DNA from: a virus
Length of the DNA stretch: 64,000 bases
Virus record (IMG/VR): IMGVR_UViG_3300037585_001448
Location: 1-64,000 of that record
Strand: one strand, 5' to 3'
In this document: positions 1 to 64,000 of the stretch, one piece after another
How the letters are laid out: every line of letters starts with the position of its first letter
Numbering within the stretch: position 1 is the first letter of the stretch
Program-made: the position numbers and the translations under genes
The notes under the pieces: model-generated
Seen by the model: only the letters and a program-made list of their open reading frames with translations
Databases searched by the model: none
What the model was told of the DNA's origin: nothing

Positions 1-216
1 TATCGCCGTTGAACTGGACATCCACATAGTCGTACCAGTTGCTTGTACCCAGCGAGGAGCGGGCCGAGATGGTCAAATACAGGTGGTCGTAGGACGACGG
101 GATGGTTGCCGAAGTCCATGACGCTGCTGCGCCAGTGAGTTCTTCGTGGTCGATAACAGTGAAAGCAGCCATCAGGAACTATTCAATCCGTAGAGGGTGA
201 ACTCAGAACCACGCAG
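1..216 (+). repeat. Direct repeat copy 1 (exact over 1-127, mismatches at 128 and 134)
   Basis: Matches 37807-38022 by direct reading. Confidence 0.95.
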
Positions 217-678
217 CGAGTTGTAAGAACCGTCAAGCGTGATGGTGTGAACCGCAGCGGTGGCATCCCACAAACCAGAGTGGACAAATAAATCGGCACC
301 AGTAGCGATCTTGGCTCCCGAAATAAACTGGCAAGTTGTGTTCTTGTTCGTGTTGGCATAGTCCAAGATGTCGGCTACGACAACGCCATAGTCGGCGGCT
401 GTTGAATCTCCACCCGTACCTTCCACACCCATAAGACCCGCCAAACCGCTCCAACCGCCTGCCGATACCGAACTAGCAGCCCCCAATATTCGGTGACTGG
501 TGTAGTTGGTACCTGTATCGCCATTGAATACAAGGGTGACGGAAGCGCGGTTGCTGGCTGATGTTCTGATGGAGCATCGCAGTTGCAGATGCTCATACGT
601 CGCAGGAATAGACGAGAACGTCACCGTCGCAGCATCAGCCTCCAAATACGTTGTGGAGATTGCTTCGATCACAGCCAT
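172..678 (-). CDS. Tail-tip/receptor-binding beta-rich protein (cassette gene 4, phage A)
   Basis: Motifs TFSSIPxTY, FNGDTGxNY, DYANTNK, GLW, FTLYG. Paralogue of 37978-38493. Confidence 0.6.
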   Translation of the reverse strand: MAVIEAISTTYLEADAATVTFSSIPATYEHLQLRCSIRTSASNRASVTLVFNGDTGTNYTSHRILGAASSVSAGGWSGLAGLMGVEGTGGDSTAADYGVVVADILDYANTNKNTTCQFISGAKIATGADLFVHSGLWDATAAVHTITLDGSYNSLRGSEFTLYGLNSS

Positions 679-1265
679 CAGGCCACCATCCTTGGCAAGA
701 TCCCGAACAGGGAAACCTGACTGCCAGCCAGCATGTTCTCCCCGTAAACCTCAAATACGTCGATCTCTGAGATCGGCGCCTGATTCCTCCAAGTAACAGC
801 CTCCAACCGAACCCGACCCGAACCGTCCATGTCCTCCGCAAGTTGGGCTATGGACGATGTGTATTTGCCACTGTTGATGTCGAAGATGCTGCACACCCCC
901 GATGCGAAAATGTTTGCCGTCACATTGTTGTTCGGAATGAAACCAAGGAACGTGTAGGTCGGCCCAGACGACTCCCCTGCACTGGCGCTGCTGCCATCTC
1001 CTGTGAGGAACTGCTGCCCGTAAATGGCACCAGAGTTGTTGTTGTACCGCATACCTAGATAGCCCTCGCCCGTAGCCGCTTTTGCGCTGCGGGCATACCA
1101 GACGACCATCAAATCCATGTATTGGGAGAAGTCCCCGACCTGCCCGTCGTCGGTTGAGGTGAACGTGATCGTGGCCGTATCCGACCCGAGTGTCGTCGTG
1201 CCGAGGCCGACCCATGCCTCACCGTCAGTGAGAACACCATCAACGATGTATGCGGGGTCAGCCAT
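678..1265 (-). CDS. Tail-tip/receptor-binding protein (cassette gene 3, phage A)
   Basis: Paralogue of 38493-39080, with identical N-terminus MADPAYIVDGVLTDGEAWV. Confidence 0.6.
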   Translation of the reverse strand: MADPAYIVDGVLTDGEAWVGLGTTTLGSDTATITFTSTDDGQVGDFSQYMDLMVVWYARSAKAATGEGYLGMRYNNNSGAIYGQQFLTGDGSSASAGESSGPTYTFLGFIPNNNVTANIFASGVCSIFDINSGKYTSSIAQLAEDMDGSGRVRLEAVTWRNQAPISEIDVFEVYGENMLAGSQVSLFGILPRMVA

Positions 1266-2236
1266 TATGCGACCGCGTATCTGATGATGACAATGCCCGC
1301 AGCACCGTCCTTGCCCGTTGCCACGACGCCTGAGTCAGAACCATTGCCGCCGCCGCCTGAACCCGAGTTTACGACACCGCCAGTCGGCAACCCAGCCGAA
1401 CCAGTACCACCTCCACCCGTACCTCCCGCTGCCCAAGTACCCCCTGCAGCGCCGCCGCCACCAGCGTAAACAGCGGTCGTGTGACCTGACGAGTTCCCGA
1501 TCCCGATGTAGGTGGCCCCGTTACCGCCTTCGCCACCGTGAGCGGCACCCCTCGCTTGGGCGTCTTGTCCAGCGGCACCCGCGCCGCCACCGCCGCCGCC
1601 TGCACGGGTGCTAGCATCATTTTCGGAACCGTCACCGCCAGCGTTTCCTGTGCCTACACCCGATGCCAGACCGCCAGTCGAACCGCCTGACACGGTGCCA
1701 CCGCCACCACCTGAACCACCCGCTGGGACGGTGCCTCCGACGGTGCCTCCACCGCCGCCACCGCCACCACCGTCACCTGTAGCGCCGAAAGCCGTTGAAT
1801 CGGTGCCAGAGCCGCCATTCGCTGCGCTGGCTGCTGCACCGCCTGTCCCGACGACAATCGTGTACGTCCCAGCACTCACAGCGAACGCCCCGCTCGTCAC
1901 GGTTGATCCAGCACCCCCACCGCCAGCCATCCCATACGCAGTAGCGGTCTTGCCACCGCCAGCACCCCCGCCTGCGACTACGAGATACTCCACATCAGCC
2001 GCACCGCTGGCAACATAGAACTTGCCTGAACCACGGAACGTATGAACCCTGTAGGTGGTCCCCGAGTCGACGTACTGGGTGATGATCCCACCAAACGCCG
2101 TCAAACCAGCAGCACCGAACAGGCCGCCATTCAGCCAGGTAGACGTAGCCGTCGAAGGCCACGCCTTAGGCGTACTCCTGTTCCCCCGCCAGTTGGAAAC
2201 AGCGGTAGACGGGTTGGTGCGATCCTGACGAAACAT
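1265..2236 (-). CDS. Glycine-rich domain tail fibre/receptor-binding protein (cassette gene 2, phage A)
   Basis: YRVHTF..YLVVAGGG..GGGG runs..GIVIIRY, typical of phage Gly-rich tail proteins. Confidence 0.7.
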   Translation of the reverse strand: MFRQDRTNPSTAVSNWRGNRSTPKAWPSTATSTWLNGGLFGAAGLTAFGGIITQYVDSGTTYRVHTFRGSGKFYVASGAADVEYLVVAGGGAGGGKTATAYGMAGGGGAGSTVTSGAFAVSAGTYTIVVGTGGAAASAANGGSGTDSTAFGATGDGGGGGGGGGTVGGTVPAGGSGGGGGTVSGGSTGGLASGVGTGNAGGDGSENDASTRAGGGGGGAGAAGQDAQARGAAHGGEGGNGATYIGIGNSSGHTTAVYAGGGGAAGGTWAAGGTGGGGTGSAGLPTGGVVNSGSGGGGNGSDSGVVATGKDGAAGIVIIRYAVA

Positions 2237-2239
2237 TTA

Positions 2240-2593
2240 TCAGGCAGTAATACGGTTGACGTACCCGTTTATCATCACCACATTCGCCGCAGCGGCAAAC
2301 GCCTTGATGACAAGACCGTTCTGCAACAGCAGACCCGGACACACAAGCACCCACCCTGCCTCAGCAGCAATGGTGACCTCTGTCAGATCGTCGGGTGAAG
2401 TAACGCCGCCGTATTCGATGGTTAGTTTCCTGTCCGTCGAATCGGTGTTGCAGGCGTACAGCCATACTTCGTCCAGATCAGATGTGCCTGCGACAGCGGT
2501 ATGGATGGTTGTTCCTGCCGTGGCGGTGGGTACAACCTTGATGTTCTTGCCTGTCGTGCCACCAGACAGTTTGACCTTTGAGTATGTTGCCAT
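2240..2593 (-). CDS. Tail fibre adaptor/structural protein (cassette gene 1, phage A)
   Basis: Paralogue of 40049-40414 (DEVWLYA..GYVNRITA). Confidence 0.6.
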   Translation of the reverse strand: MATYSKVKLSGGTTGKNIKVVPTATAGTTIHTAVAGTSDLDEVWLYACNTDSTDRKLTIEYGGVTSPDDLTEVTIAAEAGWVLVCPGLLLQNGLVIKAFAAAANVVMINGYVNRITA

Positions 2594-2602
2594 TATCTTT
2601 CC

Positions 2603-2977
2603 TTAATTGAAGACAGTGTTGGATAGAATATCGTTGGCGTTGCCGTCGCCCTGAAGGGAGACAGTTCCCGTAGCATCAGGGAGAGTAATCGTCCGATCCG
2701 CAGTCGGATCAGTAACATTGATGTCAGTCTCGTATGCGTTAGCGGTTGAACCCTCAAACTTGATAACAGGATTCGACCCGTCGATCTTGATACCAGCAGC
2801 AAACGTCGCCAACTCCGAAACAGACAACGTGCCCTGAACGGTCGTCAACGAACCCGACGCAGAAAGAAACGGTGTCCCAGTAGCCCACGAAACAACATCC
2901 GTGAAGTTAGTGTTCATCTGGGACGCCACAATCGATGTGCCAGCACTGAACGAATTCGTGACGTTCAAAGCAGCCAT
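2603..2977 (-). CDS. Short tail fibre stem protein
   Basis: N-terminal NSFSAGTSIVASQMNTNF anchor and DPTADRTITLPDATGT fibre motif. ATG overlaps the upstream stop. Confidence 0.6.
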   Translation of the reverse strand: MAALNVTNSFSAGTSIVASQMNTNFTDVVSWATGTPFLSASGSLTTVQGTLSVSELATFAAGIKIDGSNPVIKFEGSTANAYETDINVTDPTADRTITLPDATGTVSLQGDGNANDILSNTVFN

Positions 2978-4668
2978 TAACGGATTCTCCTTGTCCTGTA
3001 CATAGCCACAGCGGAAGTTAGGCCCCATGTCCCTCGGTTGCCAATGGCAGGAGAAACACTGAACCTTAAACTAATAGCCTTGGCTGTCCCAGCCGTCGGC
3101 CAACGGAAGAACTTGTAAATGTTCGATGTGCCCCCCGCAGCCCACTCATCCACATCCCACTTGGCCGTATCCCACAGTGCCGTAGTCGTCACACCAACGA
3201 TAGATTGGCTCTGCGACACCGCCTCCGTACTCAAATCGTAATCCTTATAGATGCCCATACGGACAGTCAACGTGTTGTCCGCCAACATGACCGTGCGCGT
3301 CTTACCCCAACGCTTAGTAAACGTGGGTCGATTACCAATAAACCAGCCCGTCTGATAGAACGACTGGATCTCCGTACCTGTCGTCCCGTCATAATCGTCA
3401 ACGTCTTCGTCAACGTCCACTTTGGAAACACGGGTAAAAGCCGCCGTAGCATCCACCACCGAAGTCACAGCCAACCCCAAATGAGCGGCACCCGTCGGAC
3501 GGTACGCCAACAAAGAACGGGCATTAATGTCGTACCGTGCCCAAGCGCCCGACTGCCCCAACGACGGATCCCACATAAACGTATTGCGCCTGTTTGCCTG
3601 ATCCGACCCGGCCAGATTGTCACCCGACTGATAGTCCACAGACAGCCACAGTTTCTCATCAAACCACATCATAGACGGGGCTGTACCCAACGTCAGCGTC
3701 GACCCGTCATCCAACGCAGGCTTGAGGCGTTCAAACGCCCACGCCAAATCATCGTAAGACAACAAGTAGACGCCGTCTTCGGCATACCAGAAAAAGATTC
3801 CCACCGTTGAAGCGATAGGGCTGGTTCCGTTGCGGCATCCTGCCGCACGGGTAATGTTCCGAACCTCAAACGAGTCCCTGCTGAACCCGTAGATGGCGTA
3901 CACGCTGTTCTGCTTGAATACCAGTAGACGATCAGCGTCGGGGATAATGGCCGTTATGAAGTCGCCATCTTCGCCGATATCGATGTCGATGAAGTCGGTG
4001 GCTGTCCAGTTCTCCGCATCGTTCACCTCAGAAAACCTGACACGGTTTTTGTATGCCGTCCCCGACTCCGTTGTGTAGGCCACCCACACGAACTGTCCCC
4101 ATGTGGCAAGATAGCGTGCCGCTGGAAAGTGGCCGTCCGAAGCGTCAATGTCCGGCGTCAACGTGGTCGCATTGTTCGATCCAGACCATCTGACCGCCGA
4201 CTTGGTGCCTTCGCTACTCAGCAGGCTCCCGTTGGAAAGGTAAGTGTATTCGTTGAACGTGACACTGGCTGGAGGCTGAACCCCAGCGAATACGACCGTC
4301 CCAGCCGCCGAGGCGACCGCCGTGCCCCCAAAGTTCCCCGATGCCCCGTTGTTCCAGTACAACTTGGAGTTGCCGCTGTCTTTAACGGAAGCCAAAATCT
4401 GGTTAACGGAAGCGTCAGAATGCTGGTAGATGCCGTAAATCTGATCGGCTAAAGCAGTCCCGTTCAAAGCGTCAATGGCGTTGCGGCGCGACACGCCGCC
4501 ACGCGGATCAACGTCCACGTTCAGCAACGCCGGGGACTCGCTTGGGGCCAGATTGAACTGGTCTGCCCTGAGGTTCAAACCGCCCGTAAAATCGGCACGT
4601 TCGTCGTAACGGTACGGTTCAGCGTACCCCGTGTTTCTAAAACCAGCGGCGGGGAGGGTGAAAGCCAC
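2977..4668 (-). CDS. Tail tubular protein B / stabilisation (P22 gp10-like beta-propeller)
   Basis: DFTGGLN N-terminal motif, beta-propeller-like repeats, position after the adaptor gene. Confidence 0.7.
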   Translation of the reverse strand: MAFTLPAAGFRNTGYAEPYRYDERADFTGGLNLRADQFNLAPSESPALLNVDVDPRGGVSRRNAIDALNGTALADQIYGIYQHSDASVNQILASVKDSGNSKLYWNNGASGNFGGTAVASAAGTVVFAGVQPPASVTFNEYTYLSNGSLLSSEGTKSAVRWSGSNNATTLTPDIDASDGHFPAARYLATWGQFVWVAYTTESGTAYKNRVRFSEVNDAENWTATDFIDIDIGEDGDFITAIIPDADRLLVFKQNSVYAIYGFSRDSFEVRNITRAAGCRNGTSPIASTVGIFFWYAEDGVYLLSYDDLAWAFERLKPALDDGSTLTLGTAPSMMWFDEKLWLSVDYQSGDNLAGSDQANRRNTFMWDPSLGQSGAWARYDINARSLLAYRPTGAAHLGLAVTSVVDATAAFTRVSKVDVDEDVDDYDGTTGTEIQSFYQTGWFIGNRPTFTKRWGKTRTVMLADNTLTVRMGIYKDYDLSTEAVSQSQSIVGVTTTALWDTAKWDVDEWAAGGTSNIYKFFRWPTAGTAKAISLRFSVSPAIGNRGTWGLTSAVAMYRTRRIR

Positions 4669-4670
4669 CG

Positions 4671-5468
4671 CTACTCCCACGAATAGCGTAGACGGGCAGG
4701 CAGGAACGTTTGTGACCGCCAACGTGAAGCGTTGTTCGAATTGAGCAGCAGTGGTTGTGGGGCAGGCGAGTCTTCAAACCGTGCCCGCAAGTTTTCCAGT
4801 TCTCCTTGGAACAGGGCAAAGTATTGGTTGCCCATTCCGGAGTCTTCCTGCTGCTGATATGCCCGATATGTCACATACAACGTAAGAACGTTGTCGAAAG
4901 GATTGGGCCAATCGGGGGTGTCTGCGTCCGCTATACCAGCGCGATAGATGGCAGAGTTGCCGCCGAAATCGATGGCGTTACGGTATCCGCGGGCGTAAAC
5001 AGTGATTGCTTCCGAAGGGGTGGGGTACAGTCTGATCTGTAACGCGCCGCCCTGATTTCCCCACATGGACCAGTACCACGGGTCACCCGTCGTGTTGGCG
5101 TTGAGCGGGTAGACGATGTCGCCAGCGTCTCGTCCAATAAACTCCAACACATGGTCGTCGGTTCGCAGGGCCGCTACTTCCCGTATCCCCGGCGTTTTCG
5201 GGGCGGAAGCCCCGGAGAACGTTACTGCGTCGTGGACGAGTTGAACGCCTGTGGACGCATTCGATCCCACATCGGCTAACGAATAGTCCTTTGTGGAAGC
5301 AACGGTGTCGAAGGTTACACCCACCTCGTAGAACGGCCACCGTTTTTCCGAATATACAACGAGGTTGTAGCCCTCCCTGATGAACGTATTCAGGACGGAG
5401 TCAGAAATGTCTGTTGAATCGATGTCAACTACGTTGCGGACATAGTCACGCATTTCGCTTAGTTGCAC
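4671..5468 (-). CDS. Head-tail adaptor / tail tubular protein A
   Basis: Helical N-terminus, WPF and IRLYPTP motifs, located downstream of the capsid gene. Confidence 0.65.
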   Translation of the reverse strand: MQLSEMRDYVRNVVDIDSTDISDSVLNTFIREGYNLVVYSEKRWPFYEVGVTFDTVASTKDYSLADVGSNASTGVQLVHDAVTFSGASAPKTPGIREVAALRTDDHVLEFIGRDAGDIVYPLNANTTGDPWYWSMWGNQGGALQIRLYPTPSEAITVYARGYRNAIDFGGNSAIYRAGIADADTPDWPNPFDNVLTLYVTYRAYQQQEDSGMGNQYFALFQGELENLRARFEDSPAPQPLLLNSNNASRWRSQTFLPARLRYSWE

Positions 5469-5477
5469 AAAACGGCC

Positions 5478-5735
5478 TTACGTCGTGTGGAAAACGCAGG
5501 TGTCTGTGTCCCCGATCGGGCGCCCCTTGCAGGGGTTTCCGTTCTTAGTGGTGACGACACAGATCGGAGAAGGCGCCGCCACGGGAGGTTCATGGGTGGG
5601 GGTGGGGTTCACGCGTTGCACACGCCTGCCCTGCCCAATGGGGGGGCTTGCGGGGTTGAGCGTCTTATAGTTTCCCGCAGGTTCACCTGCAGGGCGCTGA
5701 CCCTGTTTGTATGCGTATGCGAAACCCCGTGCCAT
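5478..5735 (-). CDS. Small protein with C-terminal Cys/His Zn-binding motif
   Basis: CxxxTKxGxPCK..CxxH motif; GGAGG RBS. Confidence 0.55.
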   Translation of the reverse strand: MARGFAYAYKQGQRPAGEPAGNYKTLNPASPPIGQGRRVQRVNPTPTHEPPVAAPSPICVVTTKNGNPCKGRPIGDTDTCVFHTT

Positions 5736-5759
5736 GATACCTCCCGTAGCGGCAGCCGA

Positions 5760-6701
5760 CTAGCCGTTGGTGATGCCGTGCAAACGTCCCTGACGGGCGC
5801 GGTTGCTGACGGTCAACTGGCCATAGCAAAGCAACTGTGAGAACACAGCGTCCTGATTCGTTGGACGCACGAACGGCGTCGGCTTGAACCAGACATCACT
5901 ATGGGCCACCAACTGGAGGTACTTCGTGTTGAGGAAGTACATTTCGTTGGCAGGGCACGAATCATCAAACGTGATGGGTGCGCCCTTGAACAGCAGGTTC
6001 TGGAACCCGCCATCAGCCATGTCGGTATCCGTGTAACGGATCTGGTCAACCAGCAATGCCTCATAGGCTTCGTAACTCTGCCTACGGCCCATGATGATTG
6101 TCGGCTGGTCGTTGCCAACCGAAATGGTGTTGTACATGGAAGCCATGCCAGCCTGCGTAAGCACGCCGCCAAGGTTGGTCTGGGTTGGTCCCCAGAACGA
6201 GTTGCCAGCAGCGCCGGGGTTGATACCACCCACGGTGCTTCCAGAAACAAGGCTCTGAATGCCCTCCCAATCCTTGCCACCGTTGCCTGAGCCGTCAGCC
6301 CAGAACATGGTGTTCATGTTTTCGATAACGGATTCCTGCGTCTGGAAAATCTTGCCTTCCAGCAGATCAATGATCTGTGCCTCACCGTTATTCTTGGCTT
6401 CCTCAATACCGCTGATGGTAACGGTGGCAGCGTACTGGCCCCATGAATACTCAGCGGCCGAAATGCCTGTCTGAGCCGTCACGGAAATAGTATCTGTGCC
6501 GCTGTATGAACCAGCAGTTGAGTTTGTCCCATAAATGATTGGGACTACGATATTCGCACCACCCGAAATGCGCCGAATCGTCTGACCGTTCGTCAGGGCA
6601 TAGAACAAAGGCCTAGCCGAGAAGATGTTGTCAGTAAGTTTCGGGACATAGTTTTTAAGGGTGGTAGACAGAATCTCGTCAAAATCAGCGTTACCCGCCA
6701 T
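5760..6701 (-). CDS. Major capsid protein (HK97 fold), phage A
   Basis: 313 aa, follows the scaffold gene; VGGIN and MYFLNTKYL-type motifs. Confidence 0.85.
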   Translation of the reverse strand: MAGNADFDEILSTTLKNYVPKLTDNIFSARPLFYALTNGQTIRRISGGANIVVPIIYGTNSTAGSYSGTDTISVTAQTGISAAEYSWGQYAATVTISGIEEAKNNGEAQIIDLLEGKIFQTQESVIENMNTMFWADGSGNGGKDWEGIQSLVSGSTVGGINPGAAGNSFWGPTQTNLGGVLTQAGMASMYNTISVGNDQPTIIMGRRQSYEAYEALLVDQIRYTDTDMADGGFQNLLFKGAPITFDDSCPANEMYFLNTKYLQLVAHSDVWFKPTPFVRPTNQDAVFSQLLCYGQLTVSNRARQGRLHGITNG

Positions 6702-6723
6702 GGTCTGTCACCTCGCTTTTCTG

Positions 6724-7455
6724 TTACGAAGCAAGTTCCCGCTTGGCGCTTTCAAACGCCTCACGGATGGAAGAAACCTTTGCTGGAGCAGCCTGAGAGG
6801 AACCCGCTTGCTTCGACCCCGAAGGGGTCACCACACTCGCATCCCGTTTCGCCTCCGTACGCTCCTGCTCTTTCTCCAACTTCTGCGCCCGCCGCGACAC
6901 ATCGTCATAACGCATATGTGTCAATGCCGCCTCAAGATTCGTAATCTTGTTGGCTAACGCATGTTGGAAAAGATCCTGAGCGTCGAAATCGCCGTACTGC
7001 CCTTTCAAGTTTTCGACTTGCTTCTCTACCTGTTGTCGTCTGTGAACGCGGTCCTGTGCCGCCAACTTCTGCTCCAGTCCACGAATACGATCTTCGGTAG
7101 GGTCAGGGGTTTCATCACCCCATGCCGCACCGTAGGGATCAACCTCAGCCGCCTTGGGCGCCTGCCTAGTCGAAACCCCGAACGCATCCGCCAACGCTGA
7201 CATCGTCCCTTCCGGGTCCGATTCCAACGAAGTGACTATCGCTTCGGCTTGCTGCAACCTTTTGCGTTCGGATGCCAGTTCCTGCGTCTTACGGGTGTAA
7301 TCCGACTGTCGCTGGTATCCATCCCGAAGTTCCTCAAGGCTGACCTGCTCTTCTAAACCATCCACCTTCACGGTGTACGATTCAGCAGGTTCCTCCGAAA
7401 CCCCAACCGAAGAATCCGGACTATCCACCTCGGTGGGTTCCGTTGCATCTTCCAT
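6724..7455 (-). CDS. Capsid scaffolding protein
   Basis: YTVKVDGxEEQVSLEELRDGYQRQSDYTRKTQELA signature; AGGAGG RBS before ATG 7455. Confidence 0.85.
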   Translation of the reverse strand: MEDATEPTEVDSPDSSVGVSEEPAESYTVKVDGLEEQVSLEELRDGYQRQSDYTRKTQELASERKRLQQAEAIVTSLESDPEGTMSALADAFGVSTRQAPKAAEVDPYGAAWGDETPDPTEDRIRGLEQKLAAQDRVHRRQQVEKQVENLKGQYGDFDAQDLFQHALANKITNLEAALTHMRYDDVSRRAQKLEKEQERTEAKRDASVVTPSGSKQAGSSQAAPAKVSSIREAFESAKRELAS

Positions 7456-7527
7456 TTTATTGCCTCCTGAGAGTTCGCCTATTGAGCGACTGCTCTCTTC
7501 TACTAGGGACACTCTGTCCCAATCGAT

Positions 7528-9393
7528 CTATAGACTTCCCAAGTCCACGCCCATCTGATTCTGCAACTGCGTTACCAACTCGGGCGGAACACCGCTAGTC
7601 TCTGCAAAGGCATCTTCAGGGGGCATCATCGGCAGGCCCGCTGCGCCGGGTGGACCCGGCGGCGGACCACCGCCGCCTTCCGGCATCATCGGGGCCTGCT
7701 GCATCAGGAACTTGTCGGGGTCCTTGATGTCGAAACCGCGTTGGAGTACATGCCTCGCAAGCGCTGTCGGATCAATCACGGTCCCCACCAGCGGGGCCAT
7801 GGCGTTCAACAACGAAACGGCCTGCTGTTTACGGATGGTGTCATTGGTGGGCTGCGTAGAACCGCCCTCCACGGAATAATCGTACTCCCCGATGATATCG
7901 TCCCGGGTGTACGTCACAAAAAGGTTCTCGCCGCCACGACCCACCACACGGGCGACCTGCTCACCAGTCATGAACTGTTGCATCAACTGGATGATGCGAC
8001 GGGCGACATGTCCAATCCCCAATTCGACAATCGCCAACTTGTCCGCAGCACGGGCATTGCCAGCATCAGCGATGATACTCGCCTCAGTTGCGGTACGCCG
8101 AATCTCAGGGAACTGCCCCCGTGCATACTCCGACACACCCGAAACAGTGTAAATGTCCTCTTGAATAATTGAAGACATATTGTACACTTCGGGCGAAAGA
8201 GGGGTTTGCGGCATCGGAACCACAACCTCCGACAAAGGCTTGTTCTCGTCCACCACAGGGACCAGCCGACCATCCTGATCCGATTCCAAAGCCTCGCGGC
8301 CCTCTGGGCCGAACGAACGCTCATGATACAGGTACTTTCGTGCATACCGTTTCCGGGCATTCATCATCTGGGAACGAGTCTTGTTCAACTCCGTCTGCAA
8401 AGACTCAAGTGCTTCCAGATCACCTATCGGGTAGAAATAGTCCGGAACGTCATAGTTCCGCAACATCACAAACGGCTGCCCGTACGCATACGGCATGGGG
8501 ATCGGATCCACCAAGAACTCGTCGCCAGTCATGGACGATACCGACATCGTATTATTAGTGATGTCGTAGTATTCGTATATCGCCACCCGCTCCTCTTCCA
8601 ACAGGAACTGCTCTTGTTCCTGACGGTTACCAGATTCATACATCGGGTACAGCATGGCGTCTGCGGTTAGTGACTTGCGAACCGACGGCTTATAGTTCTT
8701 ATCCGTCTTGGCATCCTCTAGGCGTCGGATAACCCGCTGAGCGATCCACTTCGCATCAGCCATGCAGGTCGCTTCCGGATCGACAAACATGTCGAACGGA
8801 GAAATCCTCTCCAGAAACGGCTGATCCTCCACAACCATCATGCTGGTCTGGGGAATCATAGCCAGCAACTCTTCATCGCTAGGTAAACCGCCAGCCAACT
8901 CCGGGTTTTCCATCCCGTACAAGTCCGCCTCAAACAAGGCGTCCTCCCCCATTTCCTGACGTTCCACATCCCCCAAAGACCGCTCCTGCTCCACAAAGTT
9001 CCAACCAACCTTCAGCCACCCGTGGCCGAAAATCAGAAAGTCCTTCACGGTGCGGCGAAACGGATTGCGAAAATCGTGATGCCGCCACATGTAATTGATG
9101 ACAGCCTCAACAAACGTGGCCCTGTCACCATCCCCCGGCAACGTCGGAGATACCACAATCTTCGGATGATTCACCGACACCGACGGCGCAATAACATTTA
9201 CCGTACTAAACGCCAGATTGACAGCAATCAAATCTTCCGTACTGGCGGTTGTACGCGGCCAATGCTTGCCACGGTACAAATCGTTCATGCGACGCCACAG
9301 ACTGTCATAGCCCATATCGTCACGCCAACGCCCAGACGACCTCAGACGGCGCTGGACAATCTCATGCTGCTCAGCCCGCGTCTTACGCGCCAT
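7528..9393 (-). CDS. Portal protein (P22-like)
   Basis: 621 aa between terminase and scaffold; GxGWLKVGW, ISPFDMFVDP and RTATEA motifs. Confidence 0.85.
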   Translation of the reverse strand: MARKTRAEQHEIVQRRLRSSGRWRDDMGYDSLWRRMNDLYRGKHWPRTTASTEDLIAVNLAFSTVNVIAPSVSVNHPKIVVSPTLPGDGDRATFVEAVINYMWRHHDFRNPFRRTVKDFLIFGHGWLKVGWNFVEQERSLGDVERQEMGEDALFEADLYGMENPELAGGLPSDEELLAMIPQTSMMVVEDQPFLERISPFDMFVDPEATCMADAKWIAQRVIRRLEDAKTDKNYKPSVRKSLTADAMLYPMYESGNRQEQEQFLLEEERVAIYEYYDITNNTMSVSSMTGDEFLVDPIPMPYAYGQPFVMLRNYDVPDYFYPIGDLEALESLQTELNKTRSQMMNARKRYARKYLYHERSFGPEGREALESDQDGRLVPVVDENKPLSEVVVPMPQTPLSPEVYNMSSIIQEDIYTVSGVSEYARGQFPEIRRTATEASIIADAGNARAADKLAIVELGIGHVARRIIQLMQQFMTGEQVARVVGRGGENLFVTYTRDDIIGEYDYSVEGGSTQPTNDTIRKQQAVSLLNAMAPLVGTVIDPTALARHVLQRGFDIKDPDKFLMQQAPMMPEGGGGPPPGPPGAAGLPMMPPEDAFAETSGVPPELVTQLQNQMGVDLGSL

Positions 9394-9665
9394 TAGAAGT
9401 ACGCCTTATCCGGCAGGCGTTCGATGTTTCGACCCGCCGCCTTCGCTTCCATCGCCGCCTTCTGGCCGCGTTCTTCCCTGCTTAGATGCTGCTCTTCGGG
9501 AGGCAACTGGGATCGGAAACCCCGCCCAGTTGCGAACTTGACGCCAAGTAGTTTCTGACGACGTTCCCATAACTCATCCAACTCGGCGCAGGCCAACGGC
9601 CCACGCAGGCCCACGGTATAATCGCAGAACTCCGCGTAGGACGCCTCCCGGGGGAGGATCGCCAC
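9393..9665 (-). CDS. Hypothetical protein
   Basis: Co-oriented and coupled to the portal gene. Confidence 0.55.
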   Translation of the reverse strand: MAILPREASYAEFCDYTVGLRGPLACAELDELWERRQKLLGVKFATGRGFRSQLPPEEQHLSREERGQKAAMEAKAAGRNIERLPDKAYF

Positions 9666-9667
9666 AG

Positions 9668-9973
9668 TTACGGGCGCTTAGTGTGCGGCGCAGCGTTATG
9701 GCCCTTCAGGTCCGGCTGAGGCTTCGACGGCTCAACCTTGCCCGTCGGCCCATGCTGATTGAACGGTGTCTCACGGACACTGACTTCCCCGTAGCCGCCA
9801 GTCTGACTGGCGTACTTCGGAGCATCAAACCGCTGCTCCGGAGAGTTCGGCGCGGCAGGCTCCCAAATCGGGTTAGCCACCACGGAACCACCACGTTCCA
9901 TCTTGTTGTTCTGACCGTTCGGTCCATCAATTGTCACAGTGCCGTTCGTGTGCGACACAAAATTCTTAGCCAC
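9668..9973 (-). CDS. Hypothetical protein
   Basis: GGAGG RBS; in the late operon. Confidence 0.55.
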   Translation of the reverse strand: MAKNFVSHTNGTVTIDGPNGQNNKMERGGSVVANPIWEPAAPNSPEQRFDAPKYASQTGGYGEVSVRETPFNQHGPTGKVEPSKPQPDLKGHNAAPHTKRP

Positions 9974-10013
9974 AAAGACCTCCAAGTCTTAATAAAGCCT
10001 CTACAGGAACTGG

Positions 10014-10679
10014 TCAGACTGTCCCACGCATCGTATGGGAACCAATCTTCAAATCCGGATTCGGATCATCCTTCACCATCCGGGCAAACCAATCAACAGT
10101 CCAATAATCGTCCGCCTTCGGTGCAAACTCGGGCATAAACGCGTACTGGCGCATCTCATTCGCCAACGCCAACGCCATCACACGGTCATCATGCGGTGAA
10201 CCCGACATCGAACCCCGCTCATTACGCACATACGTCCGCAACTCCCCCAACGTGTACCGATCATGAATCGTCAACTCGCTTGACCGCAACGCCATCCCCA
10301 GATCATCAATCAACAAAGGCTTCGATGTGCGAGTCGTCTTCCACCCAAACTCCAAAGACACCTTGGTAGTCGCCCGATTCAACGTTCGTTTACGAAACAT
10401 GTTCGGATGACCCAAATGACGCAACTGAACAATCGTAGTCAACCCGTGATTGTTCGACTCCACACAAGTCAACGCACTATTATACCACAACGACAGATTG
10501 TACACCTCCTCAGCCAACGCATCCGGAGGAATATGCCCATGCCAAATAGCGACCTGTTCGCCAGAGCGAACATCCAAGACCTGAATACACGAATAATCCC
10601 CATGCGCCAACCCCTCCGCCGTATCAACCCCCATACAATACGGGCGCCCACCAACAGGCTCACGCCAAACTGTGAGCAT
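10014..10679 (-). CDS. terL: Terminase large subunit, RNase H-like nuclease domain (separate ORF)
   Basis: GVDTAEG, VESNNHG and HDDRVMALALA acidic triad. Confidence 0.85.
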   Translation of the reverse strand: MLTVWREPVGGRPYCMGVDTAEGLAHGDYSCIQVLDVRSGEQVAIWHGHIPPDALAEEVYNLSLWYNSALTCVESNNHGLTTIVQLRHLGHPNMFRKRTLNRATTKVSLEFGWKTTRTSKPLLIDDLGMALRSSELTIHDRYTLGELRTYVRNERGSMSGSPHDDRVMALALANEMRQYAFMPEFAPKADDYWTVDWFARMVKDDPNPDLKIGSHTMRGTV

Positions 10680-11565
10680 CTTTACGGAACTCCACAAAAC
10701 GAGCCGACGGGCGCCACAAATAACCGCCCTGACCCTCCTCAACAAAAACGTTCATCCGCTCCAACACATCCAAATCAAACACAGGGTTACCAGACTTTAT
10801 GAACGCTTCCTCAGGCGTCGTCGGATACTCCTGAGCCAACTGCCACGGCAACATCGACTCTTTCTTCGACAAATACCACGACTCGTCCCGATCACCCGCC
10901 GCCGACCAAGGAAAAAACATCGGAGAGAACCTGTTCGTCCCCGTGGACGACCCCACCCATAGTTCGTGGAAAAAGTTTCCGCTTCCATTCGCCGTACTAA
11001 GACCAATGATTCGGCCTCCGACATCGGCCACTGGTTCAATAGATGCCCACGCTTCCTCAGGATTAGGCAAAAACGCCCACTCATCAACAACAACCAGCGA
11101 CGCAGACTCGCCACGGGCAGGATCCGATGCCGAAGGCATCGAAGTAATCTGGCTCCCATTCCCAAACGCCATCTTCTGCTGATGCTCCACCAGCGACTCC
11201 GGGCCACGCTCCACCATCCACTCCGGCAAATGCTGAAAACCATACTTCGACTTGCGAAGCAACAACACCGACTCGCGCTCCGTACGCGACAAATCAATAA
11301 TGTTCTGATCCGGCCTAAAAAACGCCAACCAAAACTGGTGAGCCGCCACCAACGTCGTCCACCCAATCTGACGGGCCTTAAGAGTCAACGAATAACGGTT
11401 CTCATCCCAATGATCTAAAGCGAAAGACTGGGCGTCCCGAAGATCAAACAATATTCGACCATGAGCAGGATGGGCAATATGCCAATACATGCGTAAGAAG
11501 TACGACTCATCCTCAACGCAACGCCGCCACTCCGCCTCCCTCTGAAGTTCACTCAGACGGCTCAT
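10660..11565 (-). CDS. terL: Terminase large subunit, ATPase domain
   Basis: LKARQIGWTT (Walker A), VVVDEWAF (Walker B), LSTANG (motif III). Confidence 0.9.
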   Translation of the reverse strand: MSRLSELQREAEWRRCVEDESYFLRMYWHIAHPAHGRILFDLRDAQSFALDHWDENRYSLTLKARQIGWTTLVAAHQFWLAFFRPDQNIIDLSRTERESVLLLRKSKYGFQHLPEWMVERGPESLVEHQQKMAFGNGSQITSMPSASDPARGESASLVVVDEWAFLPNPEEAWASIEPVADVGGRIIGLSTANGSGNFFHELWVGSSTGTNRFSPMFFPWSAAGDRDESWYLSKKESMLPWQLAQEYPTTPEEAFIKSGNPVFDLDVLERMNVFVEEGQGGYLWRPSARFVEFRKDAHSLA

Positions 11566-11663
11566 CTACTCGAACAACGACTGTAACGTCCGACCCAAAC
11601 CCCAAACCGTAAAAGCAACACACCCGAACAGAACAAACACCGTCCCGCACAACACCCACTCCC

Positions 11664-11861
11664 TCACTGACACGACTCGCACACCTCAGGGTTCTCCAAC
11701 CCGCACACCAACGGCTCATCAGATTGCGGCCCATGAAACGGATCCCCCCACGGCCCCAACACAGGACGCTCACCAAACGCCTCCTCACGCCACACCTGCT
11801 CATCATCACCATCAAACGCTGGACCCAACACCACACGCTCCGTAACCTTCGGCCAAGCCAC
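11664..11861 (-). CDS. Small acidic protein ending CGLENPEVCESCQ
   Basis: ORF between terS and terL. Confidence 0.6.
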   Translation of the reverse strand: MAWPKVTERVVLGPAFDGDDEQVWREEAFGERPVLGPWGDPFHGPQSDEPLVCGLENPEVCESCQ

Positions 11862-11862
11862 C

Positions 11863-12318
11863 CTAATCCCCCACAACCCTCAAATGGTGGACCTGAGCCA
11901 ACAACTCATCAGCCAACTCCCCATCCGACAAACCAGAAGCCTCACGATCATCATCAACCAACACACGACGCTTCGGAGTAAACTTCTCAATATACTGCAA
12001 ATACAACGACGCAGCCTGTACACTCCCACCCACAGCCTGCTGATGCAACGCATCAATCACAGACTGAGTCCGCTCAGGATGAATATTCAACTCCGCAGCA
12101 CGACGATCCCACTCCTTCGCAAAACGAGGATCACGCTTAATACGCCGCACCGAATCCTCATGCACCCCATTCTCAGCAGCCCACTCATACTGATGTTTAG
12201 GATCCCTATCGGGACCCTGCAACAACCAATCCAACAACTGCGCCCACTTCTTCGGCATCGTCTTCTGACCCGAAGACTCATCCCATTTCCAACCCCGGCC
12301 ACCACCATTCTGCGGCAT
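11863..12318 (-). CDS. Probable terminase small subunit (HTH)
   Basis: HTH-like EWAAENGVHEDSVRRIK and GSVQAASLYL; AGGAGG RBS; upstream of terL. Confidence 0.7.
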   Translation of the reverse strand: MPQNGGGRGWKWDESSGQKTMPKKWAQLLDWLLQGPDRDPKHQYEWAAENGVHEDSVRRIKRDPRFAKEWDRRAAELNIHPERTQSVIDALHQQAVGGSVQAASLYLQYIEKFTPKRRVLVDDDREASGLSDGELADELLAQVHHLRVVGD

Positions 12319-12543
12319 CCAACACCTCCTAAAAACACACCCACACTGTCCCGCCACAAACTGTCCCCCTCACGAAACGCCTGCTCACAGCATGGGACAC
12401 ACAGGGTAACCATATGGGGGGAGCCACAGCCATGCCATGGCATGAGGTGTACAGTCCGAGCAGCCCAACGGGCGTCCGGCAGCCCACTGCCCCTCCATAT
12501 CTATACCTAGTAATCGGATGGATGGGGTACCCCCGCCATGCCC

Positions 12544-12565
12544 GGGGGGGTGGGGTGGGGTGGGG
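12544..12565 (+). other. G-quadruplex-forming tract G7TG4TG4TG4
   Basis: Read directly; non-coding. Confidence 0.8.
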
Positions 12566-12631
12566 TGCAATGGATGGGCCGCGGCCCGGGCGTGTCCGTG
12601 TCTGTACCTTGTACATTCTCGCCCGGACGCG

Positions 12632-12666
12632 AAAAAACCCCGGCCAGCGCATGGCTAGCCGGGGTC
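12632..12666 (-). terminator. Intrinsic terminator for gene 12702-13442
   Basis: Minus strand reads ACCCCGGCTAG..CTGGCCGGGGT followed by a T-run. Confidence 0.7.
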
Positions 12667-12701
12667 GTTCCGCCCGGACCGCTGGCCCGGAAGGGTAGGG
12701 G

Positions 12702-13442
12702 TCAGACGCTGGCCACTGCCATCATGGCGCCACCTATGGCCGCGAGCCTGTCGACGCTGATGGCGCTGATGTCGATGGCTGTGGTCAAGGCGTGGACGAT
12801 GCCGTCGGTGTCCTCTGGCATGACCTCGTCGACGACTTTCCAGACGTTGGCCGGGTTGACTGTCACCGCGTCGGGCGCGGGTTCGGTTGGGTCGCTGGAT
12901 TCGGTTGCTGGCTTGCCCGCGGCCTTGTCCGCGGTTTCGACAGCGACCTTACGCGCCTTGCTCGGGGAATGTCCGTCGTCGGTTGCCGCGTCGCGGGTTG
13001 CGACGTAGGCGTCGACGTAGGCCCGGACATGCTTTGCAGTGTCCCGCTTTTTATTGAACGTGACCCATGTCAAGCCTTTGCCCATTGGGCGTGTGTCCGT
13101 GGTCGTGACGCCCATGGTGGTCAGTGACTTGTGGACCTCGGTTGCCGTGGTCGGTACGTCGTCCAGTGTGGACAGTGCCAGTGCCAGCGCGGCGCCTGTT
13201 TTGGCATCGTTAGCCGATACGGTGCCAGCGTAGGCCGTCATCGTTTTGCCGTCGGCTAGTTTCCACTGGCATCGATCCGTGGTGCGCTCTGGTGTGAGTC
13301 GTCCACCGTCTCTGCCTTGTGCGAGCCAGATGGCAGCGCCGTGGTCTAGGGACGTTGTAGCCGTTTCACCGTGTCGGCGTGCGGCCTTTACTGCCGTGGC
13401 AGTATTGGTCCCTAGGTCATCTAGTGTGAGTAGTGCATTCAT
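12702..13442 (-). CDS. Hypothetical Ala/Thr-rich protein (divergent early gene)
   Basis: 246-aa ORF with GGAG RBS and its own terminator. Confidence 0.65.
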   Translation of the reverse strand: MNALLTLDDLGTNTATAVKAARRHGETATTSLDHGAAIWLAQGRDGGRLTPERTTDRCQWKLADGKTMTAYAGTVSANDAKTGAALALALSTLDDVPTTATEVHKSLTTMGVTTTDTRPMGKGLTWVTFNKKRDTAKHVRAYVDAYVATRDAATDDGHSPSKARKVAVETADKAAGKPATESSDPTEPAPDAVTVNPANVWKVVDEVMPEDTDGIVHALTTAIDISAISVDRLAAIGGAMMAVASV

Positions 13443-13556
13443 GTCGTGTCTCCGTTTCTCAGTCTGGCGGGTTTGCCAGTACTGGCAACGCTATCGGGGT
13501 GCGCGTTGTTTCACAACGTGGTCCACGGTTTTTTTCTGGCCGGGGTTCTGTCCGTC

Positions 13557-13569
13557 TGTACAGTGTACA
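13557..13569. promoter_or_regulatory. TGTACA-N-TGTACA motif (representative copy; 7 perfect + 2 near-perfect in phage A)
   Basis: Perfect at 13557, 14690, 15782, 17163, 18758, 20580, 25587; one mismatch at 12603 and 13897. Confidence 0.8.
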
Positions 13570-13659
13570 GTCTGGCCGTGTCTGTCTGTCTGGCCGTGTC
13601 TGTGTCCGTGTGTACCTGATGGATGCGTGATGGATGCCTGATGGATGCTCAATGGATGA
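13570..13659. repeat. Short tandem repeats (GTCTGGCCGTGTCTGT x2; TGATGGATGC x3-4 at 11-bp period)
   Basis: Read directly. Confidence 0.75.
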
Positions 13660-13696
13660 GGTTGTGATCGTCGTATTCTCACGATAGAATGATGCT

Positions 13697-13915
13697 ATGG
13701 CATCAGATGATAAAGTTTTGTTCAATGGTGAGTCGGTCACTTTCGTGTCCGGCGTGACGTTGGATCAACTGCAGGCGTTGCCACTGCTGGACGGGCGTAC
13801 CCCGGGCGGTAAGTGGTCCGATAGTCGTGGTCGTAATGGCCGGGTCAAACTTTCGTATGACTTGGACATTGTGCTACGGCGTGCGAAGGAGAGGAATGTA
13901 CAATGCACAGACTGA
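13697..13915 (+). CDS. Hypothetical early protein
   Basis: TAGAAT -10-like element just upstream (possible leaderless start). Confidence 0.5.
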   Translation: MASDDKVLFNGESVTFVSGVTLDQLQALPLLDGRTPGGKWSDSRGRNGRVKLSYDLDIVLRRAKERNVQCTD

Positions 13916-14688
13916 CCGTGTCGGCACCGTTGGTGTTTCGGGCGTCGACTGATCGTAAGACTGCGCCGTGGATTGCGTGGCGTAAGGATGGGCGTGGTGT
14001 GCCGTTGGCGAATGCTTTCGGGTTGCCTGCTGGTCCGCAGTTCTCGTGTGGTGGTGCGACTGCGTGGTGTGAGCGTGTCTGCTATGCGGCGAATCTGGAG
14101 CGGTGGCCTAGCGTGCATGCGTTGGTGATGGGCAACTGGTCGGTGTACCAGTCGCTAAAACGTAGCGTGCCCGGGCTGATGGACGCTAGCCGTCCGATGC
14201 TGGATGACTTGCTGGCTGACTGCGAGCGTCGCGGCGTGGATCCTGTGTGGCGCTGGTTCTGGGATGGGGATATTCCGGGCCGGAACTTTGCCCGGGCTAT
14301 GCGTCGGCTGGCTGATGAGTATCCGACGGTCAGGTTCTGGTGCTACACGCGTTCGTATGATGTGGTGCCGTTGCTGGCTGGTGCCGACAATCTGTCCGTG
14401 TATCTGAGCGTGGATGAGTTTAACGTGGATGCGGCTGTGGTTGTGAAGGCTGCCAACCCGTGGGTCGGGTTGGCTTGCTGTGGTGACAGTTGGGATGAGA
14501 CGGAGGCGTTGGCTGCCCGTTTCCCCGACGAGCGGCGGGGTCCGAAGTGTCCCGAACTGGCGAGGCGTCCTAATGGGGAGCGTCGTATCCCGCTGGTAGT
14601 CTGGTCGGGCAAGGTCGGTGTCGGTGCGTGTGTCGAATGTGGCATGTGTGTCGACGGCGTAAATAATGTGCGGTTCGCTGCGGCGTGA
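13903..14688 (+). CDS. GP88-family Fe-S/radical-SAM-like phage protein
   Basis: FGLPAG..SCxGATxxCxxxCYA, RWFWDGD, FWCYTRS and C-terminal CxxCxxC. Confidence 0.7.
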   Translation: MHRLTVSAPLVFRASTDRKTAPWIAWRKDGRGVPLANAFGLPAGPQFSCGGATAWCERVCYAANLERWPSVHALVMGNWSVYQSLKRSVPGLMDASRPMLDDLLADCERRGVDPVWRWFWDGDIPGRNFARAMRRLADEYPTVRFWCYTRSYDVVPLLAGADNLSVYLSVDEFNVDAAVVVKAANPWVGLACCGDSWDETEALAARFPDERRGPKCPELARRPNGERRIPLVVWSGKVGVGACVECGMCVDGVNNVRFAAA

Positions 14689-15991
14689 CTGTACAGTGTA
14701 CAAACCAACAATGAGGAAGAAAGAGGTAAGGCTATGGCTTTAGTGACGAGTAACGCTACGATGACTGTTGTCATCTTGGATAACGAAGAGGCGCTGGCGT
14801 TGTCGAAGGTGCTGGATGCGTTGTCGGTGTCCGCTTCGATGATCCCGTCGAACTGGCCGTGTTTGGGCGAGTTGAGGGATGCGATGTCGGGTGATCGCTA
14901 TGCGTAGGCGCAACTGGCATTGGCCGCAGTCTGCCTATGGTCCGTCGTGGTCGTGGGAAGAGGTGTTGGCTGGCAACGTGCGTCCGGGTGATGTGCTGCT
15001 GGGGCGTGAGAAGTACGGTCGGCAGAACCGTGGCGTCGTCAGGTCGGTGTCTAGTTCCAAGATAAATGATGGCACTGGGTTTAGCACTGTGACGGTGATG
15101 TTTCGGTGGCGTCGTGTCGGGGAGGGGTTTCGTCCCCGGGATGCGGTGCGTGTGCGTAGTCCTCGTGTGACGCATGGGGCGATGGTTGATTATGGGTGGG
15201 GCGATAGCCCCCCGAAGGAGAGGAAGTGAGCATGCAGCACACGCACATGGTGACGCAACGGGTGAACTTTGTGGGTGTCCACAGTGGGCAGCACACTGAT
15301 CTGGATAATGCGACGTTTAAGTTGCCGGGTGGGGATCTGATCGTCGTGTATTACAGGGACAGCAAGGACAACATGGGCGTGCCGGGTAAGGCGGGGATGA
15401 CGCGTCGTGTCTGCAATGAGGATCTCCCGCCGTTGCGGGAGATGAAACTGAAGGCTAAGTATCTCAACCGATAAGGAGAACGTCCATGTGGATTGATGAA
15501 GGTAGCCCGACACGCGAGATCAAGGTCACGCTGTCGATGAAGGACATAGCCGGATGGTTGGATGCCCACGTTGACGATCTGCACTTGACGCATGTCGACA
15601 AGGCACCCGGCTTCGATCATGGGGCGGTGCGTATCTGCCTGCTGTGGAAGGAGCAGAAGTGAACCAGTTGACGTTCGACGGGTTTCTGTTCTACCTGTTC
15701 GGGGGCTGCGTGCTGCTGCTGGCGTGGTCTGTAATCGAATTCTTTTGGGAGCGGTGGGACAACCGCAAGTAGCCGATACAATGTACAGTGTACAAACAAA
15801 AAGGAGAGAGTAATGAGTGAAGTGCAACGCAAGTATTGGGGGATGGCGTCGAACGCTATTGCCGACCACATGATTCAGGCCATTGACGCTATCACCGACT
15901 TGATGTCGGTGCCTGCTGACCCGGAGCCTGAACCTGATCCTGATGATTGGCGTGAGGCAAAGGAGCAGGACAAGGCAGACGAGGCGGCGTC

Positions 15992-16144
15992 ATGAGTATG
16001 TGGAACGATGATCTGCAACTGAAGGACGACGACGGCTACTACTTTGTGGACTCCGATGAACTGGAAGGTTTGTGTGACGAGTTGGAGATGAAGTTGGACG
16101 AGGGGCGTCGGGAACTGTCCCGTCGGGAGGAAGAAGATGAGTAG
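15992..16144 (+). CDS. Very acidic 50-aa protein
   Basis: Own translation: 20 of 50 residues are D/E; ATGA overlap with the upstream gene. Confidence 0.55.
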   Translation: MSMWNDDLQLKDDDGYYFVDSDELEGLCDELEMKLDEGRRELSRREEEDE

Positions 16145-16466
16145 AACGCTGAAAACCTGTGATCGTTGTGCAGGCAGGCCGTTCACATCATCCTCATGGG
16201 TGTTGTGCCAAACCTGCTGGGCGGCTTGCTTCAAATCACTGACCGTCAAGGACTACGAAGGACACTGGTGGGTGGACCGTCACGACGGTGACCGACCCGT
16301 ATGCCGCGACTGCGGAGCCAACCCGGGGGACCACCCCGTGTGCGAGCCAGCAGAGCGCGCAATAGAACGCTTAAAGGATAAGCGTGTACAAAAAAGCAAG
16401 GCTGTTGTCGAATCAGACTTCGACCTTGACGACATGGCGAAAGCCATAGGAAACGGAGAAGCATAG
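16137..16466 (+). CDS. Zn-finger protein
   Basis: Three CxxC motifs. Confidence 0.55.
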   Translation: MSRTLKTCDRCAGRPFTSSSWVLCQTCWAACFKSLTVKDYEGHWWVDRHDGDRPVCRDCGANPGDHPVCEPAERAIERLKDKRVQKSKAVVESDFDLDDMAKAIGNGEA

Positions 16467-16468
16467 TT

Positions 16469-16870
16469 ATGGTTTATTCAAGCCCAAACGGGACCATTCA
16501 GGGTATCAACCAGACTGAGATAGCGGGGCGTCACGGTGTCACACCGTCCTGCATCTCCTACTACATCAACACATGGACAGAGGACACTGATCATCCCTTC
16601 CCGAAGGCGACATGCAAGATCCAGCAGTGGATCACCCGCAGCGACGGCGGCGAACAGTGGGGACGGCCATTCCTGAACTATGACCCGCGGGAGGTATTCC
16701 TTTGGTTCAGTAAGTTGGACGAGGCGTCCACCCGGCGCAGGTCCGAAGGCCAGCGGAACGCCACCCGGCGTCCCGTTGGTGTGCCCATCGTTGCTCAGAC
16801 TGTCACGCCTCCGGCGTTGGAGGAACTGACCCGTCGGGTCGCCAAGTTGGAAGAGACGGTGATCTTCTAA
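16469..16870 (+). CDS. AlpA/excisionase-like winged-HTH DNA-binding protein
   Basis: EIAGRHGVTPSCISYY..FPK..YDPREVFLWF. Confidence 0.6.
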   Translation: MVYSSPNGTIQGINQTEIAGRHGVTPSCISYYINTWTEDTDHPFPKATCKIQQWITRSDGGEQWGRPFLNYDPREVFLWFSKLDEASTRRRSEGQRNATRRPVGVPIVAQTVTPPALEELTRRVAKLEETVIF

Positions 16871-17199
16871 TGTTGGCACCTGAAACGTCTGTCCGTGATG
16901 TCGTTGCCCTGTTGGAGCAAGCCATCGAAGATAGGGACGACGGCGGTGGTAGTGCGTCGTTGCTACAGAATGCACTGGCGGCTATCTCTGAACTGATGAT
17001 GGCCTATGACCATTCCCATTCGCTGGGACTTGTAATGAATTCGTTTCAGTACAAGTGGGCGTCCGCTTCGCTGCATCACGCAGAGCCGGGGGACTACTCT
17101 CCGGCTTTGCATAGGGTAGTGGAGAACATAAGCACGGCGTATAATGCGTGATCAACCATGTTTGTACAATGTACAAACCCAAACAGAAAAGGAAAGGCA

Positions 17200-18252
17200 A
17201 TGAATAGACCAACAGAGTTTGACAGGCACGAAGGTCACTTCCTGCTTGAGAGAGCAGCCAAGACAACTGCGAGTGAGACAGCATGGCAAGTCATGGAAAG
17301 AGCGAACGCTTTGTTCCCTGTCTCCTACCCGGCGGCGTGCTGGCAGAGTCCTAGCGGCCTCGTCTCTCAAGGAGAGCCTACGGGACAGGGCTTGAACGCC
17401 CGCGACATGGTCGCTGCCGTGGTACCCCGTGTCGAAAGCGGTGCATACAGGGGGAAGCCGTTGCATAAGTATGTGGTGCGGACTGACACCAGTCAGGAAC
17501 TGGGGCTGCACTCGTGCAAGTACCCGGAGACAGACGGGTACAAGCCCATTGCTGACATGGCGGAGGAACTGTTCCCCGACAGCGCCACCTCGTGTACGGT
17601 GTTCGGTGCAGGTGAGCGTGTTGCGTTGACGCAGCAACTCACGGATCCAGTGGATCTAGGCGGTGGCGATGTCATCCAGCCTCAGATTTGTTGGATCAGT
17701 TCCCTGAATGGGACTTGGCGCACCGCCGTGTACGATCTGACGGAGCGGTTGTTCTGTCAGAACCAGTTGGTGGGGCAGAAGCCGTTGATAGCGGTGAAGC
17801 ACACCAAGAACCACGACGACCTGCTGTCCATGCGGGTCACTATCCTGCAAGGTGCCCGGGACAGGACGGAGACGTTGGCGAACATGGCGAAGGTCATGGT
17901 CAACCAAGAGTTCACCGACGTTCAGTTCATGGCACTCGTCAACACCTTGGCACCATGGAAGGAGGACATGTCTCAGCGAACTAAGAACATCAACGAGACG
18001 AACCGTCTCGCCTTCCGGCAGCACTGGGCGGACGAGAAGGAAGAGTGGGGTGCTGGCAACATGTGGTTGGCGTTCAACGCCATTCAGGGTGCAGAACAGC
18101 ATGTCATCAACGGTGTCAAGCGGGGCCGCTACTGTAAGGACAGGGCTTTCCAGAAAGCCTTGGACGGCAAGACACCTCTGGCTACAGAGGCAATGAACCT
18201 GCTGATGCAGGTTCCGTTGCAGCATGGGGGCGTGGTTCAGAGCCATGGGTAG
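17200..18252 (+). CDS. DUF932-family phage/plasmid protein
   Basis: VVRTDT..LG..Y, RLFCQNQL, VKHTKN and MWLAFNAIQ motifs. Confidence 0.75.
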   Translation: MNRPTEFDRHEGHFLLERAAKTTASETAWQVMERANALFPVSYPAACWQSPSGLVSQGEPTGQGLNARDMVAAVVPRVESGAYRGKPLHKYVVRTDTSQELGLHSCKYPETDGYKPIADMAEELFPDSATSCTVFGAGERVALTQQLTDPVDLGGGDVIQPQICWISSLNGTWRTAVYDLTERLFCQNQLVGQKPLIAVKHTKNHDDLLSMRVTILQGARDRTETLANMAKVMVNQEFTDVQFMALVNTLAPWKEDMSQRTKNINETNRLAFRQHWADEKEEWGAGNMWLAFNAIQGAEQHVINGVKRGRYCKDRAFQKALDGKTPLATEAMNLLMQVPLQHGGVVQSHG

Positions 18253-18463
18253 TGCTAGACGCAAGAGGCCCGTGGGTCACGGGCTTAACGTGTACAAGCG
18301 GGGACTGTGCCGTTGCGACGTTTGCCGTGAAGCAAACAGGGAACACGAACGCAAGGTTCGTCAACGGACACAGATGCCCACGATGCCGTTCCTGTACGAT
18401 ACGCTGACCCTGTCTGAGTTCAAGAAGTACAGGGGCTACGACACAGAAGAGGAAGGGAGGTGA
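18245..18463 (+). CDS. Small Zn-binding protein (HG..Y..CRCxxCR)
   Basis: Motif common in actinophage early genes. Confidence 0.55.
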   Translation: MGSARRKRPVGHGLNVYKRGLCRCDVCREANREHERKVRQRTQMPTMPFLYDTLTLSEFKKYRGYDTEEEGR

Positions 18464-18468
18464 TTTAT

Positions 18469-18702
18469 ATGGCACAGGTTCTAACGAACTTTCCTGCAAG
18501 GATCCGCACGGAGCAGTATCCGTGGGGTGATTGGTTCGATGGGATTCCCCGTCTGCTGGAAGAAGGCATCGACTACAAGGTCGCAACGTCTTCGTTCCGT
18601 GCGTCGGCCCATCAAGCCGCCAAGCGTTACGGCATCAAGGTCCGCATGACAATGCAGGCCGGGGGACTGGCAATCCAGTCCTACAAGCCGACTGACGGCT
18701 AG
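18469..18702 (+). CDS. Small putative DNA-binding protein
   Basis: YPWxxWFDG motif; strong GGAGGTGA RBS. Confidence 0.55.
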   Translation: MAQVLTNFPARIRTEQYPWGDWFDGIPRLLEEGIDYKVATSSFRASAHQAAKRYGIKVRMTMQAGGLAIQSYKPTDG

Positions 18703-18711
18703 CATAGGATC

Positions 18712-18747
18712 GTGGTGGCCGGGGACCCTCTCCCCCCCGGCCACCAC
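18712..18747 (+). terminator. Hairpin, probable terminator
   Basis: 13-bp stem GTGGTGGCCGGGG / CCCCGGCCACCAC; no long U-tract. Confidence 0.6.
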
Positions 18748-19075
18748 ACCACCTCTCTGTACACTGTACAAACGGAACGGAAAAACCTTGAGCAAAGAAC
18801 TCACAATAGAAGAGAGAATCTCCCGCCTAGAAACCGAAGTATTCGTGGGTGAAACAGGCGTAGGAAAAGCGGTAGTTGGGCTATATGAACTGACCCATAA
18901 ACTCCTGCAATTAATCGGGGATCACGCCCACGATTCGTCCTTTAGGGACAGTAAACTCATGCACGAAATCGGCCAATTGTACTCCGCTTTGATGGGCGAC
19001 AACGCCGACGACGACAGCGCAGACAACGTGGTGGTGCTGCACCCGGACGGGCCGGAATCCCCGTGACTGTACCCC

Positions 19076-19140
19076 CCATGCCATGCCATGGACCCGGGAA
19101 CCCCGCTGGGGTTCCCATGCCATGCACCAGCCATGCCATG
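19076..19140. repeat. Seven CCATG repeats around a 9-bp hairpin
   Basis: (CCATG)3, then GGGAACCCC-gct-GGGGTTCCC, then (CCATG)2, then (CCATG)2. Confidence 0.8.
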
Positions 19141-19153
19141 AGGGGATGCTAGG

Positions 19154-19972
19154 ATGCCTGATGTGACCAACGACCGCATCGTCCTCCGCCAATCTTGGCT
19201 TGGAACTCTCGCCATGTGCCCTGAACGGGCACGCCAAGACATGCTGGGGATCTCCGCCAACACCGAATCGACCTCCACCGCAATCGGATCCGCTGTCCAC
19301 TACGGGATCGAACAGTGCCTCGTTCAGAAGATGCAAGCGGGAACGCCACTGAATCTGTCCGACACAACAGATGCTTCGATGCAATGGTGGAACGAGAACA
19401 AGAACAACATCGTTCGGTGGAACCACAAAGATGGCGAGCCGGAAAAGATTATCGAACTCAACTCGGCGGCATGGTGGAAAGAAGTCATGCCCGATGTACA
19501 CCCCATCGCAGTCGAATGGAAGTTTGAACTGCCGCTGGTGGTGGACCACCAGCCAGAGATTTGGTTGCAGGGAACCATCGATTGTGTCCAAGAATTCCCG
19601 CGGCCCATCATCGACTGGAAGAACCCGGGCAGCAAACCTCGCACGGAGTGGGAGAAGAAGCGGTGGTCGGTACAGGCCGCAGCGTACACTTGGGCCGTAG
19701 CGTCACAGGCTGACAGCGGACTGACCGAACCGCTACAGTTCGAGTTCGTGCATCTAGTAAAGGGCGACGTTTACCGTACCCTAGTTGATTTTGGACCTGC
19801 GGAGTGGGCTAGTCTGGTCGCTTTGGCCCGCTCTGCAGGTACCCTTATAGCCGCAGACCTGCCAGTATGGCCGTTGAACATGACGGGCTGGCACTGTGCC
19901 CCCAAATGGTGTGGGGCATGGGCTACATGCAGAGGCAGGTTTGCGGGACCAGATCCATGGAACCAACTATAG
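19154..19972 (+). CDS. PD-(D/E)XK RecB/Cas4-like exonuclease
   Basis: CP, GSAVH, VEWKF, GTID, IIDWK, QAAAY and C-terminal Cys cluster. Confidence 0.85.
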   Translation: MPDVTNDRIVLRQSWLGTLAMCPERARQDMLGISANTESTSTAIGSAVHYGIEQCLVQKMQAGTPLNLSDTTDASMQWWNENKNNIVRWNHKDGEPEKIIELNSAAWWKEVMPDVHPIAVEWKFELPLVVDHQPEIWLQGTIDCVQEFPRPIIDWKNPGSKPRTEWEKKRWSVQAAAYTWAVASQADSGLTEPLQFEFVHLVKGDVYRTLVDFGPAEWASLVALARSAGTLIAADLPVWPLNMTGWHCAPKWCGAWATCRGRFAGPDPWNQL

Positions 19973-19984
19973 AAAGGTAGACCC

Positions 19985-20575
19985 ATGGCAGCAGCAACAA
20001 CAGCAAAGAAAACAGAGAACACCTTCACGGTGTTTCGCAGACAGGTTACTCAGACGGGTGCCTACGAACCAGCGGAAGCATCCTGTTCCGTCACCATCAC
20101 GGTTGACGGCGACATGACGCAAGACGCTATCGCTGAGCAGATTGCCGAGTGGGGCAACACGCTTGAGATGGCGAACTACGAGGCGCTGGGTATCGGTTAC
20201 GAAATCACCGAGCAGGGCATCCGGAGGTTGGACAAAAGCGTTCCCGGGAATACAGCGGCTCCTGCCGTGGCGGCGCCTACCCCGGGGCCTGCGCCCCGAA
20301 GTGCGCCCGTCGTCGGAGGTAGCGGCATGTCGGACTTCTGGACCGACCTGATGAACAACCAGAGCGGCTGGTGGCCCCCCAACTGGGAGAAGAAGTTGGA
20401 TCCCGCCGCCGCCTTCAACAAGAAGGGTCCCGACTACAAGCGCCGGGGCGATGGTAAGGGCATCTGGTTGACGAAGCCCGACGGTTCCTCACAGGTACCT
20501 GACTGGTTCGTCTGCCCGTTCACAGGCAAAACCGCTGACGAACTGGCCTCCATCGGGGCGCAGATCCGCGGCTAG
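19985..20575 (+). CDS. Putative ssDNA-binding/annealing protein
   Basis: Lies between exonuclease and helicase; Pro/Ala linker, KGPDYK..GIWL. Function inferred from context. Confidence 0.4.
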   Translation: MAAATTAKKTENTFTVFRRQVTQTGAYEPAEASCSVTITVDGDMTQDAIAEQIAEWGNTLEMANYEALGIGYEITEQGIRRLDKSVPGNTAAPAVAAPTPGPAPRSAPVVGGSGMSDFWTDLMNNQSGWWPPNWEKKLDPAAAFNKKGPDYKRRGDGKGIWLTKPDGSSQVPDWFVCPFTGKTADELASIGAQIRG

Positions 20576-20598
20576 TCTTTGTACACTGTACATAGATC

Positions 20599-21564
20599 AT
20601 GGACGTTCTAACCCCTGAACAGGTAGCCGACCGTCTCGCCGCAGTCCATGACGGTGAGGCGGTCGGTTCCCCTTCGGATAAGAAAGCACCGCGCCGTTGG
20701 TCAGCGACCACGGCAGTCGTGGACAACCTCGTCGGGTTCATCCGCAACCCGGCTGAACGCTGGTATCTGGGCTACCCGGAGATAGACCTCGCCACCCGTG
20801 GCATCGGCAAAGGTGAAGTGCTGTTGGTGGTGGGGCGCAGCCACACAGGCAAATCGCAGGTCCTGCTGAATGGCATAGTCACCAACCTGATAAACGACCC
20901 GTCGGCCCATGTCGTGATCTTCGCCATGGATGAGCCGCGGGAACTGGTCGTGATGAAACTGTTCTGCCTGCTCCAAGGCAAGTCTTCCACGGAGGTAGAG
21001 GAAGCGATCAAGGCTGGCGACAACAAGGTTTTGACGGAACTGAAAGAAGCGGCCTCCAGCGAACTGTCCCGTGTCGCCGTGGTGGACGACTCGTTATCGC
21101 TGGAAGCGATGTCGGAAGTCATGGAAGAGGCCCGCCAATGGTGGGGATGCAACCCGTCGTTCTGCATGATGGACTATCTGGAGTTGCTGCCCGGCGGTGA
21201 CGCTGACGCCACAGGTGTGACCTCCAAGGCGCAGGCCGTCAAGCGGTGGGCGAAGTCGCAGCGTGTACCCATCGGGCTGGTTCATCAAGCAGGCCGGGGG
21301 GCGGGACAGCCGGGGCAGGCGGCAGGTATCCACGCCGGGCGGTACGGCGGTGAACAGGAAGCGATCTTCGTGCTGGAGGTTTACCGCAAACGGGACCGTG
21401 TCGACCTGTCCGACTGGGAGAAGACCTACCACGCCAACAGTGTGAACCTGAATCTGTGCAAGAACAAACGCACGGCACGTTTGTTGGATCAGATCTACTA
21501 TTTGGATCCCGAATGCGGGCACGTTCACCCGTACTGGGAAGAATTGGTGCCGGGCAATGGATGA
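20599..21564 (+). CDS. DnaB-like (SF4) replicative helicase
   Basis: GRSHTGKS (Walker A), FAMDE, MMDYLELL, VHQ, CKNKR. Confidence 0.85.
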   Translation: MDVLTPEQVADRLAAVHDGEAVGSPSDKKAPRRWSATTAVVDNLVGFIRNPAERWYLGYPEIDLATRGIGKGEVLLVVGRSHTGKSQVLLNGIVTNLINDPSAHVVIFAMDEPRELVVMKLFCLLQGKSSTEVEEAIKAGDNKVLTELKEAASSELSRVAVVDDSLSLEAMSEVMEEARQWWGCNPSFCMMDYLELLPGGDADATGVTSKAQAVKRWAKSQRVPIGLVHQAGRGAGQPGQAAGIHAGRYGGEQEAIFVLEVYRKRDRVDLSDWEKTYHANSVNLNLCKNKRTARLLDQIYYLDPECGHVHPYWEELVPGNG

Positions 21565-22543
21565 GATCGATTCCCAAGTCGTGTTCGACTTTGCGTTGCT
21601 GTTCCGTGGCGGCAAGGTAGCCATCGATGACCCCGCCGATTCCAAAGGGTTTCGTCCATGGCAGACAGACAGCGGCGGCTTCGTCGCCGCCGACGGCAAG
21701 GATTTCTTAGAGGTAGTTGAAGATCACCTGCTGCGGGAACCAGCCATCGGCGTGTACCCCCTCTTCCATCAAGGCGACGGGTTCAAGGTGTACTGGGGGT
21801 GTGTCGACTGGGACTCCGGGCTACGGGAGTCCTTTGTCCACGCCCGTAATGTCCACGAGGTGCTGCGTCAGGTGGGGATCACCTCCCATGTGGAACGTTC
21901 ACGTTCCAAGGGCTACCACCTGTGGGTGTTCTTCACGGAAGAGATGCCAGCGTTCGACGTACGCACGGGGTTGATGGCAGCGTGCAATGTGGTCGGGGCA
22001 CCCACGAAAGAAGTAAATCCTAAACAGGTTGAACTGTCGGATCGTGGGTGGGGCAACGGGGTGCGTTTGCCCTACGGGAAGAACCGTCCGAAGGGTGGTC
22101 ATAACGAGATGACGAACCCGGATGCCACGATCAGCATGATCCCTGTGCATGCGTTCACGAAGGCAGCGATGGAAAGTCTGGTCACCCCGGAGGCGTGGGA
22201 GGCTGTCACAGCCCTGTACAGCCCTCCTGAGGCCCCCTTCGGGGACGAACAGATGCCAGATGACACCACCCACGGTGTGGACCTCAGGGGACTTCCCGGG
22301 GCGATTAGGAAGAACGGCCCCCGGACGACCCCCGACAAGCCGCACGGAGACAGGTCCGCCACCTTGTTTTCTTTGGCGTGTGCCATGATTAGAGACGGCT
22401 ATGAACTGAACGTGGTAGCCGGGGAACTAGAGGGGGCAGACAGGGACTGGGGTGGCAAATATGCGCGGCGACCCGATGGTCGCCAACGGCTATGGAAGAT
22501 GGTCTTGGATGCCAAGAAACTGGCATGGGAACCAAAGGACTAG
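21557..22543 (+). CDS. AEP primase(-polymerase) with PriCT-like C-terminus
   Basis: CVDWD, ERSRSKGYHLWVFF, GNGVRLPY and DRSATLFSLA. Confidence 0.8.
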   Translation: MDEIDSQVVFDFALLFRGGKVAIDDPADSKGFRPWQTDSGGFVAADGKDFLEVVEDHLLREPAIGVYPLFHQGDGFKVYWGCVDWDSGLRESFVHARNVHEVLRQVGITSHVERSRSKGYHLWVFFTEEMPAFDVRTGLMAACNVVGAPTKEVNPKQVELSDRGWGNGVRLPYGKNRPKGGHNEMTNPDATISMIPVHAFTKAAMESLVTPEAWEAVTALYSPPEAPFGDEQMPDDTTHGVDLRGLPGAIRKNGPRTTPDKPHGDRSATLFSLACAMIRDGYELNVVAGELEGADRDWGGKYARRPDGRQRLWKMVLDAKKLAWEPKD

Positions 22544-22544
22544 G

Positions 22545-22904
22545 ATGAAAAGTTATTCCGTTCGGATAGACCGCCGCCCCAAGGTGAAGGCGCGTCCGCG
22601 CCACACCAAGAAGGGGCATGTGTTCACCCCGAAGGAGACGCTGATAGAGGAAGACTATGTGGCTCAGGCGTGGCGTGACCAAGTCGGTGAACAGATCGAA
22701 GGCCCCGTTGAAGTAATGGTAGTGTACAGTCCGTCATGCACGCTGCTGACTGTGGTAGAGTCTCCGCACGACGCCAGAACATTGCGTGGAGACTTGGACA
22801 ACTACATAAAACTAACATTGGATGCACTGAATAAAGTAGCGTGGGATGACGACAGCCAAGTGGTCCGCATAGCGGCAGTGAGGGTAGATGAGCGAAAAGA
22901 CTGA
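22545..22904 (+). CDS. rusA: RusA-like Holliday junction resolvase
   Basis: KARPR, DLDNYIKLTLDALN and WDDDSQV. Confidence 0.85.
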   Translation: MKSYSVRIDRRPKVKARPRHTKKGHVFTPKETLIEEDYVAQAWRDQVGEQIEGPVEVMVVYSPSCTLLTVVESPHDARTLRGDLDNYIKLTLDALNKVAWDDDSQVVRIAAVRVDERKD

Positions 22905-23394
22905 CGACACCAAGTACCAGAACTTCGCAAACAAATCGTGGCAAACACGCTTCGACAAGATGGGCGACGACTCCGAAGCAGCGTTCGAACGCAACAGCGA
23001 AGAATGGATCCGATACGGGCTGAACCGTCCACCGTTCCCCGTCGGTCGGCTACCGCTGGGAATACGGTACACCCCTGACTACATCTGGGCAGGCAACTAC
23101 CTCGTGGAAGTACAAGGCTGCTCCCCCCGCAAAGGGGTCAAACTCAAGTGCGAAAAATATGTAACCATCGAAACGATCTGGCACCCCCTGCTACCCGTCC
23201 TGTATTTCTTCTGGGATTCAACCCGCGAACTACACACGATAGCCACGCAAGAAAAACTGCGTCAACTAATTAAAAGCGACCAAGCAACCATCGGAACCTT
23301 CAAAGACCCGGGCGGCGAAAAGCCGTTCTGGCAGTTGAAGACAAACATGTTTGATTGGACGCCCGATGGGGACGCAGCGCGAATTTCCGATTGA
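22888..23394 (+). CDS. Putative PD-(D/E)XK-like nuclease
   Basis: YTPDY..LVEVQG. Confidence 0.5.
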   Translation: MSEKTDDTKYQNFANKSWQTRFDKMGDDSEAAFERNSEEWIRYGLNRPPFPVGRLPLGIRYTPDYIWAGNYLVEVQGCSPRKGVKLKCEKYVTIETIWHPLLPVLYFFWDSTRELHTIATQEKLRQLIKSDQATIGTFKDPGGEKPFWQLKTNMFDWTPDGDAARISD

Positions 23395-23839
23395 CCCCCG
23401 CTGGCTTAGCGGAGACAGCGGAGCCGAAGAAGAAAGCAACTGGCTACACCGCGCCCTTCGCAACGCGCTGCCCGCCGAAGGACGCTACGACACCGACATC
23501 GAACGGATGCAATGCGAACGCCCCGACGGCATCCACCCCTCCAGCAACCCCACCCTAGAAAACACGTTGGAAGTCAAAGAGATACTGGGTGCAGCCATCG
23601 AAGCGTTAGAACCCGAAGAACGATGGATAGCAGAACGGCTACTCATCGAAGGGTTGTCGCTACGCAAAGCCGGAGCCGTACTAGGGTGCCCCAAAACAAC
23701 ACTGGCACGCAGACGAGATGCCATCCGCGTTAAACTAATCAGGGCCGTGGCAGGCCAACCCGCCATTACCAGACGGTTAAGGCAAACAGAAAAATCTTTA
23801 GTCCTCTATAGCGAGACACTGTCTCATCATCCCCATTAG
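23366..23839 (+). CDS. Sigma-70 region-4-like HTH transcription factor
   Basis: AIEALEPEERWI..EGLSLRKAGAVLGCPKTTLARRR. Confidence 0.7.
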   Translation: MGTQREFPIDPRWLSGDSGAEEESNWLHRALRNALPAEGRYDTDIERMQCERPDGIHPSSNPTLENTLEVKEILGAAIEALEPEERWIAERLLIEGLSLRKAGAVLGCPKTTLARRRDAIRVKLIRAVAGQPAITRRLRQTEKSLVLYSETLSHHPH

Positions 23840-24109
23840 GGATGTGACCCACACACCGAAAGCGGCCTGCGCCTCATCGACGCCGTCCATGCCCGCATAG
23901 AATGCGGCCAACAGGCACTCCGCTTCCTGCTCGTTGAACACCAGCAACAAACCAAGGATCCCATCCGGCGACCACTTGGCGTGCGTACCGTCCGTCGTGT
24001 CGAACAGATGCGCCGTTTCCTCCAACTCGTAGAGGATTTCCCGCTCAACCTCAGCGCCCTGAGTTGCTAGGAACTCGGTCCACTTCGCATCCAGTTCAGC
24101 GGCATCCAC
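23798..24109 (-). CDS. Hypothetical protein
   Basis: Last gene of the late arm, convergent with the sigma-like gene; start approximate. Confidence 0.5.
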   Translation of the reverse strand: MDAAELDAKWTEFLATQGAEVEREILYELEETAHLFDTTDGTHAKWSPDGILGLLLVFNEQEAECLLAAFYAGMDGVDEAQAAFGVWVTSLMGMMRQCLAIED

Positions 24110-24111
24110 GA

Positions 24112-24273
24112 CTACGACCCTACACGGTCCCGGGCGTACGTCTTGACCACCGACAGGGCCGCAGCAATTCCTGCCACCGCCGCTGATCTCGCTGATGCCA
24201 GTTCCGACACCATGAATACAGCCAAAAATGCTTGGGCAAACGTCCACGCTGCCCGTTCAAACATGTTGCTCAC
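24112..24273 (-). CDS. Holin (r1t-like, two TM helices)
   Basis: Own translation: MSNMFERAAWTFAQAFLAVFMVSELASARSAAVAGIAAALSVVKTYARDRVGS. Not in the ORF track. Confidence 0.7.
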   Translation of the reverse strand: MSNMFERAAWTFAQAFLAVFMVSELASARSAAVAGIAAALSVVKTYARDRVGS

Positions 24274-24587
24274 TTCTTCTTCCCCTTGTTAGATCGTTTA
24301 GAATGGTCGTGCGCTATGGCAGCCGCCTGATCGCGAGGGTAACCCTCGCTTATCAGCGTGCCAATGTTCTGTGCAATAGCGTTCTGACTCTTGCCGCGCT
24401 TCAACGGCACGACTAATACCTCGGCCGACGCGGCTTCTTCGGAGCCACCTCAATCACGCAGCGCCCTACGGGCACCACTGCGCGACTGCGAACCAACATG
24501 CCCGATACCGCTGCCAAGCGTGCTGGTCGTGACCAACACCTGATCGGCCTTCACCTTCTTCGGAGTTGAACCATCCCTCATGATGCC

Positions 24588-24776
24588 CTACTTCCCGAAC
24601 GGTCGGCCACCAAAAGCGGCGTTTCCCAAATTGGTTGAACGCAGATACGCCGCAGCCTTAGCAGCCTTCTTCGACATGTCCCACATGTTGAACGAAGACG
24701 TAGAATTGTAAGGCTGGTCATCCTGCGACCCGAACGTTTCCTCAAACGTGGGACCGTACCCTTTACCTCGTGGCAT
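24588..24776 (-). CDS. Small basic hypothetical protein
   Basis: GAGG RBS; downstream of the amidase. Confidence 0.5.
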   Translation of the reverse strand: MPRGKGYGPTFEETFGSQDDQPYNSTSSFNMWDMSKKAAKAAAYLRSTNLGNAAFGGRPFGK

Positions 24777-24785
24777 TATGTTTCC

Positions 24786-25556
24786 TCACTGTAAGAACAG
24801 GGCAGAAAACGTGTGAACGTCAACCACCCCTGTTGCCTTCAGAAATCCCTGCGACCTCTGAAACTCCTTCACCGCCCTAGCGGTCTTGCGCCCAAACACA
24901 CCATCAGCACGCCCCGGCTTAAACCCCCGGGCCGTCAAACGGGCCTGAACCAGCCGCACGGCATCACCACGACGCCGACGCGGCCACCGCCCCAAAGGCG
25001 ACACCGTTATCTGCTCCCTCAAGTCACGGAAATAGGCGGCAATCCCAGCCCAATCAGCATCCGACTGAGCCGCATCGACCGTCATCCCGGCCTCAACCCA
25101 ATTCCCCAACCAATCCCCCGGACAGGTCGTAGACCCCTTACGCCGATGCGTAGACAACCACAAATGATCCCCAAACCGCTGCGACGCAGCATTGGTTACA
25201 ATCTGGAACGACTCAAGAACCTTCTCTCTAGGTTTCGCATCGCCATGGCCCGTGTAACAGACGGAGATGGACTTGGCGTTCCACCCCTTAGTGGCACCAC
25301 CGCGTGCATCCCAGCCTCGTCCTTCAAAGATTGTTCCTGTCTCATCCACCAGCCAATTGTAAGCAACACCGTCCCAGCCCTTACGCAGATGGTGGCCCTC
25401 AAAGGCCACCACCGCCGCAGTCCCCTTCGGGCCATCCTTCACCGCCGAATGGTGAACCACCACGCCCTTCACACGGCCCGCACGCAACGGCGTAAACCTG
25501 CCATTGCGGGTTGCAGGCGGCTGCGCCCCCCATTGGCGACGCGAAATGAACTGCAT
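24786..25556 (-). CDS. Endolysin: PGRP/Amidase_2 N-acetylmuramoyl-L-alanine amidase plus peptidoglycan-binding domain
   Basis: ISRxxWGA, VVHHS, GWDGVAYN, FEGRGW, HR..TTCPG; C-terminal DGVFGRKTARAVKEFQ. Confidence 0.9.
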   Translation of the reverse strand: MQFISRRQWGAQPPATRNGRFTPLRAGRVKGVVVHHSAVKDGPKGTAAVVAFEGHHLRKGWDGVAYNWLVDETGTIFEGRGWDARGGATKGWNAKSISVCYTGHGDAKPREKVLESFQIVTNAASQRFGDHLWLSTHRRKGSTTCPGDWLGNWVEAGMTVDAAQSDADWAGIAAYFRDLREQITVSPLGRWPRRRRGDAVRLVQARLTARGFKPGRADGVFGRKTARAVKEFQRSQGFLKATGVVDVHTFSALFLQ

Positions 25557-25602
25557 ACTAGAAAGCCCCCGCTGTCCCGGCATCAATGTACACTGTACAA
25601 AC

Positions 25603-28600
25603 CTACCTTCGGGGCCGTTCCAGATCTAAACGATCCTGCCTCGTCATCTCCCGCTCCACCCTGCGGCGTACACGCTCGTTGCGCTGCTCCCTCGGGGTAT
25701 TCAACCTGAGGCTCACACCACCAAACATCGACATCACCGACTGAATCCAACGAGACTGCGTCTTCTCATCCTCTGGAATGACCCGACGCAACCGCCCAAC
25801 GAACGGCATCATGTTGTCCAACACCGCCAAACGGTTGTCGTACATCATCCACTCACCCTTACTGTTCTTCTTCGCCCACCCCAAAGCCTGAGCGGCCTGC
25901 ATCAACCCCGGAATCATCCTCGTAGCCGCAGGCACAGGCACATACTCTTCCCTGAAAGGAATCCCCTCAAAGACCCGCTTGCCCGCCCAATACTCAATCG
26001 GGGTCTTCAAGAACGGTGTCGTAGACGAGAACATCTGCTCCATCACCTTGCCATAACCACGCTGCGTCGGATCAAACTTGAACAAATCCTGCAACGGAAA
26101 GTCAGGCTGCGAATAAGCCTGAGCGCCGCCGATACTGAACGGCAACTGCAAACCGAAACCCTCCATAAAGTAGTCGGGGACTGTACCCTCACGCTCTTCA
26201 CCCAACTCTATGTTGCGACGCAACGACATCAGACGGTTGAACTTGCCCGGGCTGTTCGCCAAGAAACTCATCTGCAACGGCAGATTGTTCCTCGTCCAAG
26301 TGTAGAACGGGAACACCCTCTTACCGAACCTGCGCTCCGCCTCCGACAAACCACCATAGTTGAAGTGCAGTTTGTACGTCATCTCCAAAGCGTCATCCAC
26401 CGAACCACCCACCCGGCGCATATACAAGCCTGTGCCTAAACGCATCGCTTCCTCAGCGAACGTGTTCGCGTGGCGAACCCCGGCGAACATAAAGAACCCG
26501 GCGTCCATCGGATTCATCCGAATCCGACCCGAATACTTGGAGTTCTCCTTGGAACCCCACACCCAATCCATGCGGCTGGTACGCCCAAGGTTCACATCGA
26601 CAACGGATGCGGCCTGACCGCCCCCATGAACACCCAACTGCACCAACTCCAACGCATTCGCATACTCCACGTTGCCCGGATTATCAGCAACCAACTTCCT
26701 GAATCCAGCAGCCAAATCCCCGTTGCCTGCCTTGTACGCCTTGTCGATCAGCCGGAACGTTCGTGGGACTTCCGTCAACGGGATGTCCGCAAACCACATG
26801 TTTGCCATCCCACCAAAAACGTTACGGGCCACAAACCCCGGCGTCGCCACCATCTGCGCCTTCAACCAGTTGTGCGCCTTGTCGTACGCTTTCAAGAAGT
26901 TGCCTACTTCGACACGGTCATCCATCTTCTGGGCAGCCAACATGGCGTAAGTAAACTCGTCAGCAAACTCGGCGTTGCCAGCGACAAGCCACTCGTCCAT
27001 CGCCCCGCTGCCCCACATCTGCTTCCCACCAGCGTTAAACAAATCCTGCAATTGGCTGGCAGTCACACCAGACAAATCAAACTGCCCACCGAAACTGTTC
27101 AGGTTAAACGGCTTGCCGTTAGCAGCCCCCAACATGTTGCCTACCTTGTTGGCAAGATTGTTGCGCTGTTGCTCAGCGAGCAGAATCTTCTGCTCCACTT
27201 CAAGCCGTTGCAGTTGGATGTTCTGAACCAACAGTTCCTTTTTGGCGAGCGTTTCCCGCCGCGCATCCAAACGCCCCTGAGAGGCAGCGCGGGCAGCCGG
27301 GTCGCTGCTTCTGATCTGGGTGTTTAAACGATTTATCTCATCGGACGTATCAAGGATGGCCTTATCGAACGCGCCATACAGGCGCTCTTCGGCCATAAAC
27401 GACGCCTGATTGACCTTGCCCGCACGCAAGTTGTCGTACTGTTGAACAAGATAACCCCACTCAATCAACTCGCCGCGCTCAAACGCACCGTTGGGTACAC
27501 CCCAGTTGTCCAACACCGACTGGATAGCGTTCCAATACTCGTTGGAACGAACCCCCACACCAGTATCCAACGCATCCCGAATAACGTTGGCGACCTGCTC
27601 TGGGATGGGCGCGGTGTATGTTGCGCCGCCCGCCTCAGCAGCAGCAGGGTTGTAAACTCTGTCCCCGACGCGTACCAGAGCGTATTCGTTGAGAAGATCC
27701 CGAAGCCCCGGGTCGGAGACATCTGCGTCTATGTTGGCTCGCAACTGTGGGTTGTTGGTTTCCAACAGCGACAACGGGTAACGGTCTTCTTCGTCGAACA
27801 GTCCAAGCCTTTGACCGTTGGCACGGTATTCCGCTATCGCAGCGTCCCAAGTAGCGTCGTCTACCAGTGCCGCAAACTGATCGGATCCTGCCAGTCCTAT
27901 GAACGTGTCGCCCGGCGTGTAGCCCCCCGCCGCCGGGGTCCATCGGGCAGCGTTGCGGAGATCCCTGAACGCTCTCCAGAAATCATTAAGGGGGCTGAGC
28001 CCCGCAGTGCGCCCACTGCCCGTATCAGCAGCGTACGCTATGTTTGAAATCGTGTCATCAACACGGGTCATCAAATCGTCCAGAACATACTGCGGATCAA
28101 GGTCATCAAACCCGGCAGCAAAACTCCGCAACGTCCCCGCATCCGTCGGAATACCCGCCACCTCCATGGCAAAGTCGTCGGCCTGAGCAGACGACGGTCC
28201 ACCCGAAATCTGATCCTCCAACGAAATCTGCAAGTCTTCTAGTCGCGCACGCATCTCCGGCAAATCGATACGAGGCGACAACCCGGACGGATCCCCCACG
28301 GCAGAGGGAACAGGGAAAGGCTCCCGTCCCAAAAACGGCATATACCGCTGCAACCCCGCAGTACCCCAAGTCTGCTCCGCCGTCGCAGCCAACCCCTCGC
28401 GCACATGCTTAGCATGTGCAATCAACGACTCCATAGATGTACCCGAAGTCTCGCTTCTCAAAGCATCGGGAAGAAGATTAGACAAATAGTTGACGTTCAG
28501 AATGTTTTCCAAATCGCCCAGTTCCGTCAACAAAGCAACCTGCCTAGCGGCGGCATCACCCGACGCCGCACTCAAAGGCGTCGGACCCACCCTCATGCCG

Positions 28601-31600
28601 CCTTCGTTTCCAAACCCAAGAACCTTCGGGACAGCCACCCCCCTCTTGCTCCTCCAGAGCCTCCCCTGATTGCCTCTCAGTTCTCCCGGCACCGTCGGCG
28701 TCCTCTTAGCCGAACCGCCGCTCGTGTACCCACCCCCTACAATGTCTGCGGCCCGAACCGCCCCATCGGCACCCAAGTTTCCGTCAGCAACGCTGGCTAT
28801 CTCCAACCCGTAATACGACCCAACATCCAGCGGTCTATTGGCTAAGCGAGTAAGCCCAGCCATACCGTAAAAGTGGTGTCGATTAAAATCACTGGTAAAT
28901 TCGTTCACCATGTCTGGGATAACCTCAGCCCAACCGCTCAGAGTATCTCCAAGCCCGGCCCCACTGGCGATAATTTCTTCGATGGCGTCCCTGATGGGGC
29001 CAGCAGGCGGCAACACTAGATCACCGTTGGCAATAAGATCATTTATCGGCGCATTCGCGGCGTTCGGTCGTTGTGCAAGCAGGTCTTGAGCAGCCCGGAT
29101 AAACGTTTTAGATTCGGCACTCAGCCCGGGAGTCTCCCAAACAGTTTGCAAATTGCCATCAGCATCAGGCAGACGCCACGCTTGAAACGGTTCGAACAGT
29201 CCGTTCGCCCCGCCCTCCACCACACGATTCCCAGCCCCGTCGCTTCTCCCAAAGATGTACGAGTCCACCATGTCTCCACGATCCGTACTCCCAGTCATTA
29301 TCGACCCTGCCCTGACTGGGACTTGAAGCCTGTCGGCCTCATACAAAATCATAGAATCCATGTACGCACCCAAAATGCGCTGTATTCTGGGCTGAAAATC
29401 GGAGACTTCAATCATTGTGCCAAGGACTCGCGCCGTATCGGAGCGGTTGAACGATCCAAACACCGTAAAGGTCACATCGAACCCGTCGTTCACATACCAC
29501 GTTGCAGTAAAACCTATGATTTCTTCAAACGGCAACCTGCCCGCTACAGCATCAACGCTTTCTCCCGTCACATCAGCCACCGCTTGAGCAACATCCCTAT
29601 GTACCGCTTGGAGTCCCCTCAAACTGCTAATCAGTTTTTCGCCGCGCTCCGCCCCTTCCGGGGTGCCCCCCATCCCGGCCCTGATCACCTCTTCGGTCGA
29701 CCGCAACTCACCACCCGGCGTTGCGGGTGGATACCACTTCTCATCCACGGGATGCCGCATCTGTTCCTCACTGAAACGATGCAAAGCACGGTTATTCCCA
29801 CCCTCAAAGCCCATGGAAGCAAACTCTGCGTTGACTTGGTCAAAGAAAGTCTGCGTGGGTACACTCTGGGTGCCAGCAGACAACGCTGTCGCCCGACGCA
29901 AAGCCTCAGCGGCAACAACCGTCTGATCATGCAACATCGCAGAATCCGACAAAGACGCAGCAAACGGCAACAAGTCAGTCTCCAAGAAATTCAGGCTCGC
30001 TTGGATGTCAGCATCCAAAGCCTGAAGCCCCGCAAGAAACGTCGGATCATCCACTGCCCCCGTAGTCGCATCCACGGTCCGGACCACCAGCCCCGTAGGC
30101 CCAGTTGTAGAGCCAATGTTTCGGATGTCCTTGCTCAACTTGGCGAACTTCGCTACCCCTTCGCTCAGCAGGCGGGCACGAACCATCACCGAATCCAAAT
30201 CCTCCAAGATGGGTGCCAACTGGCGGATCGCATCTATCGAAAACGCCACAGGGTTCGCACCCGGCGGTGCAGCAACCAGATCCTCAAACGGAATACCCGA
30301 GTTCAACCATCCAAGTGTCGTATCCGTCCCCGGCACACGCGGCGTAGTAGCCACCCGCCTGTACCCCAAAATGTCCTGCAAATCATCAACAATCGCAGTC
30401 ACCTCGTTAACCAAAAGTTGCGACTCAACACGCCCCTCATGCAACAAATTGGTCAACTCGTCTACACGGGCCTGCGCTTCAGGAAGATCAGCCCCATGAC
30501 GGGCCACCCACGCCTCAAGATTCTCAATCGTCTGCGCCCGCGCACCCGCCCCCACAGCCAGAATCGCATCAACAACAGCCTGAGCAGCAGCCTCATCATC
30601 CGTCAACCCCTGCAACGCCTCATTGCCAACCCGAACAGCGTCCTCCAAATCAGCCAACTCGCGGGCATACCCCCTATAGGTATCAGCGTTATAGATCAAA
30701 CCCTGCGAAGCCGCATACGACTCAATGGACCGCAACCGAATATCCGCAGCCAACGAATTGATATGAGCATTCTCGCGGGCCTCAAACCCCCGAACAAACA
30801 ACGACTCGCCCTCACCCAAGTGACCAGCCTCACGATACGCAGCCTCAATCTGCTCCGGAACAGACAACCCCTCCGGCTCAGTCGTAAGTTCACGGGCAGG
30901 ACGGCGACGCCTAGTCGCCAACTCCTCCGGCGTCAGATCACGCCGAATAACAGTAGACCGACCATCCGGCCCCTGACCCACCACACGCTGCTGCACATCG
31001 GCACGCTGAGGATTACTACGCCTCAACAAACGACGCACACTCCCCGACCCATCCGCTCTAGGGACCACCAACTCAGTGCCATCACCAAACGTGCCATCGG
31101 CACGGGTACCCGCAGGCCGCATGTTGCGGCGGCGAAGCCGCCCCGAAGTAGCCCGACGACGCACCTCATCCATAGTCTGAGCGTCCGGCAACACCTCTTC
31201 AAACTCGCGGGAAACCCCCTCCATCCACGGCGGCAAACCACCACCATGCGCCCCCCGAACAATCTCCAAACCATCAGGAGTCCAAATCTCCGGCGTGTAC
31301 CCCCCAAAGTCCACCATCACATCATTCATGTCATTAACAAGTTGCCCCTCAGACCCATACAAATCGCCCCGAGACAAAAACTCTGAATCAGGAGTACGAA
31401 TCAACTCGTCATAACGCCGAACAACAAACAAGATCTGCTCATCCGACAACCCGGGGAAACGACCCCGCACCGCATCCATCACCTGCGGAGAAACAACACC
31501 ATCAGCGAAATCGTCCACCAACTCCGGCGACAACTCCGTCAAACGCCCCAACGTCTCATCATCCACGCGCCCAACATTCTGCTGAACCTCATTCAAGAAA

Positions 31601-32901
31601 ATCTTGCGCCGACGCATAGCGCTATCAGCCCAATACCCGCTCGTCATCGCACCACGGTTGTAACTGTTGCGTATAAAGTTACCGAGAATAATCTTGTCAG
31701 GATCCTTCGTGCGAAGAAGACTGTTAGCGACCTTCTTCCGATCACGACCCTTCTGCTTAAACGCAATATCCTCGTCCGTAGCGCCCCGACCCCGAGCCAA
31801 CGTGTCCAAATACTTTTTTTGCGGATCAACAAAGAAATCACGGAACGTCTGACCGAAACGAGAAGAAGCCACCTTCTCCCAACCGATACCCGGCGACGAC
31901 ATGATCGATGCCGTCACACCAGAAGCAATCGGAAACACACCAAACGGCAACACATCCACAGGCACATTCGCCGCACGCTGCAACACCTGCCTGAACTCTT
32001 CAGGGATCTGATCCAACGTTTCACGCTTCTGGGCCTTAAAGACCAGATCTGCCATATCGGCATCCGGACCCAACACCTTCGCCATGCGTTCCTGAACGAG
32101 CCGTGGAATCTGAGACGCACGCTTGCGTGCAATACCAGCAGAACCACGGGTCAGCCTGCCCAACACTGGGCCTGTTCCCGGGACACGGAACCTCAGCCCC
32201 GTTTCAATCCCAAGATCATCGATAAGTTTCTTGCCGACCTCGCCATGCTGTCGTGCCAGAACATTTCTGGCACGAGAAACACTGCCACCCTTGGCACCAG
32301 CAGCCACCACAGCATCCTGTGCAGCCCGCAACGTAGCCTGCTGAGTGGCATCCCTGACACCCAACTCCCCCAGATCCTTCACCAACGGTGCCAGATCGTC
32401 CACAAGCCCCTTAGCGCCCCTCGCACGGGCAAAAGCACCCAACCCCCCAGCCCAAGACAACGGATCCAGCAGAACGTCTCCAGCAAGCCCTACAGCCCTG
32501 TTACCCCACTTGCCCAGATTGATATCTTCATCATGGAGAAAGTCGCCAAACCCATAATGTGTACGCGCCTGCTCCGTGAAGTCGCCCCAACTGAAACCCT
32601 CACCGTCGAAAGCGTCCTTGATCTCCTTCACACCCGAAGTGAGAATCGCACGGGGCATATCGATTACACCCAGTGCTTTGCCTAGGAAACCGCCGAAACC
32701 CCCGCCACCCTGTTGGGCGCCCTGTTGGGCGGCACGGCCACCCGAGGCGGCGAGTGCCGCCGCCATGCCAGCACGGTCAATCCCCCCCACCCCCCTAGGG
32801 GTGGTAGGCAGCGTGGGCAGGCCCGTTGGCATGGCGGGTAGCCGGGTACCACGGTTCTCTACGGCCTTGAAGATGTCTTCAGGAGACAGCCGGACGACCA
32901 T
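25603..32901 (-). CDS. Large internal virion/DNA-ejection protein (2432 aa)
   Basis: N-terminal GLAGDVLLDPL; C-terminal FNYGGLS..VFPFYTWTRNNLP, typical of podovirus ejection proteins. Confidence 0.7.
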   Translation of the reverse strand: MVVRLSPEDIFKAVENRGTRLPAMPTGLPTLPTTPRGVGGIDRAGMAAALAASGGRAAQQGAQQGGGGFGGFLGKALGVIDMPRAILTSGVKEIKDAFDGEGFSWGDFTEQARTHYGFGDFLHDEDINLGKWGNRAVGLAGDVLLDPLSWAGGLGAFARARGAKGLVDDLAPLVKDLGELGVRDATQQATLRAAQDAVVAAGAKGGSVSRARNVLARQHGEVGKKLIDDLGIETGLRFRVPGTGPVLGRLTRGSAGIARKRASQIPRLVQERMAKVLGPDADMADLVFKAQKRETLDQIPEEFRQVLQRAANVPVDVLPFGVFPIASGVTASIMSSPGIGWEKVASSRFGQTFRDFFVDPQKKYLDTLARGRGATDEDIAFKQKGRDRKKVANSLLRTKDPDKIILGNFIRNSYNRGAMTSGYWADSAMRRRKIFLNEVQQNVGRVDDETLGRLTELSPELVDDFADGVVSPQVMDAVRGRFPGLSDEQILFVVRRYDELIRTPDSEFLSRGDLYGSEGQLVNDMNDVMVDFGGYTPEIWTPDGLEIVRGAHGGGLPPWMEGVSREFEEVLPDAQTMDEVRRRATSGRLRRRNMRPAGTRADGTFGDGTELVVPRADGSGSVRRLLRRSNPQRADVQQRVVGQGPDGRSTVIRRDLTPEELATRRRRPARELTTEPEGLSVPEQIEAAYREAGHLGEGESLFVRGFEARENAHINSLAADIRLRSIESYAASQGLIYNADTYRGYARELADLEDAVRVGNEALQGLTDDEAAAQAVVDAILAVGAGARAQTIENLEAWVARHGADLPEAQARVDELTNLLHEGRVESQLLVNEVTAIVDDLQDILGYRRVATTPRVPGTDTTLGWLNSGIPFEDLVAAPPGANPVAFSIDAIRQLAPILEDLDSVMVRARLLSEGVAKFAKLSKDIRNIGSTTGPTGLVVRTVDATTGAVDDPTFLAGLQALDADIQASLNFLETDLLPFAASLSDSAMLHDQTVVAAEALRRATALSAGTQSVPTQTFFDQVNAEFASMGFEGGNNRALHRFSEEQMRHPVDEKWYPPATPGGELRSTEEVIRAGMGGTPEGAERGEKLISSLRGLQAVHRDVAQAVADVTGESVDAVAGRLPFEEIIGFTATWYVNDGFDVTFTVFGSFNRSDTARVLGTMIEVSDFQPRIQRILGAYMDSMILYEADRLQVPVRAGSIMTGSTDRGDMVDSYIFGRSDGAGNRVVEGGANGLFEPFQAWRLPDADGNLQTVWETPGLSAESKTFIRAAQDLLAQRPNAANAPINDLIANGDLVLPPAGPIRDAIEEIIASGAGLGDTLSGWAEVIPDMVNEFTSDFNRHHFYGMAGLTRLANRPLDVGSYYGLEIASVADGNLGADGAVRAADIVGGGYTSGGSAKRTPTVPGELRGNQGRLWRSKRGVAVPKVLGFGNEGGMRVGPTPLSAASGDAAARQVALLTELGDLENILNVNYLSNLLPDALRSETSGTSMESLIAHAKHVREGLAATAEQTWGTAGLQRYMPFLGREPFPVPSAVGDPSGLSPRIDLPEMRARLEDLQISLEDQISGGPSSAQADDFAMEVAGIPTDAGTLRSFAAGFDDLDPQYVLDDLMTRVDDTISNIAYAADTGSGRTAGLSPLNDFWRAFRDLRNAARWTPAAGGYTPGDTFIGLAGSDQFAALVDDATWDAAIAEYRANGQRLGLFDEEDRYPLSLLETNNPQLRANIDADVSDPGLRDLLNEYALVRVGDRVYNPAAAEAGGATYTAPIPEQVANVIRDALDTGVGVRSNEYWNAIQSVLDNWGVPNGAFERGELIEWGYLVQQYDNLRAGKVNQASFMAEERLYGAFDKAILDTSDEINRLNTQIRSSDPAARAASQGRLDARRETLAKKELLVQNIQLQRLEVEQKILLAEQQRNNLANKVGNMLGAANGKPFNLNSFGGQFDLSGVTASQLQDLFNAGGKQMWGSGAMDEWLVAGNAEFADEFTYAMLAAQKMDDRVEVGNFLKAYDKAHNWLKAQMVATPGFVARNVFGGMANMWFADIPLTEVPRTFRLIDKAYKAGNGDLAAGFRKLVADNPGNVEYANALELVQLGVHGGGQAASVVDVNLGRTSRMDWVWGSKENSKYSGRIRMNPMDAGFFMFAGVRHANTFAEEAMRLGTGLYMRRVGGSVDDALEMTYKLHFNYGGLSEAERRFGKRVFPFYTWTRNNLPLQMSFLANSPGKFNRLMSLRRNIELGEEREGTVPDYFMEGFGLQLPFSIGGAQAYSQPDFPLQDLFKFDPTQRGYGKVMEQMFSSTTPFLKTPIEYWAGKRVFEGIPFREEYVPVPAATRMIPGLMQAAQALGWAKKNSKGEWMMYDNRLAVLDNMMPFVGRLRRVIPEDEKTQSRWIQSVMSMFGGVSLRLNTPREQRNERVRRRVEREMTRQDRLDLERPRR

Positions 32902-32906
32902 CGGAT

Positions 32907-35525
32907 TTACTTACCCCATCCGGGTTTCCCGTTGGCTTTCAGCATCCCGAACGTATTGCCACGGCTATGTTGGAACAGAATGTATTCTTCCACAGTGGGA
33001 TAGTTGGCAGGCAAGATGTCCATCATGGCTTCCAACTCCACATCACCGTATTTGGTTCCTGCGCCCTCGTGCCCTGCAGGAACAGTGAAGGAGTCGCCCG
33101 ATTGGAAGAAGCGACCAACGGCTTTACCAGTAGCAGCCGCTGCATCACCAACAGCGCCCGAAACGCCTTCACCCCACTCAAAGTTGCCCGTCGTGCCTTT
33201 TTCACGCAGTCGCCTCATCTGCTCATTTTTGACGGACAGCGACGACCCTGCTTCTAGGCTCTCAGATTCCGACAAGTTCCCAGCCCCCGAATCGTACCCA
33301 CCAGTGGTGGTCCGGGTTTCCTCCAAGGCATCCACGGCAGCCTCCGCCAACGGCTCAGCAACCTCCTGCGAGGTGCCATCTTCCATAAACTGTTCGGTGT
33401 ACAGGAACGTCAACACTGGGCCGTAGCCCAAAGCAGCCAGAGCGTGTGCGTAACCTGTGTTGTCGGCGTTGATGTTGTTGTTATACATGTAGTCAGCGAC
33501 TTCCTGCATAATCGCAGCACCGCCCTCTACCGAACCAGCGTGCAGCGACAACTGTGTCCCCAAGTTGAAATCCTGATCGCCCAACTCGGCAATATCCATC
33601 GCCTGATCCCACGCAAACTGATCGTCAGCCAGATCAAACTTGTCTTCAAGCAACTTGAACTGGTTCTTCTCCAACTGGCGGTCTATCACCCCAGCAGCCT
33701 GATCGCCGCGGGCCTCCCACCAATCCAAATCCAGCCCCTTCTGGGCGAAGTCCAACTTGTCAGCAGCCATACCCTCAGTAGAAGCAATCTGGTCAGCGAA
33801 CTGTTGAGCCGACACCTGCTCCGCAGCAGTCAACCCCGTCGCCGTATCAAACCCGTACTGGCGCCCAGTCGACGGGTCGATACCCTGAGCAGCCAACGTC
33901 GCCGTCTGTCCAGCATCCAACCCAGTCGCAGTGTTAAAGCCGTACGGAAGACCAGTAGCCGGATCGATCCCCACATCAAACTGGCGGATCTGCTCAGCCA
34001 ACCTGTCAGTATCGACCGCCCGATCCAAACCGCCCTCACTGACAGTCAAAGCACGATCCAACGCAGCCTCACTGATACCAGTCGACAAGCCCGGAATATC
34101 CACCCCGGAAGCCAACCCGGCAGCAACAGCACGCGGATCCAAACCCAAGAACGGTGCCAAATCAGCGGCCTGCAACGCCTGCGAACGGGCATCATAATCG
34201 GCACCAATCCTGTCCGTCTCAGCGCCATAACCCAACTCGTTCGTACGGGACCGCAAATCCTGCTTGTACCCCCCGAAGATACCCTCACCCATAAACTTGC
34301 GGTCGGCATCAGCCATCTGAGAAACCAAACCCAGATCATCTAAATAGGCTCCACGCTCCTCAGCGCCCGCCATCGCAACAGCATCAGTCATATCCAACCT
34401 GTCACCAACCAACCCCGGGTTCACCCCGGCAGCCCGCAACTGCTCCTCCAAAGCCATACGGTCGTCGTACCGTTGCGCCCGCTGAGCATCACTCACATTG
34501 CGGAAATCGCTAGTAACAGCGTTCTGTGTGGAAAGAAAATCTTTCCACACGCGCTCAGTCTCAGTATCGTACAGTTCCTGCGCCGTCTTAATATCCAACA
34601 GACCACTGTTCAACATGCTTGTGATAGCGGTCTTGGTGTCGTCCAGTCTGGTTTGGGCGACATCGCGGGCGTTCTCACTTAACGTTTCAATAGTGCCTGC
34701 GGGGTCGCCCGGAGGAATGTAACCCGCTGGTGGAACATAGACGGGGTCATCCACAACAGTGTCATCCACAACGGTGTCATCTACGACGGTGTCATCTACG
34801 ACGGTATCGTCACCGCCACCCATGTCGCACGCGCCGTTTACCCAAGTTCCCCCACCCTCAACACACAACTGCTGGGGAGTTTTAGCAACACCCTTGACTT
34901 TAATCTTGCCGTCCACCCACTCGTACTTGCTCGTGGCCGCAGGCTCTCCCAAACCTCCTTGACCATCCCGCAACATCGTTGCGGCGTCCTCGCTTAAAAA
35001 CCCTGCAACGCTGCCATCCCCCATGGGATCCAGACCAAACTGGACACGAGCCTCGTCGCTACCCAACCCCTCCAACATCTTCAAATACTCGTTCGCATGC
35101 TGCTGCGGAGTCTTCTCCACAACAGGCAAATCATCTACTCCCGATGCTGCGTTGTTGGCGTCGTCAATAGCCTGCATCGCCGTAGCGTTTATATCACCCC
35201 ACTGGTACTGTGACCCCGTCGGGGCAGCCGTAGTTGCATTCGCTGCGCCACCCGGCGACTGATCAGGGAGAATCTTAAACGCCGCAGTACCATCCGGCTT
35301 CAATGTAACTGTGCCGTTGCCATGGGGCTTCAGCATCGCCTCCACGATCTGGCGTTGTGCATCAAACCCCGGAGTCACCGTGGGAAGCGGCTTCGCTTCG
35401 GAGCCTTGCGCCACAGACGCAAAGAACCGCGCCAACTCAGGCGAAATAACATCCTTCGTTTTCGTGGGAGTCCCCTGAGAATAACGGTTATTACCTTGAC
35501 CCGGATCGAAACCAAACCCACCCAT
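32907..35525 (-). CDS. Internal virion/ejection protein (872 aa)
   Basis: Acidic and helical, with DDTVV repeats; upstream of the large ejection protein. Confidence 0.55.
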   Translation of the reverse strand: MGGFGFDPGQGNNRYSQGTPTKTKDVISPELARFFASVAQGSEAKPLPTVTPGFDAQRQIVEAMLKPHGNGTVTLKPDGTAAFKILPDQSPGGAANATTAAPTGSQYQWGDINATAMQAIDDANNAASGVDDLPVVEKTPQQHANEYLKMLEGLGSDEARVQFGLDPMGDGSVAGFLSEDAATMLRDGQGGLGEPAATSKYEWVDGKIKVKGVAKTPQQLCVEGGGTWVNGACDMGGGDDTVVDDTVVDDTVVDDTVVDDPVYVPPAGYIPPGDPAGTIETLSENARDVAQTRLDDTKTAITSMLNSGLLDIKTAQELYDTETERVWKDFLSTQNAVTSDFRNVSDAQRAQRYDDRMALEEQLRAAGVNPGLVGDRLDMTDAVAMAGAEERGAYLDDLGLVSQMADADRKFMGEGIFGGYKQDLRSRTNELGYGAETDRIGADYDARSQALQAADLAPFLGLDPRAVAAGLASGVDIPGLSTGISEAALDRALTVSEGGLDRAVDTDRLAEQIRQFDVGIDPATGLPYGFNTATGLDAGQTATLAAQGIDPSTGRQYGFDTATGLTAAEQVSAQQFADQIASTEGMAADKLDFAQKGLDLDWWEARGDQAAGVIDRQLEKNQFKLLEDKFDLADDQFAWDQAMDIAELGDQDFNLGTQLSLHAGSVEGGAAIMQEVADYMYNNNINADNTGYAHALAALGYGPVLTFLYTEQFMEDGTSQEVAEPLAEAAVDALEETRTTTGGYDSGAGNLSESESLEAGSSLSVKNEQMRRLREKGTTGNFEWGEGVSGAVGDAAAATGKAVGRFFQSGDSFTVPAGHEGAGTKYGDVELEAMMDILPANYPTVEEYILFQHSRGNTFGMLKANGKPGWGK

Positions 35526-35956
35526 TACGCCATAGCCTCCCGAATCTCAGCCGCCCTCGCAGCACGAGACTCAGCCACCCCCAAAACATCCTCAAACCGC
35601 GACCCCTGATAACCCCCATAATCACCCAAACGCTGTACCGCCAAATTGAACATAGCCTGCTCCAAAGCGCCCCCACGCTCCGCACGACGGCGATCATAAT
35701 CCGCCCCCGCCTCCGCCAAAGCCAAATTGCGGATACCAGAATCCTGCAAACCACGACGAGCCATACCCGCCTCCAACTGGGGTACAGCCTTACTCCACTG
35801 CTTCGACATATCAAACTTGTCGCGGTTATACGACGTACGCGCCTGCTTCTGCCCCATAGAAGACTTAGCCAAAGCAGCAGCCAGACGCGACGAAGGAGAA
35901 GTCCCGTACGGATCCGCTATATTGTACTTTGGTGTCTGATACGGGTTGAACGCCAT
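35525..35956 (-). CDS. Small internal virion protein
   Basis: MARRGLQDSGI motif; synteny. Confidence 0.55.
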   Translation of the reverse strand: MAFNPYQTPKYNIADPYGTSPSSRLAAALAKSSMGQKQARTSYNRDKFDMSKQWSKAVPQLEAGMARRGLQDSGIRNLALAEAGADYDRRRAERGGALEQAMFNLAVQRLGDYGGYQGSRFEDVLGVAESRAARAAEIREAMA

Positions 35957-36339
35957 CAGCCGTAAACCTGACCTGCCAACAGCAACGTAGCCGTTTCCAC
36001 ATTCACATTCACAGTCACAGTACCCGACGCACCACCACCACTGATGGCTGTGCCAGCCGTCACACCCGTAATGTCACCAGTAGTAGGGGCCGTCCAAGTT
36101 AGCCCGCTCGCTGTAGTTGAATCGGCAGTAAGAACATACGTATTTATTCCCGCCGTCAACTTCGTCGCCGTATCGGCCCCTGTTCCAACGATCAGATCGC
36201 CCTTGGCGTCCGTGTCTACAGTAAGGGTCACGGCACCCGTTGAACCGCCACCCGCTAGACCCGACCCCGCCACGACATCCGTGATGTCGCCCGTCGAAAC
36301 CTGATCTACGACCCTTTGAGAAATCCGATTCAAACCCAT
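35956..36339 (-). CDS. Short tail fibre protein with two GDITxVxAG repeats
   Basis: Repeat also seen in phage B gene 40424-41185. Confidence 0.6.
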   Translation of the reverse strand: MGLNRISQRVVDQVSTGDITDVVAGSGLAGGGSTGAVTLTVDTDAKGDLIVGTGADTATKLTAGINTYVLTADSTTASGLTWTAPTTGDITGVTAGTAISGGGASGTVTVNVNVETATLLLAGQVYG

Positions 36340-36341
36340 TG

Positions 36342-36635
36342 TTACGCTCCAAAGTACGTTACGAAGATTGTGGAACTAGAACCACCAACACGAATAAACC
36401 TGATGACCGACAAATCGTCATTCACCAACTCAGCCGTGCTGTACGGATTCAAGTAATGACCAACAGACGTAGTGGGCGTACCCCACCTCATCCTGATCGC
36501 CTCAGCACCATTCGTAATCATTGCCGCCACAGCACCAGCAGGGATGGAAGCCAACCCGATAGATGCGTCAGCGACAGTCAAGGACTCGTCGCCCAGTTTG
36601 CTCCCCATCTCTGAGGCTGCCTGCCTAATAGCCAT
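36342..36635 (-). CDS. Small beta-rich structural protein
   Basis: AGGAG RBS; PTTSVGH motif. Confidence 0.5.
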   Translation of the reverse strand: MAIRQAASEMGSKLGDESLTVADASIGLASIPAGAVAAMITNGAEAIRMRWGTPTTSVGHYLNPYSTAELVNDDLSVIRFIRVGGSSSTIFVTYFGA

Positions 36636-36771
36636 AACTGCTCCTAACCGCCAAGCGCGGTTACTCGCGCTTCCAAATCGTCCAACTTCTCTTGAATCTT
36701 CCGCAACTCGTACTCAATGGGGCGAGCATTAGCGCCCTGCATCCGACGAGTAGGTTTGTACACGACCGTCA

Positions 36772-37122
36772 TCATTCCTCCCAGAAAGACTGCTCGTCCT
36801 GCATCAACAACACGCCCACAGAGGAAGCCACTCCAGCGATCAGTTCCTCCATTGCGTCCACACGGCTACACAGGTCTTCCATCGCTGCCAACCGTGTTTC
36901 TAAATCCCGAATGTCTTCCGAAACATCTTCCACTCGCGCATAAGCGTGCATATCCATCGAATCTTCAATGGATTCAACCGACTCTTCGAGGCGGTCGATG
37001 CGTGACACTGTGCGTGCAGACGACCATGTGATTGTTCCTGCGATGACCGCTACGGACAGGATGAGCCCGACCGCGATGGTCGGTATCTTTACCTGTCGGA
37101 TGTCGGTCGGCTCGTTCATCAC
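36772..37122 (-). CDS. Membrane-anchored coiled-coil protein
   Basis: One N-terminal TM helix followed by heptad repeats. Confidence 0.55.
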   Translation of the reverse strand: MMNEPTDIRQVKIPTIAVGLILSVAVIAGTITWSSARTVSRIDRLEESVESIEDSMDMHAYARVEDVSEDIRDLETRLAAMEDLCSRVDAMEELIAGVASSVGVLLMQDEQSFWEE

Positions 37123-37445
37123 TCAGCAGCGAGCCTTGCCGCCTCAGCAGCATCCCAAGCAGCCTGTGTTGGTGGGTCCATCGGCCACACAACCTCAGAC
37201 ACACGCGAATACGTCGCAGGTAGATCCCGCAACGACTGGCGGTACGCAGCCCACTCCTCAGCGGTGTGGTCACCTAACGCGGCGTCAGCCAACTGTGTCC
37301 AGTCTGCTGCTGCCAGCATCCCGTTGCGTTGCGATCTGACCATGTTCATGTCCAGATCGGCAGCCTCAGCCCGCGCATCCAGTTCCGCTTCTTCTTCCGC
37401 GGTCAGGTCGTAGTAGACCCCGTTGACAACCTTCTGTCTTGCCAT
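37119..37445 (-). CDS. Tail fibre assembly chaperone
   Basis: RSQRNGML..DWTQLADA..WAAYRQSLRDLP..WP. Confidence 0.85.
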   Translation of the reverse strand: MARQKVVNGVYYDLTAEEEAELDARAEAADLDMNMVRSQRNGMLAAADWTQLADAALGDHTAEEWAAYRQSLRDLPATYSRVSEVVWPMDPPTQAAWDAAEAARLAAE

Positions 37446-37447
37446 TT

Positions 37448-37978
37448 CTATGCTCCTGTTACTCCGTAGAGGGTGAACGATGAATACTGCATCAGGTCGC
37501 CGTTTTGCGGGTCGATAGTGATTGAGGTGATCGCAGCGGTGCTAGACCACAACCCCGCCCCTATGCCCATTGTCCAATAACCGTTTGTGGTGGTAGCCCC
37601 TTCGGTGACGAACCCTGCTACTACCTGCTTGAAGTTCGCCGTGTTCGCATAGTTCGGAATCCAAATGCTTGCGTTACCGAAGGTGTCAGCAGTTGACCCA
37701 TCGGCGTTTATGAGAAGAACGCGATCCAAACCATCAGCACCCGACGTTCGCCACGACCCTGCGGAAGCCTGCCCATAGACTCCCGTTGACGAATAGTTGG
37801 TACCCGTATCGCCGTTGAACTGGACATCCACATAGTCGTACCAGTTGCTTGTACCCAGCGAGGAGCGGGCCGAGATGGTCAAATACAGGTGGTCGTAGGA
37901 CGACGGGATGGTTGCCGAAGTCCATGACGCTGCAGCGCCTGTGAGTTCTTCGTGGTCGATAACAGTGAAAGCAGCCAT
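37448..37978 (-). CDS. Tail-tip/receptor-binding protein (cassette gene 5; contains the A/B junction)
   Basis: Same motif family as 172-678; its 5' end is also present at 1-172. Confidence 0.65.
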   Translation of the reverse strand: MAAFTVIDHEELTGAAASWTSATIPSSYDHLYLTISARSSLGTSNWYDYVDVQFNGDTGTNYSSTGVYGQASAGSWRTSGADGLDRVLLINADGSTADTFGNASIWIPNYANTANFKQVVAGFVTEGATTTNGYWTMGIGAGLWSSTAAITSITIDPQNGDLMQYSSFTLYGVTGA

Positions 37979-38022
37979 CAGGAACTATTCAATCCGTAGA
38001 GGGTGAACTCAGAACCACGCAG
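37807..38022 (+). repeat. Direct repeat copy 2
   Basis: Matches 1-216. Confidence 0.95.
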
Positions 38023-38493
38023 AAAGTTGCTGCCACCAGACTGGTCTATCAGGATCGTGTGTACCGCTGCGGTGTCATCCCACAGGCCCGAATCCACCGA
38101 AACGAGGTTGGCCTCGTCCCCAATCCCTGAGAGTATTAAACAGGTCGTGTTCTTGTTCGTGTTCGCATAGTCCAAGATGTCCCACACCACCCCCCCGAAG
38201 AGGGTGGCAAGGACGGCGTTCGCCCATCTCCCCGCATACATTTCAGAGTTCCCCGTAACGGCTTGGCCCAATGTGGTTGTGTCGTATCCCATCATTCGGT
38301 GAGCGGAGTAGTTGGACCCCGTATCACCGTTGAATCGAATCGCACCGTAAGACGGCTGGGAAGCATGGGTGTAGTCAGTTTTGGCGTTGATGCGGAGTTG
38401 CAGATGCTCGTACGTCGCAGGAATAGACGAGAACGTCACCGACGTAGCATTAGCCTCCAAATACGTTGTGGCGATTGCTTCGATCACAGCCAT
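37978..38493 (-). CDS. Tail-tip protein (cassette gene 4, phage B)
   Basis: Paralogue of 172-678. Confidence 0.65.
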   Translation of the reverse strand: MAVIEAIATTYLEANATSVTFSSIPATYEHLQLRINAKTDYTHASQPSYGAIRFNGDTGSNYSAHRMMGYDTTTLGQAVTGNSEMYAGRWANAVLATLFGGVVWDILDYANTNKNTTCLILSGIGDEANLVSVDSGLWDDTAAVHTILIDQSGGSNFLRGSEFTLYGLNSS

Positions 38494-39080
38494 CAGGCCA
38501 CCATCCTTGGGAGGATGCCGAACAGGTCGATGCGGGTGCCGATAGCGAAAGTTTCACCTGACCCGATCATGTCGATTTCGGAGATCGGTGCTTGTGACTT
38601 CCAAGTAGTCGCACTCAACCATGCTTGCCCGTTGCCGTCCATGTCGTTTGCGCTCTGGCTCACACTTGACTTGTATTTGCCGCTGTTGATGTCGAACAGA
38701 TGAGACACGGTGGCTGAGAAAACATTGGCGGTGTCACCGTTTCTGGGGGCGTAACCCAGATAAGCGGAGGTCGTAGTGCTTGCGTTCGGGAACAACGAAG
38801 GGGATGCCCCGTCGCAGTAGAAGATTTGATATGCGTAGTTGCTGGCGGTGTCGTTGTTGTATTGAGCGGCCAGATAGTCCCCGTAAGTGGCCCCAGTGGA
38901 GTACCGCACATACGAGATAATGACCAGATCCATGTATTGCGACCAGTCTCCGACCTGACCGTCATCGGTGGATGTGAACGTGATCTCCGAAGCAGTACCC
39001 GTCAGCGTCGTGGACGCCAAAGCGACCCATGCCTCACCGTCCGTGAGAACACCATCAACGATGTATGCGGGATCAGCCAT
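38493..39080 (-). CDS. Tail-tip protein (cassette gene 3, phage B)
   Basis: Paralogue of 678-1265. Confidence 0.65.
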   Translation of the reverse strand: MADPAYIVDGVLTDGEAWVALASTTLTGTASEITFTSTDDGQVGDWSQYMDLVIISYVRYSTGATYGDYLAAQYNNDTASNYAYQIFYCDGASPSLFPNASTTTSAYLGYAPRNGDTANVFSATVSHLFDINSGKYKSSVSQSANDMDGNGQAWLSATTWKSQAPISEIDMIGSGETFAIGTRIDLFGILPRMVA

Positions 39081-40045
39081 TAGACCGCATACCTGATGAT
39101 GACAATGCCCGCAGCACCGCCGCCCGCCTGTCCACCAACGCTACCGTCGCCCCCCTTGCCGCCACCGCCGCCGCCCGTATTCGGAACGCCGCTGTGGGCA
39201 GGCTCTGTTGTTCTTGTTGCATCGCCGCCGCCACCCTGACCGCCGCCTTGTCGGTCGGTTCCTGAGCCGCCCCCGCCACCCGCATAAGTCGGTGTCGTTG
39301 CGGTAATCCCATAACCTGCGGCACCAGCACCGCCGTCGCCTCCGTACTGGTTAGTCCCGCCGCCGTCGCTGCCCACACCCCCAGCGCCACCGCCTCCCCC
39401 AGCGGATTCTTTCGACACGTTATCGCCGCCGAGGCCACCGTCGTATCCTTGACGGGGCGGTCCTGCAACACCAGCCCCGCCAGCGTGTGTGGAATCTGCG
39501 GGACCGTTTGTGCCCCCGCCCCCGCCTGAACCGCCAGCCCCACCCGCATCGTAATCATGTCCACGACCACCACCCGTGCAGGTCACTCCTAAAGCGGAAC
39601 TGTTAGAACCCGCAACACCCGCAGCGTCGTCACCGCCCGCTCCACCCGCACCAACAGTGATGGTGTACGGGCTGGAAGCCACATCGACGGTAACAGCCGT
39701 ACTTGTCAACAGGCCCCCAGCGCCGCCGCCACCAGCGTTGTAGGTGGCTGAGGCACGCCCGCCTCCACCGCCGCCGCCTGCGACAATCAGATAATCGACA
39801 TCAGCCGAACCGCTGGCAACATAGAACTTGCCTGAACCACGGAACGTATGAACCCGATACGTCGTACCAGAATCCTCATACTGCGTGATGATCCCACCGA
39901 ACGCCGTCATAGGCGCAGCACCACCGAACAGGCCACCATTTAGCCAAGTAGACGTAGCCGTCGAAGGCCACGCCTTAGGCGTACTCCTGTTCCCCCGCCA
40001 GTTAGAAACAGCGGTGGACGGGTTCGTCCGGTCCTGACGGAACAT
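39080..40045 (-). CDS. Glycine-rich tail protein (cassette gene 2, phage B)
   Basis: First ~42 aa identical to 1265-2236. Confidence 0.7.
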   Translation of the reverse strand: MFRQDRTNPSTAVSNWRGNRSTPKAWPSTATSTWLNGGLFGGAAPMTAFGGIITQYEDSGTTYRVHTFRGSGKFYVASGSADVDYLIVAGGGGGGGRASATYNAGGGGAGGLLTSTAVTVDVASSPYTITVGAGGAGGDDAAGVAGSNSSALGVTCTGGGRGHDYDAGGAGGSGGGGGTNGPADSTHAGGAGVAGPPRQGYDGGLGGDNVSKESAGGGGGAGGVGSDGGGTNQYGGDGGAGAAGYGITATTPTYAGGGGGSGTDRQGGGQGGGGDATRTTEPAHSGVPNTGGGGGGKGGDGSVGGQAGGGAAGIVIIRYAV

Positions 40046-40048
40046 CTA

Positions 40049-40414
40049 TCAGGCGGTGATCTGGTTGACGTAGCCGTGAAGCGTGATGACGTTCGTCGTT
40101 CCAGCGAACGCCTTGACGATCAGCGCCGTCGAAGCGTTCCCCTTCAAGAGCAGCCCGGGCGCGACCAGAACCAGCCCGGCCTCCGTACCGATCGTCACTT
40201 CGATCAGATCGTTCGGCGACGTTGTGCCACCCCACTCCAATGTCAACTTGACATCAGCCGAGTGAGTGTTCATCGCGTACAACCAAATCTCGTCATACGT
40301 CGTCGCGGTGCCTGACCCGGTGTGGATCGTGGTCCCGGCGCTGCTGGTCGCAGCGACAAGCACCGCCCGCCCGTCCGTTGACCCTGACAGTTTGGTCTTT
40401 GCAAATGTTGCCAT
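40049..40414 (-). CDS. Tail fibre adaptor (cassette gene 1, phage B)
   Basis: Paralogue of 2240-2593. Confidence 0.6.
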   Translation of the reverse strand: MATFAKTKLSGSTDGRAVLVAATSSAGTTIHTGSGTATTYDEIWLYAMNTHSADVKLTLEWGGTTSPNDLIEVTIGTEAGLVLVAPGLLLKGNASTALIVKAFAGTTNVITLHGYVNQITA

Positions 40415-40423
40415 GTTGTTCTC

Positions 40424-41185
40424 CTAACCAGAGAATACTTGTCCGGCGAGAACGATGTTTGCATCCGTCCACGCTGTTGCTGGTGCGCTGTCTAAAGTGA
40501 GTGTCCCGATCGTAGCCGTATCGGTCACGGACAGATTGCCGTCATCGACTACGAGGGCATCCTGTCCGTCGGTGCCAGTAATGGTGAGAGATTCTGCACT
40601 TGAGTCCCAAACGCATTTATCTCCCGCCGTGTCTGAGAAAAGCGTTACGTCAACTCCCGACCCGTCAGAGCCGAAGGCCACAGCGGCGTCGATAGCGAGG
40701 TTCAACGTGGCTGCCCCGCTCGTCGCACCGCCCGACAGGTTCGTTCCCGCCACGACCGAAGTGATGTCACCCGCTGACACGACATCGGAGATCAACGCCT
40801 TCTTCGTAGCGTTGGAATCGTCAACGTCTGAGATCAGCATGTAGTCCGAGGTCGTCGCCGTCGCTGAGGTCGCCCCGTTCACATCCACGTTCACCGTGAC
40901 CGTGCCCGAAGTCCCACCACCCGACAAGGCCGTACCCGCCGTGACACCTGTGATGTCTCCGGCGAGATCAACCGCAACCCAAGAGGAACCGTTGTAATAC
41001 GACAACGTGTCAGCCGGAGTCGTCGTCGTGTACGCGAACATTCCATCGCTGGGGCTGGTCAGCGCAGCGTCACGGGCCGTAGCCGTAGCGAACACCATGA
41101 TGCTCTGTTGCATGACGTAGGTGTTCAGGTCCGATGCCGTTAGGACATCGCCTGTGCTCCATGTCTTGAAGCCTGCTCCGGCCAT
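40424..41185 (-). CDS. Siphovirus tail fibre/minor tail protein
   Basis: FKTWSTGDVLTASDLNTYVMQQ anchor; GDITxVxAG repeats. Confidence 0.7.
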   Translation of the reverse strand: MAGAGFKTWSTGDVLTASDLNTYVMQQSIMVFATATARDAALTSPSDGMFAYTTTTPADTLSYYNGSSWVAVDLAGDITGVTAGTALSGGGTSGTVTVNVDVNGATSATATTSDYMLISDVDDSNATKKALISDVVSAGDITSVVAGTNLSGGATSGAATLNLAIDAAVAFGSDGSGVDVTLFSDTAGDKCVWDSSAESLTITGTDGQDALVVDDGNLSVTDTATIGTLTLDSAPATAWTDANIVLAGQVFSG

Positions 41186-41213
41186 TAGTGCCTCCTGTCG
41201 GCTGAGACTATCA

Positions 41214-42449
41214 TCAGTACGAAAGCGCCGAGGTGCCTAGCACCCCTGAGGTCGCGCTGTCCAAGATGAACCCATCAAGGATCTTCTCTGCGGTCTGGAA
41301 CGTCGTTTTCCACGACGACGGGGTGATCGTATGTTCGATGCCCTGAACGGACAGGGTGCGGGTCACCGTGCCGCCGCCCGGCTGCGTTCGGGTGACCTGA
41401 ATCGGGTCGAACAGTTCGGTGTCCAACGCGGCGATCACCCGTGCGCTCGTGTCCTGATAGGCGTCAATCGTGATACTGCCGATGCGAAGTTCGGGGTCTT
41501 TGCGCTCGTTCAGGATCGCCTTGGCTTGAAGTAACGCATCTGCGTCGGAGTCCATGAGTAGCCCGGTGCGGGACAGGTCACGAAGGAAGAACGAGTTGAT
41601 CGAATCCGTGTCGCTGACATTCTGGGCGCTGCCCCCGGTGCGCTGAACCGTGACATCGTTAGCGAGGATCGTGTCGTCAATGTCGAAGTCGATTGACTCG
41701 TAGTAGATCCCCGACCCGGTGTCTACATACACCGTCGGTGACGCAGCGTGCGCTTTCACGATCGCGTTGCGGTCCATGAACTTGAGGACACCGTTCGTCT
41801 TGGTGAAGAACGCCCCCAACTCCGTGTCGGTGATTGTCTGGCACGCCGTCAACGTGTCGCGTGTCGTACCGGGGTCCGCTTGACAGGTTGTGAGGCCCGT
41901 TGAGAAGTCTCGGCTGGATGTCGGCCAACTGATCTCGTCCAGTATCTCCCCGAGCCGAATGCCGGTCGTGTCGCCCGCCGATGACCCGGCCACGTTCGTC
42001 ACGTTCGTCAGGTTCAGGATGCGGAACGCATCGGTCGCTACGAGGGTCACGAACGCAGCGTTCTCACCGGGCGTGTATGTGTAGTCCCACTCGTCAATGA
42101 ACCCCGAGTAAAGCGTGTAAAGCGTCCCCGAGTAGGTGGCGGTGACTTTCAACTGGCGCATCGGGAGGATCTTGTCGGCGTAGGTGCCGTTGTCAGGATC
42201 AAAGACCCCCGTTGTGTCCGTGAACGTCACCGTCGAACGGCCTGCCTCATGGCGGTCAAGGATTCGATCTCTGCCTCTAGCAATGTTCACCGTGTTCACG
42301 AGGCTCGTGATGTCCACCGGGAGGGTCGCCGCATCCGACAGAACACCCGTACCCAACGGAGACGCAGCGTCACCAAGCACAAGGTCAACACCGAACGACG
42401 GCGACGCCGTGAACCGAACCGACACAGCCAGCGTCGCAGCAGCAGCCAT
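41214..42449 (-). CDS. Minor tail / baseplate hub protein
   Basis: Immediately after the tape measure; IARGR..FDP and FILDSATSGVLG. Confidence 0.7.
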   Translation of the reverse strand: MAAAATLAVSVRFTASPSFGVDLVLGDAASPLGTGVLSDAATLPVDITSLVNTVNIARGRDRILDRHEAGRSTVTFTDTTGVFDPDNGTYADKILPMRQLKVTATYSGTLYTLYSGFIDEWDYTYTPGENAAFVTLVATDAFRILNLTNVTNVAGSSAGDTTGIRLGEILDEISWPTSSRDFSTGLTTCQADPGTTRDTLTACQTITDTELGAFFTKTNGVLKFMDRNAIVKAHAASPTVYVDTGSGIYYESIDFDIDDTILANDVTVQRTGGSAQNVSDTDSINSFFLRDLSRTGLLMDSDADALLQAKAILNERKDPELRIGSITIDAYQDTSARVIAALDTELFDPIQVTRTQPGGGTVTRTLSVQGIEHTITPSSWKTTFQTAEKILDGFILDSATSGVLGTSALSY

Positions 42450-45400
42450 TACAACACCACCGCCCTACCGGCCTGCTGCGACCTGAGAAGCCCCCGTCGG
42501 ATCGACTCCACAAGGTCACGTTCCGACGCCACCGACCCTTCGACGTTGACAGTGATGTACGTCGCACCGCCACGCGGTGAGATCGTTTCTCCGGCGTGGA
42601 CGTTGACCAGACCGGCGCTCTTGACGAAGCCACCCTTGGCAGCAGAAGGGACGCCGAACATATCTTCCAAAATCTTGGCCGCATCATCCGCACCCAACTC
42701 CCCAGCGCCAAAAGCCGAGAAGGCACCAACCCCCAACGCAACCTCATTGACGGCGTTGAGGATGGCGTTCTTCCCGATGGCGTCTTGACCGGCGTAGTGG
42801 GCCGACTGCTGGATGTCGGAGAACCAGTCTCGGTACTCCTTGGGCTGCTGGCTAAGTGTGTTCAACCATTCGGATTCCAGACCGATACCACCCTGCGAAG
42901 GCCCAGCAAAGTTAGTCGTTCCACCACCACCCGTAGCACCACCACCACCACCGGTAGTGCCACCGCCTGCGGTGGCTGCGTCGTTGATCTTGTCTTTGAG
43001 GTCGGCGAAAGCGCCGCCTGCGTCATAGATCAGGTCGGTCAACTCACGCCAAAGGTCGTTCTGCGCTGACTGTGCTGCGTTGACTTCATCTTGGACACGC
43101 TGCAACCGAACCTCAGCGTATTCCTGCTGCTGGGTTGCCGCTTCCAGAGCCGACTGCGCTTCCGTTTGCCGTGCCAGAGCGGCGGTCTTCTCTTCCTCAG
43201 CGTCCGTCAACGCCTTCGTGATCTGCGCCCTTTCCGTATCCAGCGCAGCGGATTCCTCACCCAACTTGAGGAGGTCATCTTCCAACCCTGCCTCAACCAC
43301 CCTGATGCGGTTCAGTTCCTTCGTTCGGGCAGACTCAAAGTCTGTCGCCTCAGCCTCAGCCAACTTCGCCAACCGCAGATCCTCGGTAGCGATCGCCAAC
43401 TTGAGGCTGATGTTCTCCTGTTCCTTCTGCAACACCGCGGCCTCGGTACGCACCTCGTTGAGTGCCCTCTGCGCGGCTCGTAGTTCGTCAGATCCGCTGC
43501 GGGCCTCAGCCATCGCCCGGTCGTAGTCCTGCGTCGCCGACATGAGAGCAAGGACATCGACTTCGCCGTCCTCGTACTCCTGTTCGACCTTCCGCAACTG
43601 GGCTTCCAACCGTTGCAGCGTTTTGGCTTCCCTGACAGTCAGGTCCATCAACCCGGCGTCCTCACCAGAGATGAGGTTCATGTCGATAAGCGCCTGCTCA
43701 ACATCGTTGATGGCTGCCTGCTGTGTCTGCAACGCAGCGACGTTCGCTTCGGCGCTCGTTACGTCAACTACCGCGTCGCGGGTGCCTTCCAGTTCCTTGA
43801 CCTTTTCGGCCAGTGTGATCGTCGCCAGTTTCGCTTTGTTGAGGTTGTGGGCCAGCGACGCCGCGAACTCTGTGTTGTCCAACGCGTACTTGGCACGTTC
43901 CGCATCCAACGCGGTGATCTCCGCGGTGACATCGGCTATCTCATCAACAATGGCTAGTTGCCGGGCGACAATCTCAACGTCGCGGGCATCAAGGGCGGCG
44001 ATCTCTTCCTTGAGACGCAACTGGTCGCTGATCGCTTCGTCACGGTCCCGTTCAGCGTCGGCGATGTGACGAACAGTGTCAGCGACATCTTGGTGGGCGT
44101 CACGCAGGTCGTTGGCGAGTCGCAGGGCGTCACGTTCAAGGTCGGCTTGTTCCTGCAACAAGCGGATACGTTCATTTTCGGCGTCGATCACAGCCTGAGC
44201 CGCGTCGGCTACCCCCTTGCGGTAAGTGGCCTCCCTTGCTGTTTCTCTCCCCGCCTTGAAGTCAGCCCCCATCGAATACAACTTGGCGTCACCCGCATCC
44301 GAGTACGCCTGAGCAACCCCACGCACCTCGGCTGCTTCTGCCGCTGCCGCTTCGGCAGCCTCAGTCATTCCCGAAGCCAGCATCGTGACGACGCCAACCG
44401 CCCGCTGCCGAACCACGTTCGCTTCACGGGTGGCAAGAACGTCGTCCCAAGTCCGTTCGGTTTCTTCCTCTACAGCAGCAGCCACCCCCAACCCGGCTTC
44501 ACGCAACCGGTTTTCCACACCAACAGCCTGATCCTGAGCAGCGGCGAGTTCTTCCGTGATTGCTGTCAGTCGCGCCTGCCGCGTCTCCAACGACCGGGTG
44601 TAAGCGATCACCATTTCCAACGCCTCTGCGTGCTTGCCCTCAGCAACAAGGTTGTCAACGGTTGCCCTCTGGCCTGCGTTCAGGGCGTCCGAGTAAGCAA
44701 GCACATTCGCGGCGCTCTCGAAGTATTGCTCGGCAGTCTTCTCCTGAGCCGCCCGATCGTCGTCGTAGGCGTCAGCGGTCTTATCCAACGAAATCAGGAT
44801 GTTCTTGAGACCTTGGTTGGAAAGTTTGCCCTGTCGCATCGCTTCGATTACTGCGTCGGTGTCTTCACCTAGGACATCCCGGTGGGCTTCCAAAACCCTG
44901 ATGTTGTTTTCCTCATGGCCCTTCATGGTGACGATCGACCCGGCGAGGTCTTGGTAGGCGTCGGACCCTGCCGCGGTCATCGCGTTGTGGTGTTCCATGT
45001 CGGTGATGTAGGTATCGAAGACGGCTTTGACATCCCGACCGATGAGTTCCTGCATCAACACCATGCGCCCGTTGAACTGCTCAACCTCTTCGTCGGCGTC
45101 TCCGGTTACGTCAGCGAGTGCTTTGAGGCGTGCCGTCAACTCGTCAACATCGGTGGTGAGGATCGTGGATGCTTCACCCGTGTCGATCATTTCTTCGCGC
45201 AGCAACTTCATGCGGTCCTGATCGCGTTGCGCTTCCTCACGGTTCGCTTTCAACGCCAAGAACAAGCCGCCACCGATAATCGCTGCCGCCCCAACAGCGG
45301 CAAACCCGAGGCCACCTGTAGACATCCCCAGTTTCGCAGCGAGCGTGCCAATGCCCTTCGCCATGCCGCCGCCGCCGGTAATCATCCCGGTGACACCATC

Positions 45401-46642
45401 ACCAACCTTCTTCAACGCCCCAAGGCCACGGGCGACGCTGCCGATCCCTATGAGCGCCGGGCCAGCAGCCGCGGCTATCCCCGTAAGGGCAATCACCATC
45501 TTCTGCATGAACGGCGACAGGTTGTTGAACTTGTCAGCGAGATCCTTGATGAACGCAGCCAACTTCTGGATCAACGGAACGACTATCGGGATCAACTTCT
45601 GCCCGAGGTCGATCATCACGATTTTCAGGTCGTTCATCGCCTGTTGCATCTTGAACCCGGCGGTGTCCTCAACCGCTGCCATGCCCCGATTCAACGTCCC
45701 CGCCGAACGGGTCATCTCGTCCATGACACCAGCAGCCTCAGCAGCAGCCGTCCCGGTCAACTGGAGCGCACCCGCTAACGCCTCGGAGTCCTCAAAGACG
45801 GCCCCCATTTCCTTGCCGTTGGCTTCCAACTGGGTACGCATATCCATCAGAGCGCCCAACAGGTCTTCATCGGCTGCCGACCGGAGGTCTTCGACACTCA
45901 GGCCGACATCTTCAAGCGTTTGGCGTGCCATCTGAGACGGCTTGATGAGGGTACGAAGGATGCCCCGCAACGAACTCGTTGACTGCGAAGCGTTACCTGA
46001 CGCTCTGGTCAGGAAAGCCAACCCGCCACCAACCTGATCGAACGAGATACCCAACTCGGCTGCCATCGGGATCAAGCGACCAAACTGTGGGGCGAGGTCT
46101 TCGGCAGATGCCTTGCCCTGCTCAACGGTCTTGGCGAGAACGTCGGTGGCTTCGGCTGCGGAGATGTTCGCCGCCCCGTAGCCGTTGATAGCGTTCGTGA
46201 CCGCATCAGCGATCACCTCGGCGTCGCCCATCCCGATCGCTGCGGCTTTCGCTGAGGCTTCCAACGCCTCAACTGCGGTTGCCCCCCGGAGGCCAGCCGA
46301 AGTGATGAAGAACATTGCGTCGGCAAGTTCCCTCGGTGCCTGCGCTGTTTCCCCCGCCAACCGCAGGACATCTTGCTCAAAGCCCTTGACGGTCTCAGCG
46401 GACAAGCCGACCATGCTTTGGATCTTCGTCATCGAAGTCTCAAAGTCGGACGCTGCTTTGATGGCCCCCGCTGCCGCGCCCGCAATGGGCATCGTCAACG
46501 CCATCGTCATCTTCGTTCCGGCCTTCTGGGCCGACGTACCAAACTTGGTGAGTTTGGACTCAGATTCTTTCAGCGCGGAACTAAAGTTCTTCGCGTCAAG
46601 GCGAAGGCTGGCTACGAGTTCAGCAACCTTCGTCCCTGCCAT
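42449..46642 (-). CDS. Tape measure protein (TP901-like)
   Basis: 1397 aa, Ala-rich helical, hydrophobic middle, long coiled coil. Confidence 0.9.
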   Translation of the reverse strand: MAGTKVAELVASLRLDAKNFSSALKESESKLTKFGTSAQKAGTKMTMALTMPIAGAAAGAIKAASDFETSMTKIQSMVGLSAETVKGFEQDVLRLAGETAQAPRELADAMFFITSAGLRGATAVEALEASAKAAAIGMGDAEVIADAVTNAINGYGAANISAAEATDVLAKTVEQGKASAEDLAPQFGRLIPMAAELGISFDQVGGGLAFLTRASGNASQSTSSLRGILRTLIKPSQMARQTLEDVGLSVEDLRSAADEDLLGALMDMRTQLEANGKEMGAVFEDSEALAGALQLTGTAAAEAAGVMDEMTRSAGTLNRGMAAVEDTAGFKMQQAMNDLKIVMIDLGQKLIPIVVPLIQKLAAFIKDLADKFNNLSPFMQKMVIALTGIAAAAGPALIGIGSVARGLGALKKVGDGVTGMITGGGGMAKGIGTLAAKLGMSTGGLGFAAVGAAAIIGGGLFLALKANREEAQRDQDRMKLLREEMIDTGEASTILTTDVDELTARLKALADVTGDADEEVEQFNGRMVLMQELIGRDVKAVFDTYITDMEHHNAMTAAGSDAYQDLAGSIVTMKGHEENNIRVLEAHRDVLGEDTDAVIEAMRQGKLSNQGLKNILISLDKTADAYDDDRAAQEKTAEQYFESAANVLAYSDALNAGQRATVDNLVAEGKHAEALEMVIAYTRSLETRQARLTAITEELAAAQDQAVGVENRLREAGLGVAAAVEEETERTWDDVLATREANVVRQRAVGVVTMLASGMTEAAEAAAAEAAEVRGVAQAYSDAGDAKLYSMGADFKAGRETAREATYRKGVADAAQAVIDAENERIRLLQEQADLERDALRLANDLRDAHQDVADTVRHIADAERDRDEAISDQLRLKEEIAALDARDVEIVARQLAIVDEIADVTAEITALDAERAKYALDNTEFAASLAHNLNKAKLATITLAEKVKELEGTRDAVVDVTSAEANVAALQTQQAAINDVEQALIDMNLISGEDAGLMDLTVREAKTLQRLEAQLRKVEQEYEDGEVDVLALMSATQDYDRAMAEARSGSDELRAAQRALNEVRTEAAVLQKEQENISLKLAIATEDLRLAKLAEAEATDFESARTKELNRIRVVEAGLEDDLLKLGEESAALDTERAQITKALTDAEEEKTAALARQTEAQSALEAATQQQEYAEVRLQRVQDEVNAAQSAQNDLWRELTDLIYDAGGAFADLKDKINDAATAGGGTTGGGGGATGGGGTTNFAGPSQGGIGLESEWLNTLSQQPKEYRDWFSDIQQSAHYAGQDAIGKNAILNAVNEVALGVGAFSAFGAGELGADDAAKILEDMFGVPSAAKGGFVKSAGLVNVHAGETISPRGGATYITVNVEGSVASERDLVESIRRGLLRSQQAGRAVVL

Positions 46643-46646
46643 GCCT

Positions 46647-47233
46647 CTACCGCCTCACTCTGGATCGGTTGCTCGCCATCTGGCGGCTCTGCTTCGATTC
46701 TTCCGCTTCGATCTGAACCAACGCGACCCATTCCGTCATCTCAGCCGACGACATGCGATCTAGGAGTTCGCCTACCGTCATGCTGAGTTCACGGGCTAGT
46801 CGGAAGTAGAAGCGTCGCTCAGGGTTGAGTCGTCCACGGCTGTCGGGGAAGCCGAGGAATCTTTTCCCGCTTCGTCCACCGCCGTTTCTGACAATCCTGA
46901 CGCCGCCATACAAGCGTTGGCTAGGTCATTGACGATTCGTGCGTTGCGCTCAAACAGCCACTCTTGGTCGCCTTCCTCAAAGACCAGTTCACCGGATTCC
47001 GGGTCGTAACAGGTCTGAGAGATGACATGCCACCACATGCCTTCGATCCGGTCAGGATCGTTGACGTTGGTGGAACCATCAGGGTTGGCAATCTCCGCGA
47101 CAAACCGGGCGCGTGCCCGTGCGGTGATCGAACGAATCTCAACGGTGACACCCCACTCAGGGATCTCATAATCTTCGGTGCTGCTGTCGTCAGCAGCCTG
47201 AATCTTCTCGCTCAACTTGGACACGATGGTCAC
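46647..47233 (-). CDS. Tail assembly chaperone G/GT with -1 programmed frameshift
   Basis: Slippery G GGA AAA at 46869-46863 joins ORF 46796-47233 to the -1 frame GKRFL..LARELSMTV..SSAEMTEW. Confidence 0.8.
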
Positions 47234-47255
47234 TCCTCTTGTTGTGGGTTATTGC

Positions 47256-47663
47256 TTAGAACGTGGTGCGGGTTACCCCACCTGTGCATTGCAGGTCGAT
47301 GCTGTATGTCACAACGTCGCCGACCGGGTTGCTGACGGAGTAGTTGGTGAGAATACATTCGCCCGTGTATTTGACGTAGCCGGAAGTGCTGCCCGCCGGG
47401 CCAAAGATGAACGTCCGGGTCGCAGGCTCCGTGCCGATGATGTAACCGTCAATGGTTGCATCCCACAGGCCGCTCACCGAAATCGTCGCATCGCGAAGAC
47501 CAACGATGTACGACTTGGAGGTCGAACCGAAAGCCGTCGTTTCGGCTGTGTCGATCGTTTCGGGAAAGTCAACACTGGTGAGAGTGTCAGAAATGTCGCG
47601 GCTGGTACCACCTGTGTCGTCAAGCGAGAAGTTGGTTGCCTTGCCGTGTACGAAGGTTGGCAT
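47256..47663 (-). CDS. Major tail tube protein
   Basis: ETTAFG..YIVGLRDATISVSG; directly upstream of the chaperone gene. Confidence 0.75.
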   Translation of the reverse strand: MPTFVHGKATNFSLDDTGGTSRDISDTLTSVDFPETIDTAETTAFGSTSKSYIVGLRDATISVSGLWDATIDGYIIGTEPATRTFIFGPAGSTSGYVKYTGECILTNYSVSNPVGDVVTYSIDLQCTGGVTRTTF

Positions 47664-47675
47664 TGTTTGGTCCTC

Positions 47676-48443
47676 CTAGAACCTAGCGAAACTCACCATG
47701 AAGGTGATTGAACCGGATGACCCGGCACTGGTAGCGGTCGCTCGGACGTACCGGTTCACGGTCCCCGAGCAAACCACCATCTCCGATGTCTTGGCTCCTG
47801 CCCCGACAGCGGTGAATGAGATGAGATCGGCAGCCGACCCAAAGTCAGAAGCCGAATCATGTTGAACTTTGATAGTTGTGACGCCCCCGCCGACGCTGTT
47901 GACGGGAACGTGGAGCAGCGCGGCCCCGCCTGCGGTAGAGGCTGCCGAGCCGTCCACACCGGTCAACGCACCAAGGGCGTTGTAGTCGATCGACGTAGCC
48001 GTGGTCAACTGAACGCCTGCGGTGATCCCGTAGGTCATCGTCCCCAGCGTTCCAGAGTTGCTGGTGCCTTGAAAGTCGGCGGTGACCGTCGATACGTCTG
48101 CGACCGGGTTAGAGATCGCGTAGTTGGTTTCGTGAGTTCTGGCGATCGTGGCCCGGTTGCCGATCGTCCCGCCAGCCTCAGCAATCGTGATATTCGGTGC
48201 GGTCGCTGAACCGAGGATCGCTTGGAGTTCTTCATCAGAGCCGTCGGTGTCAGCGGTCCACATCCCGCTCATTGAAAGTGTGCCGTCGGCCAACCCCAAA
48301 ATGTACGCCTTTGAGGAATCGCCAAACGAAGTCACCTCCGCTGTCTCGTTCGTGAGCGTCACATCAGCGGTGTTGAAGTACGGCGTCATCACGAACTCGT
48401 CCAGATAAACGTCGGTGCCTTTCCCATGTACGAACGTGGGCAT
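47676..48443 (-). CDS. Tail-tube paralogue with extra C-terminal beta domain
   Basis: Same MPTFVHGK start and EVTSFG..YILGLADG motif. Confidence 0.65.
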   Translation of the reverse strand: MPTFVHGKGTDVYLDEFVMTPYFNTADVTLTNETAEVTSFGDSSKAYILGLADGTLSMSGMWTADTDGSDEELQAILGSATAPNITIAEAGGTIGNRATIARTHETNYAISNPVADVSTVTADFQGTSNSGTLGTMTYGITAGVQLTTATSIDYNALGALTGVDGSAASTAGGAALLHVPVNSVGGGVTTIKVQHDSASDFGSAADLISFTAVGAGAKTSEMVVCSGTVNRYVRATATSAGSSGSITFMVSFARF

Positions 48444-48725
48444 TTACTTACCTCCCGATTTCTTGGGGGTGGGTTCTTTTTCGGCGGGTTCTTCCTCGTA
48501 AGCCTCGTTGACATCCGGGGTATCCGGGTCGTCGGCTACGAAATGGCCGTTGTCATCGCGAGCGCGCTTCTTGAACGTGGATTCAAGTTCAAGGTACCCG
48601 GCACCGATACGCCAGTCTTTCTTGCCAGCAGCGATGTCTACGACATCACCCGGCTCGTACCGTGTGCCAGCGACTTCGATGCCGCTGGTACCGGACTCGC
48701 CGCCGGTCACAACATACTTGGGCAC
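48444..48725 (-). CDS. Small hypothetical protein
   Basis: GGAGG RBS; RARDDNGHFVADDPDTPDVNEA motif. Confidence 0.55.
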   Translation of the reverse strand: MPKYVVTGGESGTSGIEVAGTRYEPGDVVDIAAGKKDWRIGAGYLELESTFKKRARDDNGHFVADDPDTPDVNEAYEEEPAEKEPTPKKSGGK

Positions 48726-48825
48726 GGTGCCTCCTCCGTAGGGGCGTGAACCGATGATCCCAAAAGGGCACCGGGCCACGTTCCGGCCACAAAGGGCACT
48801 TGTGTCGTTTGGTCGAACCCTAGCA

Positions 48826-49074
48826 CTACGCCCCCTGATCGCCTGTCATCTGACGGGCAGCGACAAGACGTTTAGCGGCAGCGTCGCTGAACGGTCGTTC
48901 GGTAGCCGCAGGAGGGGCCGACTCGTTGCGGCACTTGCAGCGAGAACACTTGATCGTCCACGGTGCCGTCACCCGTTCGGCCAGCAACCGTCCACAGTTC
49001 CCGCACCGGACCTTGAGGCGCGTTACCCGCTTCGCTTCTGGTACGAACTGCTCGGCATAGGCGTCGTCGTTCAT
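48826..49074 (-). CDS. Mu Com-like zinc-finger regulator
   Basis: VRCGNCGRLLA..IKCSRCKCRN. Confidence 0.7.
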   Translation of the reverse strand: MNDDAYAEQFVPEAKRVTRLKVRCGNCGRLLAERVTAPWTIKCSRCKCRNESAPPAATERPFSDAAAKRLVAARQMTGDQGA

Positions 49075-49081
49075 CAGGCAT

Positions 49082-49489
49082 CTACGAGATCGTCTTCTGG
49101 CAGGTGAAGTTGATGGAGAACACCGCCCGGTCCTGACTGTCCCGCATGATCGGGAACGGCGACTGGATCGCTTGGATGCGTTCATACCGGGTGGAGGACA
49201 GGTCTTCGTTCGTGACAAGGTTCATCTTGTCGAACACATCCTTTGCCAGAGCACGGCCCGTCGAATACGACGACGCCCGGATCAGGGTTTGGACGTTGGG
49301 TTGTTCAATGACCGGAGCCGAGTTGTTCGACATGGTGTTGATCGGACCCTGACCGCCGGTTTCCTGAACGGAGACACAGGTGTCGGGGTCGTCGGGGAGG
49401 CGACCAAGGAACAGGTTGGTGCCGAGCGTCAATGTTACGTTTGTGACATTTGCTGCGAGGTAGGTGCCGACCTCATCCAGCACGCTCAT
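49082..49489 (-). CDS. Tail terminator / 'minor capsid' family protein
   Basis: LFLGRLPDDPD, PNVQ..RA and D..DR..FSINF. Confidence 0.75.
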   Translation of the reverse strand: MSVLDEVGTYLAANVTNVTLTLGTNLFLGRLPDDPDTCVSVQETGGQGPINTMSNNSAPVIEQPNVQTLIRASSYSTGRALAKDVFDKMNLVTNEDLSSTRYERIQAIQSPFPIMRDSQDRAVFSINFTCQKTIS

Positions 49490-49929
49490 CGGAGGTCACC
49501 TTGGATCTCTCGCATGAGTCGCCGCTCCATGCCTTGGGCAGCCATGAAGAACGGGAACTCCAAGAACTTGCCTTGCCCGGACTTCTGGTAATACTTCTTC
49601 TCCACCGGGTTCCACGCCAACCCCCGGTTCGTTGGAACGCCCGCTGTTTCGTGGACCTCTTTCGCATACGGCGTGTCGGCGTCTCCGACTGTCACAGCCG
49701 TTTCGTACACTCCCCCCACCGGGTTCGTCATGGGAGGAACCGTCGGTTCCTGCGCCACCGTGGACCTGAGGTAGCCGGTAGCGACCGGCACCAACCCGGT
49801 GACCGCTGTCTCCAACCGGTTGGCTTCCGTCCAGATCGCCCGCGCTGCCGTCTTCGGCAGGTTCTCAATGTCCTTGACCTTCTTGAAGAAGTCGCTCATG
49901 TCCAGATCGAACGAAGCGTTCTTAGCCAC
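49486..49929 (-). CDS. HK97 gp10-like neck protein
   Basis: VPVATGYLRS, PYAKEVHE and KFLE. Confidence 0.75.
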   Translation of the reverse strand: MAKNASFDLDMSDFFKKVKDIENLPKTAARAIWTEANRLETAVTGLVPVATGYLRSTVAQEPTVPPMTNPVGGVYETAVTVGDADTPYAKEVHETAGVPTNRGLAWNPVEKKYYQKSGQGKFLEFPFFMAAQGMERRLMREIQGDLR

Positions 49930-50284
49930 GGGTGTTCCTTCCGCAGAACACGACGACGCACTGTTGGCCGAAGTTGTCGGTGCGGCGCTCCACCTTGATG
50001 ATCGGGCGTACCGCTGAGATCGGAGCGGGAAGGGTGATCTCGTCTTCCGGGTTGATGTTCAGCGAATCATCAGGGATGAACACCTTGTATTCGGCGATGC
50101 GTTCCTCGTTCTCGTTGCGGATCACATCATCGGACTTCTCCACATAGGCCGAATACGAAGTGGTGGCCCCCGTGAACGCCCGTTCGCCATAGTTGTTGAG
50201 CGACGAAGTAGTACGAATCGCCACCGTGTCTGGCGTCATGTCGTTCTTGATGTCGGTCATAAACTGGATACTGGAAGCGGTCAT
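49922..50284 (-). CDS. Head closure protein
   Basis: Synteny; NNYGE motif. Confidence 0.6.
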   Translation of the reverse strand: MTASSIQFMTDIKNDMTPDTVAIRTTSSLNNYGERAFTGATTSYSAYVEKSDDVIRNENEERIAEYKVFIPDDSLNINPEDEITLPAPISAVRPIIKVERRTDNFGQQCVVVFCGRNTRG

Positions 50285-50754
50285 CAGTCCGCACCCGGCC
50301 AAAACTGGATCGTGCCAGTCGTAGTACCCCTGTCGTCAAACTGTCTCTGCCAGAACAACGGTTGCACCATGTCGGAGTTGCCACGGTCGATGTCCTTGTC
50401 AGAAATCGTCATGCCACCAAGGTACGGGGTAGGGACCAACCCCTCCCGTGATGCCAGTTCCTTCAACTCGGTGGCTTGATCCCGGTAGCCCTTCGCCTTC
50501 TGGCTCATATCGACCCGAAGATCACCGACCGCTTTGTCGGCCATGCGTGAGAACTTTGATGCGATCGTCAGACAGCACCGGTACGAAGCGTCGTACAAAC
50601 CGGTTGTGGCCGTATCCGACCCTGTGACCTGATTGTTGACCCACGCGATCTCTTCGTCACTCACCAACTGGTCAGTCGTGTCGGTGTCGCCGATCAGAAA
50701 TCGGATGGCGTCACGGGCGTTTGCTGACGGGTCACCGCTGTAAGTCCAAGTCAT
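50284..50754 (-). CDS. Head-tail adaptor
   Basis: DAIRFLIGDTD..LVSDEEI. Confidence 0.75.
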   Translation of the reverse strand: MTWTYSGDPSANARDAIRFLIGDTDTTDQLVSDEEIAWVNNQVTGSDTATTGLYDASYRCCLTIASKFSRMADKAVGDLRVDMSQKAKGYRDQATELKELASREGLVPTPYLGGMTISDKDIDRGNSDMVQPLFWQRQFDDRGTTTGTIQFWPGAD

Positions 50755-50773
50755 TTCGTGCCCCTAACTGGCT

Positions 50774-50809
50774 AAGGCCGGGAGCCGGTGTTAGCCGACC
50801 CCCGGCCTT
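50774..50809 (-). terminator. Hairpin downstream of the capsid gene
   Basis: AAGGCCGGG..CCCGGCCTT stem. Confidence 0.55.
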
Positions 50810-50838
50810 CTAGCCGTTCTTGCTCAACAGGTGAGGGT

Positions 50839-51786
50839 CTAGGCCACGCAGTTTGAGAAGAAGTAACCCAGAGGCGATGAGACGACCTTGAAGTCCCATG
50901 CGCTCTGAATCTCAATGCGGTCGGCCCGCAGGTGATCCATGCGGAACCTGCTGACTGCGGTGCTCGTACCCAGACCGCCACCAACTCCGTTCCAAACGAA
51001 GTTGTACCCGGCGCTTGGGGTCATCAGACCTGCGCTCGGGGCGACGTAGGCAAGGAGGGCGTCCTTGTCACCGATCTGCGCGTAGGAGTCAGTTGCCCCC
51101 TCCGCAGCGGAATCGTAGACGCCTGCCATGACGAGGACACGATCGACACCAAGTACCTTGGCGATCAAGTCCGTGTTGATGGACTCTGCGCTGGTGTATT
51201 TGTACCTGTCCACGATGTCGCTGTGGTTACGCAGAATAGAGAAGACTGCGTAAGACACGATCAACGTGTTCGCGATGTAGCCGGTGTTCGTCAGGATCGT
51301 GTTGATCCCGGCCTGAACGTCTGCGATCGGAGTCGAACCCGAAGCACTCCAAAGAGTGCTAGGGGTGCTGTCCGTTCCCCAAACGCTGGTTGTGAACGCC
51401 GACGAGGCCCAATCCCGCTCCTGACGAATCAGCATTTGCTGAGACAGGAACCGGGTTGCATCCATGTCGGGGTTCAGTGGGCTGTCAGAGTTCTCACGAA
51501 CCTGATCGCCGATGTCCTTGTGCAACGCGTAGACCGACGTTGAATAGGACGCCGTGCTCAGGCCGTATCCGCTACCCGCCGACTCCGTTCCATCGGCACG
51601 CCGCTGAACAGCGTCCCGCATGAAATCGGACTGGGTGTATTGGAAGTAGAGGTCTGACTGCTTGTTGACAGGTACCGTCGGAAAGGCGTTCGGTGCAACG
51701 AAGGCGTAAGCCTCCTGCATGTACGCAACCGACATATTGGTTAGCACGCTGTCAACGTGTACGTCATTTCTGGTTGGCTGTGGCAT
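50839..51786 (-). CDS. Major capsid protein, phage B
   Basis: HVDSVLTNMSVAY, FPTVPV and PSAGYNF; follows the decoration gene. Confidence 0.85.
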   Translation of the reverse strand: MPQPTRNDVHVDSVLTNMSVAYMQEAYAFVAPNAFPTVPVNKQSDLYFQYTQSDFMRDAVQRRADGTESAGSGYGLSTASYSTSVYALHKDIGDQVRENSDSPLNPDMDATRFLSQQMLIRQERDWASSAFTTSVWGTDSTPSTLWSASGSTPIADVQAGINTILTNTGYIANTLIVSYAVFSILRNHSDIVDRYKYTSAESINTDLIAKVLGVDRVLVMAGVYDSAAEGATDSYAQIGDKDALLAYVAPSAGLMTPSAGYNFVWNGVGGGLGTSTAVSRFRMDHLRADRIEIQSAWDFKVVSSPLGYFFSNCVA

Positions 51787-51799
51787 TGGTCAGTCCTTC

Positions 51800-52186
51800 C
51801 TACTTCGCACGGCCGTTGGTGACGTTGAGAATCATCTCAGTCGTCTCGCCAGCAGAAGCAGCACCGAGACACTGACCCATCATGTAGACGGTCGTGTCGG
51901 TGCCGGGAGAGATTGCGTCAGCCTGAGCGTCAGCAGAAGTCCCGATGAAGTTACCGGCAGCGAGTGTGCCGTCGGCAACAACCTTGGAAACTCCCGAGAC
52001 GGCGACAATCGCCGACTCCCCGCTCTCTGGGGCGTTCTGGAGGATGCCGATTGGAGCGTTCGTGATAGCCGTAGCCACGTTCACCGTGCTGGCCGAAGCC
52101 AGAACGACGAAGTGGTACTGCTTGGACGAAAGATCCGCGGCAGCCGTGAGAGTCCCTATGGTGACTAATCCGGTTTCGTAAGCCAT
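51800..52186 (-). CDS. Capsid cement/decoration protein (DUF2190-like)
   Basis: AAADLS..YHFV..IGILQNAP..GVSKVVA. Confidence 0.75.
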   Translation of the reverse strand: MAYETGLVTIGTLTAAADLSSKQYHFVVLASASTVNVATAITNAPIGILQNAPESGESAIVAVSGVSKVVADGTLAAGNFIGTSADAQADAISPGTDTTVYMMGQCLGAASAGETTEMILNVTNGRAK

Positions 52187-52935
52187 CAGGCGTTCCCCGT
52201 TTCAACTCGGTGCTGGTGGTACAGGCCGGGGTTAGCAACCGTGACACTCTGGAGGGCATCGGTGTACGACGTAAACTGACCGTCGCTTACCGCTGCCTTC
52301 GCCAACGAGTCGATCTGCTCCCAAGCCGAATCGGTGGCCGGTTCGCCATCCGTTCCAATCTGAGCCATTGTGATGTTCTCCGAAAGGAGAGCATTTGCCG
52401 CGTCAAGAACCTTCTCAACGGCGGCAGCCTCGTTCGGGGAATCGTGACGCAACGACACCAGAGTCTTGGTGAACTCTTCGGTCATCTGCGGGAGATACGA
52501 CCAACCGCTCACACGGTCGGTGGCCTTCTCCACGGCCCTTTCATGCTGGAGTGCCTTCGCCAGAGACTCAGCATCGGTGGCCCGCTTGCGTAGATCGTCG
52601 ATCTGCTTCGTGATCGCTTCGGGAACGGTGTCATCGACGGACGCCATTACAGGCTCCCGCTCAACAGCGTCCACGGAGGTTTCGCTCGCATCGACAGTCT
52701 CCGGCTCGGTGGCCTCGGATGCCTCATCAGTGGTTTCGGGCTGCTCCACGCTGGTCTCTTCGCTCACGGTTATTCCTCCCGTGTCGTCGGTTGAGTCAAC
52801 ATCTGACATTAGCGAATCTGCTTCGTCCAGAACTTCGTCAAGGCTCTTCATCAGAAGCCACCCCTCGTGGAGATGGGCCGGATGGTCAACACCCGACGCT
52901 TCGATGATTTCTAGGTCTGTCAGTTTTTTCGCCAT
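52186..52935 (-). CDS. Scaffolding protein with protease-like N-terminal strand
   Basis: LTDLEIIEASGVDHPA followed by acidic and coiled-coil regions. Confidence 0.7.
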   Translation of the reverse strand: MAKKLTDLEIIEASGVDHPAHLHEGWLLMKSLDEVLDEADSLMSDVDSTDDTGGITVSEETSVEQPETTDEASEATEPETVDASETSVDAVEREPVMASVDDTVPEAITKQIDDLRKRATDAESLAKALQHERAVEKATDRVSGWSYLPQMTEEFTKTLVSLRHDSPNEAAAVEKVLDAANALLSENITMAQIGTDGEPATDSAWEQIDSLAKAAVSDGQFTSYTDALQSVTVANPGLYHQHRVETGNA

Positions 52936-53215
52936 AATGCAGAAAGGCCACACCCTTTTCAGATGTGGCCCGTGGGCTTGCCTCTATTTTCCAGACCGTG
53001 GGTTCACGGCCTAGTCGGAACCATAGCACTTCCCTCTGGTGTAACAACGGTTACGACTTCTACCGGTTGAGGGCCACCGTTGAGCACGATGGTCGGGCGT
53101 TTGCGTACCGCACCCCGGTTGGCATACAACCGGACCTCAACCTGACCATCGAACGATGCGACAAGAGCCGCTATGCGAGCGAGTTGCTGCTCCCACGAGT
53201 CAATGACTGGATGGC

Positions 53216-54526
53216 TCACACCAAAGCCGGTTCGCCCAAGGCGGCTTCCATGCGTCGGGCGCTGCCACCGATCGAATACCCGCGGAGGTCGCCGTTCTGG
53301 ACTAGATCCCACGCCCACGGTTCCCAGATGACACCCATGAACGGGGTGTTGGCAGGGAAGTCGAACGCTCTGTCGTCTTCGCCGGGGAGGCTCATCGCTG
53401 CGGTGATCGGGAACGGCCAAGTCAGGAGTTCAACGAACTCTCCGGCTTTCGTATCGGAGTGCTGGAGGTAGATGGACCGGTCGTCCTTCTTCATCCACCC
53501 CCACAACGCTTGCTGCAATGTGTCGTCGTCAGTGAACTCACCGTGGGCGTCCAACACACCGGGGACGTAAACCGGGCCGAGGGTGTACCGCTTCGCGTCG
53601 GCCTTCTCCACAACCATTGTCCCCGACTTGGAAATGCGGGTTTGGATCTCGGCACGAACGAACTGGCGCATCGCTTCGACGTTCGGCGTGTTGCCCATCA
53701 TGTCAAAGCCGTTCATCCACTGGGTCAACTGGCTCAACGACGCACGGCTCACGCGCTGCAACGAGATTTCGGCGTCTCGGCGGTACTCGCGACGACGCTT
53801 GCCCTTGCCCTGCTCCACGTTGGCGTAGGTGCCGCCCGGCGTGAAGTTCAGTTCGTCGTCCACGACCTCCATGCCGAGCATGTCAAGCATGATCTCCTGC
53901 TTGGCGTGGATGAGTTCCATCAACGGGCCAAGCAACGGTTCGCACTCTGGGCTGTCCAGCATCGTGCGGTACGCCATCAACAGGAGAGTCATGGCGTCCT
54001 GCTCGTAGCCGCCACCGCCGTGGTCCTTGTCCATGATGCGCTTCCCTACCTCGTCGGCTGGAGTGTGAGTCGTTGTGCGGCTGGCGAGCAAAACCCGCGG
54101 GGCATCGGAGCGTTCCATCTCTGGGTGCATGTCCAGCCACGCTCGGAGCACCTTCGCTTTCACCGCGGGAAGGTCCGCTGCCGGGATGCGGACACGCTGC
54201 CCCCGGTAGCCCTTCCCTAGAGCAGCGACAGCCAAACCGACTTGCCGTCGGGTGACCTTCATCTCTGGTGTCTGCCAGAGCCGCAACTTCCACGTTGACG
54301 GCTTCTCAGGATCAGGGACGTAGGCGTAAGCCACGGCGGGGTATTCCTCACCGCTGTCCGTCTTGGTTGCCTTCTGCATGTCGGCCCCCTCTGATGCGTA
54401 CAGCGCAGCGATCTGACGGCGGGCCGCAGCGCGGGTCTTGTGGCAGCCCATCAACTGGTCGGTGCCGTCCTTGACGACGCCGAAGCCGGAACAATCGCTT
54501 CGGTTGGCAGCGACCGAGTAGGGCAT
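53216..54526 (-). CDS. XkdF-like prohead serine protease with N-terminal accessory domains
   Basis: GPVYVP..DAHGE, H, and GYSIGG catalytic-Ser motif. Confidence 0.75.
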   Translation of the reverse strand: MPYSVAANRSDCSGFGVVKDGTDQLMGCHKTRAAARRQIAALYASEGADMQKATKTDSGEEYPAVAYAYVPDPEKPSTWKLRLWQTPEMKVTRRQVGLAVAALGKGYRGQRVRIPAADLPAVKAKVLRAWLDMHPEMERSDAPRVLLASRTTTHTPADEVGKRIMDKDHGGGGYEQDAMTLLLMAYRTMLDSPECEPLLGPLMELIHAKQEIMLDMLGMEVVDDELNFTPGGTYANVEQGKGKRRREYRRDAEISLQRVSRASLSQLTQWMNGFDMMGNTPNVEAMRQFVRAEIQTRISKSGTMVVEKADAKRYTLGPVYVPGVLDAHGEFTDDDTLQQALWGWMKKDDRSIYLQHSDTKAGEFVELLTWPFPITAAMSLPGEDDRAFDFPANTPFMGVIWEPWAWDLVQNGDLRGYSIGGSARRMEAALGEPALV

Positions 54527-54553
54527 GGCCCGCAGCGTAGCAAGCCCGGTGGG

Positions 54554-54805
54554 TTACTTGATGAACCGCCTGACACCCCACTCGGTAGCAAGCCTCTTCG
54601 CTTCCTTTCGGGTGATGATGTCAACACTGTTGGCTTCGCCGAACCGCCAGTCGTTCAACGTCAGGGTCGGCACCCAACCATCTGGGTGAAGCACCATGTC
54701 TTGCAGATACGACGGCCCTTCTTCACTCATGTAAAGAACAGTGTGCGTCCCATCAGGTGCCGTCCTCGCGTAGTAGGTGCGGGTGACGGTGGACCGTCGG
54801 GCCAT
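54554..54805 (-). CDS. Candidate immunity protein for the alarmone-synthetase domain
   Basis: 83 aa, YY..GW..DIITRKEAKRLA. Recalled resemblance to Tis1/IapK-type proteins, unverified. Confidence 0.45.
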   Translation of the reverse strand: MARRSTVTRTYYARTAPDGTHTVLYMSEEGPSYLQDMVLHPDGWVPTLTLNDWRFGEANSVDIITRKEAKRLATEWGVRRFIK

Positions 54806-55056
54806 CAGGCAGCGCCTACGTCGCGTGGCCCTACGTCTGGTGAGCCGACGAACCCGGTGAGGTCGGGCCACTCGCCGGGGATCTCCACGATGCCGCCCTC
54901 GTCGGCGATCTCCTTCATCTGCCGGGAGATGATCTTCCAACGACCTTCCATCATCGGCGACTTCGGCAACTCAGACCGAGGGTCGCCGTACTTCCACCCG
55001 GCTGAGATTTCCACCATCATCCGGTTGAGTTCTTCGCTGGTTGGTACTGCCATCAT
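54805..55056 (-). CDS. Small protein, candidate immunity/antitoxin
   Basis: Own TACACT -10 (55077-55082) and AAGGAG RBS; coupled to 54554-54805. Confidence 0.4.
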   Translation of the reverse strand: MMAVPTSEELNRMMVEISAGWKYGDPRSELPKSPMMEGRWKIISRQMKEIADEGGIVEIPGEWPDLTGFVGSPDVGPRDVGAA

Positions 55057-55095
55057 CGTCTCCTTCGTTGCTTCGTAGTGTAGCCGGTTCTAGCG

Positions 55096-55641
55096 TCACA
55101 GGGCGATGGCCCCGGCGATCCGTTCAGTGATCGCAAAGTCGAACGGTGCAGCATCCCACCCGGTTGGGTCGTGGTCTACGCCCAGCCCGTCGGCGTCGAA
55201 CTCCTTGACCAACTGTGCTGCGAGATCCGGGGCGACGTACCGAAGCAGCGACAGGTACTCGGTGCGGAACGGTCGGGTGTGCCCCTTCGGGAGATCGTGC
55301 CGCCAGAACGACATCACATGGGCGAGTTCGTGGCAGATGATCTGGACGTTCCAGTGTTGCCTGTTGAGTCGGATCGCCCAACCCGCGTGGTAGTGACCAC
55401 CCCGGCTGGCCGAGTCCGACCGCTGCCGGAAACAGTGGACTGGTTCGATCATGGCAGCGTCGCCGCCCCGTGCGTACCAGTACGGCGACTCGGTGATTGC
55501 ATCGACCAGCGCCTTACACGAATCGAACTCGGTGAACGACTGGTAGGGCTTCAACACGACCCGGCTTTCCGCGGCGTACACCAGTTCGGCCTCAACGTCA
55601 GAGACAACATCCACGGTCGGATCAGCAGACCACGCGCTCAC
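55096..55641 (-). CDS. HEXXH metallohydrolase, TIGR04338/Rv0185-like
   Basis: VYAAE, CHELAH and GHxxxFxxxYLxL; GTGA overlap with the DUF2786 gene. Confidence 0.8.
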   Translation of the reverse strand: MSAWSADPTVDVVSDVEAELVYAAESRVVLKPYQSFTEFDSCKALVDAITESPYWYARGGDAAMIEPVHCFRQRSDSASRGGHYHAGWAIRLNRQHWNVQIICHELAHVMSFWRHDLPKGHTRPFRTEYLSLLRYVAPDLAAQLVKEFDADGLGVDHDPTGWDAAPFDFAITERIAGAIAL

Positions 55642-56498
55642 CGGGACAGCGCCCCTACCGCACCGCTCTTGACGGCTGAACCGCCAAGGCGTGCCCGTCC
55701 ACCGGCAGCCTGTCCAGCCGACCGGCCCGACCCGCCGAAAGACCCGGCAGATGATCCCCGCCCGGCGCACACCTTCGGGTACTTCGTGTCGAAGACGCTC
55801 TTGACCGCTTGGTCCTTGTCACGCAACGCCACCTCAACCGACGTACTGACGACCATTTCGGCTTCGGCCTGTTCGGCAGCGAACGCCTCTTCGGCTTCGC
55901 GTGTCGCTTCCAGCCGGGCTTGCCTGATCCGGCCCGCCACCCGGTCGGTGAACCCAAGCAGGAACGCGTTCTTCCAAGCGATGACATGGCCCGGCGCGTA
56001 TGTCTCCGACCGCATCTGAGCGACCATCTCTGGTGCATGGACCGCTTCGGCGGCTTGAAGGCTCAACGAGGTGACGAGCATGTCCACATAGTCAAGGTCG
56101 GACTCAAAGCCGCAGACCTCAATCCACTTGACGTACTGCCGCTTCGGACGCGGACCCCGGTCGGCAACATCAACCTCGTACCAGTCGTTCAACTCTGGGG
56201 AGAACTGCTTGCGGCCCGCTTGGATGATCTGCGTCAACCCGTGAGCACGGGCGATCTGGGAAACCAGATTCATCCGTGGACTCTCGTACTTCCCGGCATC
56301 GACGTAGAACCGTCGAAACCCGATCGTGTCTTCGACCGGTTTGCCAGCAGCGAGCACCAGCGCCTCTTCGATGCCGTACTTCGCCATCAGGCGTTCGGCA
56401 CCGCTGATGAAAGCGTGGGCCTCTTCCTCGTAGTCGGTGGCTTCGGCCTGATCCAGCAACGCCCGGACCTTGGCGAGCACCTTGTCATGGTTGCTCAT
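55638..56498 (-). CDS. DUF2786-domain protein, Rv0184-like
   Basis: KVRALLDQAE..EEEAHAF..AERLMAKYGI, GFESD and AFLLGFTDRV. Confidence 0.8.
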   Translation of the reverse strand: MSNHDKVLAKVRALLDQAEATDYEEEAHAFISGAERLMAKYGIEEALVLAAGKPVEDTIGFRRFYVDAGKYESPRMNLVSQIARAHGLTQIIQAGRKQFSPELNDWYEVDVADRGPRPKRQYVKWIEVCGFESDLDYVDMLVTSLSLQAAEAVHAPEMVAQMRSETYAPGHVIAWKNAFLLGFTDRVAGRIRQARLEATREAEEAFAAEQAEAEMVVSTSVEVALRDKDQAVKSVFDTKYPKVCAGRGSSAGSFGGSGRSAGQAAGGRARLGGSAVKSGAVGALSR

Positions 56499-56863
56499 TA
56501 GATGATCCCCGCCTTGTCCAAGTAGTCGGCTGCGAACTTCATCGCCTCGTTGAAGGCTCCGGCGTCTAGCGACCATGCAGGTACGCCGCCGTGGAGGTTG
56601 AGTCCAGCGGTCTGGCACCGGTCCTCGTCCAGCAAGGTTGATGCGTAGTACCGGCTGGCGAACTGGCCGTGGCCGGGGAACGTCGGGTCGCAGTTCGGAC
56701 GGGTGTAGTCGTAGAACTCAACCATCGCGCCGTATGGCTTGCCGTCCGGGTCAACGCTGTCGTTGACCAGACATCCGTCGCGACCGTAGGTCTCTCCCTG
56801 TCGGACGATCTTGACGAGGAACACCTTGCCCTCGTCGTTGGTCACCTTGTGGAACTTGTTCAC
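56498..56863 (-). CDS. Hypothetical protein
   Basis: GQFASRYY..GLNLHGGVPAW; AAGGAG RBS. Confidence 0.6.
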   Translation of the reverse strand: MNKFHKVTNDEGKVFLVKIVRQGETYGRDGCLVNDSVDPDGKPYGAMVEFYDYTRPNCDPTFPGHGQFASRYYASTLLDEDRCQTAGLNLHGGVPAWSLDAGAFNEAMKFAADYLDKAGII

Positions 56864-56918
56864 TGTCTCTCCTTGTTGGTTGTCGGTTGGAACTCGTGGG
56901 CACCGGGGCAGCAAGCCT

Positions 56919-57374
56919 TCATTCGACGTACTCCCATTCGCCTAGACAATCCTGAATGAACAGGTCGTGGTTGAAGCACTTGGCGCAATCGCAACCCGCC
57001 TCGTACTCCCACTTCCCCTTGAACGGTTCGCCGGTCATGGTGTGCTGGTTGCGCCAACCCTTGACGGGCCGGTCCTTGGGGCGGGTCACCGCTGCCCGCT
57101 CACGGGCGTTGGCCTCTTCCCTCTCGCGCTGCTCCTGCTCCCGCTCTGCGATCAGCGCCTTGTCCTGCCGGTAAGCCGCGGCAACGTCAGCGGGATCGCC
57201 ACCGCCGTGAACCCAACTCATACCGAACTCTGCGTAATCCTCGGCTGCGTGCTGTGCATCCATGTATTCGTCACAGGCCGGGCACCGCTCTGGTCCCATG
57301 TGGACCTCGGTCTGGCTTTCCGAAAACTCTGTGGCCTCCGGTTCCGTCGTGCAGGTTGCGATGTGCTCGCTCAT
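56919..57374 (-). CDS. Hypothetical Cys-containing protein
   Basis: CxxC and CxCxxC motifs; GGAGG RBS. Confidence 0.55.
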   Translation of the reverse strand: MSEHIATCTTEPEATEFSESQTEVHMGPERCPACDEYMDAQHAAEDYAEFGMSWVHGGGDPADVAAAYRQDKALIAEREQEQREREEANARERAAVTRPKDRPVKGWRNQHTMTGEPFKGKWEYEAGCDCAKCFNHDLFIQDCLGEWEYVE

Positions 57375-57529
57375 CACTCGGCCTCCTTGATGTCGATGGT
57401 CGCCTTGGCTGCTGCCACCGTTGTCCACCGGGACTCACGGGGGAGCAGGGACAGGTACGGAGCATGAACAGTCACAACGCCATCGTCATCAGTTGTGATC
57501 TCATAGCCCTTGTAGGTGGTGGCGCTCAT
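57374..57529 (-). CDS. Small hypothetical protein (YKGYEI..)
   Basis: First gene after the promoter at 57569-57598. Confidence 0.5.
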   Translation of the reverse strand: MSATTYKGYEITTDDDGVVTVHAPYLSLLPRESRWTTVAAAKATIDIKEAE

Positions 57530-57568
57530 CACTGTCTCTCCTTGGTAGCCGGTCTCTGTCATGACCCC

Positions 57569-57598
57569 AGTGTAGCCTGATGTAGCGCCTTGACGCAA
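57569..57598 (-). promoter_or_regulatory. SigA-like promoter TTGCGT-N18-TACACT
   Basis: Read on the minus strand. Confidence 0.55.
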
Positions 57599-57603
57599 CA
57601 TGG

Positions 57604-58002
57604 TCACGCTGCCTTCCTCTTCCGACTGGCGAGGATCTCCCCCACCCGCTCTTCGTGTTCGGACTCCCCGACCCGCCGGGCCACCTTCGCCACCCGATCA
57701 GCCTTGAACACCCGCGTCCCGCAGCCCACCTTGTCCACGCCGTTCTTCGTGTACGGGCCGTAGCACTCCACGAGTTCCCCATCGTGGGGACTCACGATGA
57801 ACCGCCGGAACTTGAACCAGCCCGGCTTGCCGTACACCCGGAACCGTCGTCCCTTCACCAGCGGGAGGGTCGCCCCGTCGTACTGGTCGTGGAACTCCCA
57901 GCCCTCTGCTTCACGCTCGGCCTGCACCTCGGCGTAATGCTGCTGGTTGATCTTGACCCACTTCGCTGCGAGCGGTCGTGGGGCCGCTATCGGTTGTGCC
58001 AT
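57604..58002 (-). CDS. Hypothetical basic protein
   Basis: AAGGAG RBS before ATG 58002. Confidence 0.55.
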   Translation of the reverse strand: MAQPIAAPRPLAAKWVKINQQHYAEVQAEREAEGWEFHDQYDGATLPLVKGRRFRVYGKPGWFKFRRFIVSPHDGELVECYGPYTKNGVDKVGCGTRVFKADRVAKVARRVGESEHEERVGEILASRKRKAA

Positions 58003-58188
58003 GTCGTCTCTCCTTTTGGCTGGTGACTTCCTTCCACAAACACATTCTAGCATCTTGAAGCACGCTGCATTTTCGGGGTTCACCCCACCAAAACCTGACC
58101 TGCGGTTATGCCCGCGCGCGAAAACTGAACATGCAGGTCACAGCGTTACGAAAAAACTTTCAGAAAGTTTGCGGCTAGACTGGGCTAC

Positions 58189-58446
58189 ATGGCAACTCTG
58201 CTGAGGCCAGACCTCCCCACACCACAACTCTCCCGCGTGTTCGGGCATCTCAAAGACGACGCCCCATACGCCGACCTTGACGACGCCACCCGGACTGCGC
58301 TGGTCGATCGCGCCATGTCCCAAGGGGTTGCCTCGTTGACACCCTCAGAGCGTCAGATGATCGAAGACACCAACACCAACAGGCTCAAGAGGCTTCGACG
58401 CGGTGGGGTCAACTACGACATGCTCACCCAGCAACGAATCGACTAG
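58189..58446 (+). CDS. Small protein, candidate immunity protein (ART-like domain)
   Basis: Leaderless after TAGACT (58176-58181); weak paralogue of the next gene. Confidence 0.45.
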   Translation: MATLLRPDLPTPQLSRVFGHLKDDAPYADLDDATRTALVDRAMSQGVASLTPSERQMIEDTNTNRLKRLRRGGVNYDMLTQQRID

Positions 58447-58449
58447 CAG

Positions 58450-58689
58450 ATGGCTACCGACCCGATCACGCTGGACCGGCAAGCAGGACGCCTCGCAGCG
58501 TTTCTTCAACCCCAGCATCGCGGTGCGCTCGCCAAGACGGTTCTCGCCACCCCACCCGGCGACGACATCGCCGAGCCGTACCGGGGATGGTTGGAAGACC
58601 CCACGACCGTTCCTGTGATCGACCTTCTCAAGCCCTCAGAGTTGACGGCAGCCGACGCCGAGTGGATTCACGACGGAACCCGCGACTAG
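58450..58689 (+). CDS. Small protein, candidate immunity protein (ART-like domain)
   Basis: Convergent with the MuF gene; stop codons overlap at CTAG 58686-58689. Confidence 0.45.
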   Translation: MATDPITLDRQAGRLAAFLQPQHRGALAKTVLATPPGDDIAEPYRGWLEDPTTVPVIDLLKPSELTAADAEWIHDGTRD

Positions 58690-61600
58690 CCGACACTGAC
58701 CCCGACGGCGCTGCGATTGAGAATGACGTAGTAGTTGCCGGGGACTTCGGTGGTCGTCACCCCGGTACTAAAGTTGTACCCCGTCAACGTGGGCTTCACT
58801 ACTTCGATGATGTCCACCCCCTGCGACGCCGCATACCTGCCGACATCCGTGTAGAGCAGTTCAACAGTCTCTCCTAGACGCTTGAGTTCGGCCATTGCCT
58901 CCTTCACCGCTGGTTCGCTGAACCACGGATGGTCTGCCCCCGCTATGTCCTTCATACTTTCAACGGGCCAGTTCCTCATGTAGTCAGGGCCGAGGATCGT
59001 GTTGCCACGCTGGATGTCGATGTCGTCATACCTTTGCATCGCTTCCGTGACGCTCAGTGTCGTCTTCTTGATTTCTTCGATCTGGCTGTTGAGCGGTTGG
59101 GCTGCTTGAAGCATTTCTTGTTCTAACGGTTCGTACAGGGCGATCTTGGCGTCAGCCTCAACAACCATTTCAACAACGGTCCCGTGTTCCCAGTCTCCGC
59201 TACCGGTACCGATCCCGAACTTTTTTGTTGCGAAGTCATCAGCGATGTCCTCAACGTCGCTGGCGTAAGTACCGTTGCCGAACAGCCCTTGTCCCACATA
59301 GGTGGTGTCGCCGGGGTCGATGAACTCTTGGACGAACTGATCGACCTCCGCTCGCTCATTGGCACCGAAGCCGCGGTACAGAACTGTGCGCCCCTCTGCT
59401 ATGGCGTCTTCCATTTCCCCAACTGTCAACTGTTGGACGCCCGCGTCAGGCCACTGGGTTTTGATGATCTCCCGCAACGCCGGGTCGTTCGATACCTTTG
59501 GGTCGTTCCAACTGAGCCGGTTGTCGCCCGTCTTCGGCATGGACTCTATGACTTCTTCTACGTTGGCTACTTCGTCAAACCACTTCTCGGGCTTCGTCGC
59601 TTCGACCACACGCCCAACCGGCTGCTGTCCTTCGTTGATGAGCCGAGCGAACTCCTCAAGATCGTCAATCGTTTCCGATAAAGCCGAGGGATCGACAACC
59701 GGTGGTCTACCCGCTGCCCGCTGCCTGATCTCGGTGAGTGTGAAGTCCAACACCTCCGGCGATTCGGCTTGGGTGACGCGAGCCGCACGGATCATGTCGT
59801 TGACTCTCCCAACCTCAGGAAAGTCTAAGAGTTCGTCGGCCATGACAACAGCGTTCCGGTTCAAGAGAAGAACCTGACTGCTGTACGCTTCATCACCAGA
59901 CGAAATAAGCGTGTCAACAACAGCGTCGTAGCCGAGCAACGTCGCGATCGCCCCATCGTCGGCACGCGAAACCTTGACACCCTTGAAGCGGCCTTGCGCC
60001 CCCTGCATTTTGTCATTGACGACCAGCCGGTAGATCGACTGGAACGCCGGGTCGTCTATCGGGTCGCCGGTTTGTTTCGCTAAAGCAACCAGACCGAACG
60101 GGTCGTCACCCGTGTACCCCAACCGGTCCAGCGATGTGCCAACAGTTTCAATACTTGCCGAAGACGGCAGCCTGCCCGAGATATGTCCCGGTAGCACATC
60201 GTCAATCGTCCGGCCCCGGATGTCTCGTAGCGCCGACACCGCAGCGGTGGACGCATCATCTATCGCAAGGTCAGCGGCAACCTCAACGATCTCTTTCGCT
60301 TGGGCACCCATCGCCTGTTCGATAAGAGCAAGGTCGCTGCCCGTGACGGTCTTTGCGTCTGGTTGGAGCGCCGCACGAAGCACACCACCCGCCTCGTCCC
60401 CGCTCCAACCCTTTGAGTACGCCGCCGCCATGTCCATCGCGGTGTCCAACCCATCGCCATCGCCAAGGGTTCGCAAACCAGCCTCCGCGGAGGTCTCGCC
60501 AGCGTTGGAGAAGAAATAGGTACCGTCGCCGTAGTGGCCGGTCCCGGTGTGGAAGTCCCCGGATTGGAGTTCTTCAAGGAACTGGATGTTCTCGTCGCCG
60601 CGCAGCAACTCCAAGCCGCCTGATTCCAACACCTCGTCCAGTTCAGCGTCGGTTACCAGTTCAGGGAGGTCGTCAAACCCTCTGGCCCTGCGAAGATCCT
60701 CCAGTTGCGCCTTGACAGCGATCGTGTTGTCAGGGTCGGTGGGGTCAACTTTGACGCGGTATCTGACCCTTGTCGGGTCAGCGCGCGCATCGTCCAGCGT
60801 CGCCAAACCGCTATCAGTGACCATCCGTTTCGCCTTGTAATAGTCACGGTCGATCATCTCTTCTAACGCTTCGCGGGCTTGGGCCTCCCACGCAACCGCT
60901 ACCTGATCCAAGTTCGCACTCGTACCGAACGGGTCCACGAGATCAACGATGTCTTCAACATCCACGACCGGGCGCACAAAGTCCGGGTTCTTAGCAAGGA
61001 AGTCGTCGTACAGGTCCGGTCGAACAATGCGTTCCGATTCCCCGGCGATCTTCTCGTACACAAGGATCGGCTTTTCGCCCTGCGCGACGTTGTTGTCCCA
61101 CAACCTGATCTCATCGAACAGGTCGTCGGCTGCCGCTTGGGGGAACACTTCCGACACGCCAGCATGGGTGTCGCGTATCACCTGCTCTGGGACACGACGA
61201 CCGCTTCGCGCCCCTCGGGCTGCTGAACGGGCCACCGCTTCTTCGGTTTCGATCGTGACGTACTCGGCTGTCACTCGGGTGGAACTGGCACGGGCCTCAG
61301 CGACCTTCTTCTGCAACTTGGCGTAAGACGAATCGCCGGTACCGTCCAAGACAATGTTGTTGCTGCCGTCCAACGCTTCGCTCATCAACTGCTTGCCCAT
61401 GTACGACGACTCTTCATGCACATACGCCGCAGCGTTCACAGACCAGTCGCCGCGCTGGTCGATGATCTGGACGTATTCGGGAATCATGTCTTTGGCTTCG
61501 TCGGCGTTGACGAGCACATGACGATCAGGTAACACAATCGTGTCGGTGTTTGTGAGGCTGGACTTACCGGACGCCGGGCCACCCCCCATGAACACAACCT

Positions 61601-64000
61601 CGTTGGATTCGGTGTAGCCGCCCTTCGCTAACTCTGCTTCGATATATGGACGGTGAACGCCCTCAACACGCGACTCAATCCACTTGCCGTCCACGGTGTT
61701 GCGGGCCATTGTGTCGATCTCTGGCACAACGTCGTAGTCGGCTTTGCGAAGAAACTTGGCGTAAGCGTCCTCGTCGTAGATTTCCAGCAAGCCATCCTTC
61801 TTGCGGAGGATCAACTGGGGTGGATCAAAGTTCGTGTCCCACAGTTTGATGTCGTCAAAGATGTTCTCGTCCAGAATGTCGGGAAAGATCCGGCTGATAC
61901 TGGAATGGGTGTCTCGCACCACCTGTTCAGGGACGTACCGGCCTGTCCTGCGGCCACGGGCTGCCGCCCGGCGTACCGCCTCTTCGGTATCGACAGTCAC
62001 ATAGTCGGCGATGACGCGCTCACCGCTGCTGTTTGCCCGCGCTGACGACACCTTGCCCCGAAGTTTCTCAATGGACGAATCCCCGGTGCCGTCAAGCATC
62101 GTGTCGCGACCCGACTGAACCGACTCGGCCATGATCTCCTTGGAAAGCATGGATGACTCTTCGTGAACGTAGGCGGCAGCCTTCGTGTTGCTTTCCTTGG
62201 AAAGCACCTTGTATTCGGGAAGGTGTCCCTTGATTTCGTCGGCGTCAACGACGACCATCGTGTCCGGGTCGAAGTCGATCAACTTTTGCCTGATCGCTGT
62301 TCCCTTCCCTGACGCTGGACCGCCACCCATGAAGTGAACGACCTGTTCGCCCGGCTCGGCAACAGGAACGTCGCCGATGATGTCGGCTGCGATGTCCCGG
62401 TGAAGTTGCCTTCGGAGTTCCCAGTATTCGCCGTCGATCTGCGTGTACGCGTCTTCGGTGCCTCCCGGTAAGCGACCCCCGAACCGGTTGTAGAGGTCGT
62501 CGTCTGTTGCCAGCCGGTACGGGTTGGGTTCTTCGGGGAACCACTCAAGGTCCGTGACACGTTTCGGATGAGGGAGGTCGTCGGCGATGTCGGCAGCGGC
62601 CCGAACCAGACGCTTCTTCTCAATGTCGTCGATGCCTATTTGCCGGGACTTCTCGTAGTAGCCCCAAATCTTGTCTTTGACATCAAGGCTGTCTGGGGTG
62701 TGGAACTGGATTTCGATGATTACGCCGTCTGGGCCTCGGAAGTTTGCGTTGATGCCGTTGTACGGGTTCTTGGCGTTGGGTTGACGCCAGTAGTTCTTCG
62801 GTCCCTTGGTGAGTTCGTAGCCTCGGTCACGCAGGTCACGCATCGCTGCGGCGACATCATCGTTGTACCGGGCTTCGTCTATGACCATCGTGTACCGAAC
62901 AGAGTCGCTTACCTCGTCGGCGACCTCGGTTACCGTTCGTAGCCGCTGCGGGAACGCTGCCGTTTCGTCTACGAAGTCGGTGGCGATCTTGCGGGCCAGC
63001 GACGCTTCTTCCTTGACGTTGAACTGGAGGCCGTACAGGTCCGCTCCGATGTCGGACGCGGTGCCCTGCACCTGAGCGGTGATGTTGCCCTGCGCCGCGA
63101 ACGCCTTCTTGTGGATTCGGGTTGCTTCCCGCCACGCCTGCTCGCGTACCGCAGCAGGGATGTCCGGTGGTGCCATGACCTGACCGGGTAGCCCCGTGGA
63201 CGGTGGAACGATCGTGTCGTACACCACGGTCCAAGTGCAACGGCAGTTCGGGTGCGCTGGGGGCAGGTCTCGGGGTTCGACCACCCAGTTGCCGCCCCTT
63301 GGGTACGCAGCGTTGAACGATCCCCCCTCAAAGGCGACGACCTTGCCGTGAAGCGGTTCACAAATCTGGCACACCTCAAACGATGAGGTGATCCACTGAC
63401 GGCCAGCACGCTGCGGGTTGAACATTCCTGCTTCGGCTGCCTGCCGGGCTGCGACCATCTTGCCTTGGTTGGAGGCTTCCATCATCTCGGTGCGGGAGAT
63501 GACACGGGTTCGATGCTCGCGGAGTTTCTTGCCGTACTTGGATGCCTCACGTTCAACGGCTTCCAACGCCTGCTCGGTGGTCTTGCCTGCTGCGACCGCT
63601 TCCGCGAACACGGTGCGGCCCCGGTTCAAGACGGCGTTGTGTTGCGGCAGCGTCAACCCGGCTACCGAAGGAGCGAGTCGTTCACCGAACTCTGCTAGGT
63701 CACCCAGCGACGGTGCCGTCTCCAACACCTCGCCGAGCATGTTCATCATGGCTTGCCTGCCGCCCTTGCCGGTTGTGCCACCGATGATGTCTTGCAGGTT
63801 CGCTCGGGTGTCCTCAGCGATGTTGGTAATCAGCCGGGCTGATTTGTTTTCGGCCCACTGTTTCCCCGCCGGGGTTTTGGTGGAGAACCCGACAGAGAAC
63901 GACGACCCCACAGGTGGCATCAACGTCACCGTCTTCGGGGTTGCTGCCTTCTGGATCTGGTTGATGGCTGTCGGGTCTGGTTTGCGTTCCAGTTGCCCTA
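58686..64000 (-). CDS. MuF minor head protein fused to RelA/SpoT-like, two zeta-like kinase and two ADP-ribosyltransferase-like domains (5' truncated)
   Basis: RTE..CQIC..PPAHPNCRC (MuF); KEEASLARK, DSVRYT, YNGIN, EIQFHT (synthetase); GGGPASGK x2 with HEESS and LDGT (zeta-like); RG..GxGxY/FGxGTY..LNR x2 (ART-like). Frame is open to base 64000. Confidence 0.85.
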   Translation of the reverse strand, partial: GQLERKPDPTAINQIQKAATPKTVTLMPPVGSSFSVGFSTKTPAGKQWAENKSARLITNIAEDTRANLQDIIGGTTGKGGRQAMMNMLGEVLETAPSLGDLAEFGERLAPSVAGLTLPQHNAVLNRGRTVFAEAVAAGKTTEQALEAVEREASKYGKKLREHRTRVISRTEMMEASNQGKMVAARQAAEAGMFNPQRAGRQWITSSFEVCQICEPLHGKVVAFEGGSFNAAYPRGGNWVVEPRDLPPAHPNCRCTWTVVYDTIVPPSTGLPGQVMAPPDIPAAVREQAWREATRIHKKAFAAQGNITAQVQGTASDIGADLYGLQFNVKEEASLARKIATDFVDETAAFPQRLRTVTEVADEVSDSVRYTMVIDEARYNDDVAAAMRDLRDRGYELTKGPKNYWRQPNAKNPYNGINANFRGPDGVIIEIQFHTPDSLDVKDKIWGYYEKSRQIGIDDIEKKRLVRAAADIADDLPHPKRVTDLEWFPEEPNPYRLATDDDLYNRFGGRLPGGTEDAYTQIDGEYWELRRQLHRDIAADIIGDVPVAEPGEQVVHFMGGGPASGKGTAIRQKLIDFDPDTMVVVDADEIKGHLPEYKVLSKESNTKAAAYVHEESSMLSKEIMAESVQSGRDTMLDGTGDSSIEKLRGKVSSARANSSGERVIADYVTVDTEEAVRRAAARGRRTGRYVPEQVVRDTHSSISRIFPDILDENIFDDIKLWDTNFDPPQLILRKKDGLLEIYDEDAYAKFLRKADYDVVPEIDTMARNTVDGKWIESRVEGVHRPYIEAELAKGGYTESNEVVFMGGGPASGKSSLTNTDTIVLPDRHVLVNADEAKDMIPEYVQIIDQRGDWSVNAAAYVHEESSYMGKQLMSEALDGSNNIVLDGTGDSSYAKLQKKVAEARASSTRVTAEYVTIETEEAVARSAARGARSGRRVPEQVIRDTHAGVSEVFPQAAADDLFDEIRLWDNNVAQGEKPILVYEKIAGESERIVRPDLYDDFLAKNPDFVRPVVDVEDIVDLVDPFGTSANLDQVAVAWEAQAREALEEMIDRDYYKAKRMVTDSGLATLDDARADPTRVRYRVKVDPTDPDNTIAVKAQLEDLRRARGFDDLPELVTDAELDEVLESGGLELLRGDENIQFLEELQSGDFHTGTGHYGDGTYFFSNAGETSAEAGLRTLGDGDGLDTAMDMAAAYSKGWSGDEAGGVLRAALQPDAKTVTGSDLALIEQAMGAQAKEIVEVAADLAIDDASTAAVSALRDIRGRTIDDVLPGHISGRLPSSASIETVGTSLDRLGYTGDDPFGLVALAKQTGDPIDDPAFQSIYRLVVNDKMQGAQGRFKGVKVSRADDGAIATLLGYDAVVDTLISSGDEAYSSQVLLLNRNAVVMADELLDFPEVGRVNDMIRAARVTQAESPEVLDFTLTEIRQRAAGRPPVVDPSALSETIDDLEEFARLINEGQQPVGRVVEATKPEKWFDEVANVEEVIESMPKTGDNRLSWNDPKVSNDPALREIIKTQWPDAGVQQLTVGEMEDAIAEGRTVLYRGFGANERAEVDQFVQEFIDPGDTTYVGQGLFGNGTYASDVEDIADDFATKKFGIGTGSGDWEHGTVVEMVVEADAKIALYEPLEQEMLQAAQPLNSQIEEIKKTTLSVTEAMQRYDDIDIQRGNTILGPDYMRNWPVESMKDIAGADHPWFSEPAVKEAMAELKRLGETVELLYTDVGRYAASQGVDIIEVVKPTLTGYNFSTGVTTTEVPGNYYVILNRSAVGVSVG

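Follow-up and report, generated by a model that had tools for sequence, protein, structure and literature searches.

Genomes that co-exist in a sample and have highly similar regions in common are a documented problem for virome assembly, in which contigs may be built from more than one genome (PMC4247695). In short-read de Bruijn assemblies, such inter-genome chimeric contigs join at a k-length word that both sources contain exactly, and the two sides belong to separate genomes; the k list of the JGI metaSPAdes workflow, for example, is 33, 55, 77, 99 and 127 (that is, its last two values are 99 and 127; 10.1101/2020.09.30.320929). Terminal overlaps of k-mer length, one genome length apart, in SPAdes and MEGAHIT contigs are normally read as ‘circular, complete’. 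Marine phages of distinct morphologies can also have genes in common, as described for the Alteromonas schitovirus A5 and myovirus V22, both of which possess a host-recognition module consisting of a tail fibre and its cognate chaperone (PMC10579305).

Here we analysed the first 64 kb (64,000 nt; hereafter, the window) of the IMG/VR record IMGVR_UViG_3300037585_001448, which is 93,140 nt long as a whole. Judged from its sequence, we propose with a probability of roughly 0.88 that this record is an inter-genome chimeric contig with a figure-eight topology and not a hybrid molecule. Like the chimeric contigs described above, the record joins on an exact shared k-length word with separate genomes on either side; unlike the usual cases, it holds both genomes nearly whole (that is, one full circle and a second that lacks only ~267 nt). 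As in circular contigs from SPAdes or MEGAHIT, a 127-nt repeat recurs one genome length apart; unlike in those contigs, the second copy is internal and the path continued into the other genome, so that testing the record as a whole for end repeats would miss it. As in A5 and V22 (PMC10579305), phages of one environment but of unrelated tail types carry a homologous fibre and chaperone cassette, a pattern that implies horizontal exchange. However, the protein families differ from those of A5 and V22 and the pair here is podovirus-like and siphovirus-like, and the likeness concerns the phenomenon as such rather than the A5/V22 protein families.

Exact repeats at the join and contig ends

The record contains two words, here called X and Y, that occur exactly in both of its parts (termed phage A and phage B), and these lie in or overlap a single gene at the junction:

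1..127: shared word X, copy 1, at the contig start; N-terminal coding part of the 176-aa probable fibre-tip gene
37807..37933: shared word X, copy 2, at the internal join (passage of the contig from phage A into phage B)
37441..37539: shared word Y, where the 3′ end of the 176-aa gene meets the start of the chaperone gene
37448..37978, minus strand: junction gene, an open reading frame of 176 aa

The identity of bases 1–127 with 37807–37933, reported in the initial annotation, was confirmed, with the first mismatch at 128/37934; past copy 2, the sequences differ at 37934 and 37940 and then agree for another 82 bases. The record ends with the twin of Y, 99 nt (contig 93042–93140, beyond the window) that match exactly and are preceded by a mismatched base. 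The contig had been described as a ‘lasso’, yet the B arm rejoins A at 37441–37539 at the far end of the contig, which makes the shape a figure-eight and B also a nearly closed circle. A k-mer census agreed with these boundaries. At k = 127, circle A and part B have one word in common, X, which is both the join and the contig start, and the common run is exactly 127 nt given that no word of k = 128 is common to circle A and part B; at k = 99, the sole common word outside X is Y, which is the contig end. The value of 127, put forward earlier as the usual maximum k of SPAdes, matches the top k of the JGI metaSPAdes workflow (33, 55, 77, 99, 127). An exact search of X in IMG/VR returned no match other than the record itself. 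Neither tRNA genes nor inverted repeats of at least 40 nt were found, and thus neither signals an integration site at the join.

These features most probably arise from two distinct phages in one sample, the 37.8-kb podovirus-like A and the ~55.6-kb siphovirus-like B, for which X (127 nt) and Y (99 nt) would have been common vertices in the de Bruijn graph, so that the two circles formed a figure-eight. The assembler, probably metaSPAdes or another de Bruijn program that steps through several k values up to 127, would then have walked from X through A to Y, across the 267-nt middle segment of A back to X and then through B, to stop at Y. The B arm may stop 99 nt into Y because the k = 99 round had left a dead end there; because the stop lies at 99 nt, a low-coverage tip carried over from that round must be assumed. 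Had the graph been built at k = 127 alone, an arm that runs into a common repeat should have overlapped it by 127 nt rather than 99.

The same contig sequence would, however, result exactly from homologous recombination in X. In such a real 93-kb cointegrate, A and B would have co-infected one cell and recombined in X or Y to give a joint circle or concatemer, a process to which identical stretches of 127 and 99 nt are suited and for which B encodes an Erf-like annealing protein and endonuclease VII. That the join and both contig ends fall precisely on assembler k-mer lengths argues against this route, as do the gene contents and genome sizes considered below.

Phage A

1..37806: phage A, one complete turn of a 37,806-nt circle; podovirus-like
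5760..6701: A major head protein (PHROGs)
6724..7512: A scaffold protein (PHROGs)
7528..9393: A portal protein (PHROGs)
10014..11565: A terminase (PHROGs)

Phage A additionally encodes a helicase/primase, an endolysin and two proteins of virion size (872 and 2432 aa), and no tape measure was found in it. The copies of X are spaced 37,806 nt apart (that is, one A genome length), the sequence returns to its start, and relatives are colinear with A across that point. The A-like record G001 (36,765 nt, 95% complete according to CheckV) is colinear with A around the whole circle, and a second A-like record, G005 (38,153 nt, 99% complete according to CheckV), is likewise colinear with A. The proposal that phage A forms a complete circle of 37,806 bp is supported by G001 and the contig L187, both of which cross the predicted closure point; L187 bridges sequence specific to the A end (37189–37346) and sequence specific to the A start (2392–3016).

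Direct terminal repeats of 100–300 nt are frequent in short-tailed phages, and a repeat at the contig start that recurs one genome length on could be taken for the genuine terminal redundancy of a linear phage A, comparable to the short terminal repeats of T7-type phages, to which B was joined by chance. We reject this reading as scarcely credible because the repeat lies inside a coding gene (37448–37978) and its second copy runs on as diverged colinear homology for ~2.3 kb into the B cassette; moreover, the length of the repeat equals the standard top k, and G001 and L187 read straight through the point.

Megablast of the first 20 kb of phage A against GenBank phages gave no matches, and the A capsid protein has at most 37% identity to those of cultured phages.

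Phage B

37807..64000, continuing to contig 93140: phage B; siphovirus-like
42449..46642: B tape measure
46796..47233: B tail chaperone
47676..48443: B major tail protein (tail tube)
50839..51786: B major head protein

The record contains 55,334 nt of phage B, ~267 nt short of a closed circle, which gives a genome of ~55.6 kb; its portal, terminase, endolysin and Tfa-like chaperone genes all lie beyond the window. Two B-like records are rated 100% complete, G002 with 56,319 nt and 77-nt end repeats and G003 with 53,538 nt and 119-nt end repeats. The closure of B is crossed unbroken by G003 and G006, in which the tape measure and distal tail are followed by the cassette, a homologue of the 176-aa protein, the 134-aa chaperone and then the endolysin. 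The B capsid protein has at most 49% identity to those of cultured phages.

Separate gene sets of A and B

An earlier observation that two unrelated capsid and tail sets are present proved correct, as BLASTP of A against B gave no capsid, portal or terminase match. The 93,140-nt record holds two terminases, two portals, two capsids and two endolysins, which belong to two complete and mutually unrelated packaging, head and lysis sets, and A and B have separate replication or recombination genes. The GC content is 56.9% in A versus 60.2% in B, and the tetranucleotide distance is 0.023 between the two parts versus 0.013–0.016 within parts.

Records from other samples that are A-like (36.8 and 38.2 kb) or B-like (53.5 and 56.3 kb) have cleanly separated gene content. 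G001 matches 30 of the 54 A genes versus 6 of the 81 B genes, and of these six, four fall within the cassette or next to it, whereas the other two, adjoining the cassette, are homologous to the cassette genes at 37978–39080; conversely, G002 matches 37 of the 81 B genes versus 2 of the 54 A genes. The 80 best IMG/VR relatives of each capsid include no contig longer than 38,153 nt for A or 56,319 nt for B.

These observations bear on the 93-kb cointegrate. Its length would be 1.7 to 2.5 times the genome sizes of the relatives of either capsid, far above the largest of them (38 and 56 kb), and on this basis presumably neither head could package it. Furthermore, no relative has both gene sets, and a duplicate of every essential module is unexpected in a stable genome. 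Given these points and the coincidence of the joins with k-mer lengths, we consider a cointegrate very unlikely. An assembly chimera, already suggested in the initial annotation, is favoured by all of the sequence-level tests that we ran (that is, the sole common 127-mer, the sizes of relatives and the relatives that cross each closure).

We therefore recommend dividing the record into two genomes, one complete (37.8 kb) and one nearly so (~55.6 kb). As a single entry, it would bias genome-size statistics upwards, interfere with clustering and host prediction, and give the impression of a phage that has two capsids. The main value of the case is one of curation; in addition, it provides a clean example of a figure-eight misjoin that is invisible to an end-repeat test.

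A tail-fibre and chaperone cassette in both phages

172..2593, minus strand: tail-tip cassette of phage A, encoding proteins of 117, 323, 195 and 168 aa
37978..40414, minus strand: tail-tip cassette of phage B, encoding proteins of 121, 321, 195 and 171 aa
37119..37445, minus strand: A tail-fibre assembly chaperone, 108 aa (Pfam PF16778, E 4.6e-19)

X is flanked by homology, with 98% identity up to 223/38029 and then colinear identity of 71–85% up to ~2391/40212. As colinear homology continues past it, X is best regarded as the best-conserved island within a homologous gene cassette. The earlier claim that the two phages have near-identical DNA in common holds for the identical 127 and 99 nt; however, what they have in common is not one near-identical gene but a homologous tail-fibre and chaperone cassette of ~4.6 kb, in which boundaries are near-identical and gene interiors are 45–60% identical. 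Nucleotide islands of 80–100% identity between A and B lie at the gene boundaries, and the cassette proteins of A and B are 55–73% identical. The cassette contains three paralogous β-sandwich genes of 168–195 aa with near-identical boundaries, and the 176-aa junction gene is paralogous to these 168-, 171- and 195-aa genes. On the chaperone side, identity is 90.7% over 37347–37539 between A and the B copy at the contig end, and the first ~100 nt of the A chaperone gene are homologous to the gene for the 134-aa B chaperone (contig 92642–93046), which matches a PHROG tail fibre assembly family. The 323-aa cassette protein of A contains a Gly_rich_2 domain (PF21722), and a Pfam scan of ten cassette-region proteins left seven without a match. 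Cultured phages have almost no relatives of the 176-aa and 321-aa cassette proteins.

Fibre genes and chaperones (PF16778 or Tfa-like) are thus homologous between A and B, whereas heads and tails are unrelated. The biological content of the record is a fibre and chaperone cassette common to a podovirus-like and a siphovirus-like marine phage, which is a known kind of event; with its letter-identical gene boundaries, it adds one further case to the known phenomenon (PMC10579305).

This cassette occurs in A, G001, B, G003 and G006 but not in G005 or G002, a distribution that demonstrates its mobility between the two lineages, and mosaic variants of the 176-aa protein exist (P0122). Both facts would suit a stable hybrid in which the A-type chaperone side truly lies next to the B-type tail, such that the adjacency of 37806 and 37807 is biological and the contig is only partly chimeric. 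However, in all three relatives for which both cassette flanks were recovered, these are of one type (A-type for G001, B-type for both G003 and G006), and the second capsid and terminase set would still need to be explained, and we regard this arrangement as very unlikely.

The islands at the two ends of the junction gene are 100% identical between A and B, versus 82–88% in the closest relatives of either lineage. It is conceivable, although we hold it to be unlikely, that a receptor-binding gene was exchanged very recently between a short-tailed and a long-tailed phage that co-occur on one host, and that the boundary islands act as recombination linkers of a cassette-swapping system that operates across morphotypes. 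Taken to its extreme, this reading would make the contig the recombination intermediate itself.

The junction gene and its product

A and B have identical sequence at both ends of the junction gene, whose middle 267 nt are known from A alone. The encoded protein has 583 homologues, none of which is named. Its AF2 model is an all-β sandwich (pLDDT 93) with middling fold matches (best VIA Z 7.3, rmsd 3.5, 123 aligned; Foldseek TM ≤0.40), and the matches are mixed, comprising GH32 C-terminal domains, lectins, C1q/TNF domains and parts of phage fibres or baseplates. We suggest that the protein is probably a distal fibre or receptor-binding (fibre-tip) subunit, and limit the assignment to this wording because the fold matches are only middling. 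Protein clusters include near-identical 176-aa variants and a 127-aa fragment, encoded on contigs of ~1.0–1.2 kb.

Repeats and shared words in the record

We consider the 93-kb molecule to be, with a probability of roughly 0.88 on sequence grounds, an assembly artefact that merged two phages, a podovirus-like A (1–37806) and a siphovirus-like B (37807–93140). The window covers positions 1–64,000 of one 93,140-nt IMG/VR virus record, and sequence comparison confirmed the exact 127-bp repeat reported in the initial annotation (1–127 and 37807–37933, here X), with the first mismatch at 128/37934. Past X, identity is 98% up to 223/38029, beyond which colinear homology of 71–85% extends as far as ~2391/40212 at a steady offset of 37,806–37,815; X is part of a longer homology and not a free-standing repeat. 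No N, tRNA gene or long inverted repeat was found near it. When the whole record was compared with itself, its last 193 nt (92948–93140) matched 37347–37539 at 90.7%, and the final 99 nt (93042–93140, here Y) equalled 37441–37539 exactly, the base before them being mismatched. Given this second exact end match, the order of the record is therefore X (1–127), A, Y (37441–37539), 267 nt of A, X (37807–37933), B and Y (93042–93140).

A k-mer census of circle A against part B on both strands found exactly one common 127-mer, at the join and contig start, and zero common words at k = 128; at k = 99 there was one further common word, the record's last 99 nt. In a graph of the two genomes built at k = 127 or 99, the only vertices that A and B would have in common thus fall at the two ends of the contig and at the internal join. 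The JGI metagenome workflow uses metaSPAdes with k = 33, 55, 77, 99 and 127 (10.1101/2020.09.30.320929) and, as the assembler of this record is unstated, we infer that its ends and join are tied to these k values. The simplest explanation of the 99-nt stop would be a dead-end edge left over from k = 99 that k = 127 did not extend; if true, coverage of B would have been low there.

Gene content of the two parts

Phage A is mostly minus-strand, from the terminase round the circle.

Features of A (window coordinates)
172-2593, minus strand: tail-tip (fibre) cassette
2603-5468: virion and tail proteins
5760-6701: major head protein
6724-7512: scaffold
7528-9393: portal
10745-10014, minus strand: terminase large subunit, nuclease part
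11565-10660, minus strand: terminase large subunit, ATPase part, in another frame
24786-25586: endolysin
37119-37445: PF16778 chaperone
37448-37978, minus strand: 176-aa gene, spanning the join
Plus strand: exonuclease, DnaB-like helicase, primase

Neither a tape measure nor a tail tube was found in A, and distant relatives of its capsid are short-tailed phages of 38–50 kb. The two terminase parts (window 10014–11565, minus strand) overlap by 86 nt; as the parts likewise lie in different frames, ~140 and ~280 nt apart, in the A-like relatives G001 and G005, respectively, the split appears to be a conserved trait and not an error of sequencing; the terminase may be encoded in two parts, carry a frameshift or be interrupted by an intervening element. 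Two proteins of 2432 and 872 aa (window 25603–35525, minus strand) had no PHROG match at E <= 0.001; they are encoded between the endolysin and the fibre genes, a region in which one would expect ejected or internal virion proteins, and the 2432-aa protein has homologues in G005 (46% identity) and G001 (29%).

Features of B
Window 37978-40414, minus strand: cassette copy
Window 58686-64000, on to contig 64376, minus strand: 1896-aa open frame (putative MuF-type), directly after the portal
Contig 75291-75935 (L001:17291-17935): Erf-like single-strand annealing protein
Contig 78103-79242 (L002:3103-4242): endonuclease VII-domain protein
Contig 86048-89794 (L002:11048-14794): 1248-aa protein
Contig 92642-93046: Tfa-like chaperone
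Further genes: distal-tail genes, 1397-aa tape measure, tail chaperone, major tail protein, major head protein, protease, portal, terminase, endolysin

The 1896-aa protein has a 56%-identical homologue in the B-like G002, and the 1248-aa protein, which has no PHROG match, is 66–67% identical in G002 and the B-like G003. The annealing protein and the endonuclease VII-domain protein are recombination functions that could favour exchange wherever two sequences share a short stretch of identity.

BLASTP matches between the proteins of A and B are confined to the cassette genes with two small neighbours and to the endolysin C-terminal domain. The earlier claim of two unrelated capsid and tail sets was borne out, each part having its own structural set with no BLASTP match between the capsids. 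A has a GC content of 56.9% against 60.2% for B, and the tetranucleotide distance is 0.023 between them versus 0.013–0.016 within the parts.

Separate relatives and closure of both circles

Contigs among the best 80 IMG/VR loci per capsid reach at most 38,153 nt for the A type and 56,319 nt for the B type. G001 (36,765 nt, 95% complete) matches 30/54 genes of A and 6/81 of B, all six of the latter in or beside the cassette or endolysin, and G005 (38,153 nt, 99% complete) matches 19 of A and 2 of B; G002 (56,319 nt) matches 2 of A and 37 of B, and G003 (53,538 nt) 7 and 30. Across these four relatives, A-type and B-type gene content separates cleanly. Repeats of k length at the ends are the usual mark of a closed circle; G002 and G003, both rated 100% complete, have terminal repeats of 77 and 119 nt, respectively.

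That A is a full 37,806-bp circle, as first proposed, is supported by G001, which is colinear with the entire circle (168-aa gene, 176-aa gene, chaperone, A-end genes), and by the metagenome contig L187, which joins A-end-specific 37189–37346 to A-start-specific 2392–3016. On the B side, an unbroken run of genes in the closed genome G003 and in the B-like G006/L003 leads from the tape measure and distal tail, by way of the cassette, a 176-aa homologue, a 134-aa chaperone and genes of 96 and 116 aa, to the endolysin. All that B lacks as a circle is thus its own version of the 267-nt middle of the 176-aa junction gene.

A true cointegrate, produced when A and B recombined within X, would read identically to the record; we regard it as very improbable, and the Y match, the k-mer census, the separate relatives and the closure points support and extend the original proposal of a de Bruijn chimera of two phages. 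Short-read virome assembly has been documented to yield chimeric contigs that combine two or more viral genomes which occur together and are similar in part (PMC4247695), and the present record resembles these.

The shared cassette and the 176-aa protein

The cassette is carried by A, G001, B, G003 and G006 and is missing from G005 and G002. Its proteins are 55–73% identical between A and B, and nucleotide identity is 80–100% in sharp islands at gene boundaries (1–216, ~570–700, ~1195–1310 and ~1945–2240), dropping to 45–60% within the genes; the top island lies on both sides of the 176-aa gene. With a cassette that occurs in part of each lineage and near-identical boundary islands, the assembler could cross from A to B. 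The proposed crossing through a near-identical tail gene therefore holds for the islands that flank the 176-aa gene, but not for the interiors of the cassette genes. As the same islands are only 82–88% identical in the nearest relatives, the 176-aa gene was probably exchanged recently between A and B, or via a common donor. Fibre and chaperone modules are similarly common to morphologically distinct marine Alteromonas phages (PMC10579305).

The 176-aa protein is a paralogue of the 168-, 171- and 195-aa cassette proteins and a member of a large protein family, as yet unnamed, from marine metagenomes. Its high-confidence model (pLDDT 93) is a beta sandwich with candidate fold matches, none above Z 7.3, to lectins, GH32 C-terminal domains, C1q/TNF domains and phage fibre or baseplate parts; because its gene lies directly ahead of the fibre-assembly chaperone, our best guess is a putative distal fibre or receptor-binding subunit. 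The 168–195-aa paralogues within each cassette and the 176-aa third paralogue (window 172–1265 and 37448–39080, minus strand) share motifs such as FNGDTG.NY and a C-terminal F/L-TLYG, suggesting that the fibre tip has several subunits or is interchangeable. Small sibling contigs also encode the 176-aa protein, in identical or nearly identical form. In P0122, from a 1,090-nt ENA contig, the first 66 residues equal the window's 176-aa protein and the remainder is of the P0121/P0003 type, a mosaic that may reflect either real intragenic recombination or a further small chimera made in assembly.

Follow-up and report, generated by a model that had tools for sequence, protein, structure and literature searches.

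A short-tailed and a long-tailed marine phage, otherwise unrelated, share a tail-fibre module whose gene middles have probably been swapped by recombination at conserved patches at the gene junctions. The window analysed here is a stretch of 64,000 nucleotides, positions 1 to 64,000 of the IMG/VR record IMGVR_UViG_3300037585_001448, within a contig of 93 kb. Exchange would proceed by homologous recombination within the junction patches, so that each phage would take its receptor specificity from a large shared pool of alleles. The gene ends would be kept conserved by docking onto invariant partners, and this conservation would also supply the homology for recombination.

Two phage genomes joined in one contig

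The 93-kb contig is an assembly figure-of-eight of two genomes, podovirus A and siphovirus B, since its first 127 nt recur exactly at 37807-37933 (the first mismatch in a self-BLAST of the whole contig is at position 128) and both of its ends fall within one gene, g5. Podovirus A is the circle 1-37806, siphovirus B runs from 37807 to the contig end, and the assembler's join of the two genomes via g5 is the sole reason why their cassettes share a contig: the contig starts inside this gene, and its positions 1-127 are the repeat that the assembler used. The g5 reading frame at 37448-37978 is therefore a composite of both phages, in which 37934-37978 adjoins B, 37807-37933 is common to both and 37448-37806 runs on into A. 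A search for contigs carrying the g5 interior returned one match, on a second contig from another sample, that was only about 85% identical. An 81-kb IMG/VR contig likewise holds two cassettes, and many related contigs end inside the cassette. All cassette reading frames are on the minus strand; the features of the window are as follows.

1-172, minus strand: N-terminal 57 codons of g5, phage A copy; 57/57 amino acids identical to 37808-37978
172-678, minus strand: g4 of phage A, 168 aa, jelly-roll paralog; chain 2 of the complex model
678-1265, minus strand: g3 of phage A, 195 aa, jelly-roll paralog; E 2e-6 against g4 of phage B; chain 1 of the complex model
1265-2236, minus strand: g2 of phage A, 323 aa, TNF-like and polyglycine fibre; Pfam Gly_rich_2 45.5 bits, cut-off 24.3
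2240-2593, minus strand: g1 of phage A, 117 aa, evenly conserved; phrog_30535 E 2.5e-38; 57% identical to g1 of phage B
2603-3028, minus strand: slot-0 fibre-like protein of phage A, 141 aa; weak tail-fibre PHROG match
35956-36635, minus strand: two additional phage A cassette genes (97 and 127 aa); 59% and 56% amino-acid identity to the phage B homologues
37119-37445, minus strand: tail-fibre assembly chaperone (Tfa) of phage A, 108 aa; Phage_tail_APC (PF16778) 68.5 bits, cut-off 26.6
37448-37978, minus strand: g5, 176 aa, third jelly-roll paralog, composite reading frame; chain 3 of the complex model
37807-37933, strand not applicable: assembly join, exact 127-nt copy of 1-127
37978-38493, minus strand: g4 of phage B, 171 aa; AlphaFold2 pLDDT 93, all-beta sandwich with lectin/TNF/C1q-like matches
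38493-39080, minus strand: g3 of phage B, 195 aa
39080-40045, minus strand: g2 of phage B, 321 aa, Pam3 gp24-like fibre; Gly_rich_2 (PF21722) 72.3 bits; pLDDT 87
40049-40414, minus strand: g1 of phage B, 121 aa; phrog_30535 E 1.7e-48
40424-41185, minus strand: slot-0 fibre-repeat protein of phage B, 253 aa; repeats common to the 127-aa protein of A and a 116-aa protein of B
42449-46642: tape measure of phage B
47676-48443: major tail protein of phage B

Judged from its sequence, the cassette is a multi-gene tail-fibre/receptor-binding module, read on the minus strand in the order variable slot-0 fibre protein, g1, g2, g3, g4, g5, Tfa and two fibre-repeat genes. The initial annotation had described a tail-tip cassette of g1 to g4 and had reported colinearity between 172-2593 and 37978-40414 (117/121, 323/321, 195/195 and 168/171 aa). 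We reproduced the colinearity and the assignment to a receptor-binding module, but would call it a tail-fibre rather than a tail-tip cassette, and the proposed extent is too short, as g5, tfa, the two further genes and the variable slot upstream of g1 also belong to it. Slot 0 varies between loci: others have a gene of the 253-aa type or of the type of the 127-aa gene of A there, and homologues of the 253-aa protein of B fill it in several podovirus loci. The 127-aa protein of A carries GDITxVxAG...SGGG fibre repeats, and the phage B homologues of the 97-aa and 127-aa genes lie at contig positions 91990-92640, outside the window. The chaperone at 37119-37445 has the conserved C-terminal domain of PF16778, also matches PHROG tail-fibre assembly families and is 59% identical to the B copy (contig 92642-93046). 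A P2-type baseplate (W-J-I-H), considered because of the gene sizes, was rejected, as no such Pfam or PHROG matches were found.

The tail types follow from the neighbouring genes. The cassette of A adjoins an SU10-type adaptor (SU10_adaptor match in the protein at 4671-5468), major capsid protein (MCP), scaffold, portal and TerL, and no tape measure was found in its neighbourhood; A thus has a podovirus adaptor and neither tape measure nor tail tube. Its portal, scaffold and MCP are related to those of Mx8 and Brucella phages, the MCP being at most 37% identical to that of any of 50,697 GenBank phages. The cassette of B adjoins a tape measure of 1397 aa, a major tail protein and an MCP different from that of A, as befits a siphovirus. 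Both contexts recur in independent records, a 36.8-kb podovirus (G001) and a 53.5-kb siphovirus with direct terminal repeats (G002), so that the suggested use of one cassette across the two tail types is well founded. The hosts are probably marine Gram-negative bacteria, and a host common to A and B is plausible; a search of 185,579 species genomes with g2 and g3 profiles returned no prophage copies or relatives.

Conserved junctions and exchanged cores

In each cassette gene the ends are conserved and the middle is hypervariable. The stop and start codons of neighbours overlap at g3, g4 and g5, the conserved ends of adjacent genes meet at these TGATG/TAATG junctions, and, because each gene is conserved at both ends, the resulting patches of homology (about 130-320 bp, 84-99% identical) straddle the overlaps. 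BLASTN of the two regions aligned 1-272 with 37807-38084 at 92.4% identity (E 8e-112). The other junction blocks, to which strand does not apply, are:

578-711 versus 38393-38526: g3/g4 junction block, 93.3% by BLASTN
1110-1307 versus 38925-39119: g2/g3 junction block, 84.2% by BLASTN
1953-2268 versus 39759-40077: g1/g2 junction block, 86.5% by BLASTN; it spans the 94-aa docking/TNF-like N-terminus of g2
37347-37539 versus contig 92948-93140: g5/tfa junction block, the fifth, 90.7%, the last 99 nt exact

The gene boundaries had been called near-perfect in nucleotide identity. This is right for some blocks, such as 1-216 (99.1% ungapped) and 1210-1265 (96.4%), with 93.2% at 581-712, but not for 2005-2235, which has a 3-nt indel and is 86.5% identical with gaps, even if g2 codons 16-30 within it are 100% identical. 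The gene interiors are as diverged as had been described, with 48-56% nucleotide identity in the cores, and whole genes of A and B share 55-59% of their amino acids.

Such a pattern could arise from protein constraint alone, if the cassette had been inherited or transferred once, its gene ends staying alike through docking to partners and the middles drifting apart without recombination at the junctions. The conserved ends, among them the docking N-terminus of g2 and the first and last strand of each sandwich, are indeed also conserved in amino acids. The synonymous sites, however, speak against this reading. We compared A and B at third positions of fourfold-degenerate codons encoding identical amino acids and found 37/52 matches in the N-terminal block of g2 and 25/89 in its core; in g4, the N-terminal block matched at 14/14 sites and the C-terminal block at 9/9. 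Synonymous divergence at the boundaries (71-100% identity) is thus not as high as in the core, where about 28% identity indicates saturation.

The same was seen in 80 independent IMG/VR loci with conserved synteny on contigs from many samples, all of them short-read metagenome assemblies. Over these loci fourfold identity ranged from 0.45 to 0.74 at junctions and lay near 0.30 in cores. Set against the MCP backbone of the same loci (0.44), the blocks were higher (0.51-0.58; 0.42 for the g4 C-terminal block) and the cores lower (0.25-0.37); the excess of the blocks over this backbone in the population is modest. Grouping at 70% amino-acid identity gave 28-43 classes for the cores, 1-3 for the main blocks and 11 for the g4 C-terminal block, and mosaic alleles are abundant.

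Single slots were shared at the nucleotide level. At least 11 independent loci with unrelated flanking cores carry the g3/g4 block at 88-94.5% identity, and the identity between locus L009 and phage A ends at 1963, in the g1/g2 block. L033 and L019 are 90% identical in g4 but 63% in g3 and 51% in g5, whereas L033 and L052 are 95% identical in g5 but 58-60% in g2-g4. L033 lies in a near-complete record of 36.8 kb with a podovirus MCP and without a siphovirus tail protein; L052 lies in a complete record of 53.5 kb with terminal repeats and a siphovirus tail protein and without a podovirus MCP. The core middles of single genes have thus been exchanged independently, also between podovirus and siphovirus backbones, with slot alleles reassorting and transitions falling at conserved segments. 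Both the low synonymous divergence of the blocks and the sharing of single slots support the view that the boundary blocks are recombination sites at which single slots are swapped. Single slots at 90-95% identity beside neighbours at about 50-60% likewise speak against protein constraint, which we consider very unlikely: the synonymous-site and mosaic results already contradict it, unless the mosaics are assembly artefacts.

Short-read assemblers could in principle jump between co-occurring strains at the blocks and thereby fake both the mosaics and the sharing between tail types. The contig of the window is itself such a product, with its exact 127-nt join and both ends in g5, and the 81-kb contig and the contigs breaking inside the cassette fit as well. 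Still, exact matches between A and B have maximum lengths of 29-56 nt, far below k = 127, except in the g4/g5 and g5/tfa blocks, and 80 contigs from many samples show the same contrast of blocks and cores. Moreover, a terminally repeated genome of 53.5 kb has the siphovirus context and a 36.8-kb record, 96% complete, the podovirus one, and the shared alleles come from different samples. We therefore regard an artefact as an unlikely explanation of the overall pattern. Since the contig of the window proves that assemblers cross between phages inside the cassette, some apparent slot combinations could be chimeric.

Variable regions in receptor-binding genes with conserved flanks also resemble the targets of diversity-generating retroelements (DGRs), and the cores might have been diversified in place by such an element or a similar mutator that left the ends untouched. 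Yet self-BLAST of the 93-kb contig revealed no template/variable repeat pair for any core and no DGR template repeat; the repeats it did show were those of the cassette blocks and, at 87.2 kb, an unrelated one. Differences between cores consist of indels and saturated synonymous change and are not confined to selected codons, and identical core alleles recur in unrelated backbones. Targeted hypermutation is hence scarcely credible, and recombination at the junction patches remains our preferred reading.

Predicted folds and the trimer model

In both phages g2 scores above the Gly_rich_2 cut-off, and the predicted fold of the B protein combines a TNF-like sandwich with a polyglycine region. Foldseek matched it with probability 1.0 to the Pam3 fibre (7ypx_A; E 1.9e-5, TMq 0.43, TMt 0.53, rmsd 5.7) and to the Q chains of the Bxb1 tail tip (9d93; E 1e-6), with ALK glycine-rich domains lower in the list. 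A DNA search in distant mode and tblastn with g2 against the 50,697 GenBank phages returned no match. Among PDB sequences, phmmer and profile searches with g1, g2 and g4/g5 gave no meaningful match, and the ESM Atlas yielded only unnamed viral clusters for g1. The proteins g1, g3, g4 and g5 represent families without earlier description. The model of g4 is a confident beta-sandwich; its structure matches to many beta-sandwiches (GH32 C-domain, Pgp3 C-domain, HFTV1 tail fibre, C1q, BAFF and lectins) have Z-scores of 5.4-7.6, and none stands out.

Modelling of the three paralogous proteins as a heterotrimer had been suggested. The model of g3, g4 and g5 supports trimerisation, with an ipSAE of 0.96 versus 0.49 for the best control, but it cannot tell a heterotrimer from a homotrimer, because close paralogs also pass. 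Of 80 solved complexes 58 reached the ipSAE mark, as did 2 of 110 mismatched pairs; the runs agree in at least 95% of contacts, and partner pLDDT is at least 94. We rate a single C1q-like heterotrimer of the three proteins and a set of three homotrimers as about equally likely. Conserved residues were not significantly enriched at the predicted interface for g3 (g4, p = 0.047; g5, p = 0.003). We did not adopt the idea that the conserved ends are the trimer interface, this enrichment being weak, and for that reason a structural cause of the conserved ends is not established. A C1q-like heterotrimeric g3-g4-g5 receptor-binding head, with subunits replaced independently at the junction blocks from a pool common to podoviruses and siphoviruses, can be proposed tentatively, as somewhat less than an even prospect.

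Implications and relation to known systems

Receptor-binding proteins set the host range of phages, and their diversification in uncultured marine phages is poorly known. That phages change hosts by swapping fibre parts is a known principle; what is new lies in the protein families and in the arrangement of slots in series. Here, single genes are seen at the nucleotide level as exchangeable cartridges between tail types, and their boundaries are resolved finely enough to direct the exchange of fibres among phages in laboratory strains. About four unannotated families (g1 and g3-g5), with more than 560 clusters for g5 alone, are added to the receptor-binding repertoire. If the heterotrimeric head is real, specificity would be combinatorial, drawing on some 30 allele classes or more for each subunit, and the allele pool would be common to podoviruses and siphoviruses of the same marine hosts. 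The cassette also helps to read the hypervariable islands that break marine virome assemblies, and it exposes a kind of chimeric IMG/VR contig to which CheckV assigns 100% completeness.

In the fibre genes of P2, Mu, P1 and lambda and in gp37/gp38 of T-even phages, recombination between conserved motifs swaps adhesin specificity. As in the present cassette, conserved segments flank variable receptor-binding ones, a conserved N-terminus keeps the attachment to the virion, and exchange crosses lineages and morphotypes. In contrast to those systems, five or six short genes stand in series here, each with two conserved ends, the patches straddle stop/start overlaps, and whole single genes act as cartridges. 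The anchor-and-branch sets of receptor-binding proteins in Klebsiella and CBA120/G7C-like phages also place several such proteins in a row and permit module replacement through conserved N-terminal docking. However, they consist of large tailspikes or depolymerases in which the N-terminal adaptor is a domain of its own, whereas the ends described here are part of small single-domain sandwiches. Mosaic exchange of fibre genes among phages is a general principle (PMC10386132).

The cyanophage Pam3, a myovirus, has the tail fibre gp24 with the chaperone gp25, and the polyglycine domain of gp24 is regarded as the antireceptor (PMC9608196). Like gp24 and the glycine-rich chains of the Bxb1 tail tip (9d93), g2 joins a docking stretch at its N-terminus to a TNF-like sandwich and a polyglycine domain, and like gp25 the Tfa-type chaperone is encoded downstream in the same operon. 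On the other hand, g2 has no sequence-level match to any solved chain, and its N-terminus is predicted to be disordered instead of helical. In addition, three jelly-roll genes lie between the fibre and chaperone genes, and the carriers are a podovirus and a siphovirus rather than a myovirus. Heterotrimers of three adjacent beta-sandwich paralogs are known from mycobacteriophage baseplates, namely ORF60-61-62 of Jabs, in which N-terminal residues anchor the complex to the tail (doi 10.64898/2026.07.24.740622), and gp35-36-37 of Mysterious (PMC13252515). The cassette shares with them three consecutive genes for similar beta-sandwich proteins of about 170-210 aa, the heterotrimer being a high-scoring model here. 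It differs from them in that no sequence similarity was detected and that the hosts are probably marine Gram-negative bacteria, and the slot-by-slot exchange of alleles seen here has not been reported for the Jabs and Mysterious complexes.

Two phages joined within one contig

The window covers the first 64 kb of an IMG/VR contig of 93,140 bp that is listed as linear. Positions 37807-37933 are an exact copy of bases 1-127, with mismatch beginning at 128, and the last 99 nt (contig 93042-93140), which encode the C-terminus of the jelly-roll protein g5, exactly match 37441-37539. Because both exact repeats fall in g5, the join and both contig ends lie inside this gene. Judged by these repeats, the contig is an assembly path through a repeat common to two circles, phage A (1-37806) and phage B (37807-93140 plus ~270 nt of g5 not assembled separately for it). 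A record with a CheckV completeness of 100 is in this way a figure-of-eight of a 37.8-kb podovirus and a ~55.6-kb siphovirus connected via g5. The ORF at 37448-37978 is a composite of both phages, and since A and B agree in all of the first 57 residues, its protein equals g5 of phage A. Record IMGVR_UViG_3300020356_000001 (81,361 bp) has one of its cassette copies (L061 and L075) at its very start beside a podovirus major capsid protein (MCP) and is probably the same type of chimeric assembly. Many related IMG/VR contigs (L003-L082 generally) stop within or beside the cassette, which suggests that the combination of hypervariable cores with shared blocks regularly breaks up short-read virome assemblies here.

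Phage A encodes TerL, portal, scaffold and an SU10-type adaptor, and its MCP is distantly related to those of Mx8 and Brucella podophages; a tape measure was not found among its genes. Phage B has an MCP unlike that of A, a major tail protein and a 1397-aa tape measure. Downstream of the cassette, phage A carries two very large genes at 25603-35525 (2432 and 872 aa), neither with a Pfam match and the 872-aa protein also without a PHROG match; in several podovirus loci their homologues come after the cassette, and the products may serve as ejection or internal virion proteins. At 10660-11836 the terminase large-subunit match is confined to a 301-aa ORF with a 95-aa ORF abutting upstream, so that this gene may be split, frameshifted or carry an intervening element.

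The initial annotation had proposed a shared host. A and B, from the same sample, share an exactly identical stretch of 127 nt or more, perhaps of ~490 nt, which implies recent contact, within one cell or via intermediates, and this contact makes overlapping host ranges plausible. Profile searches of 185,579 species genomes with g2 and g3 turned up no prophage copy of the cassette, nor did a DNA search and tblastn of g2 find it in 50,697 GenBank phages.

Conserved junctions and diverged cores

The cassette comprises a small protein (g1), a fibre (g2), the jelly-roll proteins g3, g4 and g5 and a chaperone (tfa), with the variable slot 0 upstream of g1. A and B have four further genes in common beyond g1-g4.

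Features of the cassette in phages A and B (block identities by BLASTN)
2593 to 172, minus strand: phage A g1-g4 (117, 323, 195, 168 aa)
40414 to 37978, minus strand: phage B g1-g4 (121, 321, 195, 171 aa)
1-272 and 37807-38084: block, 92.4%
578-711 and 38393-38526: block, 93.3%
1110-1307 and 38925-39119: block, 84.2%
1953-2268 and 39759-40077: block, 86.5%
g5/tfa boundary: fifth junction block, 90.7%
g5: shared by A and B
tfa, tail-fibre assembly chaperone (Pfam Phage_tail_APC): 59% amino-acid identity
97-aa (A) or 96-aa (B) gene: 59% amino-acid identity
127-aa (A) or 116-aa (B) fibre-repeat gene: 56% amino-acid identity

ORF lengths and BLASTN bear out that the two gene strings are colinear, with conserved boundaries and diverged interiors: every one of the four BLASTN blocks straddles a gene junction, and the cores between them are only 48-56% identical. 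The boundaries had been described as near-perfect, which holds for two of the four blocks and is too strong for the other two; the narrower stretches originally named are 99.1%, 93.2% and 96.4% identical, and the fourth contains an indel.

That protein constraint alone conserves the gene ends is very unlikely, as synonymous sites contradict it. Among fourfold-degenerate codons for identical amino acids, A and B have the same third base at 37/52 sites in the N-terminal block of g2, at 8/9 and 5/6 in the two ends of g3 and at 14/14 and 9/9 in those of g4, but at only 25/89 in the g2 core, about the saturation level. The junction blocks thus carry excess synonymous identity, and conservation beyond protein constraint is supported. 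Since fourfold sites agree in the blocks and are saturated in the g2 core, the blocks have a much more recent common ancestor than the cores, and with five alternating blocks, one transfer followed by divergence cannot account for the pattern.

Exchange of single slots among IMG/VR loci

Scanning IMG/VR with g2 gave 132 relatives. Among the best 80, which are mostly marine as judged by sample series, gene order from slot 0 to the relatives of the phage A 127-aa gene (A127-type) is conserved, and most loci lie in podovirus backbones with MCPs 63-91% identical to that of phage A. A few follow homologues of the 411-aa and 253-aa genes of phage B (L053, L079 and, weakly, L081/82), and the whole L052 record assigns that locus to a siphovirus. 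Identity is highest at gene ends both in amino acids and at fourfold synonymous sites (0.45-0.74 versus ~0.30 in cores). Within this set of loci, values of 0.51-0.58 for the main blocks compare with 0.44 for the MCP backbone and 0.25-0.37 for the cores; the exception among blocks is the C-terminal one of g4 (0.42). Blocks would thus be somewhat younger and cores older than the backbone, as expected from recombination with an old allele pool. At 70% amino-acid identity, cores form 28-43 classes among 38-64 sequences, main junction blocks 1-3 and the g4 C-terminal block 11.

Slot alleles assort independently, also across tail types. At least 11 loci with unrelated cores keep 88-94.5% identity in the g3/g4 block, and L009 ceases to match phage A at the inner boundary of the g2 N-terminal block. 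L003 and L004 share g1 (99%) and tfa (93% protein identity), their cores only 29-53%. L033 shares g4 alone with L019 (90% nt; g3 63%, g5 51%) and g5 alone with L052 (95% nt; g2-g4 58-60%). The L033 record (36.8 kb, 96% complete) has a podovirus MCP and no siphovirus tail protein; that of L052 (53.5 kb, direct terminal repeats) has a siphovirus tail protein and no podovirus MCP. One-slot exchange across morphotypes is therefore seen independently of the chimeric contig, and both the swapping of individual subunits and the use of the cassette by both tail types, as initially proposed, are borne out. Such single-slot sharing also contradicts pure protein constraint.

That the mosaic is an assembly artefact is a real concern, given that the window's own contig is an assembly join and the 81-kb contig also carries two cassettes. 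We nevertheless consider it unlikely: exact A-B matches in the remaining blocks span just 29-56 nt, the block/core pattern recurs over many samples, and both podovirus and siphovirus contexts are confirmed by complete or near-complete genomes. Hypermutation of the cores in place is least probable of all, as self-BLAST of the whole contig found no template repeat for them and it leaves identical cores in unrelated backbones unexplained.

We propose that homologous recombination inside the 130-320-bp junction patches swaps one or several cores per event. The patches would be retained since the parts they encode, namely the N-terminus of g2, predicted to be disordered and highly conserved in sequence, and the initial and final strand of each sandwich, must fit invariant partners, and recurrent exchange would keep them homogenised. 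TGATG/TAATG stop-start overlaps at gene junctions suggest coupled, equimolar translation of neighbouring genes.

Cassette proteins and known fibre systems

The families of g1, g3, g4 and g5 are undescribed; the g5 family comprises >560 clusters, every one 'hypothetical'. Searches of Pfam, PHROG, PDB sequences and ESM Atlas gave no function for g1. Fibre g2 matches Pfam Gly_rich_2, and its AlphaFold2 model (pLDDT 87) matches the cyanophage Pam3 fibre and Bxb1 tail-tip glycine-rich chains, and more weakly ALK glycine-rich domains. Pam3 gp24 is a trimeric fibre (PMC9608196), and polyglycine 'brush' domains are considered to be antireceptors in several phage groups (PMC13243795). Slot 0 is occupied in A by a protein of 141 aa and in B by a 253-aa repeat protein; other loci have either type or an A127-type gene there. 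Repeats of the form GDITxVxAGxxLSGGG...GxVTxxV are common to the proteins at 40424-41185, 35956-36339 and contig 91990-92340; this fibre-repeat family is found upstream of the cassette, in slot 0, as well as downstream.

The proteins g3, g4 and g5 are mutually paralogous. The g4 model is a confident all-beta sandwich (pLDDT 93) whose likeness to lectin, TNF/C1q and phage fibre-head domains is general only (Z ≤ 7.6). Modelling of g3+g4+g5 supports trimerisation (ipSAE 0.96 versus 0.49 for the best control; the ipSAE mark is reached by 58/80 solved complexes and 2/110 mismatched pairs), with at least 95% of contacts agreeing between runs and partner pLDDT of at least 94. The suggested heterotrimer is not singled out by this score, as the chains are paralogous and three homotrimers could pass equally. 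All loci containing the whole region, L079 excepted, have the three slot types in the same order, a constant set that fits a heterotrimer, and g3-g5 may form a combinatorial heterotrimeric head. Since the modelled interface shows only a weak enrichment of conserved residues, we do not equate the conserved ends with it. Solved mycobacteriophage heterotrimers offer precedents in Jabs ORF60-62 (doi 10.64898/2026.07.24.740622) and Mysterious gp35-37 (PMC13252515).

What is new here comprises the protein families, the serial layout and direct nucleotide-level evidence that a podovirus and a siphovirus have exchanged a single slot; the principle itself was already known. Fibre genes are long established as mosaic, with conserved attachment ends, and traded across lineages and morphotypes. 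This general principle is also found in PMC10386132. The cassette differs from known mosaic fibre genes in its layout: five or six short genes follow one another, and junction-spanning conserved patches lie on either side of each, so that whole single genes are the cartridges.

Follow-up and report, generated by a model that had tools for sequence, protein, structure and literature searches.

Two coupled genes upstream of a phage prohead protease: a split two-domain protein with a putative, very divergent IapK/Tis1-type blocker of the MuF alarmone synthetase

Toxin-domain MuF proteins are widespread, and what they contribute to phage biology is unsettled (PMC10083569, PMC5576092). One such protein is encoded in the 64,000-nucleotide stretch of viral DNA analyzed here (the window), which is part of a 93,140-bp IMG/VR virus record, and the question raised by this locus is whether two small genes situated far from the toxin gene encode its immunity proteins. 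An initial annotation had described them as a translationally coupled pair of 83-aa genes, located just before the protease gene, preceded by GGC-TACACT and displaced by 3.6 kb from the toxin, and all of this could be read directly in the window. The features needed for the argument are as follows (coordinates are those of the window unless stated otherwise).

53216-54526, minus strand: prohead protease gene (S78/XkdF-type), 436 residues; Pfam PF14550 (Peptidase_S78_2), E 4.5e-10
54554-54805, minus strand: gene B, an 83-aa open reading frame; candidate IapK/Tis1-like immunity domain
54805-55056, minus strand: gene A, an 83-aa open reading frame; equivalent to the N-terminal domain of a fused family
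55059-55066, minus strand: ribosome-binding site GAAGGAGA of gene A, read directly
55077-55082, minus strand: -10-like hexamer TACACT with GGC just 5' of it, read directly; 20 nt before the ATG of gene A
58686-63929, minus strand: gene of the MuF polymorphic/polyvalent head protein; Pfam Phage_Mu_F and two Zeta_toxin stretches
62300-63200, minus strand: alarmone-synthetase (RSH/Apk2-like) domain within the MuF gene; PDB 8vx3 and tblastn
69122-69613 of the record (L094:1282-1773), minus strand: gene of an Aph1-like HD protein, 163 aa; best solved relative 7smg

Genes A and B are coupled through TGATG, in which the stop codon of A and the start codon of B have one base in common, and 27 nt separate the end of B from the start of the protease gene, 3' of which follow scaffold-like, decoration-like and major-capsid-like genes. 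Between the stop of the MuF gene (58686) and the start of A lie 3,630 nt with about six genes, those on the same strand 5' of A encoding a 224-residue HExxH protein, a DUF2786 protein and the products of three to four small genes. Two small genes on the plus strand (58189-58446 and 58450-58689) converge on the MuF stop, neither with a family match, and the former is real, as it shares 56% identity with a gene at the same place in a related contig (L009). At the other end of the region, a conserved gene of 63 to 71 codons (~53004-53220, minus strand) overlaps the end of the protease gene; its counterparts were found in L009 (6453-6668), L010 (9400-9591) and L011 (9711-9902), with the shared motif FDGQVE[VI]RLY[AS]N[RK]G[AS]VRKRP.IVLNGG.QP.

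The toxin to be neutralized consists of a MuF module, a synthetase domain, two zeta domains and C-terminal modules, and since its frame is open to the end of the window, the true start may lie beyond it. The presence of a synthetase in this protein, as proposed in the initial annotation, was borne out by two kinds of matches, which identify an Apk2-like domain. MuF residues ~244 to 543 match the solved alarmone synthetase 8vx3 (E 7.6e-12), which has the entry name SaSAS and is taken here to be the Streptomyces albidoflavus SaEAS of PMC12691689. Moreover, tblastn returned Apk2-type MuF head proteins of Streptococcus pneumoniae, Mannheimia haemolytica, Pasteurella multocida and Aaphi23 phages at 26 to 30% identity (best E 4e-16). 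For the Apk2 class, both (p)ppApp synthetase activity and toxicity have been shown experimentally, and in Apk2 phages the toxin gene is followed by iapK, encoding a Tis1-like blocker, and by aph1, encoding a (p)ppApp hydrolase (PMC10083569, PMC12226406). Synthetase matches in Ralstonia "phage" records were set aside as large effector-like proteins at record ends. The HD protein encoded beyond the window matches 7smg, annotated as a "(p)ppApp hydrolase," with an E value of 9e-16, while it falls below the Pfam HD_4 cut-off (19.6 bits); its gene is separated from the 5' side of MuF by ~5 kb, on the opposite side from B.

Products of A and B are conserved at 42 to 98% identity in several phage contigs, one bacterial metagenome-assembled genome (MAG) and >100 metagenome contigs, and both genes are therefore real. 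A is directly followed by B in four close and three more distant viral contigs, always with an overlap or a direct abutment at the junction, and the order A-B-protease-scaffold-decoration-capsid is retained in the phage contigs that span the region (L001/L002, L003, L004, L009, L010 and L011). Every phage relative found has both the synthetase and A-B. The gene content between MuF and A differs among these phages: a WhiB-like gene is found along with other small genes in this interval of L010 and L011, while L009 is devoid of the DUF2786, HExxH and 138-residue genes, and the distance between MuF and A-B is 2 to 4 kb. Direct adjacency of MuF and the pair, which had been suggested as a feature to look for in related phages, was not found in any relative of this clade. 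Pasteurella phage Pmp2 has the order head protein (Apk2), IapK, Aph1 hydrolase and head maturation protease, which means that A-B occupies the same MuF-to-protease interval as IapK and lies on the same strand as the toxin. The Pmp2 order and the variable gene set make it plausible that MuF and A-B were separated by a later insertion, as first proposed. The WhiB-like gene (L010:6039-6404 and L011:6544-6909; Cys-rich, ...GIWGG...) belongs to lower-GC relatives and, together with the match to an Acidimicrobiales MAG (see below), points to actinobacterial hosts. In L010, the MuF gene is broken between the first zeta P-loop region and the rest (3224-3255) by a stop, a frameshift or an assembly error, and it is intact in L011.

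The annotation had further assigned the pair its own promoter, and this claim gained support from the comparison of related loci. A TANNNT hexamer was observed at the same distance before the start of A in seven related loci (L003, L001, L004, L009, L010, L011 and the MAG locus L012), that is, in eight sequences including the window. Hexamers at the A start across loci read TACACT, TAGACT, TACAAT, TATAAT and CATAAT, and the TANNNT hexamer persists even where the gene and the sequence 5' of A are unrelated; the AGGAG of the ribosome-binding site of A is also kept in the alignment. No promoter was called near A by a simple sigma-70 scan requiring a -35 hexamer. The conserved hexamer is compatible with an actinobacterial -10 element and fits an expression of A-B independent of the head operon; as a conserved element of the pair itself, it may release the two genes from the late head operon.

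Are A and B two genes for two tasks? Single proteins containing both parts were first recognized in four sequences (P0013, P0026, P0027 and P0031), and a profile search then returned 274 clusters at 90% identity, most of 143 to 204 residues and mostly fused A-B proteins. Of 12 clusters inspected, 10 had an N-terminal domain of the A type joined to a C-terminal one of the B type by a linker rich in Gly or in Pro/Lys, whereas P0060 had a different N-terminal domain and P0056 was a stand-alone B domain. The A and B of the window are a split form of this common two-domain protein. Because they are fused in most relatives, they are not two independent immunity genes, and the earlier count of four immunity genes for three toxin chemistries is undercut, as A and B are halves of one usually fused protein. 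Long multistretch matches (P0034 to P0050) were dropped as repeat or low-complexity artifacts, one of them resembling a translated repeat array. Neither A nor B had a match in Pfam, PHROGs or PADLOC scans, a credible match in 50,697 phage records (megablast and tblastn), or a credible match among PDB sequences (phmmer with single sequences and with the profile). Designed leucine-rich-repeat proteins and tryptophan hydroxylase were rejected among the PDB-sequence matches as spurious repeats, and a match of GWxYG to the ryanodine receptor was gone once the profile was used. A-B thus constitutes a sizeable unannotated protein family of ~270 clusters at 90% identity.

To identify what B might be, its family was compared with the known blockers of (p)ppApp synthetases. 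In temperate phages, the (p)ppApp synthetase toxins of the Apk2 MuF type have a binding-type immunity protein, IapK (= BcTis1) (PMC10083569, PMC12226406). B has 83 aa with a conserved core of ~75 aa, compared with 68 to 72 aa for IapK proteins, and its motif YY..GW..DIITRKEAKRLA is present, with the motif positions conserved in the family. For the IapK side, the products of five small genes 3' of Apk2 in phages (68 to 72 residues, two of them from species tested in PMC12226406) were aligned, and a B-only alignment was built from 20 diverse members. hhalign matched the two alignments end to end over 63 columns (B residues 8 to 74 and IapK columns 4 to 72; P 5e-4, probability 31%). None of 600 column shuffles of either alignment reached the real score of 23.7; the shuffled scores had means of 10.2 to 10.4 and standard deviations of 2.1 to 2.5 and peaked at 21.4. 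At its core, the match pairs SDIDEITRKEAKRFA with SDFEEISEKEAIRFI, corresponding to the last strand and helix, and upon realignment, the N-terminal YY/YL strand and the central tryptophans were paired as well. As a single preplanned comparison, this match appears to be a real signal at the level of sequence profiles, lying below the usual homology threshold. The resemblance to Tis1/IapK, which had been put forward in the initial annotation, has thereby acquired a measurable basis.

The profile search against IapK/Tis1 proposed in the initial annotation was productive for IapK and silent for the Pfam model. PF24154 (Tis1_ImmP) matched neither the whole phage record translated in six frames (E ≤ 10) nor 18 members of the A-B family (E ≤ 5), and it did not match the five IapK proteins from Apk2 phages either. 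A model that misses IapK too covers the class incompletely, and the missing match to B is therefore weak counterevidence. An IapK profile used with HMMER did not find Tis1 in the PDB. Moreover, no Tis1-family sequences were obtained via PF24154 from 401 Actinomycetota genomes, which is why the profile comparison was made with IapK from Apk2 phages. In a protein-language-model look-up (Atlas), Tis1_ImmP (PF24154) was the sole named family in the top 30 matches, and it is taken as a lead only, given a score of 0.83 and the presence of this family on just 11% of the cluster members.

A further small gene with a weak likeness to B was found in a distant phage (L107) whose synthetase domain, the most remote relative recovered, is 39% identical to that of the window. 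There, the synthetase domain forms the end of its gene, to which a 65-aa gene lying directly 3' is coupled through ATGA; the product of this small gene is weakly B-like from end to end (hhalign P 0.0023) and does not align with IapK. On this 109-kb viral contig, the motif [HY][FY]YGAW.GG...GGHP recurs between the modules of two consecutive large proteins (8612-12188) and may represent a linker or a processing site of polyvalent proteins.

Structure prediction provided a third line of comparison. B of the window alone, modeled by AlphaFold with an 18-sequence alignment (pLDDT 90.4, pTM 0.78), is predicted to fold into a four-stranded beta meander followed by a short helix, a strand and a C-terminal helix, and the fused relative P0013 was also modeled. 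When the models were aligned with 48,161 solved chains by VIA-align, Tis1, which is chain B of the Tas1-Tis1 toxin-immunity complex (6OX6), ranked third with the P0013 model (Z 4.3) and fourth with B alone (Z 3.7, rmsd 5.1 Å, 63 of 76 residues, 19% identity). Over both models, the alignments cover the whole domain at 18 to 19% identity and rmsd values of 4.8 to 5.1 Å. Z scores below 5 are too low to prove a shared Tis1 fold, and the unrelated chain 2ra8_A scores slightly above 6ox6_B; nevertheless, such a rank with end-to-end coverage is unlikely to arise by chance for these predicted models. Foldseek returned no PDB match at E ≤ 0.001 for either model, and 6ox6 was absent from the top rows. 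In BFVD, the B model matched actinophage proteins (TM 0.68 to 0.72, rmsd ~2 Å), which indicates that the predicted fold recurs in phages of actinobacteria.

Taken with the gene context, these comparisons show how far B resembles the known systems. Like IapK (~70 aa), B consists of one small domain and is encoded within the head module of a phage that has an Apk2-like MuF synthetase and an accompanying Aph1-type hydrolase, and both share a layout of an N-terminal YY/YL strand, a central W and a C-terminal D-[FI]-[ED]-E-I-[ST]-x-[KE]-E-A-x-x-F helix. Unlike IapK, B lies 3.6 kb from its presumed toxin and has a separate -10-like element; the helical domain A precedes it and forms a single protein with it in most relatives, and its resemblance to IapK is detectable only from profile to profile (P 5e-4). 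In addition, the hydrolase gene is ~5 kb off on the other side of MuF, and the toxin has five modules rather than the MuF plus one domain of IapK systems. Adjacency to the toxin, which B does not have, is a usual but not a mechanistic feature of the IapK/Tis1 class. Tis1 itself, the Pseudomonas aeruginosa immunity protein to the type VI effector Tas1/Apk1 (PDB 6OX6; PF24154), is similar to B in size, and its fold aligns with the predicted B fold over the whole length (rank 3 to 4 of 48,161 chains), yet with Z scores of only 3.7 to 4.3 and an rmsd of ~5 Å; its setting is type VI secretion, whereas that of B is a phage, and B has no PF24154 match. Each line of evidence for B as an IapK/Tis1-type protein is weak to moderate, but the lines agree, and with moderate confidence we regard B as a very divergent, putative blocker of this type acting on the MuF synthetase domain. 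With the synthetase, the Tis1-like B and the Aph1-like hydrolase, the known trio would be complete in a scattered form.

If B is such a blocker, it would bind the Apk2-like (p)ppApp synthetase domain in the MuF protein of the same phage and block the acceptor-nucleotide site, thereby keeping the toxin silent in the cell, whether producing or lysogenic, up to its packaging into the capsid. As in known Apk2 phages, the Aph1-like (p)ppApp hydrolase would add a second safeguard, an enzymatic one. Domain A may offer a second contact surface or serve as an adaptor, and A-B may be made at a time set apart from that of the late head operon.

What, then, is the contribution of A? In the AlphaFold model of the fused relative P0013, A consists of two predicted helices and a low-confidence tail, and its sequence carries an invariant EISAGWxYGDPRS motif and a conserved GGIVEIPGExPD tail. 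Epsilon antitoxins are helical. This likeness, together with the two zeta domains of the MuF protein, favors a division of labor in which B neutralizes the synthetase and A neutralizes one or both zeta-kinase domains in the manner of epsilon/PezA, and polymorphic toxin systems commonly have their immunity domains in tandem or in fusion (PMC3482391). However, outside its own family, A had no relative in Pfam (E ≤ 0.1; epsilon/PezA included), PHROGs, PDB sequences, PADLOC or Atlas, its helical part matched only generic helical hairpins (Z at most 4.4), and short fused forms of ~145 aa dispense with the conserved tail (IVEIPGExPD). We consider such a division of labor quite improbable. The initial claim that the pair neutralizes the zeta domains is likewise unsupported, as nothing links A or the pair to them.

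A precedent for a blocker with a nonneutralizing partner is AT2faRel of the actinobacterium Cellulomonas marina, a two-domain antitoxin composed of a Tis1-like N-terminal domain and a pseudo-zinc-finger domain, in which only the Tis1-like domain neutralizes (PMC11782079); there, too, a hydrolase antitoxin is present. Compared by description, the domain order is reversed in A-B, where the Tis1-like part is C-terminal, and the partner is helical instead of a zinc-finger fold. By likeness to AT2faRel, and as a matter of speculation, A may be an accessory domain. Beside fused A-B genes, extra A-only copies were observed in some cellular contigs (L049:1528-1704, L051:9764-9940 and L037:1913-2119).

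The distribution of the family in cellular genomes bears on two further explanations. A pattern scan over one genome per prokaryote species recovered the split pair once, in an Acidimicrobiales MAG (L012), where it lies between glyoxalase and short-chain dehydrogenase genes on one side and tRNA-Ala/leuS on the other. Base composition is uniform across this site, and the MAG has no homologue of the synthetase or the capsid; B was present in 1 of 201 genomes sampled from the same order. After B in this MAG, a Cys-rich 105-aa gene (10466-10783) lies on the opposite strand. The metagenome scan returned 110 contigs, 80 of which were kept, and on none of them did the head genes of the window or its MuF, synthetase or zeta domains have a homologue. 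Some of these copies adjoin defense-related genes, with AIPR, Z1 and GHKL ATPase genes in L014, an Eco57I-like enzyme, an SNF2/PLD helicase and GmrSD in L045, Mrr-ResIII in L046 and Vsr in L074. This association concerns a handful of loci whose neighbors could be named and carries no statistic, and the other named neighbors are ordinary (Der GTPase, amidohydrolase, alkyl sulfatase and DUF2071).

The invariant place of the pair directly upstream of the protease in every phage relative could suggest head-assembly or virion proteins acting with the protease and the scaffold. Nevertheless, copies of the pair, split or fused, are found in cellular contexts devoid of head genes, namely, in the Acidimicrobiales MAG and near Der GTPase, amidohydrolase and restriction genes, and A-B has its own conserved -10-like element. 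Since A-B is found in cellular contigs without phage genes, a purely structural head role is excluded, and the head-assembly explanation as a whole is highly improbable.

The same distribution could also mean that A-B serves mobile and defense islands as a small protein with a general accessory or regulatory role (for example, in anti-restriction, as the antitoxin of some other system or as a small regulator) and that phages borrowed it, in which case the likeness to Tis1/IapK would reflect chance or the convergence of a common small beta/alpha fold. Most family members are indeed fused cellular proteins with no synthetase nearby, and several adjoin AIPR/Z1, Eco57I-like/SNF2/GmrSD, Mrr or Vsr genes. 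The low structural Z scores, the slightly higher score of the unrelated 2ra8_A and the missing PF24154 match also agree with such a protein. By contrast, three independent methods reached the same rare family, no shuffle equaled the real profile score (0 of 600), the phage has both a matching toxin and a matching hydrolase, and PADLOC holds no model for A-B. We therefore judge a general accessory protein to be rather unlikely and retain B as a putative IapK/Tis1-type blocker.

Under the blocker assignment, the cellular A-B copies fit sporadic, horizontally moving orphan immunity genes. They resemble the orphan immunity genes of polymorphic toxin systems (PMC3482391, PMC12483513) in being toxin-less and sporadic in cellular genomes, and differ from them in that the presumed toxin is delivered by a capsid and that several orphans reside inside restriction/abortive-infection islands. 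An unlikely, though testable, extension is that the cellular fused A-B is an antidote kept by the host to disarm alarmone synthetases injected by MuF phages; PADLOC has no model for A-B, and defense of this antidote type is absent from current defense catalogues. If B is assigned correctly, the diversity of Tis1-like immunity proteins goes far beyond what the Pfam model recognizes, and bacteria may keep orphan copies among their defense genes, which would give a testable idea of the purpose of phage-injected alarmone synthetases. The trio of toxin, Tis1-like blocker and hydrolase would then extend from gut and respiratory prophages to marine phages, probably with actinobacterial hosts, here with a scattered layout and a five-module toxin. 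New in this locus are the sequence family, the split or fused two-domain architecture, the scattered gene layout and the orphan cellular copies.

Two kinds of genes recur directly after fused A-B in metagenome contigs. One encodes a 72-aa zinc-ribbon protein (CxxC...CxxC) and was found in nine loci, including L033 to L036, L042 and L049 (e.g., L034:7498-7716). The other, also present in nine loci (e.g., L017:954-1688), encodes a 244-aa protein with an FtsH-like HEAGH metalloprotease motif, to which the 224-aa HExxH protein encoded directly before A in the window is unrelated.

Follow-up and report, generated by a model that had tools for sequence, protein, structure and literature searches.

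Two inverted small genes beside a MuF-fused phage gene as candidate cognate partners of its tandem ART-like domains

MuF-fused and polyvalent phage head proteins are thought to be injected effectors, but how they are tolerated by the cell that makes them has been worked out in very few cases, such as Apk2 with IapK and Aph1. The locus described here raises this question anew, as two small plus-strand genes, ORF1 and ORF2, lie embedded in a long run of minus-strand genes and converge on a large MuF gene, the product of which ends in two ART-like domains, A and B. Are these small genes genuine, does each belong to one of the two domains, and might their products restrain them? The window, that is, the whole stretch of 64,000 nucleotides that was analysed, covers the initial 64 kb of an IMG/VR virus record 93,140 bp in length, and its features are collected in Table 1. 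A preliminary description of this DNA had proposed that ORF1 and ORF2 are paralogues and that each provides the immunity protein for one of the duplicated domains.

Table 1. Positions of the features discussed, in window coordinates unless a contig or the record is named
Feature	Position	Strand	Description
ORF1	58189-58446	+	85 aa; three helices predicted; candidate partner of ART-like domain A
ORF2	58450-58689	+	79 aa; helical, acidic; proposed partner of ART-like domain B
CTAG	58686-58689	both	TAG stops of ORF2 (+) and of the big MuF gene (-)
MuF-fused polyvalent toxin gene	58686-64000 in the window; 58686-64376 on the record	-	1896 aa
ART-like domain B	58689-59717	-	C-terminal ~343 aa of the MuF protein
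ART-like domain A	59739-60821	-	Diverged duplicate of domain B
TAGACT, -10-like hexamer	58176-58181	+	7 nt before the ORF1 ATG (58189); leaderless-type
15-bp palindrome AACTTTC-A-GAAAGTT (AACTTTCAGAAAGTT)	58155-58169		Upstream of ORF1, at a -35 or operator position
TGCTAGAAT, extended -10-like, conserved	58044-58052	-	From the alignment of five relatives; faces the 132-aa gene at 57604-58002
Alternative C-terminal cassette of L008	L008:6787-8800	-	~590-aa region with DUF3626 (PF12294)

Judged by their sequences, ORF1 and ORF2 are genuine protein-coding genes, because the GC content of their codon positions is coding-like and their dN/dS is about 0.12. At codon positions 1/2/3, GC was 0.64/0.44/0.73 in ORF1 and 0.71/0.50/0.74 in ORF2, with 0.62/0.47/0.68 in the long genes of the phage as the reference, and dN/dS against the metagenomic relatives L005 and L006 was 0.12 for each of the two; against the 51%-identical copy in contig L008, ORF1 gave a dN/dS of 0.30-0.32. 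The annotated frame had the top score in a six-frame comparison for both genes, and the codon score of ORF1 was low, below the 5th percentile of in-frame windows. Relatives in the protein database form six clusters for ORF1 (74-95% identity) and two for ORF2 (87-96% identity), and a metagenome scan yielded five contigs with DNA; ORF1 is kept in three marine contigs, L005, L006, and L007, and ORF2 also in L005 and L006. The sources of the relatives are marine metagenomes (Tara CEPX/CEPZ and the JGI contigs Ga0114898, Ga0256382, and Ga0310345).

A gap of 3 nt separates the two genes, the junction reading TAG-CAG-ATG, and the stop overlap of ORF2 with the MuF gene is also present in L005 and L006. 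The two small plus-strand genes and their CTAG overlap with the toxin gene were thus found where the preliminary description had placed them, and its statement that they are the only plus-strand genes of the phage, which it called phage B, is consistent within the window. Plus-strand ORFs at 47217-47711 and 49450-49998 were considered and rejected as genes, as their GC3 is non-coding and they overlap minus-strand ORFs with coding-like GC3.

The MuF gene begins where the upstream 442-aa portal gene (Portal_Mu, E=8.7e-34) ends. Its product contains a MuF domain (Pfam Phage_Mu_F, PF04233; E=8.6e-8, 33.3 bits against a cut-off of 29.6), an RSH-like region, two zeta-toxin domains (Zeta_toxin, PF06414; E=9e-41, in two stretches at 550-720 and about 800-950 of P0003), and, in its last ~710 residues, two weakly similar domains, A then B. 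The region at 62499-63161 (minus strand), previously taken to be of the RelA/SpoT (alarmone synthetase) type, could not be upheld as such, since Pfam RelA_SpoT was unmatched in both a protein search and a six-frame search of the record; with its EIQFHT motif, it matches PHROG 'head morphogenesis' families only (phrog_7625 and phrog_2859) and is RSH-like by motif only.

Domains A and B align by BLASTP with E=0.007 and 26% identity over 167 residues and have in common the motifs RG, GxGxxGxGTY, GYDA, and LNR, which hold the invariant residues of the family. An exhaustive HMMER search with domain B gave 107 representative proteins (E<=0.001), and Phage_Mu_F is present in 22 of 43 aligned relatives. 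Neither domain had a match in Pfam at E<=10, ART-PolyVal (PF18760) and PARP (PF00644) included. Short relatives in the family gave sub-threshold matches on the GxGxY segment (PARP, E=0.0018-0.05; ART-PolyVal, E=0.14-0.18), and the clusters nearest domain B in an ESM Atlas feature search carry ART-PolyVal (score 0.92, 173 shared features). The profile of the ART-like family had no match among PDB sequences, and the single domains gave only noise against PDB. The two domains described earlier as ART-like are, accordingly, diverged duplicates by the BLASTP alignment, and their ART-likeness is plausible only, the profile matches being sub-threshold; we regard the ART/PARP-like assignment as a reasonable lead and not as an established membership.

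The preliminary description had suggested looking at whether homologues of the small genes neighbour the ART-like domain. For this, 34 IMG/VR loci were retrieved by the ART-like domain alone, and all of their 2,540 ORFs of at least 35 aa were searched with profiles of ORF1 and ORF2. The ORF2 profile matched an ORF in L014 (6015-6287, E=9e-6), which is convergent with the toxin gene and lies 3 nt from its stop, as in the window, and an ORF in L013 (5744-5989, E=1.2e-5), which has the same orientation as the toxin gene and overlaps its stop by 4 nt; weaker matches, in L011/12, L017-20, and L021/22, were all the ORF directly after the ART-like gene. The matches lie from -4 to +11 nt from the stop of the ART gene and have the motif [DN]-x-[IVM]-P-E-P-[YF]-[RH]-x-W-[LI] in common, the motif of the ORF2 family being D-I-A-E-P-Y-R-G-W-L-E-D-P. 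A position-blind iterative search of the ORFs of these loci, seeded with ORF2 (inclusion at E<1e-3), converged on 14 ORFs, all 14 of which abut an ART-like gene in one orientation or the other; among the sub-threshold ORFs (E up to 0.23), 10 of 11 were also the adjacent ORF. Furthermore, the other adjacent small ORFs, grouped by position only, reached a probability of 96% (P=3.2e-9) in hhalign against the strict ORF2 family. ORF2 homologues hence adjoin B-type domains in many unrelated contigs, and a family member stands at the 3' end of the toxin gene in some 15 of about 19 distinct lineages in which this end is on the contig; the lineages without an adjacent member mostly have giant polyvalent proteins with an internal domain (L015 and L037).

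Two of these arrangements deserve separate mention. In L011 (2390-3007) and L012 (5587-6204), the partner is a 205-aa protein with a PEPYHSW-type N-terminal domain and a ParB-like (DGHHR) C-terminal extension, the latter matching phrog_1033 (E=9e-5); this extension apart, the adjacent small partner proteins had no match in Pfam or PHROGs. In L037, where the ART-like domain is internal, a convergent 73-aa ORF (7010-7231, minus strand) overlaps the stop of the 2336-aa polyvalent protein by 4 nt, with a geometry like that of the window and an unrelated sequence.

Beyond its own clade, the ORF1 profile had a sole match, L035_3873-4115 (E=2.5e-11), which is convergent and lies 35 nt past the stop of a MuF gene for an 841-aa protein. 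This protein ends in a domain of the A type, which scores 66.6 bits against A (residues 36-337) and 12 bits against B, whereas the loci with PEPYRxW-type partners have B-type domains, scoring 37-51 bits against B and 8-17 bits against A. None of the other neighbour genes of the window is present in L035, so the sole neighbour common to ORF1-family genes is a MuF gene with an A-type domain. The pairing of ORF1, which is not adjacent to the coding region of domain A itself, with this domain draws on three lineages only, namely, the clade of the window, L008, and L035.

The paralogy of ORF1 and ORF2, proposed earlier from a weak alignment, was recovered in the same register by wide-family hhalign, but not by BLASTP, which gave no alignment at E<=100, nor by narrow profiles, for which the hhalign probability was 0.3%. 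With widened families, residues 11-63 of ORF1 align to residues 5-53 of ORF2, with P values for ORF1 of 1.8e-4 against the broad family, 0.001 against an intermediate group, and 0.0059 against the strict ORF2 family. Reversed, direction-mismatched controls gave P=0.26-0.32, and none of 200 column-shuffled controls exceeded a score of 14.4, against an observed score of 25.8. The aligned segments coincide with predicted helices, at residues 11-21, 32-45, and 52-71 in the AlphaFold2 model of ORF1 (pLDDT 90.2), which also has a basic tail, and at residues 5-18, 21-33, and 42-49 in the predicted structure of ORF2 (pLDDT 67). We thus regard ORF1 and ORF2, with moderate confidence, as remote homologues in one unannotated small helical family, of which ORF2 is the seed; ORF1 joins the adjacent-partner family via profile-profile comparison and the position of its L035 homologue only.

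For the small proteins, Pfam, PHROGs, GenBank phages (tblastn), single-sequence scans of IMG/VR, and the ESM Atlas provided no annotation, and fold searches with ORF1 and ORF2 (Foldseek against PDB and BFVD; VIA-align wide) gave noise only, the highest Z being 4.7-4.8. In Pfam, PHROGs, PDB, and BFVD, they match no known family or fold, whether of immunity proteins, antitoxins, or others. Absence of fold matches is common for immunity proteins. A single contig-scan match, which would have made ORF1 a relative of spirochaete sigma-70 region 4, was seeded by the pattern TP[SA]E[RH]Q[MI]IE; we ascribe it to chance or to the pattern, ORF1 being too short for the HTH.

A further relation between the small genes and the domains emerges from L008, a 9.7-kb contig in which an ORF1 homologue has 51% identity to ORF1 from end to end. 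The blastn match between the window and L008 spans the promoter and ORF1 to 58449 and ends 3 nt after the ORF1 stop, and the toxin proteins of the two are 44% identical through domain A to the linker 'FTLTEIR' (~59718), after which they diverge completely. Between these breakpoints, the window has ORF2 and domain B, and L008 has another C-terminal region, with a DUF3626 match of 34 bits against a cut-off of 27, and another small gene, an 81-aa ORF (P0017) that is unrelated to ORF2, lies on the same strand as the toxin gene, and begins 10 nt past its stop. ORF1 stays with domain A in L008. The homology breakpoints thus indicate that the C-terminal domain and the adjacent small gene form one exchangeable cassette, which in the window would comprise ORF2 and domain B from 58450 to ~59717. 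By analogy, the swapping of a domain together with its small gene is a signature of polymorphic toxin-immunity modules. The DUF3626 region and the 81-aa ORF of L008 may be regarded as a second candidate toxin-immunity pair.

Taken with the linkage and the matching of subtypes, the joint exchange in L008 supports the view that each small protein is a cognate partner, ORF1 of domain A and ORF2 of domain B. Of the earlier claim of one cognate immunity protein per domain, it is this pairing that gained support, while immunity follows by analogy only.

The arrangement upstream of ORF1 suggests how the pair may be expressed. The leaderless TAGACT-N7-ATG start described earlier is present before ORF1 as an arrangement of the sequence, with no Shine-Dalgarno sequence, and the hexamer is invariant across L005-L009 except for one base in L005. 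The ORF1 homologue of L035 has TAGACT 6 nt upstream of its ATG, and the inverted partner gene of L014 has TAGAAT 9 nt upstream of its ATG; TAGACT or TAGAAT accordingly precedes the ATG by 6-9 nt in three independent inverted partner genes, against a background in which TANNNT lies 6-8 nt upstream at 1.1% of all ATGs in the record. Leaderless-type transcription by host sigma occurs in Actinobacteria. The signals fit a host-sigma, leaderless-type transcription of the pair independent of the late operon, and the recurrence of the -10-like hexamer at the inverted partners of L035 and L014 agrees with the independent transcription that had been proposed for the pair. A scan of 57400-59400 for sigma-70 consensus promoters gave no match.

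The 15-bp palindrome is identical in L007, L008, and L009 and degenerate in L005; it has no second good copy anywhere in the window, and no regulon is therefore claimed. The 65 bp upstream of ORF1 are nearly invariant even in L008, where ORF1 is 70% identical at the DNA level, and within the intergenic stretch 58004-58188 the blocks CCACAAACACATTCTAGCAT, with the leftward TGCTAGAAT, and CAGGTCACAGCGTTACGAAAAAACTTTCAGAAAGTT, with the palindrome, are more conserved than the flanking genes. The element TGCTAGAAT could restart the leftward transcription of the minus-strand genes past the inverted pair. In L009, the intergenic stretch is longer by ~240 bp, the additional sequence (L009 1366-1628) falling between 58018 and 58039 of the window.

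Considering these results, we propose that ORF1 and ORF2 may be translationally coupled genes that converge on the MuF gene and are transcribed from a separate promoter of the host type (-10 only, leaderless), and that they belong to a small helical family that is genetically coupled to a family of MuF-associated ART/PARP-like C-terminal domains. The locus may have originated by the stacking of two cassettes, each made of a domain and an inverted partner. In the simplest history, a module of domain A with inverted ORF1, as in L035, would be ancestral, a module of domain B with inverted ORF2, as in L014, would later have been inserted between the end of domain A and ORF1, and L008 would have received a different cassette at the same insertion site. 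Each partner would act by binding and inhibiting the domain that it matches while both are still in the producing cell, ahead of the packaging of the MuF protein into the head and its injection. A separate promoter could give the pair a second use, namely, turning off the injected enzyme at an early stage of the following infection. Immunity-type inhibition of the cognate domains by ORF1 and ORF2 is, in our judgement, the probable function, by analogy with toxin-immunity modules, because domain and small gene behave as a cassette, adjoin each other tightly in either orientation, and match in subtype. The coding status, the linkage, the exchange of cassettes, and the matching of subtypes are seen in the sequences, whereas we infer the inhibition, the timing of expression, and the ADP-ribosyltransferase activity.

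A more general proposal, which we put forward only tentatively and consider rather doubtful, is that the small helical family is widespread and that its members inhibit ART-like domains packaged into the head, each being specific for one subtype. In some phages, the genes would have come to lie inverted under a host-sigma leaderless promoter, and the inhibitors would be made at the start of infection or constitutively, acting as a timer that switches off the just-injected enzyme and protects late assembly, and two such modules would be stacked at the present locus. Counting against immunity in general, head-packaged ARTs such as T4 Alt are not known to need it.

The genetic evidence could also be read as showing specific partners of the ART-like domains whose role is that of a chaperone, a packaging adaptor, or an activating cofactor, and which may be packaged with them. 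Linkage and co-variation show specificity and not the sign of an effect, and they fit such roles equally well. In most loci, moreover, the partner either has a 4-nt overlap with the MuF stop or closely follows it and would therefore be made together with the late head proteins, and MuF-fused, MuF-ART, and polyvalent effectors are usually described without immunity genes (PMC5512222, PMC9503650). However, the inverted copies of the window, L035, and L014, each with its own -10-type promoter, are uncoupled from the late operon, which would be odd for an assembly factor, and adjacent small genes that are swapped with the toxin domain are a hallmark of immunity genes in polymorphic toxins (PMC5576092, PMC12226406). 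We consider a chaperone, adaptor, or cofactor role unlikely on this balance.

Still less probable, in our view, is that ORF1 and ORF2 are small regulators or 'moron' genes, for example HTH-like binders at the palindrome, and that their adjacency to the toxin gene is mere synteny. ORF1 is a three-helix protein with a basic tail, the conserved palindrome overlaps its promoter, weak structural similarity to the DNA-binding proteins Aca11 (Z=3.5) and C.EcoT38IS (Z=2.9) was seen, and the region between the MuF and protease genes is a variable accessory region. All of the structural matches are at noise level, however, and the family adjoins the ART-like domain across more than 15 otherwise unrelated phage lineages and in both orientations; ORF2 is, besides, swapped along with domain B, and the subtype of the partner tracks that of the domain. 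Autoregulation by an antitoxin-like partner would be compatible with immunity-type inhibition.

That the plus-strand transcript acts mainly as an antisense RNA or by transcriptional interference on the toxin gene or the late operon, with the ORFs incidental, is highly improbable: the 3' ends do meet without a gap, and the junction has no terminator-like hairpin, but purifying selection acts strongly at the protein level (dN/dS 0.12), conservation of the proteins extends to homologues with as little as 25-30% identity, and most homologues lie on the toxin gene's own strand, where an antisense effect is impossible. The antisense damping of the toxin gene that the preliminary description had added to its proposal is pure speculation.

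Immunity-type inhibition, the reading that we prefer, can be compared with three known systems. Like the MuF polymorphic toxin-immunity modules (Jamet et al., 2017, PMC5576092; Apk2-IapK-Aph1, PMC12226406), the present locus has its toxin gene directly after the portal gene, an N-terminal MuF domain, and variable C-terminal enzymatic domains that are exchanged between relatives with an adjacent ORF of less than 150 aa. The toxicity of MuF-Apk2 is neutralised by the downstream genes iapK and aph1, which are also a precedent for more than one protective gene per toxin gene (PMC12226406). Neutralisation is thus known for Apk2, whereas immunity at the present locus is proposed, by analogy, from gene linkage and co-variation. 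Here the partners have a leaderless-type promoter of their own and run opposite to the toxin gene, whereas those of MuF modules are usually downstream on the same strand; two homologous partners here face two tandem homologous domains; and the partners belong to an unannotated family that has no relationship to IapK or Aph1. In addition, MuF toxins have been reported almost only in temperate phages, whereas the 93-kb record, which may be chimeric or incomplete for phage B, had no match to Phage_integrase or Resolvase, and the lysogen-protection rationale of the MuF-toxin model is therefore not evident here.

With the phage polyvalent proteins that carry ART domains (Iyer et al., 2017, PMC5512222; PF18760), the locus shares a very large, head-associated stack of several effectors, here MuF, two zeta-type kinases, and two ART-like domains, which is presumably packaged and injected, and the ESM Atlas clusters nearest domain B likewise point to ART-PolyVal. 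It differs from them in that the Pfam ART-PolyVal and PARP models give no reportable score on the domains of the window, and dedicated small partner genes do not appear in the accessible part of the published description (PMC5512222). The type II toxin-antitoxin pairs with ART toxins (DarT-DarG, PMC9503650) resemble the locus in having a small linked product that is presumed to counter an enzyme of the ART superfamily, and the palindrome at the promoter of the partner here may likewise be autoregulatory. Unlike in those pairs, the toxin is not free but forms a domain of a structural head protein, the partner is no macrodomain hydrolase and has no recognisable DNA-binding domain, and the genes converge instead of forming an operon.

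The locus provides a candidate inhibitor family for a common, putatively ART/PARP-like cargo domain of MuF proteins, together with a clean example of the exchange of a domain and its partner as a cassette. The pairs ORF1/A and ORF2/B constitute a natural two-by-two specificity matrix inside one phage, and the inverted, separately promoted layout raises the possibility that phages control when the enzymes that they inject are active. Should the partners bind, they could be useful tools for assigning activity and targets to the ART-like domain family.

Two further stretches of the window may be recorded. Between the DUF2786 gene and the 132-aa gene, at 56523-57573, the small genes differ among close relatives; judging from the gaps that this stretch leaves in the blastn matches to L005-L009, it is a hypervariable accessory region inside the head module. 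At 54554-55056 (minus strand), two ORFs of ~83 aa with no Pfam match sit in a segment that is conserved in L008 (53001-55044, 75% identity).
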